Shown here piece after piece: positions 1 through 64,000 of a stretch of DNA of 64,000 nucleotides. The stretch comes from Ostrea edulis (taxonomy: Eukaryota). Under the pieces are notes generated by a model that was not told where the DNA came from, searched no databases, and worked only from the letters and a program-made list of their open reading frames with translations. How positions within the stretch are numbered: the first letter of the stretch is position 1; each line of letters starts with the position of its first letter. Position numbers and translations under genes: made by a program. The stretch spans positions 9,486,001 through 9,550,000 of the forward strand of contig NC_079172.1 in assembly GCF_947568905.1 (NCBI RefSeq). Direction: 5' to 3'.

Positions 1-210
1 GTGATCAATCTCATAACTCCTATAAAGGAGAAGATAACGAACAGTCATCAATCTCATAACTCCTATAAAGGTGAAGATAACGAACAGTGATCAATCCCAT
101 AACTCCTATATGCAATACAAAATAGAGAGTTGGGCAAACACGGACTCCCTGGATATACCATAAGAGGGATCAGGTGCCTAGGAGGAGTAAGCATCCTCTG
201 TCGATCGGTC
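1..210 (-). mobile_element. Penelope-like element 3' end fragment with a 43-bp tandem duplication of its terminus
   Basis: Reverse complement of the family terminus (ctcctaggcacctgatccc...gagattgatcactgttcgttatcttcacc). The unit gaagataacgaacagtgatcaatctcataactcctataaagg is repeated. Confidence 0.75.
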
Positions 211-479
211 AATATTTACAAATATGTCGATGTTTAACAACCTGTGATTTTCTTAAAAGATTGACGAAAATCACAATCTTTCTCATATGTACCTCTTTAA
301 TACCAACACAAACACTGTAAAATACCAAGGTCCTCATTGAAAACTGTGGGAGGAGTAAGGTGGACAAATCATGTATTCTCTATGCAATATTTCCTCATAA
401 CTGACAAAGTTCAACAATCTGGAATTTTCTCCAAAAAAATTGCCATATGCACAACACCAGAAAACAAACAGAATCGCCA

Positions 480-1060
480 CATGCTCTTTAAATCACCATG
501 GGTTACCGATGATAATATATCCGACTCAAGCCCTCGGTTCCTTAACTGATATTTAATAGCAATATTCCATTATCAAATGCATATAGCGTTTATGTCTCTC
601 AACTGAGTCGATACGCAAGAGTATGTTCTGCGCATGATCAAATTTTAAAAAGAGGTAAACTACTGACAAATGCATTGAAGTTACAGGGGTTTCAACAGTC
701 TCGTTTGAAGTCAGCATTTCACAATTTCTATTGTCGTTATTTCAACCTGTCGTTAGGTTTAATGCTGTCTGACGTCTTTCATCCCAATTGTTTGCCTAAT
801 CATGCGCAGAACATACTCTCGCCTATCGACTCAGTCAATATGTAAACGCCATATGCAGGTAATAATGAAATATTGCTACATAGATATGGGAAGTTGACGG
901 TTTTAACATACTGAATTCAACTACGCATTACTCCGTTTACCTGTTAAGATGAAGGGTCCATGGCTAGTGTGGCTGCTCAATAGGGGGTGCTTACTCCTCC
1001 TAGGCACCTAACCCCACCTCTGGTGTGTCCAGGTGTCCGTGTTTGCCCTTCTTTACTTTT
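480..1060 (+). mobile_element. Degenerate Penelope-like element, RT thumb region + 3' end
   Basis: Similar to 36470-36900 (tctcaactgagtcgatacgcaagag, caggggtttcaacagtctcg, cttactcctcctaggcacc). Confidence 0.75.
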
Positions 1061-1070
1061 GTATTCTTTC

Positions 1071-1240
1071 CCCGCGGCAACTCAGTGGTAGACCGTTCTC
1101 TTCGTAACCTGGAGGTCGTGAATTCGAGCCCATGCCGGTAAGCATGAGTCTAAATTTTTGGTATTTCACCTACAGCTGGTGACGTCTCTAATATGAGTGG
1201 AAAATTCTCGAAGGGACTTAAAAAATCAATCAATCAATTA
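1071..1240 (+). mobile_element. tRNA-headed SINE
   Basis: A-box-like ctcagtggtaga, B-box-like gaattcgagcc, shared tail ggtgacgtctc...aaaattctcga, and (aatc)n end. Confidence 0.65.
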
Positions 1241-1306
1241 TGGGATTTAAGAGATTGATCACAGTTCGCTATTTTTACTTTTCGTGTTGAACTACACACC
1301 ATCATT

Positions 1307-1550
1307 CCCCATGAGGATTCGGGTTAGAAGAGATCCTCTGTACCCCTTGCTTATCGTAAGATGCGACTAAATGGGGCAGGCCTTCGAATGAGACTGCAAT
1401 AACTAATGCCCCTTGTCACAACAGGTGTGGCACGATAAAGATCCCTCTCTGATAAATGACCGTAAGCACCGAACATAGGCCTTTTTGCAGCCCTTCACCG
1501 CCAATGGTGACATCTCCATCAGTGAAAAATTCTCGAGCGAGACGTCTCAC
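1307..1550 (+). mobile_element. SINE with non-tRNA structured head and Deu/Nin-like core (copy 1)
   Basis: Colinear with 38835-39092, 53385-53649 and 55741-55995. Confidence 0.7.
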
Positions 1551-2099
1551 TAAACACTATGCAATCAACCAACAGATATATTTCTAGGAGTCCGTGTTTG
1601 CCCAACTATCTATTTTGTATTGCTTGTAGGAGTTATGAGATTGATCACTGTTCGTTATCTTCACCTTGCATCCAAACTTTTTTACTTAAAAATTTTACAG
1701 AGCGTATAAATATTTACGAGTTTCTTCTACATGTTCTTGTTTTCCTTTCACTGTTGATATATATACTTAATAAAGGCGACTTGGAACTTATTTATTTGAA
1801 TCGATACGAAATTCATGGAGCATCAATCTCTCAAATTGGCGATTAGAATTCCATCTCTGCTATGCATTCTGTCGAACATTATGTCAGACAGTGGTCTAAA
1901 TTTGAAGAGGAAGAACGTAGCATTTTGTCAAGATGTATAAAGAGTATACATTGTAAGAGGAATATTAAGACTTCGTATTATACACAATAATCTAGCCTTC
2001 TAGGTTTTGGTACAAATGACGTGATGAAAGAGTTAGGTATATTATATGAGGAATATATACTAGTTCCAGCTCACGCAGCTTATAACAATATTGTCTTCG

Positions 2100-3945
2100 T
2101 CTTTAAGACTCGTTATCACATTTGTTACGAATGAAATGGAACCTTGATAAATTCATATATTGTGATCAGTTATCCAAACTATTACTCTGTTAGACACTAT
2201 TCCGATTCTCCACACACACACTCTAATGTTAATTTCAAAAAGATGCTAGAGTCTGTCACTGACAATCTACGTGGTCTGTTGAGATCAGGTCTTCCAACAG
2301 TCTGTTGGAATTCTCATGGGCACAAATCGTAATCCTTTATTAGCTGACGTACTTTCGTATTCTTATAGGGCAGAATTTATTCAAAAGCTACTATACATGA
2401 GGGAAGAAATGCCTTGCTGTTGCTGTCAATGCGATATTTAGGTGCATGTACATCGTCGATGTTTTACCTATTAACAATATTCACTTTCACTAATATCAAT
2501 CCTATGTCGATTATATATCCCAATGAACTTGAAATAAAACGCACCACAAAGCTGTTCACATCTGCTTCATATTTTATTGAATATAGATCTTAGAGGAAAA
2601 CTAAAATCTCAACTTTATGACAAACGGGAACATTTCAGCTCCTCTATCGTCAACTTCCCATATTTATGTAGCAATTATATTTATTTATCACTGCATATAA
2701 TAATAATAATGTGCGGCATTTATATAGCGCATTATATAATTTGTAATTACTCTAAGCGTTTTAACAATGTAAAATGTAAAACATGATAAGATTAATCAGA
2801 GCATAAAATATAACATCCAAATAAAATAAAACAATTTAAATATTACGAGTTGATGCGACAAACTAGCCTTTACTTTAAAAAAGAATATATTACAAAATAT
2901 GGTTATAAGATTTCCTAAAAAGATATGCTTTGAGGTTTGTCTTAAAACTTTTGACAGTGCCACACGAACGGATGTCTATCGGTAAACTGTTTCATAGTGT
3001 GGCAGCTGTTACATCAAACCTTCGATCTCCATAGGTCTTTGTACGAACGCGGGGTTTTTCTAGCAATTGTGAATTGCATGAACGCAGAGATCGTTTTGGT
3101 TCGTACACAGTGGTGAGGTCGCTGATATAGGCCGGTGCCAATCCGTTTAGTGCCATGTATGTGTGTAGTAAAATATTGTATTCAACACGGGAATCAACCG
3201 GAAGCCATTGCAAGGACACAAGCACCGGTGATATATGGTCATGCTTCCTGACCCGGGCAACAAGTCGAGCTGCTGAGTTTTGGATTGTCTGTAGCCTGCT
3301 CAGATCTGTTTGGGGTAGCCCTTTAAATAGTGCATTTCCATGGTCTAAGCGTGATAACACAAGAGAACATACAAGTGTCTTGCAGGCGTCATCATTGATG
3401 AAAGAACGAATCTGTGCAATATTCCGTAGATGATAATAACAAGAACGAGAGATGGAACTAATATGGTTTTTAAAAGAAAGTACACTGTCTGTCTGCATAT
3501 GGTGTTTATCCCGCTAAACCGATTCCATTCTAGGGCATATTCTGTGTATGCTCATTTTTTAAAACTTTGGCAGGCTACTGACAAATAAATTGATGATACA
3601 GGGGTTTCAAGTCTCACTTAAAGTTAGCATTTTACAAACTGAATGGTCGATATAATGATCAATTTGCAAATATATCCTGTCATCAGATGGAAGCTGTTTG
3701 GCGAGTCTCATAGCCATTCTTTACATACTGATTTTGATCACGGATTAATGCATTTCGTTTACCTGATCAAGATAGAGGGCTCACGGCGGATATGACCGAT
3801 CAGCAGGGATTGCTTACTCCACCTAGGCAACTGATCCCATCATTGATGCCGCCATGCAGAAGTCAATGTTTGTCCTATCTCAATTTTGTATTCTTTATAG
3901 GATTGATAATATTGATTAATGTTCGTTATCTTCACTCTTTATCAT
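2100..3945 (+). mobile_element. Degenerate Penelope-like element interrupted by an L2/CR1 insertion
   Basis: 2240-2690 matches the RT region (caacagtctgttggaatt, LYDKREHFSSSIVNFPYLCSN). The match resumes at 3493 and runs to the family 3' end. Confidence 0.72.
2699..3492 (-). mobile_element. 5'-truncated L2/CR1-superclade LINE (RT C-terminal region + 3' UTR)
   Basis: ORF SCYYHLRNIAQIR...SLVLSRLDHGN...RLQTIQNSAARLV...HISPVLVSLQWLPV is typical of L2/CR1 ORF2 ends. Tail gcgctatataaat...(att)n. 8-bp TSD ctgcatat at 2691-2698 and 3493-3500. Confidence 0.88.
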
Positions 3946-4293
3946 TAATGTCAAAAACTGCCCATATTTGAACTTAATCCAGTTAGATATTCGTCATAAG
4001 ATATTTCAAGCATATGTCGTTGCAATTGAAGGGAAGTCATTTGTTTTAACACACTGTAATGCGTATTACGAAATCACATAATAATCGGTTATAAATAGTA
4101 TGTCATAAACGTAATATGATTAACTAATAACACGATATTTATGAATATGTATAGAGTATTGATTTACTAATGATAACATCTTTTATGACAAAACATTGCT
4201 ACACTATGCAGAATAAAATATATGAATTTTATATGTCAAAATTGGTCACAATAATCGCATTTTCAAGGCATACATATAGTCCTGTGAAGAGTT

Positions 4294-5152
4294 AACAAGA
4301 GGCCTACAGGCCTTATCGATTACCTGAGAAATAGTTAAAAGTATCACTAACCCAAATGGTTATGAAATGTAGAAAAAAATCTGATCCGCACATCTAAGCT
4401 AAATTCTTACATTCAGCAACAGTATAAAACAAGATGTGTTCTTTTAAACTTAAATGCCCTCGAAAATGTCTGTACTGACGAAATACTTTTTGTGATATGA
4501 TATATGCAACATTAACATGATGACTAATTTGGACCCGTCCTAGAGTCAAAACTCTGGGGTTGTGAAATTCATTATTTTGGTACATCCTTTTATATTTTTC
4601 CTAAATATGCATTTAGTTTTTTATACTGTATCAGCAAACTTGAAGAAGTCTTCCAAATGATAAAGGCAATAATCACTATAATAATTTGGCCCCACCATGG
4701 AACCAAAAGCCTTATACCCCTGGGATCATGAAATTTACAATTTTGGTAAAGGACTACCTTTTCATTGTGAATATCCGTTTAGTTTCAATAGCCTCAAAGA
4801 AGATGCTTTGAAATACACTACATACGAATTTTTTAGCCTCGCCCAGGAGTCTGAACCTCTACCCTGGGGATCATGCAATCTCTAATTTATTAGAGGCCTT
4901 CGTGCTATACATCACTATGCATTTAGTTTTTCTTACAGATGTTCGATTGTAGAATTAAACAAAAATAAATAAATTGGTCATTTTTGGTGCTTTTTGCCCC
5001 GCCGCTAGGCCCCAGGGGTGAAGGAGTCCTGAAATTTACACTTTATGTCCACTTTCTCCCAAAGAAGAAGTTAAAAATATTTATTGTTAACACACAACCA
5101 CGAACGCTGACCAATTGCAATATTTCACCCGAGTTTCGCAGATGACCAAAAA
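4294..5152 (+). mobile_element. Helentron/pearl-type non-autonomous element (degenerate)
   Basis: Starts aacaagaggcc, has degenerate internal repeats (ggggtcatgaaatttacaattt-like) and ends gcaatatttcacccgag...gatgaccaaaaa. Confidence 0.55.
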
Positions 5153-5856
5153 GTAGAATTACGTTTCTGTCATCCTACGCTCCCTAGAGAGCCTGCCAAA
5201 TGACCACAAATTATCTCAGTCATGTTCCTTTCTAACGTTTCATAGATACTAGATAACAAATCCTGTGACCTTTTTAACACGAAAACAAGAGATAACGATA
5301 CCATATAATGGAATAATGTCTCTTAATGCACTGTATTAATCAGAAAATGGAAAATGTGAAATTTCAGACTGGCTTTATTTCTATAAAATCTAATTTCTTG
5401 TAAAATAACAACATCTCCACACTAAAAAAAAAAAAGCTCCGGTTTCATTCTTAGAAGTTTTACTCCTTATGAAATTGAAAATGCACAAAAAATATTACTC
5501 ACGAAAATATCTTACAGATGGGGAAAAACTCGATTTGGAACGTACCAGCCATGCATTACAATATTTTATTTTAAAATTGATGGCATAACTTATCTAATTT
5601 AATAGAAATAAGTTGCAGCATTAAATACAGATGTGAGAATGATTTCCCATCATTATGCCGAACCTATATCTATCAATGTTAAAGCGGGTCAATGTTATAT
5701 AAATAAAAACCTTGACATACGTATTGTACAATGCAAATACAACCTTATAAACATTTTGAGATTAACAATTTAATAAATAAACAGTGCACTTATTCAGCTC
5801 TTCCATCCACATCAGTACTCTTCACACATACACACAATGATATGAAATAGAATATG

Positions 5857-6815
5857 CTAAACAACGGTAATTGCATTACTCGAATTCGAAGACGGGTTAT
5901 CTTTGCTAGACTTTGATTGAAGTCTGTCATTATTTTTATAAGCATTTCTATCCGCCTTTGGAGACCTGTCTGGTGGTCTTCCAGATGAAAATGTACTCAC
6001 TCCTTTGTATGGAGATTGAACACTGTTTGTATGAATATGTGTATTTCGATCCCGATGCCTATGCATCGGGGAGGAAGAGTCTGTTGGGACAGGGGAATAG
6101 GAATATTTGTCTGATGTATGATCTGATGATTTTGATATGGCAGCATAAATAGGGTTCCCTTGAACCTCAGGTCTTTCATTCACTATTTTCTTAGGTGTCA
6201 ATTGATTCTGTTGTTGCACCGATTGTGTCGTCATTAAACTCGATGTTTCGTGTCGATTTACGTCTCCCCCCTCATTACCGTTTTTCTTAGGAGTCCTTAG
6301 CTCAGTCTCACACATTCCTTTGGCACGTTTGAGCTTCTTTATACGGTCTCTCTGATAATACACACCGGCAAAAAACAAAATATTCAAAAACAATAATGAA
6401 CACCCAATAGCAACTGTTATACTTAAAGGGACAGAACTCCTAGCTAAGGATTCTGCTGCTCGTGGATCAGACAAGGGCGGAAGAACAGAAGTAGCCATGT
6501 TTTCGCCCTCTGTAACAACGGTTTTGGACCCATCAGAATTTTCTGACACATTCTCGGATGTATTAGGCTCATAAGGCGTGTCCTTTGGTGGGGGAGGGGA
6601 GGTGGGGGGAGGGGTGGGAAACAAACGGTGGAATCTTGTGATCAGTCGCTGGGGTTCATCAAACGTTGAATCATTTCTGGGATCCAACAAATTGTGTTCC
6701 GCTGAATCTGGTTTCTCGGCATTTGTGATGTCTTCGCGATTTATCTTTGGAATGAGATCTAACCACATGGCCAGCTGTTTCCCGCGGTAATGGTGTTTTA
6801 TTTGAGGACGCTTGC
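5857..6815 (-). CDS. NLGN: Neuroligin constant exon C5 (last): end of esterase domain, Pro-rich stalk, TM helix, cytoplasmic tail with PDZ-binding end
   Basis: Acceptor ttttatttcatag|GC. Encodes KRPQIKHHYRGKQLAMWLDLIP (cf. neuroligin HYRATKVAFWLELVP), PTPPPTSPPPP, TM LSITVAIGCSLLFLNILFFAGVYYQRDR, and terminal ITVV*. Confidence 0.93.
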
Positions 6816-7258
6816 CTATGAAATAAAAACAAAACGGAAAGTGAGTTCCGAAGTTAAAAGCTATTATCAAATGAATATAACTGTTCTAGTGAAATTGTTC
6901 TTGAATACTGCACAGATATGATATCAATGGAAATATAGTATAACTTCTAACAGCACACAACTTAATTGTAGCCCCAAAGTCATTAAAATGCATTTATATA
7001 GATGATGCTACATGCATTTATTAAACAAAATTGGATTTCAGATAACTGACTTAAACCACATTATATCGCGTGAATGTGTTTTATGTACCTCAGTCATATT
7101 ATGGCTAATTTCTGATTTTCAGTTCCTTGGATTCATTATGTTATCACGATCAATTACAGAAAAGCTTTTTTGAAATGATGGAATACAAGCATAATATATG
7201 AACATTAGCGATCAAGGATGTCCGGTGCAACAAAATCAGGATCAGAATTGACATTTAC

Positions 7259-7362
7259 CGATCTGTAGGTACTGCTGCTTTTTTAGTTCATATTCCGGCC
7301 ATTCCAAGTCAGAGAATTTGTCCTTTTCAAAAATTGTTTCTTTCACAGGAAAGTTAGGATTT
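7259..7362 (-). CDS. NLGN: Neuroligin constant exon C4
   Basis: Acceptor atttctttcag|A, donor G|GTAAAT. Encodes (G)NPNFPVKETIFEKDKFSDLEWPEYELKKQQYLQIG; phases 2 and 1 fit the neighbours. Confidence 0.92.
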
Positions 7363-7529
7363 CTGAAAGAAATTACAAAATTATATGAAAGATTTTTTCT
7401 CTCTTGGAAATGGGACATTTTCATGCTAGTAGAATTCTGTAACACGAAATGGTAAAATTGGAAAGAAAATTATTTAGCAAAATGAAATATGCTCTTATAT
7501 TTCTGATTAACAATATTTGAATTAAATAC

Positions 7530-8337
7530 CCAGACTTGGCAAAGTTTGTCCAAAACCTCATGATAGAAGCGCTCAAGCGTTTCTCGTTCCTGGTATAGTC
7601 AGAGGGAAATGGCGAAATCCCGTCCACAAGCGGTGCTCCAAAGACGTACGGCAATTCGTCTCCAAACACTCCGCTGGACCACTCAGGAAAATTCTTACTT
7701 TCAGAATTAGTGGAATATCCGAATGAGTAAAAATATGTCCCCGCTCTCGTGGCAGCGTGCTCTCTCGCCATCTTAACAAGTGGGGCCACATATTGACCAT
7801 CGCTAATCATTTCCATGACGTTATCTCGGCGTGTTTTGTCATCTTGAAGCTTGGTCCAATCAGAATATTCGTGATCCAAAATTTCGTATATCTTCTGACG
7901 GTGGTACTTGAATACGTTTTGTACATAGGTCCTCAGAATTTGTGTTTTACGAAATTCAGACAGACCATGTATAAGTTCCTCTTGCTTAAGATAGGAATAT
8001 GCCTCATTTTTAGTCACACCGAACATGACAGGTACTTTTGAGAAAGCGTGTGAATTCTTGTCTCTGAGCATACTTTGTAGAGATCCTCTGAAAAAGGTTC
8101 CAATTTCTGTTGATGGAGCAAAACATGAAAAATATTTCGGTGGATTAGGAGCATTGTTTACAAGTTCCTCAGTTGTTTTATTTTTGAAACACTGTATTAG
8201 TTTAGCAGAGTCATTTATGTATTTGGTGCAGTTGACATTGACCGCTAGTTTTTGGGCACAGGTGAGAGGATCCACCGACTGCGACCACGAGCTTCCGGCC
8301 GTACCACTCATCAAGATAGCCCTGTGGAATAGGTTCT
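7530..8337 (-). CDS. NLGN: Neuroligin constant exon C3 (large esterase-domain exon)
   Basis: Acceptor atttgtttcag|AG, donor GG|GTATTT. Encodes LFHRAILMSG, VPVMFGVTKNEA, EYSDW, TYFYSF, GDELPYVFG and RFWTNFAKSG. Confidence 0.94.
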
Positions 8338-8408
8338 CTGAAACAAATATTTGATTATGATATTGAAATTATCATAACATAAATTTTCGTTTTTCCGTGT
8401 ATTTTGAC

Positions 8409-8725
8409 TTAGGAATGTACTCTACATCGTCATAATGGTTGATGTCCTTTTAAAACAGGGATGAAAACACAAATATCAACAGTATTTGTCAATTCATTTT
8501 TTTAAAAATCATCGCCTAGCTGATTAGCTCAGTAGGTTAATACATCGACTGCTAACTAAAAGGAAAAACACATCTACTGCTGCACTGTAGGTTGCGGGTC
8601 CGAGTCCAGCAGGGGTTTTTAATATTTTAACTAATAAAGTCAATTTGAAAATTTTCAATTTCAAAATATTGTTGTAGATATCCTCCATTTTTCATCCCTA
8701 TCTCTTGTGTAGCATACCTCCTTAA
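8409..8725. mobile_element. TTAA-flanked ~320-bp element (Kolobok/piggyBac-like termini) with internal tRNA-like sequence, copy 1
   Basis: Colinear with 24367-24696. Ends tgtagcatacctcc|ttaa; internal tagctcagtagg and ggtccgagtcc. Confidence 0.65.
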
Positions 8726-9931
8726 CAAAACTTGCTACAAACAAACTTTTGTTTTCAAAAATGATGAAAATGAAAGCTAAATTATATCATATAATTATAA
8801 AGTTCCGTTATTATACGTAAAACTGAATACAATTTACTGTATGGAATGTGATTCATTCTCTTGATTACCAGTGGGGAAAATTTGTATAGAGTTGTGCATA
8901 TTGAAGGAGAAATTGAGATTATACTAGTGGTTTACAACTCATTTAAAGGTTAAATGGAATCTGCACTTCAATAACAGATATTCAAACATTCTTTGAAGAT
9001 ACATTGCTAAGAGGCAATCATTGCTGCAACTTGGTATCTGCATTTTCTTTTTCTTGACCCGTGTCATAAAACAAAGAAATTATAAGTAATAAAAAGGGAC
9101 ATTAGAGACACGCACCTGGCGTTATGTTGTAAGTCACCGAGGTTATGGCATTACAAGCTTTTGTGCTTTACCAATCAAAAACGCTAGATGACTGATGTTG
9201 AGAAAATGCTGAGAGGAATACTTCAGACCAACAATAAATCATAAGAGATTCTCAGATGTGTGAAGTTCATTTGATGTTTGCTGTTTACTATGACTGCCTT
9301 CGTTTGTAGAAGCTTTGTACGCTTTTTTTTTTCTTTTACAAGATCAATACAACAGAAGCAGGTGTGAAAACAGCCGTCCTTGAACAGAAAGTCTTTCATA
9401 CCCGCACAGATACAATCCTTACATCATAGATCATTAATTAAATTAATTCGTTATTGATAAGTTAAGTATCTTTAATGTAAATTTTCATTTGAAGCATTAA
9501 ACTATATACTGTAACTTAACCACTGTTAAGTCAGTATTATGAAGGCGCATGGCACTAGAGAATTGATATTGATTGTACAATATTTCCCGGTTGAACAGAT
9601 ACCAGTATTTTGTCTGACAGATTAATGGTGTTTATTGCATCCTTCATTGATATTTTCAGCTTCCAAAAGACTTTATGCGATTTACATTCGGAATCCTAAA
9701 ATTTCAAGAATTACAGAAAAACCGGAATTCATCCACGCATGCGGGATATTGTTTGAAATGAACCAGATGCGTGCTCTTGATTCTGTTTTCCAGCGAAATA
9801 GCAAGGGAAAAAACAAACAAACAAAAGCCTTAAAAGATGGCTTTATGAATTTAGCATGTGCAACACATGCAGTACTTTCTAATTTCAGATGAGATAATAG
9901 TAGTAAGGGTAACCTAGCGTGATCAAAGTAC

Positions 9932-10120
9932 CTCTTTTAACTGTTTGGACAAACAAGAGGAAGTTGACTAAAGCTGCACCGTGTCCATGACCGAACAAGG
10001 TCACCCGGTTTGGATCACCATCGAAGGAAGCGATGTTCTCTTTGATCCAGGTAAGAACAGCCAAGAGGTCAAGCAAAGCCTGGTTACCATTGGCATTCGG
10101 ATGTCCAGTTCCAAGGAAAC
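9932..10120 (-). CDS. NLGN: Neuroligin constant exon C2 (nucleophile elbow without Ser)
   Basis: Acceptor tgttttacag|GT, donor G|GTACTT. Encodes GFLGTG...GNQALLDLLAVLTWIKENIASFDGDPNRVTLFGHGHGAALV. Confidence 0.94.
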
Positions 10121-10679
10121 CTGTAAAACATATATGCATTCCATTCCTCCTCTCCTTAGCTATTTATAAATGTAAGCCGTAATTAGAGATCGTCCTTATT
10201 GTTATCAAAAGTGCAGAGATTGTTCTGTAAGTCGGTAACCCCAAGGCACTTTTCTTTTCAGGAAAACTTAAGTATAAGAATGATTTGTAACAATACCAAA
10301 GCAATAAACTTTGATGTTATGTATTAAAACCTTTCTTCTGATCCTTGAGTGTCATTGTATCATGGCGCTATCGCATTACAATATATATCTTGTGGAAATG
10401 AATTTAATTGTAATAATATTACACAGAATGAATAAATACCCCAACCTTCAAGTTCAGATTTCTCTAAAGATGAAACAGATATTAAGAAAACAAGTGTTAG
10501 AGACCTTCGAAAAAGAACAAAGGAATTAGATTTGCTAAAAGGACAAACTTCATACATTTTTTATAAAACATTTCCAATGCCAGTATGTAATTATGATTTT
10601 TCATCTTCAAGCAAACAGTTAGGGAGCTAAATATACCTACAAAGCTTGTAGAGAAGAGGTTCTTACTAAAATAACTGAC

Positions 10680-10829
10680 CTAAGACTCCGAGGCGATAAT
10701 TTACGGTGATCACAATGACCTTGCCGTAGCTTGCCAACACGCTACCCTCGTAGGCATTTCCGGTTCCTATGTCATACGACTCTCCGTGTATGAATACCAT
10801 TACAGGGAATGGTGAAGAATCATTCTTTT
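10680..10829 (-). CDS. NLGN: Neuroligin constant exon C1 (absent from the ORF track; receives V1/V2/V3)
   Basis: Acceptor tgtcttttcag|AA, donor G|GTCAGT. Encodes (E)[50 protein letters not shown]; phase 1 at both ends. Confidence 0.94.
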
Positions 10830-12529
10830 CTGAAAAGACAAAAAGATATGACGTTAGGTGGATTCAAAGGTAACTGTAATAAATCTTTCTTTCAGGCTTC
10901 TCATTACGGAAATCGTCAAACAAACAAAGGTAATGCAATCTGGGCAAAACAGGCAAAAGTGCCAAGAAACATTGTTAGAGTATCATCGCAATCAAGGCAG
11001 ATCCAACAAGGAACCGTATCACTTTGCTTTAAACACATTTGTTGTGAAAGATCACTTCCAGAATTTTCCATATTTTGAGACATATTAATGCATTGAATAC
11101 AGCATCTCACATAATGTAGTACTTGCATTTAAAACAGCTTTCTTTAATCATTTCATTTGCTTTTTTAGAAAATCTTGTTGAATATATGAGGATATATTGT
11201 AATAGAATTTACTTTAATTTCATAATGAAGTGAACAGTTAGACATTTCACTCGTGACACTTCGACGATTCAATCAACGCCAGCGAACTAAACTGATCCAA
11301 TTGCCTAGACTGTAGTAATTGACCCATGGGTATCAATTAATGAGGAACAAGCGTGTCATCTTCACGCGGAGTTATATCGCTCTCCGACAGTTTGACGTGA
11401 CTTTGGGTTCTGCCAATGACGGGAAAAGTCACATGACACCGATAGAAGTCAGAATTAACCGTGTAACTGCACCGAGACAATGTCATTTACTACAGTGCTT
11501 GACAAATTGATCAATTCATTTCCGCCTATACAACATCTGTGTATGAAAACAAATATAAATTTAGAGATGATTAGTTTACTTAATATAGTTTTTGAATATT
11601 GTGTTTCTTTTAATAAAAAAGAAACCACAACACCGAATCCTACATGTAGCCTACAATTGCATGTATTTACAATGTAACGTCATTATATAGACGTCGTATC
11701 AGCATCCGAATTCAGATGTTGGAATTTAGTATGCAAATAACACCCTGTGAACCCTTACCAAAGCAAAATCAAATTCCTCAACTTAATGATTGTGTATCAC
11801 AGAAAATGCACAGCTGACCTGAACACAGACTTAGGATTGATTGGAGGTGGTGTGATATCATTCTTAAAGACTATTTTCAGTGCTTGCTCATTTGTTTCTG
11901 TTTCCTTGGGTTCTAAAGCCTGAATTCAGTGTGTAAAGGTGATCATTAATTGCGAATATATTTTTCAGGTCATGGAGTACAGATTCAACGAAAGTTGATC
12001 ATTTAAGAAATGCTAATTAAATTTACATGTATTATTATTTGATATATTTATGGTAATGCGATTTTATTCAAAATTGAAAAAAAAAATGTTTTACAAATAA
12101 ACACATGGGGATATGAAATTGTTTCGGAACATCTGATTCCAAGTGTTATATCTAATTGAGGTACAGAAAGAAATCATCAGTTTTAGCTGGCCTTACGCTA
12201 TTCATAAGCTAAACGAACAGACTGGCCAATGCCCCATAGCGATTGATTCAAGCGCACAGTGGTGATATTGACTTTAAAATTACAATACAACAATACATGG
12301 TTCCATCCAATATGTTAATTCACAATGATTTACAAAAATGCAAAACTGCAGTAAAATCTAAATCGAATCTCACGATTGTTCTTTGTACATATATCTATAG
12401 GCTTCCAGCTCATTCGATTAATTCAATTTTTTACATGTATAAAGATAGTTTCATATATATGACACAATGTGTGACGTGTACATGTAGAAACTTTGTTAAC
12501 TACTTAATCAAACACTGCACCTACTTTAT

Positions 12530-12760
12530 GAAAGAAGTGAAGATAAAGAACAGTGATCAATCTCATGACTCTTATAAAGAACGCAAAATTGAGAGTAGGG
12601 CAAGCCCCTGGAAACACGAGAGGTAGGATCAGGTGCTTAGGAGGAGTAAAGCATCCCTGTTGATCGATCTCATCTGTCGTGAGCGCTATCTCTTGATTGG
12701 GTAAGTGGAGTAATCCGTAATCAGAATAAGTGTGCAAAGAACGGCCTAGCAAATGAAATA
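12530..12760 (-). mobile_element. Penelope-like element 3' end fragment
   Basis: gtgaagataaagaacagtgatcaatctcat...ggatcaggtgcttaggaggagtaa. Confidence 0.75.
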
Positions 12761-14401
12761 TCATGGTTTTCACAATTCATCAAACTGTTCATTTCTAGTT
12801 TTCTTCCTTTTCAATGGGTCATTATTCTTGCTTACAATACACAAAATCAGTAAGATCAAGAATAGCTGATTAACAACATCTTTTCCCCCTTTTTAAGACA
12901 GTTGGCAAACTTCAAATATTCCATTGTTCATTGTAAAATTACCGGTGATCGGTCTCTTTGTATTAATTACGTCAAAGACGGGTCTCCCTTTGTCTCGTGT
13001 TTCTATAAATTAGTATTATCTGCTTTCGCTAGATTATTATTGATCGAAAACAAAAAGACTTACAGCATGGCATCACGATATCTTCACTCCGTACACACGA
13101 AACGAAAGATATTCAAAAGAAAAACTGTGCTGATTTGTATAATAAGAATTGTAATCACACAACAGACGCAGCAGACAAGTAATACCGGTACGGTAACATG
13201 GCCGCCTGCGTCTATTCGTGATCTAATGTCATCTACTTGTCTAGAAGGATATTCTTCTAGCTCCATCGAATCACTATTTCGGTTCCAAGTAAGTCTGCTG
13301 GTCATCAGAACTCATTTATCTGATAAATGTTTGGTTTTCCAGTAATAAGACACTAACAACCAACGGCAAACATTGAAACTACGGCCTACTTTATCAAAGC
13401 AGAGAAACAAATGAAATACGAACTCGAAAGACCGCGCTATTGTCAATATTGTCAGTTGTCTGCCAAAGAAGTGATGTCTTTATTACATGTGCATACATTT
13501 ATATCTAAGACTCGGCGTATTAAACCAGTTTGATTATAAACCAATATGTTTAATGAGAACCCCTTTGGTATGGAAAAGGTATGATAGGTACATGTACACC
13601 ATTGAACAACTGTATATATTAATTAGGTTTAAAAGGTATTTTAAATCCAAACGTGAATGTGAAACATGATGCAGTAAAATCAAAGTGGGTAGCCACTACA
13701 CTATAGGACAGAGAACTCACGTGTAGAAAATACACCATAAAACTGCCATGGACGACAGGGTATCTGTTGGAAATACTACCGATAATTGACAAGAAACATA
13801 GCGTTAGTTATGCAGACGATTGTAGATACGTACAACAGCATTGTTGTAGAGCAAATATGCTTCAACTTTTGTAGATTTGTACATTGTGATTCATATCCAA
13901 GGACATCAGAGAGATTGAAGTTCATATTGACTACACTTCCTGTCAAATATCTGTATACGTGCATATAATTAGAAGGCATTAATGATTCAAGCGAAAATAG
14001 TCCACAACCTTCTAAATCCTTGATATACTTCATAGGTATATTAATGGAAACTGCGTCATATAAAACAAGACTAGACGGACTCGTTGTATATCACGTGATT
14101 GAGCCGTATTTAAGGAACCATTGACGATAAAAACATCATGAAAAGAAATTTTACAGCAATACTCTAATCATGTGGAATGAATCTTCAAAATTACGCAGGA
14201 ACTGTAATTTGTATAGAAAAAGAGATCGAATGAAAAAACTCTAGGATGAAATCGAATATATTTAAGGCTCTCAGAAAATCTAAACGGAATGGAAAACCAT
14301 AAATGCTGCTCTCGTCATATCATCATAATTGTTTCCTTCAACATCTGAGTCCATCAACCAGTATATACCATTTTCACTTGTCCTTGTTAGTCCCTACAAA
14401 T

Positions 14402-14720
14402 CTGCCGTGATGGCCGAGTGTGTAGGGCGCATGCGTCGTAACGGGGAGGACCCTGGTTCAACTCCCAAACCCTGCGCCGCGTCAAACTTCAGACATTTAA
14501 TATAGTTTGTGACTGCTTCGCCAAGCGTCCGGCATTTGAAAAGAAAATCACTAGCCATCATGGCGTTAAAAACGGATATTCCCGCCACATGTACGTACGG
14601 CCTTAAGCGCCATGCACGCCTTGCATGGGTCTTAATTTCTGGCACTACATATGTACATCTACAGCTGGTGACGTCTGTATATGAGTGCAAAAATTTCCAA
14701 TGGAACTTAAAACAACTTAA
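14402..14720 (+). mobile_element. tRNA-headed SINE (degenerate)
   Basis: tggccgagtg (A box), ggttcaactccc (B box), tail ctacagctggtgacgtctgtatatgagtg. Confidence 0.62.
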
Positions 14721-15956
14721 GGAACATTCTACAAAACAAGGTCATAAAGGTCGTACCTCCCCTCCAAAAAAATTACGATCGACATTTGCTTGATTAAATC
14801 GAATATTTTGGAAAATATGATATATAATTTCATGATAATATCTCGAAATATAACGTTCCCCGTAAAATAAAATCTTTGCAACATTTTTATGCCAATCAAA
14901 ACTTTCTACATGTGGAAATACAAAAGCTCTCCAACAACGTTCTATGACAATGATACGATTTCCTGCGCTTGTTTGGCAATGAACAGATGTAAAAAATTCT
15001 TTATGAAAAGTACCATACTCCACGTGCCCTACGGGGATAGTTGTTAAAGATTCCTTTTATTACAAATTGAGGAACGTAAAGTCTAATGAAGTCCGAAGTC
15101 GAAGTGGCGCAGTTGGTGGGAGTTCCGAATGACATTAACCAGCGAGAAGACGACCGTCAACGCCATATAATGAATCGCACTACATGGAGTCATCGCAAGA
15201 AAACCCGCCAAATATTTTGTGAAATGGTCAATAGTCGCATATCAGGATAACAATGGTTTCGATTTTTCGCTTATTATCACGATTTGCATTTATCTGCAAT
15301 GTAGATTACTTCTGAGGGCCTGGGTTAGATCAGAGGAGAAATGTTGTTAGCTTTCGGTATCCTAGCTAAACTTTCGAATCCAATACGGATAAAAGGATTG
15401 ATTAACACTTTGTTTAAGAACCGTGTGACATGGCAAACGATTAGACACACAGCAGTTCATCTCTCTTTGGAAGTAATCTGATCAGTCTTCCTGCTATATT
15501 GTATTGATTGGTCACCATCAATAATCTGTCGATTGACTCTCTTTTCAAGTAGCATTTTCAAATGACGTTCTAGCGAGACTTTCAAATGCACCTCTGTACT
15601 TCTCACAATGCACAGATACTCAGCTTGGTTTTGGATATCGATATTAAGATGTTAATTGTAATTTTCATTCGGTTCTAATAAACTATAACCGCTAACCAAA
15701 CACAAATACATTACGTTAATGAACCAAAATCTGGATTTCATCAATATTGAGATAGATAGCATTTTCTTGAACTCATTAACAAAGACATTCAAAGTTTCGT
15801 GGTTTAGCAATGTAATAGACCTCTCTAATTGTGTTCCATCTACTTTCTAAAATAAAGAAATGGATATTGCAATGGAGCCCTTCTAGAAATAGCAATATAT
15901 GATGAACTTCATTGCTGATAATCACACCACAAGGTACAATTTCAAGCTAGACTTAC

Positions 15957-16395
15957 CTCTCCAATAAGGCTTATAAAGGGTCAGCGTTAGACATTCCTCG
16001 GTTGTTAAAGCGGTGTACAACCCAACATTACTAATATGCTCACGCCTCCCTTGAGGATACATATAAGATACTTCATCAGCGTTTGACAAATTAAGTCGAC
16101 GTTGAGAACAAGGTGATTTCGATTCATTTAAAAATTTCGTTTCACGCCATCTCTCATGGGAATTAGCTGGTCTTTGAAATCGTAACTGGCCGGCTCGCAA
16201 AGTAGCGTATGACAGCCCGTAAAAGGCCTCTGTAGGTGTCATTTTCCTGCTCCCTGTTGCGGGGAATTCAATCAGTAATCCCCTAACTCGCCCCTGTTTC
16301 AGTGGTATTTCTGTGGTCATGTGTCTAATAATAACAGGAGCCAAAATCCCCAGTAAGTTGCTTGCTAGTACCATGACGAAAAGGGTACCTCTCAT
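15957..16395 (-). CDS. NLGN: Variable first coding exon V1 (signal peptide + N-terminal esterase segment)
   Basis: ATG at 16395, hydrophobic N-terminus, QGRVRG, EAFYGLSY, LRFQRP, PCSQ, EECLTLTLYKP. Donor AGAG|GTAAGT, 439 nt, phase 1. Confidence 0.9.
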
Positions 16396-19175
16396 ATTCC
16401 GAAGCGGCCAGTTTCCGAAGAATCCTGACGAGTGCCGTTTCTCATACAGTAGGTATACTCATGACATTTATAAGATCACAAAACTCACAATGCGAAATCT
16501 TGGCGTGAAATTTAATCAATACCAGATCTTCACGAATCAAGGATGTATACTTCTCTTTCTCTTCAACACGTATCTCGGGCACGCGCAATGCTTATCCACA
16601 CCTAGCAGATGCTTGACAATGACCGTAAAATGTCTCATGGTACAGCGTTAGCCATTGGACTGAAAAGCCAATTGATCATTCCATCTTGCCTAACTTTGTG
16701 CCAAACTATGAAAATTGATTGCAAGGATTTCCAGTTTATTGAAAACAAAAATAAATGATCTAGCCTGAAAGTCTATGAATCGTTTGAATAACACTGGGGA
16801 ATATATGAGTAGGGGCTCTTCTGTATTACTGTCCATTTTCACCCCGCAGTAAAAGGAGATATTTATCTTAATTCGAAAGACGATAGACAGGGAAAATATT
16901 CCAAAGAGTCACGTGACCAAAGCATCCTAAGGCCAATTTGAATACATAATAGAACAAGTTACAGGAAGACAACCATAATGATAATATATTTTATTTTCGT
17001 ATTCAGATAGCTCACACATATTGGTACAGCGCTCAGTTTGGAGAAATTACCGTATGCATGAGATATCACAGCCGAGTGTTGTTGAAATCGCCTCCTTCAG
17101 GGTTTTACGTAAACGCATACAAATGAACATCCCACCATTCTTTGTTATGACAAATACACGAATAATCGATGAGATGGAATTAACAGATAAATGAATTCTC
17201 TATCGTTTATCACACCAGATAGACACCGTAACATAGAGAAGGAAAATAATGTAACATTTAATGTTTTAGTTGGATCATATCTGACACAATGTTGAGGGCT
17301 TTCCATTATACGGTTTTCGAAGTGCCGTCATTTTTCAGACTACATGTAATGGCAAAATAAATGTATGAAAACAGTTAAATGACTTCACTGTCTGTATAAC
17401 TATCTTGTTTTAATTTATCAACCTGTATAGCAACAACCTTTCAAAGTTATATAATACAGAATATATTTGTTAAGAGTTTGAAAGAGCTAGTAGGACATAT
17501 TCATGTAACGGAACATCCTTTAATAAATTTATATTTTTATATTTTCTAATGTCTTTCCTGTTTGCAACTGAGAAAATCGGACCAAAATTCCACACATCAC
17601 CGGTCACACGAACGTGATCAAGACACTTGATATCTATCCACATGAACATACTTTTGAAGGTAAATTTAATGCCTATTTTTTTTTTGTATAACTAAATGCT
17701 CAACAACGACATGTATATTGTTCTCAGATAAGATGGAACTATATTTCAGATGGTTTTCGTTCACAAAGCCTAGAAGTTGCATGCCAATTAAGCTATTCCT
17801 TAAGTGATTCCAAAAATTTGACTACTGAAGCTTTTGATTGGCTGATACATTTTCGACGTCCTCACAACGTACAAATGTACACGTACAGACCAAGTCACTA
17901 CTTTTATGTTCATTCTTATTAGTATACCTTTGATGATTAATGCGAATAAGCAAAGTGCAGTAATTGGAGTTGGATTAGAATTGTCGCCAGTGACATGCAC
18001 CTTAATTTTCCACTGCGATATGTTGATTTACTAATATCCGGAAGGAAAGTCTCGGAGATATTTTTCATCACAATCGGGAAATCTGTTTTATTATGGGAAT
18101 TCGTATAAGCAAAGGCTACTTATTCCATTACTGCTCACTTCTGCTCGTTATGCAGAATCTAACAATAGTACACACCGCACCAATTCGCGCAACCCGTCTG
18201 ACTTGATCATTTTCATCTATTATTCGGAACAAAATTGATCTATCTGCTGCATTAATCGAAAATAATGAAATAATCACGACAATAATATGATCGTGAGTCC
18301 GAATTCGTAATCTACGGCTGTTTACGCGGTGATGAATCGGTATTTTGCCGAGATGCAAACATTATTACGAAGGATGCAAAGTAATTGGACTTCGATCGCC
18401 GCGGTGGGATCATCGGTCAGCGACGGAAATAAGTCCGCGTGGTCAAGCAAGAAAAAGTAGTTCCAATGAAGTTTGGGTTTGTTTTCCGCATGAACGTATA
18501 TAGTGTCTTTACGGAAGTTATCCCGGGATAAACTTCTCTCAAGAATGTATTTTTCTATCCATGTCTAATGGCATTACAAGCAGGTTAAATGGAACGTCTT
18601 TATATTACGTGTACAAGTATAGCTGTAATTATGATAGACTTTTACACTTGGGTAAGATTTTCGTCATCTTTATGCATAGTTTATGCGAAACACACTGGCC
18701 AGATTGTTACGAAGAAACTGTACATAATAATGTAAATATAGTTTGAAAGCAGCTAGATTCTATCTCTCAAAGATTTTTTAATATCTTGAAGCAAGTGCTA
18801 TTGTTTATTTAATTTATATATATATATAATAAATGCATTATAATGTACACATCATTTTCAAAACCTTACTCTTTTGTAGTACAACAATCATCGTGCAAAC
18901 AAAATGGAAATTGGATTCTTGACTTCTGCATGCGAGTGGTTCCACAAGGCATGAAAGATATCGTTTATAAAACTTCCCAGTCCAATCTAACTGTTAAGAT
19001 ACCGACCTGCAGGACAATACATCCCACTGACATGTACAAGTTTACCTAAGGTGGCCACATATACCCCCGGAGTATCAAAAGCGAATGAATAACATACAGT
19101 AGATTTTAATTATTGGAAATATTATCAAGAACATATTTGATGTAATACAGATGATAATCACCCATATGTTCTATA

Positions 19176-19176
<1 letters not shown>

Positions 19177-19227
<51 letters not shown>
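19177..19227. repeat. (C)n(CT)n microsatellite
   Basis: Read directly. Confidence 0.95.
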
Positions 19228-19228
<1 letters not shown>

Positions 19229-20629
19229 GGAATTGGATAACGTCTTTACTTCAAATCATACATACGTAATAATATCTACACAAATTATTGACAGAAACTT
19301 GTCTATACTAAACATCAGGGCCTACATCACTTGGCAAATACATCAAGAAGTCTATTCAAAGCCTTGAGAAACCTTAAAGTCATTCTGCTGAGTAGAAGGG
19401 ATTCAATTTCATTAATACTCTTTACGGCTTGATGTATTTACTTAGTGATTTTCTCCTGGAAATGGGATTTTTTTTTTGAAAAGCATTTAATTAAAGACAA
19501 CCAAGTACGTATTTCCAATATCTCTTTCCCCATCCGCTGTACATATTTCCTGAACCCTCGTCTTCTAGATATGATATATATTCAGTGATATGAAATTATA
19601 TACACTTGAGGTCGATGCGATGGTTTAACTACCTGTGAAGTGCAATATTCATCAAACACGCAAGGCGAGGTAAATAATGTCCGTCAGGGGTACAGCTAAA
19701 GCATCATACTAGCCGAAAATATCACTAATTGTGTTATTATAGGATTCAATAATTTAAAACATCAAAACTGACTGCTAGAGTCTAGGAAACAACACCGGAT
19801 CCGTCATCTTTGTCTATAGCTAGACTGCAAAACATATAGTTGAAGGTGATTAGAGATACGAGATTTGTTTATTATTTGACTATACAATTCTTAATTGAGT
19901 TATTAAAAGAATGATAATCAATCCTTTCAATTTTGATATTTCCAATTCATTTTTGACCCGATGTTGGAACGAAGGCATACATGAGGATGAATATAACTTT
20001 CTAGTTCTCCGGGATTGTTGGATCTCAGCCAATCGGAAAGACGGAATTATTCGACCATATAATATACTTTTGTTCAGAAATAACTGTCGACATGTAAGAA
20101 ACAAAGCAAGCAATTTGAATGCAGATGCAGACTCAAACGACCATCTCGTTTGTAATCATAAGAAAATATCCACCACTTCTCCAAATGTTTAACTTTGAAT
20201 GAAATTCAGATTGGCACTCAAACATTACAAACTGCATTCAAATATTTATAAGTGGACTTCATATGTTACGATCCATTGCTCAATGAAATATATGTACACC
20301 TACATGCATGTGTACAAGCATGTAAAATGGATTTCCCCTCAAAATCTATGTACATTACATGTACGTTCCGAATGAACGATTTTTATTTCCCTTTGGTGGA
20401 TCCAGAATTTCGTTTAACGGAGTGTGACCTGTGGACATTTAGGGATGTGGCTTTGAGGCCGCAAGGGAGGCAAATTCTTTCTATCCTAGTTTTAATCTTG
20501 TCTAGGGACAATATCTGAAAGCCAAAATCTTTTAAAATTGATAGGAGATAGAATTTTCATTATTTCCCACTGTACGCAGAGTGGATTTGAAGCTGATAAA
20601 GATCCAGAGGTCAGGTTCCTCATAAGGTT

Positions 20630-20781
20630 TTGCACCTATTAAACTGACAGGGATGCTTACTCCTCCAGCGCACCTGATCCCACCTCTGGTGTGCCCAGGG
20701 TCCGTGTTTGCTTTACTACTTAATTTGCATTCTTTATAGGAATTGTGAGATTGATCAATGTTCGTTATCTTCACTTTTTCA
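20630..20781 (+). mobile_element. Penelope-like element 3' end fragment
   Basis: gggatgcttactcctcc...cacctgatcccacctctggtgtgcccaggg...gttcgttatcttcac. Confidence 0.78.
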
Positions 20782-23700
20782 TCTTAACGAGAGCCCTAGG
20801 GAGGAAGCCCAAACAGACAATGCCTGTTTCCAAAATATTTTCATAAATTCTATAAACTTCGTATTGCTTAACTGAGTATTTCAATTAAATAGATACATGA
20901 ACCGATATGTTCAAATATACATATGCACTTATGGTATTTCATGAAAACAAAACGAACAGTACTGCTGAAACTGTCTAAATACAGTCAAGGAAAATGCACA
21001 ACGATATACGATTACATTCATATCACTCAAATGCTCTTGTCATTTTGTGTCGCATATATATATTGGCATGTACTTTCGTCGCAAAAAAATAATTCTTTTT
21101 AAAAAAAAAAAAAACTTGTCGTTTTGACAAATGTCTTCTACTTACAGTAATAAAAATCAGCATTACTTTTGAGGAACATGAAAATGTTTCATTAAATGGT
21201 TTTCTTTTTAAAAGTCGCATCGTTTTCTGAACAAAACTCCCAAATGAATCGAGACGAGTTCTAAAACGCTTACTTAATTGTAAAATCGATACATCTTGTA
21301 GAGGAATTAAGGAAAAACCCGTGATCACCGTGGAAACACAATCTTAGTAAATTGTTCGTATTTTATTTTGAAAGCGCAACAGGAAAGCTAAAAAGTCGTT
21401 CTAAAGCATTGCAGACGCAAGAACAAATTGCACGTAAATGTTTAATTGCCGGAGATTTCCACGCATTGGTTTTTAATGTCATACAAGTCAATAACGGAAT
21501 TCCATGATACAAAATGTACATTATGTCCAATTATTAAGTTCTCTCCACCTAACATTTATAGAATCTACAATTTCGCGCGTCATGATGCATCTAGGTTGAA
21601 ATTTTGTGTAATTTTCTGATGGTTTCCTCACACGCAACTTTCCAGTGTTCAGGAATTTCATGGAAAAAAAAATTGACAAGGCAGATTAAAATCAAGAATA
21701 AAAGCGTTCAGTCGTGACGGAGCATTGTTTTAATGAAATTAATTCCAGACCTTATGGGTTCAAATTGCTGATAAAATAGACATAAATCAGAATAGTGTTT
21801 CTAACCGAATTTCCCTGCACATGCAATACAATAATATTTCTTTCTTAAATGTAATTTTGCAGTGCATTTCTTTTCCTGAAAATATTCTTCTTTTGTAAAT
21901 TATAACTCATGAATTTGTTCACAAATTGAAGTGTAGCTGTAACTGAAAGATGGATTCTGTCAGCCTTTCACTACAAAGGAGCAAACTTCAATTTATTCAA
22001 AATACTGTCAAAAGTCAGATTAATTTGACTTTTAACATACAATTTTCGGAATTCCTTAACTAAAAGCTACCTTTAAACACTTCAGAACATCTATTTACGC
22101 CTTGCTAATATAATATTTTGTCCAAATCATAATCTACATTAATTCGCACACTTTGAATTGAATTATAGTGGCATGTTTCACCAAAAATATATTAATGGGT
22201 TTTTGTTGTTTAACGTCCCAGAGGGAGTATTTCACTCAGCTGTGCCACATTTAGCTGTGCTTTTGACAAAATCTCTTGGAGATAGGCATTCACACGCATG
22301 TAACCAGGAACAGGTTACTCGGCAGAATTGTTATTTAAGATCCCAATTACACAGAGTCCCATTATAAAGAATTCCATTCCATATAACCAACTTTAAGTAC
22401 CGCGGGTTTAAGTGTACATGTATGATTTGGGCTCTGGACAGTGAATGCTCATTATGTCATTCGATCCCTGACAAAATCCTCACAAAGGGTGCGAATCTAC
22501 TATTTTTTGCAGCTATAGAAAAGGTGATTTGCACATGTGAGTGTACGAATCTTTTAAGTCTCCGATGCTAAATCCTCTTTCTGAAAATGATTACCGGTAC
22601 TTAAATTATCCCCCAACGAGCAAATCGTGAATGAATGCTCATAGTAGAATGAAAAGGCATATTTTTGTAACCCCCTCAACACAACGAGTAATAGTGAGAG
22701 GTAATTCGGAAGCTCTATTCTAATTACCGTTCTGGATTGAAGGTATCAAACCCCCATATGCGTAAGCCGGACGCAGTTTACCCAAGATGAAGCAGAGGTA
22801 TAAATGGTTAGGTGTTTGGCTAAAATCAGGAATGAAATTATTTGGAATTGAAAGAAATATTATAGAAGTTGTAATCAATTGTCGGGATGTGATATATTAT
22901 CGCAAAAAATCAAGAAATACTTGAGGGTATTGCCACGGTAGGGGTGTGTGTTGAAATAAAGGGTGTAATTGATTGCAGATCGTTATGTGTTGTTAAAAAG
23001 TAGAAATAGTACCTATAAAAGCAACGAGACCTTACATGTATATAATTGTTGTGGGTTATTTTTATTTGCGTTCAAATGTTGACGGCCATTTCATTTGTCT
23101 AAAATTATTATAGCTAATTAGTGAAAGAGCGAACATTTAATATCAGGATCTATGGGAAATGAATTGGTACCCTTTCCCTTTATTGTGCTTTCAGCACATT
23201 TCGTCGTTACCAATGGGCACAGGGTGATAATCTTGATAGAACATCATTTCGTGTCGTCTGTGAGTATGGCGGTCGGTAATCTACAGGAATCGTTTCGTCC
23301 AGAGTTCACCGTCTGACAACAACGTATCTTCAGTTGACATATGTATTCCTTGGAACATCTTGATAAATTAACGACAGATAATCTATACTTAAAGGTTTCA
23401 AATATATCTCCCATTGGAACACCGTCAGAGATGTCATAGACAGAGTTCGTAGCAACAGGGGTTCTGAAATCGAAGTCCGATAAAAATACGAACTAATTTT
23501 TACCATTAAGAGGTGTCTAGCGATTTCTATGTATACTCTGTTATGTGAGAGGTTTTATAGCTTTGACGACACCTCTACAAGGCAAGGGATGCAACTCAAT
23601 GTGTCATCTACAATTTGCTTTTTTAAAGTAGAGAATGCATTGATACGAGAGACAGATCAAACGTTGTTACACAATAAAACACAATCTCTTATCATGAAAT

Positions 23701-24366
23701 CATTGCGCGCTCTGTGATCGTCACTGTTCGGTGTCACAAAATCAATACCCCGCGAGTAAAAATATCTCGTGAACGAATTTACTAGTATCAAAGTCATAAC
23801 CTTTCAGAAGAGAACACGACTGTTTCATTAACAGCAGGTTCTCAAACAAATAGCATCTTTATCACCTGCAAAATGTAGCTTCACAATACATCAAGCATGT
23901 ATTCAATGAAGTCGTACAGTTACTCAACGGTTTGATCGTTATTAAATAAAAATAAATGTTGTGTTCACATTGAATGCAGACTACTGCATTAGCTTCTCCA
24001 ATGGATTTCATGCTGTGTATGTAATCGGTTTAAACTGTATCTTGTACATTATAGGAAATTCTCTACAGGTGTGCAAGTTTCATAGATTCTATAATACATG
24101 TTAAGCTGATGTCAGATTTTAAGGGCTGGACATTTCGATCTTATGTAACTCGCTTATATTGTATTTTGTGTCTGAATTATATATGAAGCAGTTCTAATTG
24201 CCCCCAATTTTATGGGGGCAATTATCTCTTTTCATGCATACAATATTTATACTATCATCAAATTGATTAATAGCTTGTGGTATAAGGGAACTGTCAGAAT
24301 AGTTCATCCATATTGACTCTCAGGGGCAAAACTAGATATACAGGTAGAATGCCAAAGGACGAGTAA

Positions 24367-24696
24367 TTAAGGTAGTACTCTACATCGTCATAATGGCTGA
24401 CTTCCTTTAAAAACATGATTGAAAAAATCGATATCAGCAATATTTGACTTTTCCTTTTCCATTTAAATACCTAGCCGAGTAGCTCAGTAGGTTAGAATAC
24501 CGACTGCTGACCTGTAGGTCGCAGGTTCGAGTGCAGCAGGGTTTTTTTTTTTTTTTTTTTCAGATTACCTTCTACTAAAACTGTATTTTTTGACAAAATA
24601 AAGTAAATTTGAAAATTTTCAACTTCAAAATATTTTTGTACATATCCTCCACTTTTCATCTACATCAAATTTCTCTGGTGTAGCACACCTCCTTAA
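24367..24696. mobile_element. TTAA-flanked ~320-bp element with internal tRNA-like Pol III unit, copy 2
   Basis: ttaa|ggtagtactctacatc ... gtgtagcacacctcc|ttaa (imperfect TIR). A box tagctcagtagg, B box ggttcgagtgc, then a long T run. Confidence 0.72.
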
Positions 24697-25513
24697 GTGT
24701 TGTGTCAACGGCAACGGCGAATTTTAAAGATATCGTGACCCTCGCTTCTAATGAAAAACGTGTCATTCCTACACAACAGTCAATTCAAATTCATTCGCAA
24801 TACACATCTTAATTTCCACCTTCTCTTAGGGTAGCTATACATGTAGGAGATCGAGTGTATAATGAATAGGCAACCCATGTTCCAGGATGTAAAAACTGTT
24901 GCTTGTATGATTGCCTGCATACACACCCTTAATATTTAAATAAGGATTACCGTATATGTTTCTGCACTCACTATTTGCATTCAACTTGGATTTGTGGTCT
25001 TTTAATTGGCCCTTAGTAGATGCATTGCCTGTCTGAGGAGGATTCATTTATCACCGTCTTCCTTCAATAAACTTTTCAGAGGTTGAGACCGCCAGTCTCC
25101 AGAGGCTCTACAGGTAATGTCATATTGAACCAAACAGGTTCATCTACGTTTTCTGTGCATGACGTCAGAACCTTTCATTATGGTATTGGTTTAACGTGTA
25201 TTTTGGCTGGACGACACGTAAATAATGTTTTTGTGAGAACGTTTCCTCATCTAGTTCACAAATATCATATATATTCATAGTGAGAATTTCAATAGTAATT
25301 CTTCATGATGTTGTTTAGATAGCCTAAATTATTAATAGGTTACGATACAACACGTCAAAATGTTCAAGATATAATATACTGCTTGTACAATGTATTTCTG
25401 TAGATTAGGAAAACTTTATGACTACATGGTTGTATAATTCTGCTTTACTAATTGCTTCAAAATTGTTCTGAAAAGGGCATTTCCGGTCTAAATAATGTCC
25501 GACACGTACTCAC

Positions 25514-25937
25514 CTTTTGTATGCGGTCTGTACAACGTTAGACTGAGGCAGTCTTCAGTTATATTAAAAACTGAATGGCTAATTCTCTCCAACCTTTTTC
25601 TGAACCCCTTTGGGTCTCGTTTCTTTAAATCCTGACCCCAGAACATCCTCTGGGGACATGGTGCACGTGGATATTGGAATAGGCGTATGTCGTGCCATAT
25701 TTCGGATACAACAGTGCCAGGCATGAACCGGAAAGTTGATCCGTAGATGGTTGAATACTGTAATCCTCTGTATGTTTCCGCTGACTTTAAAACATAGTCA
25801 TGAAATCCGACAATTTTCCCTTGAATTTGACCGTAATGGGTGTTCACTATTGGGCCCATTTCCTGGATGAAGACTTCACATGAGGTATGGAGAACACACT
25901 CGTTAAAAACTAATAATAAAACCCAGTATAATTTCAT
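25514..25937 (-). CDS. NLGN: Variable first coding exon V2 (signal peptide + N-terminal esterase segment)
   Basis: ATG at 25937, signal-like N-terminus, IVNTHYGQIQG, ETYRGLQY, FRFMP, PCPQ, EDCLSLTLYRP. Donor AAAG|GTGAGT, 424 nt, phase 1. Confidence 0.88.
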
Positions 25938-28414
25938 GTTATGTTCAAAGTCGAAACAATACCCATCAATTTGAGATCATAGAGAGAACATTTCGGTGTA
26001 CAGACGGTTTTCTCATTTTCCCACAAACCTATCCAGCACTGTACCATTGAGCTCTTTTTCCTGACTCCTTGTGCCGCCTCATTAGAAAACGACCTTGTTT
26101 TGGTGGCTGTAGAATGTGTTTCCTATAACATCATCACAAAGCAAACCAATAACCTAAAAGTATCCACATCCAAAAGAAACAAATTCTCTTTTATTCTAAT
26201 ATGTCAAAATGTTAGTTCCTGTGTCTAATTACATTAACCATTTCCAAGTATTAAACTCCTACAATTTTATTAACACGGTCTGGAATTAGCAGATTCGATT
26301 TCTTTTGATTGCCTCACAAAAATCAAGTACCGACAGAGCGGTAGAGCTGGAGTATGGAGAGAAGGCCTCAACAAATCATTGTTTATCTTCGATCACTCAC
26401 AAATCATTGTCTGGCCTGCTGAGATATTTCAGGAAATGTCCACCACACGTTAGGACTGTTCTCATGGATTGGGAATGGTGAAGTGTATGTCAGATTCATT
26501 CCGTCATACTCTACCACGTCAATGGGATTTTTTTTCCCCCAATATAAGAAATAAACATTTCTCTCTCTGAAGTAGAAGTAAATGCTTTCATTGCATGTAC
26601 GATCACTTTAAGAAGATCAGAATGGATGAAAGTGAACTCCATTGAAATATAAACGAGATCGATAACAATTAACAAGCAGCATGCAATCACAATTGCATTT
26701 TTTTTCTTTTGGGGAACATCAAGATTAATCTCATTGATATTTGTATTTTTTGATAACAAAAAGAACATGCTCATAGATTAAGGTCAGTTATACCTTTCTA
26801 AAGAAAAACCAATGGCAGAATATTTTTATATCTTAAGGATTTAAGTGGTCGGTGGAAGAAGCGGTAGAAAGTCTATTAATATCACTCTCAGAAAGATTTA
26901 CAGCAATGGTGGCAGACATTGGCGAACTAGGGTTGGCAATATTTCCCTATTCGAAATCATTATAATATTTGACCATCACAATAAACCGGTCCAAACTTGG
27001 CGTCAATGTGGTTCAAAAGCCATTACGATGTCTTTATGTCCCGAAGTCCGCATAATTTCACGCCTGGACGTTTTCCCAATATCTTGAGATGGCAGAAAAG
27101 TCTACTCCCAGTTCTTCTAAAATCTGTCACCGACAATCAGGGGCTGTATTGAACAGAATTACAGGGGAGTTTATATTCATCATGCGGAAGATTCCAACAG
27201 AGTCTACATGGAAGAAAAGAGTGACTCAATAGACAATCAGTATAGTCAATGCTATCGTTACAACTGGAATTTCTTTTTCCCGATGTGGTACTCCTTACAA
27301 TACCTTTCTCTAATCTACAACTATAGAATATGCAACTTATCGAGATAGGTTCTATTGTCTAGAACAGAGATCGTCATTAACAAATTGATTCTTACACAGA
27401 AAACCTGCGTGATACCAGCGAATTTATCAAAGAACTGAGTTCAAGTTAAGAAATTTAAAAGAATATTTTCAAGAACACGGAAGAACATATCATCTACACT
27501 GTCTTATCATGTTGATACAATAAAACACTGCATTGATACGTGTCCATACGTGCATGGCAAAATCAAACTTCAATGCATTCCGAATCATGTTTTCATTTTC
27601 TATGTAAAACCAACCAGTGAATTTAAGAAGTAAAAAAACTGCATTAGTAAGCAACTGCACATTATCTTTGATTTCTTTACAGTATTTTGCAAGATCTCTT
27701 TTGTATTTTGATATTTCAATCAAACATGAAAGATTCAAATATGAAGTAATCTCTCTGATATATTTTACAAACGTTCTCCGTAAATCAAATTATCTCCAAA
27801 ATACTCATTACTTATGAAAAATTAGTTACATAATATTGTTCTTTACAAAAGAAGTAATTATTAAAGAATCTAAGAGCCGTGTTTCTTATCCCTTCTTTTA
27901 AGCTAATTGCATTAGGTTGAGTGAGGAGATGTGTTGTTCCCTGTACAATAGGAACGGTGATGGGAGATGTAATTGTAGAAACGATAGCTCCCTCTGTCAG
28001 ATATTGCATATTGTTGAACATATTTCTTCATTACACAGTGAAAGTGATATTTTCATAGAAGAAAAAGGCTAAAACTATTTGATCGAACCCTCGATAGGGA
28101 TTTGTTTCAACACAACAACAAACAACACTTAATTAATGCGCTGTCCTGATAGAGAGGGTTTTTGTTATTGACGAGTTGTTCTCTACTTGAGGAAAGCTCG
28201 ATTTACTCTTATAAATGTGTAGTCGTGAAGAAACAGCACTTTATTTCTTCATAAAAAGAATTAAGAGCTTCATTCACAAACCCAAACATTATGTTGATAT
28301 ATGTCAATATCAAACTGACGTACGGACTGGTGAACATCAGTTAAAAAGTACTATATAAGTTTACAATCCAAAAACTTTACCAAAAATTAAATCTTATTTC
28401 AATTCATCAAAAGG

Positions 28415-28625
28415 TCGTAACTCCTAAAGAGAATACAAAAATAAGGGTAGGGCAAACACAGACCCCTGGGCGTACTAAAGATGGTATCTGGTGCCTAGGA
28501 GGAGTAAGCATCAATCAGGTAAACGGAGTAATCCATAATCAAAATTAGTGTGTAAAGAACGCACTGACAATTGGTATGACATACGTCAGACAGCATTTGA
28601 CCCAATGACAAGTTGTATTGGTAAA
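28415..28625 (-). mobile_element. Penelope-like element 3' end fragment
   Basis: gggcaaacacagacccctgg...ggtgcctaggaggagtaagcat...cagacagcatttgacccaatga. Confidence 0.72.
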
Positions 28626-29854
28626 TCATAATTGAGCCTTTCCTAGCAAAAAGGGCCCTTAAGTATATTAGTACTAAAGTGTGAACTATAAGAGAACATC
28701 CCTCAAAATATTAGAGTAATGTTGATTGTCGTTAAAATATTATAGTTAGTAAAAGATGAAATCGAAACGTGATTGGTAATCATGACCTTTTTCTTTACAA
28801 TTATGTAAAAAAAAAAAAAAAAAAAAATGACGTTACGTTTTTTCATTATGACGTTTTTTTAAAAAAAAAATGATGGATAAAATAAGGCCTTTTTTGTTGT
28901 TGCTAGGAATGGCTCATATCGTAATAAAATATACCACATTAAATACAGTTTTACATAAGTTGTCTAATTTTTACAGTATTCCATCTTAAAATTGATGAAA
29001 TCTACCTGTTGCATAATTTAGATGAAAATGAAATTTTGACGATCCTTATTGTTTATAGAGCGCGATTTTAAATTAACACTTTCTTTTCTGTTACATATAT
29101 ACCCTAGAAAAATATATTAGAATACCGAATATAGCTAGAGATTATCATCATTATGATGCCCTACGTAAGTCCTAATCTAGGCAATGTTTGGTTAAACTGA
29201 AAATAACCACTGCACAAAGTACAGTAACCTTTGGTTGATTGATTGATTGTAGATTGTTTAACGTCTCCCTCGAACCTTTGAAGCACGAGCGCTACTGACA
29301 ATGGAAGGGAATGTAGCTCTTATCATATAGAGGTTTTATCGAAAGAAAACTTTATCAAAATGTGTATCGTATTCCCTGCTGATTCGAACTTGCGATCTGT
29401 CATAATGGGTCTGTATGATACAAGTATACAAGGAAGCTATCAGTTCAAATTTGGTTTTTCTGGTTAAGTGGTTCAAATCTTCAGAAATCGATTACAATTT
29501 GTGAGTGACTCAGGTGACCTAAAACAAACTTTGCATTCCTTTTACCTAAGGATACTTTGTGCCAATTGTGATTGAAACTTAACTGGCCTTGCTTTATGGA
29601 GGAACCGTCGAACATATAAGGTACATGTAACATCGAAAACAAATTTTGATCAGAAAATTTCAGGTGAACTACACAGACTGAATTCTGGCATTGTTACATT
29701 CCTCACCAAGATTTAATTCATAGAGTAGGTTAATTTGCAAGACCTGTCAGGCAAACATCTACCAATTTCTCTCAGGCTTTAACTCACGTCAAGTGTCCTA
29801 CATCCAAGGCGAGACAAGAATTCTAATGGGGTCTACACAACAACATCGCGTAAG

Positions 29855-29856
<2 letters not shown>

Positions 29857-29906
<50 letters not shown>
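29857..29906. repeat. (AT)n microsatellite
   Basis: Read directly. Confidence 0.95.
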
Positions 29907-29909
<3 letters not shown>

Positions 29910-30080
29910 TGTTTAAGAGTTCATTGCAATCTTTTTGCTTTATATAAAAATATTTCAAAGGCAGTGTGTTTATTGCATGATCCTCTTAGATTTACGTCAA
30001 GTAACTGAAGCCCATTTCCATTGATCGTGTAGTGAGTGACAACGTGGCGAGAATTACATCGTCATCCAAAGTAATTTTTT

Positions 30081-30180
30081 TGAATGGCCTAGATGGTCGA
30101 ACAGTCTAGCACACTGGTCACACGCTGCTAGGAGATTTGGATCCGCAGGTCGTGAGTTTAACCCCGTCCAGGGGCGAAAG
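30081..30180 (+). mobile_element. tRNA-derived SINE-like head
   Basis: ggcctagatggt (A-box-like) and gtgagtttaacccc (B-box-like). Confidence 0.5.
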
Positions 30181-30226
30181 TGGGTATCTAATATATGGTG
30201 AACTTTTCTGTTCTTCATATATGTAT

Positions 30227-30378
30227 AAAACTCTAAACACTTTTTTGAAATATTTCGACCGTGTTACCGGTCTTCTTCAGTCGTGTTTATCTCTCATAGC
30301 CTATTAATGGCTATATAAACACGACTGAAGAAGACCGGTAACACGGTCAAAATATTTCAACAAAGTGTTTAGAGTTTT
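30227..30378. ncRNA. 64-bp inverted repeat in which each arm carries a minimal type-I hammerhead-like core
   Basis: Arms 30227-30290 and 30315-30378 match at 62/64. The minus arm reads CTGAAGA-A-GACCG-GTAACA-CGGTC-GAAA-TATTTC; the plus arm has GAAA changed to AAAA. Confidence 0.6.
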
Positions 30379-30407
30379 TTCTATATTTTACTTCCTAAAC
30401 AGAGACT

Positions 30408-30408
30408 T

Positions 30409-30469
<61 letters not shown>
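30408..30469. repeat. (TA)n(GA)n microsatellite
   Basis: Read directly. Confidence 0.95.
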
Positions 30470-30473
<4 letters not shown>

Positions 30474-33400
30474 AACTTTGTTCGAAATGTTGTTGATCAA
30501 TACTAGGAAAACGTTTTTGGCATACCTATTAAGCACTTTGTATGAAACGAACTAGATTGTGTGAGAAAATAAAGCCAGCTGAGAATATCACTGTTAGATC
30601 ATAATTCATACACGTATTTGTAAATGTATATAGTTTTACTATCAATCTTTGTGAGCAGCAAGACAAAATATACTGTATCAATTCCCAGAAGTATCTCACA
30701 CATAACTGCAAATATGTTCAGAGATGGTATAATTTATTTATCATTGTTACACAAATAGGACTCTTTTCGGTTTGATATTTTCCTTCAGTGCAAATTCAGG
30801 AAGAGGTAATATTTTGAGTCAATTTTACGATACGTTTGGCGATACTAAATAAACAAGGCCTTCTTCAATAACAAAGAAGAAAAATGACCCTTATTTTTAC
30901 GAATATGATCTTCCTCCTAAACATTTTCTTAATGTCCTATTAAACATCACCATGTTTCATTGAACTGGCGAAATAGTACACCACTAATGGGTTATATTCA
31001 ATTAAAACCGAGCACTGTTTTTTTGTTTTCTGATCGTATGTGTAATTCCTAAATCTTCTATATGGTAACGAAGTGACATAATGGCCAATAAATAACCAGT
31101 GTTGATAACAACCGGCACGGATTTTTCCGTTCCATGAAATTGGTTCTAATTTTTAATGTATTAAATTCATCTGATATAGTGGTACAGCACGGTGTACTCA
31201 TCAGAGACTGTGTGATCAATCCCACTTAAGATGTCGCCGTCTTCTCACAATGAAATTAACAATGCAAAGTCTTATCGGCACCGAGATGACTATATTCTGA
31301 GAGTAGAGACTAAACTTTTTGTCTATTTTGATTCCATAAAACCCATAAAGAAACGGCACTCTGTGGGTGAAATAGCTTATGCGCACGCGTATTCATTTAA
31401 CTTGGGTATGAAATACTGGAATGAACTCGAGAGAGCATTAAATAGTTCTCCCTAACAAGCCATTAAGTGTTGATGGTGTTCTATACTGAAATTGGACGTC
31501 ATAAGCAATCGTCCCTTAAAACGGTGAGAAAGCATTATGTCCCTTGTGGGATTAGTAAGAGTATTGCATCTGTAATTTCCAACATATATGTATGTACCAT
31601 TTTGTCAATAAGAAAATCATAGTCGGATAGAGTCGCGTTCTAGAGTATGCTTGTACTGTAGATTTACGCGATTATCATTTGGTTGTAGGTTTGAATTCTA
31701 CTGCGATACGTGGAAAATTATATGTACTGAAGCCCCTTGTGACAGAAAACTTGGCACATAAAACCAGGTTTCCTCTTCACATACCACATACATGTACAGA
31801 CAACATTTATGTCGGTCTCGGCACAATATGAGTGGAATATGTATATCTTTTAAAGTAGCTAAAATGAACTAAGAGATTAAAATATATCATGTTGAAATGA
31901 ACTCACTAGTACGTGAGACAATATGTTCATTGGCAGATCAAACACGGAGGCCGTTACAGATCCAGCAAATGAACTTTTCATTATATTGTAATTTTGGATT
32001 TGGTTTTAATCAAAATTATTTTAGTCATGAATTTTACCTAATAGATTTAAATTCTTTCTTAAATGTAACTAATATGTCAATTTGAACTTTTCAACTATTG
32101 ATTTGTCCTTTGAAAAAGCGTTGACGAGATGGAAAAAAAAATAATTACGGCTGAACGAAAAGCGGAAACGGAAATCCGGATATAAATCAAAATTGAATTT
32201 AGGAACGATTGCCGAAGAATTTCAGGCTACGTTTCCACGCATGCCTCTTGTATAAATGATGAAGCTTAAGAATTTAAGAATTAGAACTTGCTCTCTTTCA
32301 CATCTCTTATACAGTGAAGCTCTACCCCCGCATGCATAGGTATGACAATTCATGGCTGCCTTATATAAAATGTAAGTTACCACCTACGTTTGATTACTTG
32401 AAGGATCAATTTCTAAGTACTAAACTTGATATAAACTATCAATTTTTTATATCAAAGAGAGTATTTCCAATTGTCAGATCGGGAAAATGTCATCAATCAT
32501 TGTTTTTCAGACTCGCAATAAAAAAAAGTTCAAATGAAACACTTCTAGGTTAAAATTCTAAAGGCTCTCAGAATATCATTTTTATAATTTCAATGATAAC
32601 ACACGGTCATATTCATATGTGTGTTTTTTTTTTTTTTTAGATTTCTAAAGATATTCTGGGTACCGTTGAAGACTTGGCAACAACATCTGAATGTACGAAC
32701 ATCTGAACATAAATGTAACATTAGCATACTTTAGAATTTAACATTCCATAATAATATATGTCCATCGGTTCACAACACAACCGCCTAGATCTGGTGTAAA
32801 AAGGAATCATGAAAAAATAATGTTTGATAGCCTGATATTAGAATTCAGATGAAATATTGTTGCATTTAATTTGTTATCTCAGATCATGCGAAGATTCCCT
32901 GTCCGCTTTATAAAATTTGCACCAGTCTATTTGATCATGGGGCGACCATTAGACTTTCTACAGGTACGTTATTGTATAAATTAATTGGCTTTTCAAATTC
33001 AGCTCATCAGCCCGGGGACGTTATGGAGTTAATCATGGCGAGTAATTGATTTCCTTCTGTATTACAGTATTAACAACGACATCAAAACCAGGACATAAAA
33101 CAGCAATGCAGAAAAAAAACCCGCTATTATCGGAGTTTTTCTATACACGCATACCCTTCAAAGTCAAGCAGTTTTTTTGATGAATTATACATGATTTTTA
33201 ATGCGTTCTACCTTGTTAAATGATCTTCGATAAGAATTCTCGGCATGTTACTCTTTATGAGACATCTTTTTAGTCTTTCGCGAGCTTCCTGCATAATTTA
33301 CATCATGCATAATTCACAATGATATGACTTATCTAATTCTGATCAGAGGTGTACGAGATTTTACCACTAGTTGTATTGAAACACAAATCGGGATAATTTC

Positions 33401-33971
33401 CGTACACCCCTAGACCTACATGTAGATATGTCAGAGTATTGGAGGGTGTATTCTACCATAAATGACTGTCCGCCTATGTCAAAATTTCATTCAACCACCT
33501 GACGTCACGAAATAATTTTTGCGTCAAGGGGTTTATTGGAAATGTTAACTGAATGTACAATGGTTGTGAGACGCTTCTTAAATAACTGTACCTCATATAC
33601 ATACAGATGTATATCCTACAAACAACACTGTCGAAGAATAGAAATTGTTGAATTTTAAAATTAATCCCCTGAGGTCTAGATATTTTGGGTTCGGTTTCTA
33701 TTTTCTAACAAAATTTCTCAACTGCAGGGGTTTATTCTCCAACAAAATCCTCCTACACGATCATTATTTCCTTATATTTTTATTCCAACATGATTTTGCT
33801 ATTAGGAAAGAAAAAATCAAAATACAGTGGCTGTTATAGGACTAGTGTAACTTCCAAGAACCACTTACATTTAATTACAATGTCACACTAAATAACTATG
33901 TTGGCATTACCATGACAAATTCGACTAATTGCGTTGAAGAAAGCTACCATGCTGTTACAACCTGCTAGCTG

Positions 33972-35232
33972 AGACGCGCTGTTAGTTAATGGAAAATGAG
34001 ATACAAAAAATATAATTTCCAAAACAAAAAAACTAATCGCATGTAAATATATTAGCGTTAACGTTTTAAAGATCCATTTTGTTGTATAAAATATTCAAAC
34101 CTTCGTGATGTAAGATCTTCAAATGTACGTATGAAAAAAAGTCATCCTAATGTAATTGTTTTGCAACCTGTATACAGAAGAAGTTAAAGAAGTTCACACC
34201 TGAGTTGTGTAACATTGTCATTTTTCTGGGGAAGTATATTAAATTATTGAATTTCTATATTAATTGAAGGGAATTGTGAAATTGAAAAGCAAAACGGGGG
34301 TCATAGTTCTTGTTATTGATCTAGAGTGCGTTAAGGTTGGTTGAGACGCACGGTTAGTTCTAAGAAAATGAGATATAAGAATTATAATTTCCAAAAGAAA
34401 AATCATATGTAAACAAGAAATGTTTGTAAAACAAAATTAATAGGGGTCATATACTCCTTATGATGTACCAGTCTACCAAGTTTGATGTCTGTCAAGCAAA
34501 GGGTTCTCAAGATATTGAGCGGACAGTGTCTTCCTATATCCAGAGTGGACTGACCTTTGACCTTTTGACCTGATTATCGATAGGGTCCCTCTTCTACTCA
34601 TAACCAACCCACATATGAAAGGTGAATATAACGAACAGTGATCAATCTCATAACTCCTATAAGCAATACAAAATAATAGTTGGGCAAACACGGGCCCCTG
34701 GGCACACCAGAGGTGGGATCAGGTGCCTAGGAGGAGTAAGCATCCCCTGTCGATTGGTCACACCCGCCTATATCTTGATCAGGTAAATGGAGTTATCCGT
34801 AGTCAAAATCAGTGTGAAATTTCATTACGATCAAATGATTGGTTCTCAAGATATTGAGCGGACAACATGAGGTCTACCGACCGACCGACAGGTGCAAAGC
34901 ATATGCCCCTCTTCTTTAAAGGGGGACATAAATATATTAGCGTTAACGTTTTAAAGATCCATTGTGTTGTATAAAATATTCAAACCTTCGTGATGTAAGA
35001 TCTTCAAATGTACGTATGAAAAAAAAAGTCATCCTAATGTAATTGCTTTGCAATCTGTATTCAAATTCTCTAAAGTACCGATATTTGTATTGAAGTAGTT
35101 ATAGAAGTTTGCACCTGAGTTTTGTAGCATTGTCACATTTGGAGGGTATATCAAATTTTTGAATTTCTACATTGAAAGGGAATTGTGAAATTGAAAAGCA
35201 AAACTGGGGTCATAGTGCTTGTTATTGATCTA
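33972..35232. repeat. Local tandem duplication (~350-bp unit); the second copy carries nested insertions
   Basis: gcgttaacgttttaaagatcc...gtcatcctaatgtaattg and gggaattgtgaaattgaaaagcaaa...gttattgatcta each occur twice. Confidence 0.85.
34411..34931 (+). mobile_element. Helentron/pearl-type non-autonomous element with a nested Penelope-like 3' fragment (34617-34816, minus)
   Basis: Same family as 59470-60505: aacaag start, ccgaccgac microsatellite, terminal palindrome atgcccc...gggggacat. The empty site is seen at about 34040. Confidence 0.8.
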
Positions 35233-35782
35233 CACTGTATTAAACGTGACATTGTTTGCACCTAAACTTGCGATTGATTCACATAAACTAGTTTTGTCTG
35301 TTGGTGTCAACAAAACATAATCGTTACATCAAATTAATGCATATTCACATCTTCGTACCATATATATAGATACGAAAGTGTGATGTATAGTAGAACAGAA
35401 ATACCACAGAGCACAAGATTTTGCACTTAAAATGCGGGACAATTCATCATTTAGAATCTGATACTTTATTAGAACATACTAGGAGTGTTATCAGTTTTTA
35501 ATTTTGAATCGACGAAAAAATCAACCGGATGGGTTTAGATAATGAATGTATAAAGGGCAAATGATATATGATTATTGACCAAGTACAGTCATAGCGTCCT
35601 GCGCGATTATGGCTAAAATTATGGTTAAAACTGAGGAGCCAACTTTTTAAAGCAAGCTTTAACAAGGTCTATTGGAGATTGTATAGCCTGGTGTCTAATG
35701 CAAGGGACGTACACATACACTTGTTAATTTTAAAGAACTGTAATCTTTTGTTGTTGGATATACAAACTATTTCATTCATTTC

Positions 35783-36928
35783 ATGTGGATTCTAAAAAAA
35801 AAATTAAAGAACTTTCAGTAAATTTGAAATCGCAAACCTTTCCCCAAATCAATAACATCAAAACCTATGACTTTTCAACAGTTTACACGACCATTCCTCA
35901 CGATAAATTAAAGACTAGACTTTTTGACATCATAGACAGTTGCTTCTTCAACAAAAATGGAGAGAGAAAAATATTCATATCTAGTGATCAGTCATTCAAA
36001 AAATTACTTTGTTAAACACCACTCTGATTCCACGCACAAGTATTCTGAAGTTGGAATAAAAAATATGCTAGAGTTCCTCATTGACAATATCTTCATGGAT
36101 TTTGGTGATCAGGTCTTCCAACAGTCTGTTGGAATTCCCATGGGCACGAATTGTGCTCCTTTGTTAGCTAACTTTTTTCTATATTCATATGAAGCATAAT
36201 TTATTCAAACACTTCTACGTGAGAAGAAAAAGTCTCTTGCGGTGGCCTCCAATTCCACATTTAGATAAAACAATAATAACTTTCATTCATATGTCGATTC
36301 CATATCATGTGAGCTCGAAATAAAAGACACCACAGAGTCGTCCACTTCTGCTTCATACTTAGATATTATATGGAAAGTAGACATTAATGACACACCGACA
36401 ACTCAACTGTATGACAAACAGGATGATTTCAGCTTCTCCATCGTCAATTTCCCATATCTATGTAGCAATATTCCATTATCACATGCATATGGTGTTTATA
36501 TCTCTCAACTGATTCGATACGCAAGAGCTTGTTCTGCGTATGGTGAATTTTTAAATCGAGGTAGGCTACTGACAAACAAGTTGATGGTACAGGGGTTTCA
36601 ACAGTCTCGATTAAAGTAAGCATTTCGCAAATTCTATGGTCGTTATAACGATCTAGTTCGTCAATACAACCTATCAGTGGGTCAACTGCTGTCTGACGTG
36701 TTTCATACCGTTCTTGGCACACTGATTTTGACTACGAATAACTCCGTATACCTGATCAGGATATGGGGCTTACGGCGGGTGTGACCGGTCAACAGGGGAT
36801 GCTTACTCCTCTTAGGCACCTGATCCCACCTCTGGTGTGTCCAGGGGTTCGTGTTTGCCCAACTATCTATTTTGTATTGCTTATACGAGTTATGAGATTG
36901 ATCCCTATTCGTTATCTTCACCTTTCAT
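35783..36928 (+). mobile_element. Penelope-like retroelement, 5'-truncated and disabled RT + 3' end (longest copy)
   Basis: WILK, KTYDFSTVYTTIPH, QQSVGIPMGTNCAPLLANFFLYSYE, LEIKDTTES, YDKQDDFSFSIVNFPYLCSNIP. Contains stops and frameshifts; the YIDD segment is deleted. Confidence 0.88.
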
Positions 36929-37602
36929 AAGTGAAACGAAACACAATTTTTGTTTTACATGTTCAAAATTATCTCAATAACAAAACATCGAATTTTTTGT
37001 TTATTTTAAATTTTTAGTTGTCCTTTTACCTCTTTTAGCTGTCTTGTCTTTGACGTTCACAACAATGTTGCAAAAATATCAAAATCAATACATTTGAAAA
37101 TAAGACAACTTCAATTTAATCATGAAACATGACATTTTCTAAAATTATGAATATGAATGCGATCATATACATCTATATTGCAAATATTTTGGCCATCAAC
37201 TATTTCCGTTCGCGATTTCACACTGTGAAAATATCACAGTGTGAAAATAGTGATTGTGAAAATATCATTATTCAATGAATAAATTACAGTATATCACTGT
37301 TGTAACTGTAATAACACAAATGTATATCTCGCTGTCTTAATTGTTAAAGGGTAATCCCCTCGGTCTCAAGTTATAGTTTGGAAATGAAATATTGCATTTC
37401 AGGGTCGTTTTTTTTTTAAAAATAATTTTCTTTACATTTTTTAATTCTTAAATCAACAAAATAAGAGGTAAATATCTAACAGAATTCTACTAAAATACCA
37501 AACGTTTAGATAAAATGAGAATTTATCTAGCTGTCTTTAAATGCGAAAACATTAAAAACCCGTTCCAACGGCTCCATTTACGCGTTGCCGATAAAACGTA
37601 TC

Positions 37603-38170
37603 CCCTGTTCACACGAAGAATTTGATTCACATTAAACGTACATTTGTGCGCATTAAATCTGAACCACGTTCACACGGAAATTTTAATGTGAATTAGTTTA
37701 CTACGGATTTTTTAAATTTTACTTGTAACATTCCATTTGATTGGTTCATTTGACTTTATCAACATTCTTGATATCTTAGATATTGATAAAGTTGCCGTTT
37801 AGTCCTGCTATATGACGTCCCAGGTATGACGTTACAATAGGTTGGACTCTTCTATTTCCATTTTGTTGCTAATATATATATATATGTGTTCATAAATCGC
37901 TTCGCTTTAGAAATGCATACATGAATTTAAGGTGCATTATAGTTTATTGCACATTACTGTCGAATGAACGCACTTTAATTCGAATTGATTCAATGCGCAT
38001 TATTTTACTTCGCATTAGATTTAATTCGAAGTATATTTTTTTAACGCAGCTCAGTTAAGGCTATCCTAATGATACCTGTGAATATGAGGTGCAATTTCAC
38101 ACCATGATTAATGTGCATTTTACTATGGAAGCCCTTAACCTAGCTGCGAAGCGCATCCGTGTTAACAGGG
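37603..38170. mobile_element. MITE-like element with short TIRs
   Basis: ccctgttcacacg at the left, cgtgttaacaggg at the right; superfamily not assigned. Confidence 0.5.
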
Positions 38171-38834
38171 CGTCACACCGGGGTTGTGGTTATTATGGGT
38201 AACACCCATACTGCTAGCCAATCAGAATACGTCGAATTTTAGATCAAGCTATGGTGAAAAATGAGATCGAGTTGTCCGTTAACCTACCAGTGGACGCATC
38301 CATTTGGTTTCCAGTATTTACGTAATTTTCTTTTTCATCTGATTCACTAGATTTCACTTCACGGACAAAGATGATCTCTATTGATTTAAGGGGTCAAACA
38401 TCCATTGTTATAGGAAAACAGTCCCCAGGCCTTAAATGATTCAATGGAGTCACCAAACTTTAAAAATTAACCAACCATGAAATGAAGACGTTAAATGTCG
38501 GGTTCAAAAGGTCAGGGGAACTGGATCGGTTACAGGGTCTTACTTGATTTTCTATCAACCCAAGGTCACCTTCATATAGAGACTTGTCATGGAATAAGGA
38601 TGAACCTCTCGATTTTGGGGTACGGCGCCTTGGTCAAGCAATCTGGACAGTGGTATATAGAAAAAAGGATCTATGGGAAACTTTTATTGACTTTTAGGTC
38701 TATAGGATAACCAAATTGAAAAATAATGTCTGGGTCGCAAATGGTTTTCCCTCTCACAATACATATTTATCAAAGAAGCGTAACACAATTTTCTATCACC
38801 TTGGTATCTCTGTCTCATTTCAATTGTGCAGAGT

Positions 38835-39092
38835 CCCTTGGGGATCCAGATTAGAATAGGTCCTCAATACCCTTGCTTGTCGTAAGAGGCAACTAAATGG
38901 GGCGATCCTTCGGATGAGACCGCAAAAACCGAGGCTCCATGTCACAACAGGTGTGGTACGATAAAGATCCCTTCCTGTTCAAAGGTCGTAAGTGCCGAAC
39001 ATAGGCCTAAATTTTGCAACCCTTTAACGCAATGGTGACGTCTCCATGTGAGCAAAAGATTCTCGAGTGGGCAACAATATACAACCAACCAA
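38835..39092 (+). mobile_element. SINE with non-tRNA head and Deu/Nin-like core (copy 2)
   Basis: 14-bp TSD caattgtgcagagt / caattgagcacagt. Core cttcggatgagaccgcaaaaaccgagg...gataaagatccc; (aacc)n tail. Confidence 0.8.
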
Positions 39093-42000
39093 CAATTGAG
39101 CACAGTAGGAATGTAACACTCTAACTATAGTACAAGTCATCATAGACACCACCCTCACTGTGAAGTGCAGAAAGAATTCCTTGTGGTCTGTTGCACTGAA
39201 AGATTCGATAAAACATCTAAATATCACCAGTATATTATCATACTAGGCACCGGGTTATCTCAATGATTGATTAACGATATGATATTGATCTCAAAATATA
39301 TTTGTTCAAGTAATTGTCGGGTATTATTAACCGTCGTTTTGGGAATCCTGACATTCAAATCACGAACTATCAACATGATATCACACTTCTTTTGTTTGCC
39401 GCAAGTGTATTTAAAATGTCAAAGCTCTAAAATTTCTAGATTTGGAAATATCACCAATATTCAGGCAACACATGCTATTAGACTCAGTTTGATATTTTAG
39501 ATTGGGAAAATGTGCAACAGATATTCTAACTGATGTAAATGATAAATATTATTTTAGCAATTTATAACTCAGAAGAATATGCATGGAGTGTTCACTTCAT
39601 AGAAATTGTCATTTGAAACTTTACGGATTGTCCGTAATGTGACGAGTTTTTGAATGATTTAGTTTCAAAATAGCAACATAAGTTTTCTGTCCTATTCAGG
39701 AATTGCGTAAATAGACTTCTTTTCATGACGTCAGATTTTTGTGGTTTGATAAAAATGAAATGTTTGTGGATTTCATGTCGTTTTGAATTGTTGCCAATGT
39801 GTACGATCAATCGTGGAAAATTTAAATTCATGGTCATGTTTTTAAAATGAAATTTAGATCCCCACGAAAATAAGTAAAACTTGTACTTAAGGAAATCTAA
39901 AATACGTGTAGAAATTTTAGTTCCATAATCTTTTCCAGCACTATAAACCATATTAATTTTTACGGAAGGAAACTTTTCGTTGGGGTTTGGTATAATTATA
40001 TCAGACAGATTTTTATGTTAGCATTTGCAGAATGTTGTAGGGTTTTGCGTATTTACACTCCCCGTCCTGCAGGGTAAATGTCTTTATCAGATCTTCAAAT
40101 GACACATTTGCATGTTTACAAGACATCCCTTGTATTTGCACTCTATACGTCTTGAATAAGCGTTTTACAGAACCAGAAACACATCGCATGCTTTGGACGA
40201 TTACAATAAACTCTTGCAAATTTGTCCATTGATTTCTTTTCCTTCTCTCAAATCTATTTATTTTTTTTCCCTTCAAATTATGGTAGTTCAAACAGGTCGT
40301 GCTCGTGTTTAAAACTTCGTTGAACTTCGTGATTTTTTTTATATTTTGGAATGTTTTTTATGTGGCATACTCCATAAACGAACATTATTAAAGTTCAGTT
40401 TAAAGGGAAGCCGAATGGAGTTTCGTGCTTACGCAAGAATCCCACTAGTGAGAGAGAAAAATGTGTGGGATCAATGTCAATTCCCGAAAAGATACAACAA
40501 AGTCTTACCATCCACAAGTAATTTCACCAATTTTGTTGTAGTTCATCAAAACTAATATTTCAGTATTTAGGACATCCGAGCTTATCCAAACAATTTAGCT
40601 GTCCGAACACATCACTATTACAGGGAACCAATCAAGCGGTTAGACTGTCGGACCATCTCTTCCTGTCTTTATTCAGCAGTTTGAAAGCTTTATGTTCCTC
40701 TACAGGGCTGTTTTATTCGTGTTTTCTGGTAATTGTCCTCATGATTTTTCAATAAAAGCTGATTTTCCTTTACATTGCTTGATGTAATATAAAAGAGGTC
40801 TTTCTTGGATAATTTTTATTCCTGAAAAACTAGCTACATTATCTGAAGTCTAAATGCAAGTCAATGATTTTTTTTCCATTATTATTCCAACTCTCTCACA
40901 ACACAAAATTTTCTCTTCCACACAATACAGTATTTGTAAGGTTCGACCTTCGACTGCGATCGATATCAATTATTGTTTTAAAAAGTGATGATTTTAGGAT
41001 GGCGATGAATGCTTTGTAAGTTTTAACCTGGTTTAGTTCAAAGATCTTTTTGAACTTTAGGCATTGCAATATTAACGTTATGAATTCACTACAATGTTAG
41101 AACTAGATACGCTTGCTGAATGCCACCATTGTTCTTTGAACAGGAGGATTGAAATTGTACCAATTATACTGCTTCCAAACACATCTTTTGATGAAACTGA
41201 CAAGAGATCAAATCTAAGCGGCACATTTGATCTCAATAAGTAAACACTAGGACGGTGACATGGGAATACCCTTTTGAATTTTTGATCTGTAACTCCCGTG
41301 ACTATCATTCCTTATATAAATAGCTTAAAACGTGTGTCTTTTGAATGAAATGTGATATTACAAGTGCACATGCATCAATGTGCTCAAGTTGTATAAGGCA
41401 AAATGTACATACACGTATACATGTTTAAATGGCCGCTGGTGATAGGGTTTTGAAGTCAAGTATGGAAACAGAGTTTCGTTGGTTAAGACATATTGCAAAT
41501 CCGTACGATTTCCCAGGACACCTACCTATAACACATGCAAATTAATCGACATGTAAATTTTGCTTGAAAATAAGACACAAACTTGGTTGCCAAACTGCAA
41601 AGCGCAGAGATCGACCGACAGCACATTTCCTCTTTTAGCACAAAAGCCGATTTTTCGTTTGAATTACCTTTCTCCCGTTTTCGCATTGTCCATTCTTTTA
41701 AAACCTAGCCTATGTGCACCCGTCTATGAATCTAAACCTATAACGGCCAGATATTGGAAGGGGATTGCAATATCAACTTAAAGTTCCGTAAAGATTTACT
41801 GAAAAGTTATGTTGATTTCTTTGACGTTTTAACCTTCCGCGAAAACGGTAGCGAAAATAAAGCATCGCGCAGTATTGGGGGAAAATCACTCTCACATGTT
41901 CTTTATAGACACAAGCACGGGCCACACAGAAAAGAAAATGACATAAAATGAATATTCTGTGACTAATGATAATAGTAAAGTAGCAAAAGAAGTTCAATTA

Positions 42001-43383
42001 TCGTTGTCCTACGTACTTTACAAAGAAAATAGATTTCTAAACGTTTCATATATGAAGCACTGTGAACCTTTTCCATCCAATCCCACGCTTCATTTCGGTT
42101 GTCAATGACTTCATCTAAACTTTTTGGCGCACTACTCGGTAATTCAAGTTCAATGAAACGACTGCATTTTCGTTAAATTCAATTGGCATTATTTATTTCT
42201 GGGAATATCAAAGACTGTCGATCTCAGACAAAAGAACTTTTTTTGTATTTCCTCGAACGTTTCTTTTGCATCAACTATGGTTTATGTTAAAGTAGACGAT
42301 TATATTTTGACACAAAGTATTCCACACAAAAAAAGTCAGATGTTAGAACTATTTGAAATAAAATGTTTCATGTATCAAATAAATCCACGCTCCAACGACT
42401 ATAAACCAAAACCACAAGCATTATAAAACCCAAGAAAACAATACTGGGCAATTTTGTTTAATGGAATTTTGATATTCATATCTGTATTCAATTTGTATTC
42501 ATGCAAAAAAAAAGTTAGATAAATCAAATATGTGTCAATGTATGAATTCTAGAGCTGGATGATCACATGAAAACAAAATATCAAAGTCCCATTTGTAAAA
42601 TTGATCAGTTATTGTGCGTTTTAGTAAGACGGCTTTAACTATGTGCATTTTACGAAACTTTCGCATTCTTCTATATGCTCAATCGATAAGTTAGTGGGTT
42701 AACTACTATCGTAAACAGATTTATTTATTCAAATTATCATATAGTATATTAAGAAAAAATACCAGCAGATGAGATTAAAGGTATTTCTGCGTAGAAGGAA
42801 AACAAAGCTAATCTTTTGAGATGGGATGAGAAATTGAAGTGTAATCTTATAGCTATCTTAAGGGTCCCAAGAGGTGAAAATACTTGACACTTAACACTTA
42901 CTCGTTTTTAGTATTTACGACAAAAATTTCGATTGTAACCGAGTTTGATAATTGAAATCTGCAGAAAGGCATATATGTAGTTAACTTTGATTTTAAAAAT
43001 GATGACCTGTTAGCAGAATTTCTTTTTTAATACATTGTATTATCTGGTAGCAGAATTTCAAATTAAGGCGCGTAGAATTCCTGTATACATGCATTTGATC
43101 AGGTTTATCAAAAGATAAGATCTGAAAATTCATTATCGAATTAGGATACTTGGAATGGATGGTAAAGGAGCAGATAGTTGAATATATTGATTTGTAATTC
43201 GCTATTGTAAATTCTGAAGCACAATTCTGTTTTTGTAATCTCCATACGAGAATTTAAACATGTATTTTATGGGAAGCAATGAATTCATAAACACAGTTCC
43301 TTGAGCATCATGTCTTATAAATGAAACAAAAACGACTTAAAACGATATCAATCTATCAATTCAGCTAGTTGTAGAATACTTAC

Positions 43384-43816
43384 CTTCCACGGGAATATAG
43401 ACATTTAGGGATAGACAATCCTCTCTCATTTTATTCAGAAAATGATCTTTTACGTGTTTTGAACGTTCTCTTAAGAAGTCGGGTATGAAACTCGTTTCTA
43501 GAGGCTGCGAATGCCGTTGAGCACAAGGCCCCCAGTACTCCACACGATTGTCTATACGATCCCATATCTTGTACGAGCCTATGGGTGGCATGAACCGAAG
43601 ACTTGCAGAGGTAACATGGTATTCGATTCCTCGGAAGACTTCAACTTTTCCAAGTCCAGTGGAGGCAGAAAATTCTACCTCCAATCCTCGTATATCCCCT
43701 TGAGGTGTATTCACAATGGTCTGTCCTAGCTTGTTACTGACAAAATTCCCATAACGTAACGTGTCCACTACAATAACCCACGAGAAACAAATCAGCACAT
43801 TCCATGTTGCCATCAT
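43384..43816 (-). CDS. NLGN: Variable first coding exon V3 (signal peptide + N-terminal esterase segment)
   Basis: First in-frame ATG at 43816 (the track start at 43828 is TTG). IVNTPQGDIRG, EVFRGIEY, LRFMPP, PCAQ, EDCLSLNVYIP. Donor GAAG|GTAAGT, 433 nt, phase 1. Confidence 0.88.
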
Positions 43817-46654
43817 ACCATACAGCAACGCATGGTTTAATCAATCCGGATTGCAAAAATAAAAAGATTGGAGGCTTTTAGTGTGAATGGCTACCGATAC
43901 AGCCTATCTGTATATGACAAAATATACAGAGTGTTGTTTCTGTAAAATGACTCCTTTGGCAACAATCATTTGATGCTACATTTGCCCACACAATATGTTT
44001 TAACACTAAATACGTTTGTTAAACTCATAATTGCACTAAGCGAATCATCCAGGAAAACACATGGTTTGATGAAGATTACTTCCACCAATGTTCTTCTTGG
44101 AAGTTAAAAAACAAGCCTCCGAACGACAGATTTCTCATATAGTTAACATGTATTGGTTTCCTGACAGGTTTTTAGGTATACCTTTTTTCGTTTCTCTGGC
44201 AAGGAAACTGATGTTCGGGCAAACCCTGGTATTGTAAGATTTGATGTTCTTGGTAAATTGAAAGTCGATCTCCACTCATCAAAGCCGCGTGCCGTTCATA
44301 CAGTGAATAAGCTATCATGCAGAAAATATCTCTATCTCAATGGGAGAGACGTCCAACAAACAAGCTGAGAAACGAAACAAGCGTATTTACAATACACCTG
44401 CTGAAAAAAGGAAATGGAACGAAATCCAAGCCGCCTGAATTAATCATTTATGTCTTCTTCTGGGAAGTAGTAATTACAACCATTGGCGCTCGTACGTGGA
44501 CAAAAAAAAAACGGTTTGAGAATCAAAGTTGAAAAAAAGAGAAAAATCCCAGACACCATATTCTGACGGGTGTTAAAAATGGCAAACTAATAATCCCTCT
44601 TAACACGCATCAGACGTGTCGTAATGTCGATTGACTCCGAACGACGATCCTCAAACGACGACCATGTACGTAACGTAGACCGTGCTCTGATTAGATGTAT
44701 TGAAATGCATTAAACGAATGCTGTTCTCTTGAATAAGAAATTGCTTCGGTTAAGAGTTATAAGGCCACCATAGGTCGATATGAAGGGAGAAAATCGTTTT
44801 ATTGATATATGTACTTTTTGGTTTATGGAGTGTTAGTCTGTTTATCTAATAAAATTAACGGAATGGTCTGAATAATTGAGAATGTCCTATTTGACTTTTT
44901 ACTGTGAAAACCTAATAACAATATCCTAGTGGTTAAAGAAAGCATTTACGGGTAAGTATTCTGAAGTGTTTGCATTCTAAGTGCTCACCAAATGTACCGA
45001 CTCATTCCAAATGAGACTGCTATTTCCTTGTCTTGATATCAATGACATACTGTTGTATTTTTCTTAAAGTTGAAGGGGATCGATATATGATATGCCAGCT
45101 AAAAAATATTTATATTCGTTCCCACGGCAATCGGACGACAATTTCTTGTCAGACATGGTCGTTACCGCTTCGTCCATCTTGGCACCGGGAAAAAACCTCC
45201 CTGAAACCTTCACATTATACTTGTTAATAAGCTCAAGGGAACACTATATATAAGAAACCATGTATACCGCACGGCAGTCTGAATGCAGTAGAAATCGGTA
45301 AAAAAATACAATGATATTGACATGTCATTTCCTGGCGACAATTGGTTAAGGGTTGTTACTTGTATATACTGCCAATATTGGTAACAAGTCGTTATCATAT
45401 TTGTTTCGTTTTCATCAGATCAGTGAGAAGTAATCTGTAACAAAACGTTGGCCATAAGATTACCAAGAACGATTTTAGACGGTTGATACGGTACCTAAAG
45501 TTCTGTTCGCAAGTCTTTTTATCTTAATGTTGATGAAGTTTTCTTTCATACTGTAAATGATATGATTTATGATCTCTTTTCGTAGATAAAGTTTTAGCAG
45601 TCTAATAAACTCTTTATTTTTAAACTTCCACATTGATGGATTATGCATTCAGAATCCAAACATATATCATTTGTGCAGCAAACATATGAATTCTTAAATC
45701 AATTTAGTTAGCTGCAGGATAATGATATCTTACATGTATCAACTCAAACAATGGCTTGATATGATAGTGTGTCGTTTAGACTGACAACGTTTGTCCTCTT
45801 TCAGATTATGCCAAAGATTTAAATAAATATCGCAGGGTGTACAACAACAAATAAAACTTCCCATCTATACAGCATTGCATTTATTGCTTTTATCAGAGTA
45901 ATATTTGACTCTGGATACGACAAAGTTCAGACTTTTGTTTCCTCTTGTAAAAGTGATATTAAGTAGGGTCATAATGTATCAGGTGGGATGTTTCCTGGTT
46001 TTCATACTGTGTTAAACTCGCGCACTCATGTAGATTTATAATTACCAGCCTCCAAAGACGACAATCGTATGTGAGATTTGTAGAGATTTTAATCCATAGG
46101 AAATCCCAGCATTGTCGTATAAGAGACAATGATCCTAATAGAATAAATTATCTTATTATCTTCATTAGAATATTTACTCCTATCTCATACAAGTTCTGAC
46201 TAAAATTGGTAGATTCGTTTTTGTTTTTTTATAAATTTATTTATTACTAGTAATTTTCTTAGCTGAGAGATCGAATGACATTGGCATCTAATTAGAGCTT
46301 GCCAATCTGTGTCCATAATCTTTCCTCACTGTAAAGCAGGAGTACGTATTTCTTTAAAAAAACAATTCCTAGGAGAATATCTCCTATGTATGCAGCGTGG
46401 TTATAGGAACAATCATCCTAAGGCGTTTTTTTCCCTTCCGTATGATAATGGTGCAATATGGGTATAACTAAGTTTTACAGGATTGTTCTCATAATTCTAC
46501 AGACGCCATAAGCTATACAATACAGATTAAAGTTTATATTCAAAAGATGCTGGGTTTCCTCAGTGACGATATCTTCGTAGTACGTCTCAAATTGTCACGT
46601 CTCAATATGAGTGAAAGATTCTCGAGAGGGACGTTAAACAATATACAATCAATC

Positions 46655-47500
46655 AATCATCTTTGATGATCAGGTCTTCCAACAGTCTGTTGGAATTTCC
46701 ATGGACACGAATTGTGCTTGTTCATTAGCTGACCTGTTTTTACATTCCTGTGAGGCAGAATTTATTTACAATTTTAATAAATGAAAACAAAAGAGCACGT
46801 GCTGTGGCCTTCAATTCGACATTTAGATAAATCGACGACGTTTTATCTATTAACAATACTCATTTATTTTCATTCATATGTCGATTTGATATATCCAAGT
46901 GAATAAAAAAACGGCACGGAATCTTCCTCTTCTTCTTCATATTTTATTAAACATAGATGTTAACGGCAAACACAACTCAACTTTATGACAAACGGGATGA
47001 CATCAGCTTCTCTATCGTTGACTTACCATGTTTACATGTTTAATATTATATTCCATTATCACTTGCATGTGGTGTTTATGTCTAATTAGATATACAAAAG
47101 CATATTCTGCGTATGATCAATGTTTAAATCGAAGTAGAATACTGAGATATAAGTTAATGTTACAGTGGTTTCAACAATCTCGTTTTAAGTCAGCCGTTCG
47201 CAAATTCTATGCTCGTTATCCTAATCAAATAAAAGTTATCAGTAGGTTTAATGCTGTCTAATGTGTCATTCATATCAATTGCTAGGCCCTTTTTTACATA
47301 CTGATTTGACTACGGATTACTTCGTTTACCCTACCAAGAGATAGGGCTCATACGGGTGTGACCGGTCAACAGGGGACGCTTACTTCTCTTAGGTACCTTA
47401 TCCCACCTCTGGTGTGTCCAGGGATCTGTTTTTATCCTATCCTTACTTTTATATTCTATATTGGGTTTAGAAGATTGATCACTGTTCGGTGTCTTCACGT
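46655..47500 (+). mobile_element. Degenerate Penelope-like element (RT 3' half + 3' end)
   Basis: gatcaggtcttccaacagtctgttgg, atcgacgacgttttatctattaac (IDDVLSIN), caactttatgacaaacgggatga, and the family terminus. Confidence 0.82.
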
Positions 47501-50217
47501 TTTTATTTTTAAAACAACCCATACATATGTATGAATTCTAATTTTTCTCAATAACACTATTATGAAAGGCACCCAAAAAGTCTGGACTTTGTCGCGTCCA
47601 CAGTTAAATGCCACATGTTTTATGTGTGTGTTGGGGGGGGGGGGGTTGTCACATACAACTTAAATATACTTGCATGCGATATTGAATTCAATCCATGTCC
47701 AAATGCAATTTTTGTAAACAACATTCTCAGATTTATGTCAACATGGCATCCATAATTCCAGTGAAATATTGTCTTCAAGGTGAATAGACTGAAGGTTTAA
47801 TTACAGCACAATTTTCCCCTCGAAAATGGACTTGAGTGCAGTCTAAAGGGTATATAGATCGAACGTTTAATTTCAGTTCGAAAATGAACTCTCAAAACCA
47901 GACTTTTAATTAAAAGAAAGATAAGTGTTGATTTTAGATCATAATAACCTCCCTCGCTGTCGTATGAAAAACTACAAAGGTTCACTCAGGTGTTGTTTTT
48001 CTACATAATACGGATATCATTAGTTGAAGTCAAAATGCAATTCTGTGAATCCTTAATTTAAAATTACTGAAGCATCACATCAATGGAATGGTATAAAGGT
48101 AGTATAGACTGTGTGTTTAATGGATTGAAACATACAGTAAACTACATAGGTCCATACGAGAGTACGGTCATACGAATAATGTCTTATCCCAGGGATGAAG
48201 GAACGAAATTTAAATAGTCCCATAAGTAAAAGAATAACAAATACATACAAAACTGCAACAATCGTAAATTTTATCTATTCTCATAAAAATGCATTGACAT
48301 AAAAGCTGAGATGGTGTTGACGAATATTCACTCTTCAGAAACAAGTAATGGATAAAACGCGAAAACTATAAACCTATAAAACCCCATGGGTATTCTTTCA
48401 CAATATGACCTGCTAAGAACTATATCAGCACCATTCTTGAATTGTTAATATGATATATTTTTTTAAATCAGTTGATTCATAATCGAATAAAACACGAATA
48501 CATATATATGCAATGTATGCCCCGTTGACGTTTAGGATTGTTTTAAATTTGCGTCAAGGCCTGCGAGCGATTTGATTGCAGTAGGTACACGCACGACGTA
48601 TTTCGTTCTTGCTTCGGTGAGGAACTTCCGATCACGAAGCCTGCCTTATTACGACAGACACAATGAGAGATATTGTTTCCGGAATATTTGATGGTGTTTC
48701 TATAAAGTCCTGTCTTTCTTTCACGCATTTTCCCTTCTGTTATTGCATGGCCGTCAACAGAACACAATGAGCACACAGTGTAGTGTGGAATACCGACTGT
48801 TTGATAATGCTTTATTGTAATGTCCATTATTGAGTTTTATTATATTTTTCGTGCTCACTGCCTCTGTCGACTAAATAAGCGCTAGATATCCTTATGTATG
48901 CATTACTTTCAAATCCAAAAATGACCACGGAGGACAGATAAAGAAGACATTTTGCTAATTTATTCATTAAAGACTGTATAGATATTAGACAATCAATGCA
49001 GGACCCGATAAAAATACAACCGGGAGAAACTAAAGGCCAGACAGCCTAATTCCTTTTTACAGTTACGCCCTATGTTTTCACGGCAATATGCATAGCCTGA
49101 AAAATTGATAATTATAGCATATGAACAATTTAATTTAAACAATATTTTATTATGTATGAAACATAAATGGATTAGGCAGCAGGCTTGCAGCCTATGTAAG
49201 CCTTCCACAAACACATCATATGAACAATGATCTGTTTGTGAACACTTCATAGAGGGGGTGAAGTGACCGTACGTGTGGGTGATAATGGAACACCCCAGTC
49301 AAATCTGAGAAATCATTTATACGTGTTATGAGGTGAGGAAGTTACTTCTTTTCATTTGATGGAAGATACGTGTCCTTCGAAATCAGGAATCGTGGAACGC
49401 CATTGATAGCGCATCCTGGGATCCGTTTGGCTGAACATCTCATATGTGATCAATATTTTATTTGTTAGATGATTGTAAGTCTGATTTAAAGTACTGCCAA
49501 GATCAAATGAAAACGTATACCGCACCATGACACAATATTTATATTTGTCGATCCGGGAAGTATTAGTATAGACAAATACTGTAGCGCTGTAAGTAATAAT
49601 ACGGTGTGAAATTACAAGGCATCGTGTATCAACTGCAAAATGCCGCAGTATTTGCAACCATCTTGAGAACTAAAAATAAAAATAAAACAAACACGATGGC
49701 AATATTCTGGGATAGTGGATTACATCTGGGTCCATTTTCACAAATTTTAATTTAATTTAACCGACAGCTATCTTCCACTTCACGTTGTATAAACATGAGA
49801 ATTGACGAGTTTTAAAAAAGTTAATTGAATTAAAAAGCGTTTCTGCAACTGGTTAGTGAATGAATGAATAGACAAAATATTTGTGATTTTCGTTCGATGT
49901 ACCAAACGAACAGATATGCACTGAATTACCATGTCAAAATCAAGATAAGAACCCAGGCGGATAGCTTTAGCATGGCATACCTTTTCCCACAACTAGGGTA
50001 TACTGGTATTATATTATCATTCTTCATTTTTTTCGGAAAATATTATTTTTATATCAAATGTTGACTGGAAATTACCTCATGGCAACTGAGACCATAATAC
50101 AGGGGTTTCTGATAGGAATTATCTAACCATCAAACGACACTAAAATAACCTGACATATAATTGCAGATAAATAAATTGAATTAATCAATACCTGTAGTAT
50201 TTGTCTATTGTTTTCAA

Positions 50218-50600
50218 ATGAAAGATAACGAACAGTGATCAATCTCATAACTCCTGTAAGCAATACAAAATAGCTAGTTGAGCAAACATGGACCCCTGGA
50301 CACACCAGAGGTGGGATAAGGTGCCTAGGAGGAGAAAGCATCCCCTGTCGATCGATCACACCCGCCGTGAGCCCCATATCCTGATCAGGTAAACGGAGTT
50401 ATCCGTAATCAAAATCAGTGTGCCTAGAACGGCCTAACAATCGGTATGAAACAAGTCAGACAGCATTTGACCCAATGATAGGTTGTATTGACGAACTAGA
50501 TCGTTATAACGACCATAGAATTTGCGAAATGCTGACTTCAATCGAGAATGTTGAAACCCCCGTACCATCAACTTGTTTGTCAGTAGCTTATGTGATGATA
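50218..50600 (-). mobile_element. Penelope-like element 3' end fragment
   Basis: Well-preserved terminus plus the end of the RT thumb region. Confidence 0.8.
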
Positions 50601-53384
50601 TGATAGCATAAGATTTAACAGGTCTGAATACTGCGATTTAAGGGGAAGTGCGTGTATGTATGAAATGCTGTGTTTGGATAAAATTTGAATATTTGTATAC
50701 AGAGAAGGCAAAAGCATAGTTTACTTTCAGATATATTTATATTCTGTACCTCCGTACAAAATCTACCAAATTAAAGTTTTTAACTTTACTAATTATTTGT
50801 GTGTGTGTGTACGAGGCCTCACGTTTCCGCCATGATCTACCTTTACTACGTTCGCAACCATTCCCCAAAAAGTCCGAAATACTTTCAGCATTCAATATAC
50901 AGTGATTTTAAATCCCCTCCGGAAAACAATCTCAAGTTACACCATACGACATGATGCTGATACTGGTGTAAATTTAATGCATATTGTAAAAATTAGATGT
51001 CATGATTTGGGGGGGGGGGGGGGGGTGTGATTCGCTTTGCCCCGATCGTCGTGGCTAAACTTGAAGGAACTTGTAACATATTTATTTGATATAAGTATAC
51101 TATAACCACATTCCTATGTAGTATATCTACATGTACATAGAATAAATATGTGAAAAGTTCCTGTAGCAATTTAATTTCGTATCTATGAACTTCATATTGA
51201 CATCTTTGTATAGGAATGCAACCTTCACCTGGAATGACGATTTGACCTTTCATTTACCAAAGCAGTTCATACGTTATGACCAACGTTAAAATTGCATACG
51301 AACTGACAAATCAAAAACTTATGCCCCAAATTTCGATTATACCAAGGTATTCATTTAAGTAACGAACGTGGTTTTCGCATCTGATTTTAAATGGGGGTGT
51401 GGGGTGTGAAAACATAATTAGCTTAGATGCAGTTCTCCAAATTCTTTGCTGTTAGTGTCCATATGTGAACAATGGATTTCAGATCAAGAGACTAAGTCAT
51501 GAAACACACGGGTCTCTCGGGATAGTCTTTCTTCAACTTTATCCTGATCGGAGCTGAACTTCTTGTTCTTGTACTGACAAGAAAACAGAGATAGAGTGGT
51601 ACAATGAAATAAAACATGGAGATCTAATTGTAGGAGAAGGAACGCCTATGATACGGGGCTTGTGGTAACACAAAACGTCTGCCTCCTAGCATGAAGTACA
51701 TGTTACAAGAAATATTCAATTCCTCTATAACTTGAATCCATGTTTCTTCAAAGCAGATTAAGGCGTACAACATATGCTAGGATTATAAAAGTCGATGTAC
51801 GGCGGTAAAATTTTATCTATCAACCCTGTCCATTTTTGCGTGAAAACAGCACATTTGTGAAACATTTATTGCACGTGTTCGATATTTAATGTGTGCAGTT
51901 TATTTAACAGCATACGGTTAAAAAAAAAACCTGCAGAGTGACTGCTTTGAATCAAGGCAATAGACCACCCATTTCTCAAGCAACATCACAAAAATATCCA
52001 CTACTTAATTATCATTGTGGCGATACACATTCTTTGGCTGTCGTTAAATTATTCGTCCAAATATTTGGATTTAGTTGCCAATCAATAAACATTCGTGATG
52101 ATTCTTAGAATGCCCAGGATTAGCAATTCAGATTTAAGAGTCTCTGCGAAAATGAATCTTTAATATCGAACATTTTAAACCCCCCAAAAACCAGTACGAC
52201 TTTTAGGCTGCAGAATTGTAAATACTCCGTCTTCACAACACTTTCCTTACTTTCAACAGAAAACCCAATTATCAAATAATGCATAGGATAATTATCTCAT
52301 CTGAAAACAGGATTATCTGACATGCATTATACAATGTAAAGACATTTGAAGGTCACAATAATCCGTAGAATAAAAGTGCTGGAGAATTTGGTATCTAATT
52401 ATGCAAAAATGCTGGTACATGTATTTTCACATTTGCGTCAGTGAACAGGCCTTTGTAAGATTTTCCAAAGAGAGTTCACTCAATCTCTCATATCAAACTT
52501 TACTGTTGATTCCAATATTGTTTTCTGTCACTTATGTTTTAAAATTACCTTTTACACGATATTTGTTCTACGTTTTGCTGTTGATTACAATTTTTATATG
52601 TACTGCGCCAAAAGTAATTGAAATTAGGAGATCGGAGGGAAGATTTAAAAGAGGTCTGTAAGAAACTCTGTATTTTGGATAAATTCGTGAAATAATTACA
52701 TACATATACTTAGGGCAGTACACAAGCACAATATACAGCTGGAATAGTCTCCAATTATTATCATCTAGACTTTAACTACAACAAACAATGAAAAATTTGT
52801 TACTCGTACATGTATAAGCGTTTCCTTATTTTACATTGAAATTATATCCACCATCCAGCTATAGCTGTGTGTATCATCCATCTTGGTGTGAGAAGAATTT
52901 ATCTATAGACGGCATGAAAACTGACTATTCTAATCAGCACGAAAATTGAAAAAGAATGTACGCAAAGCATGGAACTAGAAAGGCTTTTTCATCTATATGT
53001 TGGTTCAATATATGCCAGTGAATTGTAAATAAAGGACATCACAGAGTCTCCCACGTCTGTTTCATATTTGGATGTTTTACTGAACATAGATGTTACTGGC
53101 AAACAAACAACTCAACTTTATGACAAAACAGAATTACTTCACCTATACTCCATCGTCTATATCCCATATTCATGTATTCCATTTACACATACATGCGATA
53201 TTATGTCTCCAAACTGAGTCGATACGCGTGAGCATGTTCTGCGTATGATCAAACTTTAAATCGAAGAATATCACTGACAAATAGTTTTTTTTCTTAGATT
53301 TTATGGTCGTTATAATGATCTATATTTGCAAATATAGCCTGTCATTAAGTGAAATGCAGTCTGACGTGTTTCATACTAATTGTT

Positions 53385-53649
53385 CCCGTGGGGATCCGGT
53401 TTAGAATATGTCTTCAGTACCCCTTGCTTGCCGTAAAAAACGACTAAATGCTGCGGTTCTTCTGATGAGACCACAAAACCGAGGCCTCTTGTAACAGAAG
53501 GTTTGACTTGATAAAGAAACATCCCTACTCAAAGGCCGTAAGCGCCGAGCATATGCCTAAAGTTTGCAGCCCTTCACCGGCAATGGTGATGTCTCAATAT
53601 GAATGAAATATTCTCAAGTGGGACGTTAAACAATATTCAACCAACCAAC
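53385..53649 (+). mobile_element. SINE with non-tRNA head and Deu/Nin-like core (copy 3)
   Basis: 13-bp TSD catactaattgtt / cataccaattgtt. Confidence 0.8.
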
Positions 53650-53761
53650 CATACCAATTGTTAGGCCATTACTAATTATGACTACGGATTACTTAATTGC
53701 GAAATCATGATGGAGTGGTTACGGCAAATATGACAGTCAACAGGAGTGGTTACTCCTCGTA

Positions 53762-53920
53762 GATTTCTTATCCTGTCTCTGATGTTTCCACTGGTCCATG
53801 ATTGCTCTGTACTCGATTTCTTATCCTGTCTCTGATGTTTCCACTGGTCCGTGATTGCTCTGTACTCGATTTCTTATCCTGTCTCTGATGTTTCCACTGG
53901 TCCGTGATTGCTCTGTACTC
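53762..53920. repeat. 53-bp tandem repeat x3
   Basis: gatttcttatcctgtctctgatgtttccactggtccrtgattgctctgtactc three times, near identical. Confidence 0.95.
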
Positions 53921-55740
53921 GATTTCGTATTCTTTTTTAAAGGTAATATTGATCACTGTTTGTTATCTTCAACCTTTTCATAATAGTCATCAACCTTTTT
54001 AAAGAATGATAAAAAAGTAAATGGAAATCTTTACTTAACTGACGTGAATCATATATTCAAGTAAACCCGATAACTTTGCTTCAGTTTCGACTTCTTTCCA
54101 ATAAGCACCGGGACATATTAAACCAAACTTGTAATAAAAAAATTCTTGGGAATAGGATTTTAAGTTTCCACAAACAAATAAGAAATAAATGTCCTCTTGC
54201 AAAAGGACCTAGGGTGAGGTCACGAGTTGGTTTTGTAGTTTTAAATTGGAATAAAAAGGATAAATCTTCATACACATTTTTTTTCACAAAAACCACAACG
54301 GCATAATATTTATTTGCCCATGCTATGACACCCGGAGTAGTTGCAGTCCAGGGCTACAGTGAGGTTAATATTTTTACGTCAGAAAATGATCAGGTGAGTG
54401 ATGTGGTCATATACCTCTTATTTAATTATACGATGTTTTTGTTAAGGTACCGGAAACAAAAACCATAATAGTGTAACTTCTTGATAATTTCAAGTCACCT
54501 TAGTCATCTGTTATTCCAGTTTATGTCCTAAATGTGGAATGTATGTAGTACAGAAAATTAATTATCACCGAGTCCCAATGTTATATAATTTAATTTTATC
54601 AATTCACGGTGTTGTAATTTTTCTCCCAAAATATACATTGTAGCAATGATATATGGTAAATTCAATTTGTATCTCAAGGAGAAACAGCAATTATTCTTGA
54701 AAAACAAGAATTTTCACTTAGTTAGCTGTTTGTGGATTTTTTCCCCAAGTTCATGCACTTTTATTTGTCTCGGGGGTTAACGATTTAGTCATTCTGTACG
54801 TTGCTTTTTGCATACATTGGTACTTTTTTCATTTACCCTATTTTCAGCCGAATTCAAGAAACACACACACTCACATAAACACATGTGCGCGCGTCAAACA
54901 TCTACATGTAGCATAAATATAAAATAATTGACTATCATAGCATACAAACAACGTCTGATCGTTATTTACAATTATATTATAATACCGAGTTAAAATAAAA
55001 GAGTGGTATAGGACTATTGCTAGATTTATATTCAGAGTTTGTTTTATAAGGTATCCGATACATATAGATACACGATCATGGAAAATATGTTATTACCCAA
55101 GAGATTTTTACAAACATTTTCAGTGGAAAAGCTCCAGGTGAAAAGATACACGTTAATATTAAAAGAAGCCAAGCTGGTGACAGCCAGTAGTAAATGCGGA
55201 TGGAATTTGAAAGTGCGAGCATAATATATGACTTCCGCATGAGCGTGGCCGTGTAGGAAGCTGTTTTAGAAACAAGTATTACAAGTATCAATTGTTTTCC
55301 TAATTGTCACATTATGACATGCAGCACGCATGTGCTTATGATACTGGTAGCGTCACATCCGGCATTTTCTGCAAATTGTGACACTTTGGATACAGTTTTA
55401 CCATGGATATGTTATTTCTGAGTATTCACTCCACAACTTCAAAACGCACAAAAAAATGTGTTTTCCTTAGTCTTTGGTCGTAGAAATTATTTATTTACAT
55501 GTGCAAAAACACAATAAACACATCCACGTGTTTCTCTCTTACGATACAGTTGAACCAAACTTCATAAAAGAGAGACCAGCGTTAAAATAATCAAGTTTCC
55601 ACTTAATGCAACGCTTAGGAATATGTGCCGAGTAGCACACCTGTTTAGAACGTGATGAACATATTGTATTGAATTTACGTGTTTATAAGACTATAAATAT
55701 GCATGATGCAACCATAAGAGGCTTTCTTTGAAGAGGTTGA

Positions 55741-55995
55741 TGGTTGGTTGGTTGCATATTTTGTCCTGCTCGAGAATTTTTCAGTGGAGACGTCAACATT
55801 ATCGGTGAAGGGGTGCAAAATTTGGGCCCATGCTTGACACTTACGGTCTTTGAGCAGGGATGGTTCTTTGTTGTGCCACACCTGCTGTGACATGGGGCCT
55901 CCGTTTTTGTAGCCCAAAGGACCGCTCCATTTAATCGCCTCATACGACAAACACGGGGTAACGAGGACTTATTCTATCCCGGATCTCCATAGGAC
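55741..55995 (-). mobile_element. SINE with non-tRNA head and Deu/Nin-like core (copy 4)
   Basis: 12-bp TSD tgaagaggttga / tgaagagattga; (aacc)n tail. Confidence 0.78.
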
Positions 55996-56087
55996 TGAAG
56001 AGATTGAAATATGTTTGTGTAGTTTCTCTCTCTATCCTTTCTCTCACACAGTCTGCCTATATCTTTCTTATGTATAGATGATAATTA

Positions 56088-56243
56088 CAGTGAAAACTGT
56101 CTAATCCGACACCTGCGCAATCCGTTTCACTGGGCATTCCGACCCTTTGTATTTTTATTGTTATTATTACACTGTTTATTCCGAAACACTGTATTTCGAC
56201 AAAACATTCTCCCAGTGCGTGTTGGATTAGACAAGTTTCACTG
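56088..56243. mobile_element. Tc1/mariner-type MITE
   Basis: ta|CAGTGaaaactgtctaatccgacac ... gtgttggattagacaagtttCACTG; TIRs of about 25 bp. Confidence 0.72.
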
Positions 56244-56737
56244 TTTATGTATATTATGTGGATTGTGAATAAATCTTCTTAACTGTCAAAATAAATGAAT
56301 ATGTAGGAGTTAAATTTCTTCGTTGCGATTAATACAACGTGTCACTACTTAACATGTGCGATGTTATCAAACACGTCCTACTCAATTCTGCAGTATTTCG
56401 CTTTAAATGACCCACTTTCTTTACACCTAGATCTGTTTATAAAAGAACGATTTCATTTAGCCATAAGTCATTTCTACAACCAGAGATAAACGGGAAAACA
56501 CTTCTAGATAAGTAGGAAGACGATTATTAATGTTAGAATATACGTTTTTTTCAAAAACTCAGTCTGGCACGCAATCTTTTTTTGGACACGAAATCTTAAA
56601 ATGAATTACAAAAAGTGTTAATAAGTTAACTATGGGGGATATGGGAAATGTCTAGAAAGATAATTCAATTAGTTCATACGCAACACAAACGCAGCAGACA
56701 AAAGATAGAAAAAATCACATCTTAAATACTATCAGTC

Positions 56738-57070
56738 ACACAGAAAATATAAGTGTTAAAAGTCTGGAGCAATGGGCACACTCCGTTAAATGTTTTGCGT
56801 TTAGGTCATCAGTAACACAGAGAATATAACTGTTGAAAGTCTGGATCATTGGACACGCTTCATTAAATGTGGAGGCTAGGTCATTGGACATACTCGGTTA
56901 AATGTAAAGAGTTCACAGGTCATAGGGTACCTTCGCTGAATGTTGTTAGTTTAGGTCAGATGGCACACTCCATTAATTCTCCACGGTACGTAAAAACAAA
57001 CAAACTACCGTTGAATGTTGAAACTCCAAATCATAAGGCATACTCTTTTAATTCATAGGGCATACTCTGT
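56738..57070. repeat. Degenerate minisatellite
   Basis: Recurrent ggtcattggacatactc(g)gttaaatgt-like units, with a ~77-bp higher-order duplication at 56738 and 56815. Confidence 0.55.
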
Positions 57071-58621
57071 TCAAAATTGTATAAATCTATTTTAAACACA
57101 CTGTATAACCATATCCTATTTCTGCATGTAGAAGATGTTTATTTTTGTTGGTTTTACTTATGAATTCTATTACTCTGCACGAGTTCTCGACAATGTATAC
57201 CTTAGCATAAACAAAAATACGATATAGGTACTTGTGAACATGAACCACGTGAACCCACTCAATTACAAATCAATAACTTATTTCCTATGTACATCATTTT
57301 ACATGTACTAAAACATATTGACAAAGTACTCCACTACAAAATAATATGATTGATATGAGCAGTGTATATATATGTTTGGTATTTGTTTCTAGTCTAGACA
57401 TAGATGTATTTCTTTTTTTTTTTTTTTTTAGGAATATGCGTGTACTTTTATAACATGAGAGAACTCGGCAGTGTTATTTTTAAATTCATTTATCGTGTTC
57501 CGTAGTGTCATTTGGTTTGTCATTTCTTTTCACTTAAGTTTTGAAAAACAACGGGTATCGTGTCCTACGTGGCCTATCTTTGGCGCGAAACAGTGAAAGA
57601 GCGTCAATACATTTTAAACTTTGATCTGTGGGACGACACACCAACGTTGTTTCCCAATGATTTCTAAATACATCACAATAGATAGGGGGTTACAATACAT
57701 ACAGCTTCCACTTCAAATGTCAGTAAGTAAAACAATCACGGCATCGTAATAAAATTGATGACATTATTGCAAAGTAAACACAGAATATAGATTGAAAACC
57801 CCTATATTTATCAACGTTATAAGAGTGATTCATATAAGATCATATTTTTGTTATATTGGACAGCTTAAAAGCTGTAAGCAATAAATATGAAGCCTTGACG
57901 TGCCCCATAAAAGTAAATTATCCACTACAATTACGTGTTTTGCCTTTTGTCTATCGATTTGGCCATTCCAGATGTGATATGTGCAAAGCGAGATAACTGT
58001 GTAAAATTGTTCACTATTCTCTCTTCTTTTTTTAGAGTTATCTCTCGTTCTACACTACAGGTATTTAAAAACACGACTTGTACTAATTACAGTAAAAGCA
58101 CAGTTACAGTGAACACTCTTATAATGAATCCACACTTACAGTAAAGTGATTTTCAATCCCTGATGTCTTAAAACATTATAAACTTAATGGATCTAACGAA
58201 TCGAATTACGTTTATTATGAATGAAAATCGCTCCTCCCCAGCACTTAGCTTATGGGCTTGTTTAACTGTTGAATGAAATATTGTGAAATATTCTGACAAG
58301 CAAGCTTTGATTTCCTCCCAAATAACTATATTATACAAGGAATAATGTCTGCTTGTTTTTATCATGGGAAATATGAAAATAACGGAAGCATGGAAATTTG
58401 CATTGATTCCCCATAATACAATAATACAAGCATTTTTATGTTTTCATTTTGTGATCAACTTGCTTAAACTGACCCCCTCCCCTTTTTTTGGTTTAAAAAA
58501 AGATATATAGGTTTTTAATTTATGTCGAGTTGAGAAGGTCATGTTTTTATCGAGAAATGAAAGATTTCTTACTGACAAAACTTTGGCAAATGTAAATTCT
58601 TTTTTAGGATATTTGTTACTA

Positions 58622-58975
58622 CCAGTCGCGCTAGCCTAGTGGTTAGGGGGTTCGCTTCGTGACCTTGTGGTCCTAGGTTCGATTCTCGATATCGGCACTG
58701 CGTCAATCATAAGAAGTTTATATACATGTAGGTAAAGAATGTCCCTACGCCAACTTCCTGGATCTATAATGAAAGTGCCGACTCTTTCATCTATAATTTT
58801 AAAAAGAAATGTCATGTGTTGCGGTGGGCGTTGACACGATAAAGAACCCCCACTGTTATGACCTTCAGTGTCATGTTTAGGTCAAAATTTGTGGCACTTC
58901 TCCTACAGCTGGTGACATCTGTACATGTATGTAAGTCAACATTTTTCGAATGGGACATTAACCATACAAACAAAT
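58622..58975 (+). mobile_element. tRNA-headed SINE
   Basis: tagcctagtggttag (A box), aggttcgattctc (B box), ttgacacgataaagaaccc core, ctacagctggtgacatct tail. Confidence 0.68.
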
Positions 58976-59469
58976 ACCAAATAAAAAGGGTATTGTTACT
59001 AGTTTGGATACAATATTTGTGTCGTTTCATCACGTTTCATTGTTATATACTGTACAATTCGGGGTTGATCACAATTTTTAAACCAACAAATCTAAAGAGA
59101 GGAATTGAATAACGGCATATATCAAATAGATAGGTATAAAAATATAAGGACATTTTTTGGATTCTTGGTCAATATTCACGTTTCTCTACGAAACGTCCAC
59201 TGTTTTAATAGATATTTGTATGAGAAAGAAAGGGTACTCACTTATTTCTGCATTTCATTGCTGGCTATCACCCCGTTGTAGCCAAATATTGTGCATAACA
59301 CTAAATAAATTGTTTATCAAAATTTACTTAAGCATTTCTGGGATCTGCATACTTTGATTTAAAAAAAAAAGTAATGATAGCAATCTTCATCATATGATGT
59401 CAACATTATTAGTATTATGGAGCTGTGATCTACAACTACCCATATTTAAAAAGATACATGTCAAATTAC

Positions 59470-60505
59470 AAACAAGAGATGTTTGTAAAACACATATGCC
59501 CCCCCCATGGTGCAAAATTGAAAAGGGTTATACACACACACATCATTTAATTGATAGTAGTATCATCAATTCAAAATATTGAGCAGACAATATCTTCCTA
59601 TGTCAAGAGTGAATTGACCATGTGACCTAAATAACAATATGGGTCATCTACTCCTTATGCTGTACCAGTGTACCAAGTTTGGTGTTAATCAAGCAAACAA
59701 TTCTTAAAATATAGGAAACAAGATATTACTATGTCCAGTTCAACAATTGACTTTTGACCTCAAAATCAATATGGGTCGTCTTCTCCTGAAAATGTACCAG
59801 TGTACTAAGTTTGATGTCCGTCAAGCAAAAAGGTTATCAAGATATTGAGTGGACAGTATATTACTATGTTCAGTTTGACCTTTGACCATGTGACCTCAAA
59901 ATCAATAGGAGTCATCGCCTCCTGAATATACACCACTGTACTTAGTTTGATGTCTGTCAAGCAAAGGGTTCTCAAGATATTGAACGGACAGTATATTCTT
60001 ATGTCCAGTTTGACCCTTGACCTTGACCATGTGACCTCAAAATCAATAGGGGTCATCTTCTCCTGAAGATGTACTGGCGTACCAAGTTTGATGTCTGTCA
60101 AGCAAAGGGTTCTCTAGACATTGAATGGTCAGTATATTCCTATGCCCAGTTTGACCCTTGACCTTTGACCATGTGACCTCAAAATCAATAGGGGTAATCT
60201 ACTCCTTAGGATGTACCAGTGTGCCAAGTTTGATGTCTTTCAAGCAAAGGGTTCTCAAGATATTGAGCGGACATTATATTCCTATGTCCAGAGTAGATTG
60301 ACCCTTGACCTTTGACCTTTTGACCTGAAAAACAATAGGGATCCTCTTCTACTCATAACTAACCCACATATGAAATATCATTATCATCAAGTGAATGGTT
60401 CTCAAGATATTGAGCGGACAACACGTGGTCTACAGACCGACCGACAGACCGACCGACCGACAGGTGCAAAACAATATGCCCCCTCTTTTTCAAAGGGGGC
60501 ATAAA
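59470..60505 (+). mobile_element. Helentron/pearl-type non-autonomous element with an internal ~140-bp tandem array
   Basis: aacaagag start. About 5 degenerate units; gatgtc..tcaagcaaagggttc recurs at 59813, 59949, 60090 and 60232. (gacc/gaca)n microsatellite and 3' palindrome atgccccc...gggggcat. Confidence 0.82.
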
Positions 60506-61644
60506 TATAGATATAACCATGGATGTCTCAAGTATTATTTGTATTATGGAAATTTAAAAACAATAGGGTCATGATTTTTCTTTCACAATCGGCCCTAAAA
60601 CCCTATACATTTATTCCCTAAATAATAATGAGTAGATATTACAATATGATATATGTACAATTTCTATATGATATGATGTGTCAACGAGGGCGGTTACAGT
60701 TACATATAATATCTAAACGAACTACTTATCCAGGTCCCTCCCTAATACACATTTTAACAAGACACTATCGTCTGTACAAAGTGTGAGGTTTATTGCCTCT
60801 CCCGCCACAACATTGTCAGTAATGAATTGACGAAACTGATCGAGAGTAATCAATAACGGAGTTTTGAAAAACAAATAAACAATTAATCCTTGATTGCATC
60901 CTCAATATGCGTCGCAATCTTGTTCTTCCTTAATTTCGATCTGGTAATCTACACCAAGGTAACACAAAGTGGTGTTTCTGTTCAGGTAATGCCTATTAAA
61001 GGTACGAGTCAATGAGACAAAATGAGACTGTAATCGCCTCGTATAATCATACTTAGTATAATTGTCACAGTTTTATGGTGGGCCTGGATGTAACGGAGCA
61101 AAGGCTCGGTAAAATGGAATCACTCGGATGTCGACTGCCTTGGACTTAGCAATTAAAAGAATGAACTTGCTCGGTTAATCAATGAGAAAAATGATGTTAA
61201 GGACCAAAAGACATCGATCACGCAACACAGAATGTGAGTGTCGGAGGTCTGTTCCTACAACGTTAAAGCTCCCTAGATATTTATCATGGGGACCTAGTAT
61301 CAGGGCCAGGAAATTAAAAAAGGCTGGATATTGGATTTTGCAATTTACAGCTGCATTAAGATTATCATTAAGTCTAGTCTCTTGATCTTTTCAGCTGGAA
61401 TCTGTATCGTTTTGTCATGCACACAGTACATAGCAGTAGAGTAACTACACCCTATTGGAATCGTTAGCAGTTTTCTCCGAAATCAAATCTCATTTATAAA
61501 GTGTGAATTGATTGTGATGTGCGAAATGACACAAATCAAAATCTATTCGATTCTGGCTGCTGCTGCACGTGACGTCATGTTTTACACGTGGTGCTGGTGC
61601 AACAGCTGCAATTCGTGGTTTGTTCTAATGAACACGTGAAAATA

Positions 61645-61835
61645 ACAGTGATCAATCTTATCTAAATCTTAAAAAGAATACGATATCAAGACAAGGAAAA
61701 ACACGGACCTTTGGACATACCAGAGGTGGGATCAGGTGCGTAGGAGGAGTAAGCATCCCCTGTTGACCGGTCACACCCAACGTGGACCTTATGACGACAT
61801 TAATGCATAGTCAAAATCAGTATGTAAAGAATCCT
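61645..61835 (-). mobile_element. Penelope-like element 3' end fragment
   Basis: aacagtgatcaatct...ataccagaggtgggatcaggtgcgtaggaggagtaagcatcccctg. Confidence 0.72.
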
Positions 61836-63288
61836 TTCATAGAAGCCAGAAACGCTAATTCATGAGTACTCCAAATAGGGCATCAGTTCCGATTGTACAT
61901 AATCTTAAACAAGCTAAAATAAGTTCACATACAGTATCTAAACGATATCCGATGTACCTCCGTTAGAAATATTGAATCCATTCAGGTCAGAATTGATTGG
62001 TTGAGAGTATACGTAACACTGGGGTTTCATTTTAATGTATCTTTATACCTACCCAAGCATTTCTGGCTTGTGTTCGTCCTGACAGAGTAGTCTGAGGGTT
62101 GGCAACATTTCTATCCAAAGACTCGTCAAAACATGCCAAAACCCAGTCAATAGAGGTTTTCTGGTATCTTTCACTGTTTACACATGTAATTCTTTGTTAC
62201 GTTTTGTCTTTCCGCAGTGCAAACACTTACTTTAACCAGTGTGATGAACTTTGATGATTAATGTGTGATGAAATTTGAGGATTAATATGCTGGATTCGAT
62301 ACGAATACCAATGAGATGTACATGTATAACCGCCCAACATTTTACTCGGTATACTAGTATGTCAGACCGGTCGACATGTTTTCATTGCTATACCTTAATA
62401 GTATTTCCTAACTAAAACTTCATAATAAGTAATAACGTTTTAAACCGGACTGAAAATTCATGCATTAACCGATTCATTATAATTTGATTTTGGACACCTC
62501 AACCCAACATCCGAAAAATGTCCACAAATTAAAATTGCATTTAGCTAGAATTCGTTCTTAGTGAGTAAGAGCCGTGATTCAATAGCCTAGGAAGAACTCA
62601 AAGCGTTAATTGCAAGATGTCTCTAATGCGCCTAGGAAAAATACAGATAATTAATTTTCAATGTGAATATTGAATAAAAACATTTGATAGTGTTCTCCGA
62701 CATCATCGGTTTTGTTGAATCGATTCTCTGGCAAACAGTTCTCTCCCTTTCCACTTAACCGTCTTAAGATAGTTTGCAACATTGGTCATCAGGTCCGACA
62801 AAATACATGTATGTCATCGAACTAAATCACTAATATTTGGATCATCGAACCTTTCGTCATATAAAGCTATAATATACGGTTTTGCATGGGTGGTTACTTA
62901 ATGTGCGAAGAAGCAGAAATGACGGCAACTCTATACTTGTGCAAATAACAAAATGAAAGATATCTGGATAAAATCTCTGCTTGATGTTTTAAAGAAATTT
63001 TAAAATTGATGTCGGATTTAGAGAGTTACGGGCTAAGGAAATGACCCTTTTGCACTTGAAATAAAACCCAATCAAATTTTAAAGATTTGATACATTTGAG
63101 ATACATATGCATGCATGCTAACATATACAGGCATACACAAACTAATTCTCTATTCAGAAATACAGATTTTCACGACTTTTACAGATTTTCACGACTTTTA
63201 CAGATAGCAAGAACAGTTAGTTGCTGTTACTATTTCATTTGGAATTAAGAAAATTGAAATAAATCCATGTTGAAAATTCAGATATAAA

Positions 63289-63289
<1 letters not shown>

Positions 63290-63352
<63 letters not shown>
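63290..63352. repeat. (TG)n(TA)n microsatellite
   Basis: Read directly. Confidence 0.95.
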
Positions 63353-63354
<2 letters not shown>

Positions 63355-63418
63355 TTCAATAAATTATATCCAAACATAAAACCCAATACTCAAACTTTTA
63401 TCCAAAAAATAAAATCTA

Positions 63419-63503
63419 CTGACGAGCCCGCAGGGCGAAAGTGCTATAAACTTGTTTACATTGTTTAAAAATCGACTGACGAGCCCGCAGGGCGAAAGCG
63501 CTA
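63419..63503 (+). ncRNA. Two tandem minimal type-I hammerhead ribozyme cores (57-bp period)
   Basis: CTGACGA-GCCC-GCA-GGGC-GAAA-G(T/C)GC-TA at 63419-63446 and 63476-63503, enclosed by a perfect 14-bp inverted repeat (63385-63398 / 63510-63523). Confidence 0.68.
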
Positions 63504-63524
63504 TAAATGAAAGTTTGAGTATTT

Positions 63525-63528
<4 letters not shown>

Positions 63529-63572
<44 letters not shown>
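63529..63572. repeat. (TA)n microsatellite
   Basis: Read directly. Confidence 0.95.
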
Positions 63573-63584
<12 letters not shown>

Positions 63585-63649
63585 GGAGAGTTTCATTTAT
63601 TTTCGCAACTGAGAATATATAGGTTTCCCTCTCATTACATTAATTGAAA

Positions 63650-63965
63650 TAAAAGGCAAGTGGGCCCATCGCTCACTTGAACAACCCATTTTTAATTCCT
63701 GTTTTGATGCAGTACTGGACCCAGGGGCCATGTTGTGAACAAATGCGAATCTATACTATACATAAGGACGTACTTGGATATCAATACCGGTATGTGAAAG
63801 ACTCTCCCTTGGGTTTATTTAGAAGCATCTTTCTATAGAATTATCTCAAATGATCCAAAATATGTTTACCCTTATACTTGTACATATAGTGATCTCGTCC
63901 TGGTGCGTGGCTTGAACAAACTCAATTTACACTACATGGAGATGCTTGCATATTAATTACGTAAT
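63650..63965 (+). mobile_element. Helentron/pearl-type element fragment
   Basis: gggcccatcgctcacttga start and degenerate core units (ggggccatg..tgaacaaa..aat.tacactac). Confidence 0.45.
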
Positions 63966-64000
63966 TGGAAAAGCTAGAACAACATGAAGAATCGTCTACA

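Follow-up and report, generated by a model that had tools for sequence, protein, structure and literature searches.

Neuroligin diversity is usually described as the product of gene paralogues and of short inserts at splice sites A and B. The locus studied here raises the question whether a single neuroligin gene can exchange a whole structural module by the choice of its first exon. It lies in a stretch of 64,000 nucleotides from the oyster Ostrea edulis (contig NC_079172.1), referred to below as the window. The window contains three candidate first coding exons (V1, V2 and V3) and one set of five downstream exons (C1 to C5), all on the minus strand. The best explanation is that it represents the 3' two-thirds of a single ostreid oyster neuroligin gene.

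Exon anatomy of the locus

The alternative first coding exons are located at 43816..43384 (V3, 433 nt, ending with ...GTG GAA G/GTAAGT), 25937..25514 (V2, 424 nt, ending with ...ACA AAA G/GTGAGT) and 16395..15957 (V1, the proximal one, 439 nt, ending with ...TGG AGA G/GTAAGT). Each starts with an ATG and a hydrophobic leader and ends at a phase-1 G/GT donor; the coordinates, start codons, signal peptides and donors given in the first-pass annotation hold to the base. V1 starts at 16395, because its reading frame meets a TGA upstream, at 16461-16459. An N-terminal extension of V1, present as 24 extra residues in the X1 model of Crassostrea virginica, was rejected for the window because of the same stop codon.

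The constant region consists of C1 (10829-10680, 150 nt), C2 (10120-9932, 189 nt), C3 (8337-7530, 808 nt), C4 (7362-7259, 104 nt) and C5 (6815-5857, 959 nt including the stop codon). C5 is the last exon and encodes the stalk, the transmembrane helix and the cytoplasmic tail. The sole acceptor seen for all V exons is that of C1, TTTTGTCTTTTCAG/AA. As C1 begins at 10829 after TTTTGTCTTTTCAG, every V/C1 junction codon is G/AA (Glu). In line with the proposed in-frame joining, all three spliced V-C reading frames are open (882, 877 and 880 aa with V1, V2 and V3, respectively).

V1, V2 and V3 match one another in tblastn with 24-35% identity (E 1e-10 to 5e-12), well above chance, and each matches positions 2/3-94/95 of the Pfam COesterase profile (E 3e-8 to 6e-12). 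V3 covers positions 2-94 and has its own Cys-loop. The carboxylesterase anchors that had been listed as common to the three exons coincide with the columns that are invariant when the V exons are aligned.

It had also been claimed that V2 and V3 have no constant region of their own. Indeed, a tblastn search of the whole 64 kb window with every constant exon yielded no second copy, and a second constant-exon set is absent from the 87 kb C. virginica gene, too. A C1-like match on the plus strand (23171-23224, 18 aa, E 0.006) was discarded as a chance match, since it is isolated and on the opposite strand; it was not recovered with the C. virginica constant region as query.

Identity of the encoded protein

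Profile, sequence and model comparisons support the assignment of the gene as a neuroligin, i.e. a non-catalytic type-B carboxylesterase-like adhesion protein. Consecutive segments of the COesterase profile (PF00135) are matched by every V exon and then by C1-C3: the profile resumes in C1 at position 98, after the 94/95 of V, and C3 covers positions 208-471. With positions 2-95 of 515, V represents a part of one fold and not a complete domain. C2 carries the motif GHGHGAA, which aligns with GSGAGAS of NLGN2 and has Gly in place of the catalytic Ser of the G-E-S-A-G nucleophile elbow. Among solved relatives, phmmer matched NLGN1-4 at E-values of 1e-119 to 1e-99, whereas CES1/AChE were matched at 1e-64, and the top 33 Foldseek matches are all neuroligins. 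The transmembrane segment of C5 and the juxtamembrane YY(K/Q)RDR align with NLGN2, and the AF2 model has a helix at residues 690-731 in this region. The C5 product terminates with ...AITVV followed by the stop codon; hence, the tail ends in a PDZ-ligand-like TVV.

C3 includes segments that align with the neurexin-binding face and the dimer helices of vertebrate neuroligins. The V/C1 junction aligns with the insertion point of vertebrate splice site A (NLGN2 with and without the insert) and has the same intron position as this site; in the AF2 model it lies in a loop that connects two strands and is modelled with low confidence.

Conservation among oysters and other molluscs

RefSeq isoforms of the orthologous gene are available for Saccostrea echinata (X1-X4), S. 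cucullata (X1-X5) and C. virginica (X1-X5). They have one common constant region and vary only in the first exon, with the differences confined to the part N-terminal to an ...EK(D/N)(N/D)... motif. Among the RefSeq records of these isoforms are XP_061171368-71, XP_062567065-70 and XP_022343467-73. Thus, the three oysters agree with the earlier proposal that several paralogous first exons share a single constant region. Orthologues of V1 are the N-termini of S. echinata X4, S. cucullata X1 and C. virginica X1/X2, and those of V3 are the N-termini of S. echinata X1, S. cucullata X3 and C. virginica X3. For V2, the orthologues are S. cucullata X4 and the exon at 77396-77818 of the C. virginica locus (L002), which is intact. 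The gene range in S. echinata is 138 kb.

The first-pass annotation counted at least three V modules. Three are present in the window, but the array is larger: the annotated N-termini of the three oysters represent five types (V1- to V5-type), and L002 contains six intact V exons in the order V5-V6-V4-V3-V2-V1-C1..C5, all of them with ATG, leader and phase-1 G/GT donor. V4 and V5 are absent from the window, because tblastn with V4- and V5-type N-termini gave nothing but weak cross-matches to V1-V3. Since the C. virginica locus is colinear and carries V5-V6-V4 upstream of V3, V4 to V6 must be located upstream, past the end of the window.

Genomic loci were compared with one relative, C. virginica, and the window is colinear with L002 from end to end (about 30 conserved blocks). 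This comparison bears on a possible assembly artefact, in which first exons of different neuroligin loci would have been joined to one gene body, an error that the first-pass annotation had named as a refutation. The low mutual identity of the V exons is what separate paralogues would show. Nevertheless, the order V3-V2-V1-C recurs with similar spacing in the independent chromosome-level assembly of C. virginica, and the window contains no N and is gap-free. Misassembly is ruled out by this synteny, and we regard it as practically inconceivable.

The same architecture is modelled in the neighbouring oyster paralogue, in Mytilus, scallops, and venerid and myid clams and, with two V exons, in the gastropods Haliotis and Patella. 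The first-pass annotation knew of no description of this layout for neuroligins. We found no paper describing it either, but the layout is already in the databases, since RefSeq models it in many bivalves.

Use and selection of the V exons

In a phylogenetic tree, sequences of one V type from the different oyster species that have it group together, with 99-100% bootstrap support for each type. The V-exon arrangement predates the split of the oyster genera. For V orthology between bivalve orders the tree gives a polytomy.

Nonsynonymous divergence (dN) from C. virginica is 0.16 for V1, 0.15 for V2 and 0.26 for V3. The dN/dS values of about 0.15 (V1) and about 0.10 (V2) are upper bounds only, because synonymous divergence between the two oysters has reached saturation (pS 0.57-0.75 for V1-V3). 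For the constant exons, dN amounts to 0.065-0.083 for C3 and C5 (C3 0.065), and C1 is identical in 49/49 amino acids. These substitution patterns indicate that the V exons are under purifying selection.

Splicing of V to C1 is supported by the NCBI Gnomon models of the orthologues, and some of these isoform models could have been carried between species by protein homology. If so, V1 alone might be used, with V2 and V3 as leftovers of partial duplications and the isoforms of the other oysters as annotation artefacts. Spliced V-C products were sought among Logan/ENA-derived proteins, and none was among those retrieved; all that were obtained for V2, V3 or the constant exons are genomic single-exon ORFs running on into the intron. 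Furthermore, in M. gigas the V3 exon is modelled on its own, as the 117-aa protein K1PQG4, which illustrates that annotators can mis-handle V exons. On the other hand, every genome sampled preserves V2 and V3 with an uninterrupted frame that starts with an ATG and a leader, includes both cysteines of the Cys-loop and ends at a phase-1 consensus donor. Their dN remains at 0.15-0.26 despite the saturated synonymous sites, and the DNA upstream of them is conserved above the exon level, whereas relics of such age would be past recognition. The conserved reading frames and donors, together with dN/dS far below 1, rule out decayed relics. Hence, exclusive use of V1 is very improbable.

Upstream regions and probable promoter choice

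A conserved block, a candidate promoter or 5'UTR, precedes each V exon on the minus strand. For V3 it extends over 43817..44877, and the blastn block 44877-43558 matches positions 66648-67985 of L002. The block of V2 (25938..26524) is 82% identical to C. virginica over 499 bp and that of V1 (16396..17356) 90% over 371 bp. Identity upstream of V3 is 61-84% in 100-bp bins from -600 to -1, and in the bins from -500 to -1 it is 76-85% for V2 and 79-93% for V1; after the donor, the corresponding values are 26-43%, 35-49% and 36-42%. Taken over -500..-1 of the V exons, the two oysters are 61-93% identical (mostly 73-93%), which equals or exceeds the identity of the exons themselves (51-82% in full bins), while right after the V donors identity drops to 26-49%. 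Since the upstream sequence is conserved at or above exon level and the post-donor sequence has diverged, one promoter per V exon is suggested. By this conservation pattern, each V exon most likely possesses its own promoter.

A common promoter motif was not detected above shuffled controls in nine upstream regions, which were compared by all-against-all blastn and k-mer enrichment. The sequence GATTGATTAAA is found near V1 and V3 in both oysters, but was rejected as a common promoter element, because its count in the window (6) corresponds to the chance expectation (5.4). Rfam gave zero matches in the whole window.

A single-copy conserved non-coding element (18055..18471, minus strand, 82% over 421 bp) is located between V2 and V1. 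Its conservation falls off at GT(G/A)AG, a donor-like sequence that both species have. It has no match in Pfam or Rfam and is a candidate leader exon or enhancer. The donor-like end would be in accordance with a single distal promoter and a non-coding leader exon common to all transcripts; the V exons would then be internal, mutually exclusive cassettes as in Dscam. An acceptor-like ...CTCGTCAG/ (CAG) 29 nt before the ATG of V1 and, in both oysters, a weak acceptor-like AAG some 280 nt ahead of V3 would fit such an arrangement. Because of this CAG and the donor-like end of the element 2 kb upstream, V1 might also serve as a second exon. In contrast, the 63 nt read upstream of the V2 ATG contain no AG, no candidate acceptor occurs within 600 bp of V2 in C. 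virginica, and a strong, positionally conserved acceptor was not found near any of the V starts. Moreover, the upstream blocks are unbroken over 500-1000 bp up to the ATG, as a promoter with 5'UTR would be, and the acceptor-like site of V1 is read straight through in the C. virginica X1/X2 models. We therefore consider a common leader exon unlikely.

Two distal conserved non-coding elements were also found on the minus strand. The one at 51742..52164, 5' of V3, is colinear and single copy relative to C. virginica (74% over 426 bp to L002 62793-63211). The other, at 61270..61397 (82% over 135 bp to L002 57480-57611), has its colinear counterpart between V4 and V3 in C. virginica.

Proposed mechanism

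A single gene with tandem paralogous first coding exons, which likely have their own promoters and are spliced to one constant region, very probably accounts for the exon anatomy, the orthologous isoform models, the synteny, the purifying selection and the conserved upstream blocks. In this gene, the five constant exons encode the body once, i.e. most of the ectodomain, the stalk, the transmembrane helix and the tail. One V exon would supply the N-terminal ~145 residues, comprising the signal peptide, the first β-strands and the whole disulphide-bounded Cys-loop. Firing of one V promoter would generate a pre-mRNA whose cap-proximal phase-1 donor would have a single acceptor to pair with, at C1. 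V exons further downstream, which have no evident acceptor, would be spliced away as intron. For Ostrea edulis we infer such promoter choice, mutual exclusivity of the V exons and consequences for function. The products would be a small set of neuroligins with a common neurexin-LNS6 face, common dimer helices, membrane anchor and tail, but different N-terminal and Cys-loop faces.

The exchanged module would reach splice site A and carry the Cys-loop, a region which in mammals sets inhibitory versus excitatory competence. In rat neurons, residues 52-180 of NLGN2 suffice to confer inhibitory-synapse function on NLGN3 (PMC5098909); this segment is equivalent to V plus site A. The neuroligin Cys-loop is located on the face bound by MDGA Ig2, away from the neurexin-β face (PMC5943944), and V encodes the equivalent Cys-loop. 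Vertebrates vary the N-terminal region by separate genes and short cassette inserts, without swapping the whole module inside one gene.

One may speculate about a recognition system like that of the clustered protocadherins (Pcdh), in which neurons or synapse classes choose V promoters and the V face sets a secondary partner, resulting in a cell-specific synaptic code. Such a code would be built on an invariant neurexin-binding core and would draw on 5-6 V promoters per gene over two adjacent oyster genes; candidate secondary partners are MDGA-like proteins, α-neurexin LNS4 or others. By analogy this identity code is conceivable, but we consider it rather doubtful and regard it as speculation.

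Comparison with other variable first-exon systems

The proposed tandem first-exon gene resembles the Pcdh α and γ clusters in its tandem paralogous variable exons of one orientation, joined to a single set of constant exons. As in Pcdh, each V exon brings a start codon, a signal peptide and a 5' splice site of its own and is preceded by a conserved block, and the locus codes for a neuronal adhesion molecule whose cytoplasmic tail is common to all forms. Pcdh V exons lack a 3' splice site; in the oysters no strong conserved acceptor was found for V2 or V3, while V1 has the acceptor-like CAG mentioned above. A Pcdh V exon, however, encodes the whole ectodomain, the transmembrane segment and part of the tail, whereas the oyster V exon encodes the first ~20% of one α/β-hydrolase domain. 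The number of V exons is 5-6 in the oyster gene compared with 14-22 in Pcdh. No shared CSE-like promoter motif was found upstream of the oyster V exons. Stochastic choice in single neurons and homophilic recognition are features of Pcdh, and neuroligins bind heterophilically.

Like UGT1A, the oyster gene would have variable first exons with their own promoters, spliced to common downstream exons, and in both cases variation affects the N-terminal portion, which faces the ligand, of a single protein with a catalytic fold. The V exon of UGT1A encodes a complete N-terminal enzyme domain, in contrast to the sub-domain of a non-catalytic adhesion fold in oyster. Chelicerate sDscam is likewise an invertebrate neuronal receptor with tandem 5' variable cassettes; its diversity arises from these tandemly arrayed cassettes and alternative promoters, an independent reinvention of the Pcdh logic (PMC4835542). 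It differs in belonging to the Ig superfamily, with whole Ig domains as cassettes and about 50-100 isoforms (PMC4835542).

The oyster locus would be another independent invertebrate case of a Pcdh/UGT1A-type gene architecture, in which first-exon choice swaps a complete structural module inside a single neuroligin gene, and the array would be a natural experiment on the role of the non-neurexin face of neuroligin. Its value is tempered by the fact that automatic annotation already models the isoforms and by the presence of just 5-6 variants per gene.

Honeybee neuroligin-3 also has splicing variants within the cholinesterase-like domain and keeps the site-A intron (PMC2570956). In contrast to the oyster gene, these variants result from internal exon skipping with one common first exon and without a first-exon array (PMC2570956).

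Exon organization of the locus

The locus is a single gene body with first coding exons that can replace one another; there are at least three of them, and really five or six. These first exons are long conserved and under selection, and each has a consensus donor of the same phase and a conserved block upstream. In the window the alternative first exons V1 (16395..15957), V2 (25937..25514) and V3 (43816..43384) lie on the minus strand, begin with an ATG and a hydrophobic leader and end one base into a codon. Their 3' ends, read from the DNA, are TGG AGA G|GTAAGT, ACA AAA G|GTGAGT and GTG GAA G|GTAAGT, respectively. Thus, the DNA bears out every detail of the three minus-strand reading frames described in the first-pass annotation. 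The constant part was reconstructed from splice sites and comprises, likewise on the minus strand, C1 (10829-10680), C2 (10120-9932), C3 (8337-7530, 808 nt), C4 (7362-7259) and C5 (6815-5857, 959 nt including the stop codon). Since C1 begins at 10829 after TTTTGTCTTTTCAG, the junction codon is GAA (Glu) for all three V exons, as had been proposed. With V1, V2 or V3 placed in front, C1–C5 give frames that stay open for 882, 877 and 880 codons.

The V exons match one another with tblastn E values of 1e-10 to 5e-12, yet share only 24–35% identity. In the Pfam COesterase profile each of them covers positions 2/3 to 94/95, while C1 covers 98–145. Because they occupy the same profile positions, the V exons substitute exactly for one another in a single segment of the fold. 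The window contains zero N, and tblastn of the constant exons finds no second copy of any of them within the 64 kb, in line with the earlier claim that V2 and V3 have no constant region of their own here.

At the C4/C5 junction, isoforms X1 and X2 of Crassostrea virginica differ by five residues (GNYDF; P0288 versus P0285), and Mytilus (P0164) has an 18-residue cassette at this position. Read-through of the C4 donor into the C4–C5 intron (7259-6815) meets a stop in the window; therefore, a micro-variant of the GNYDF type may be absent here.

Isoform models and synteny in other oysters

The V2 exon was searched against 1.8 billion representatives. The search returned hundreds of genomic ORFs of ~150–250 residues, which match query residues 1–138 and end there; these are first exons of the neuroligin family in other genomes. 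It also returned one 879-residue protein, P0068, the RefSeq 'neuroligin-2-like isoform X2' of Saccostrea echinata, which closely matches the constant region of the window after its first ~143 residues and has an N-terminus unlike V1–V3. The 90% clusters contain isoforms X1–X4 of S. echinata, X1–X5 of S. cucullata and X1–X5 of C. virginica. Five types of N-terminus occur among these isoforms, all meeting EK(D/N)(N/D)... at one point: V1 (S. echinata X4, S. cucullata X1, C. virginica X1/X2), V2 (S. cucullata X4), V3 (S. echinata X1, S. cucullata X3, C. virginica X3) and two further types, V4 and V5. Hence, the NCBI pipeline has independently modelled the proposed V-to-C1 splicing in three other oysters, and these gene models agree with the idea of several N-termini on one constant region. 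The Logan/ENA pieces retrieved were all genomic.

In C. virginica the orthologous gene (locus L002) spans 87 kb. Placement by tblastn gives the order V5 (10001-10420), a V6-like exon (34223-34666, plus strand), V4 (47156-47584), V3 (67727-68164), V2 (77396-77818), V1 (87490-88008) and C1–C5 (92172-97170), so that the order V3-V2-V1-C1..C5 recurs in another bivalve genome, extended by V4, V5 and the V6-like exon. All six V exons have an open frame, an ATG with leader and a phase-1 G|GT donor (G|GTAAG in the V6-like exon). The latter is intact and matches no listed RefSeq isoform; consequently, it may represent an unannotated isoform.

An assembly error joining different loci had been named as a possible source of the layout. 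A blastn comparison of the whole window with L002 gives ~30 colinear blocks in conserved order, which on sequence grounds excludes misassembly. V4- and V5-type queries found nothing new in the window by tblastn. The outermost of the colinear blocks (61397-61270) maps 10 kb downstream of V4 in C. virginica; by colinearity, the remaining V exons must therefore lie beyond coordinate 64000.

Selection and age of the V exons

Genomic-ORF orthologues of V2 (71–98% identity) and V3 (57–64%) occur in several oyster datasets, and all preserve the frame and the ...G|GTAAG end. Between the window and C. virginica, Nei-Gojobori estimates are dN 0.16 and dS 1.05 for V1, dN 0.15 and dS 1.6 for V2, and dN 0.26 with saturated synonymous sites (pS 0.75) for V3. 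The corresponding dN values are 0.065 for C3 and 0.083 for C5, and C1 has no amino-acid change. Thus, purifying selection clearly acts on the V exons, although they evolve 2–4 times faster than the core. A maximum-likelihood tree was built from 50 V modules. In it, every oyster V type forms a clade (99–100% bootstrap) across the species carrying it, which indicates that the array had formed before the sampled oyster genera diverged. The tree pairs V1 with V2 as sister types (97/91). Bivalve modules form one clade (96/87) separate from gastropods (99/95), with a polytomy at the level of bivalve orders.

Upstream regions and proposed mechanism

The DNA 5' of each V exon is strongly conserved between O. 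edulis and C. virginica despite saturated synonymous sites: identity is 90% upstream of V1 (371 bp), 82% upstream of V2 (499 bp) and 87–88%, in blocks, upstream of V3. In 100-bp bins the region from -500 to -1 is 61–93% identical (mostly 73–93%), the exons do not exceed this (51–82% in full bins), and identity drops to 26–49% just past the donor. Indirectly, this points to one promoter and 5'UTR per V exon, which would be expected to give such a pattern. No element common to the V upstream regions was found.

If the locus works like Pcdh and UGT1A, promoter choice would pick the V exon, the cap-proximal donor of the chosen exon would be joined to the C1 acceptor, and V exons further downstream, lacking acceptors, would be spliced out. 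A strong, positionally conserved acceptor was not found before V2 or V3. An acceptor-like CAG lies 29 nt upstream of the V1 ATG; splicing of V2 to it would keep the frame. The single-copy non-coding element 18471-18055 (minus strand) is 82–89% identical to L002 83582-84001, and its conservation falls off at a donor-like GT(G/A)AG that the two oysters share. The element is a candidate enhancer or non-coding leader exon of V1; taken together with the acceptor-like CAG, V1 may additionally be preceded by a non-coding leader. C. virginica X1/X2 begin 24 codons upstream of the V1 MRG methionine. In the window this frame (16396-16470, minus strand) reads ATG TCA TGA, a two-codon uORF, so the extension is non-coding in O. 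edulis.

In total, 22 single-copy non-coding blocks (~6.5 kb) are conserved and colinear with C. virginica. Such blocks lie in introns and the 3' flank (5313-5431, 9156-9271, 11318-11367, 13211-15524 and 17 more), and the 22 have no mutual similarity.

Gene identity and the exchanged module

Esterases carry GESAG at the nucleophile elbow, and neuroligins have Gly in place of the Ser. C2 reads GHGHGAA at this position, the transmembrane segment and juxtamembrane motif in C5 align with NLGN2, and the encoded protein ends in ...AITVV. Among solved structures, NLGN2/1/4/3 are nearest in sequence to an orthologous isoform (E 1e-119 to 1e-99), with carboxylesterase 1 and cholinesterases weaker (1e-64). 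The V2-type orthologue, as modelled by AlphaFold (core pLDDT 85–96), has neuroligins as all of its top 33 Foldseek matches. Sequence-level criteria all identify the gene as a neuroligin, with putative neurexin binding.

The exchanged module comprises the signal peptide, three long N-terminal strands, the complete Cys-loop with both cysteines encoded in V, and the EDCL strand. In the model the V|C1 junction lies in a low-confidence loop (residues 140–145) just before the PVMVFIHG strand, and it aligns with the insertion point of NLGN2 splice site A, as judged by comparing insert-bearing and insert-free chains. Bourne and Marchot (PMC5943944) place the Cys-loop on the 'PAS side', across from the neurexin-beta face, and assign it to MDGA site II; in their account the N-terminal face may contact neurexin-alpha LNS4. 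NLGN2 residues 52–180 suffice to confer NLGN2 inhibitory-synapse function on NLGN3 (Nguyen et al., PMC5098909). These data suggest that neurexin-LNS6 binding, dimerisation and intracellular signalling are probably constant across the oyster isoforms, and that V choice would vary the surface which distinguishes mammalian paralogues and binds secondary partners. A synaptic 'identity code' resting on such choice is hypothetical.

Relation to known systems and distribution

The architecture is of the same kind as in Pcdh and UGT1A, for which neuroligin is a new protein family, but each oyster V exon codes for a sub-domain within one fold, not for entire domains. A full-text literature search found no neuroligin with published variable first exons; the nearest reports are of exon skipping in bee NLG3 (PMC2570956) and the 5' cassettes of chelicerate sDscam (PMC4835542). 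The presumed novelty therefore stands for the literature, but not for public gene models, where RefSeq already contains such isoforms: the layout is undescribed rather than undiscovered.

Counted as V types in RefSeq gene models, the arrangement extends to Mytilus (at least 4; up to 15 isoforms in M. edulis), scallops (3), Mercenaria (4), Ruditapes (at least 5), Mya (at least 3), Haliotis (2) and Patella (2). Octopus and the nemertean Lineus have a single N-terminus. In C. virginica a neuroligin paralogue (L002 103833-107173, minus strand) sits ~6.7 kb downstream in tail-to-tail orientation, and its oyster RefSeq isoforms likewise combine alternative first exons with a single constant region. 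This second gene has 4 V types in S. echinata and 5 isoform models each, with mostly uncompared N-termini, in O. edulis and C. virginica. Isoforms of Mizuhopecten (P0168, P0167) and Ruditapes (P0327 versus P0332) carry short extra peptides, for example of 18 residues, exactly at the V|C1 junction. These are site-A-like cassettes, additional to V choice.

An interspersed repeat has three copies in the window (1334-1572, 38840-39024, 53466-53632) and also occurs in C. virginica (L002 82214-82480). A weak reverse-transcriptase fragment (35957-36196, plus strand; RVT_1, E 0.004) and a 168-residue ORF with no Pfam match (2995-3498, minus strand) look like transposon relics in introns and flank.
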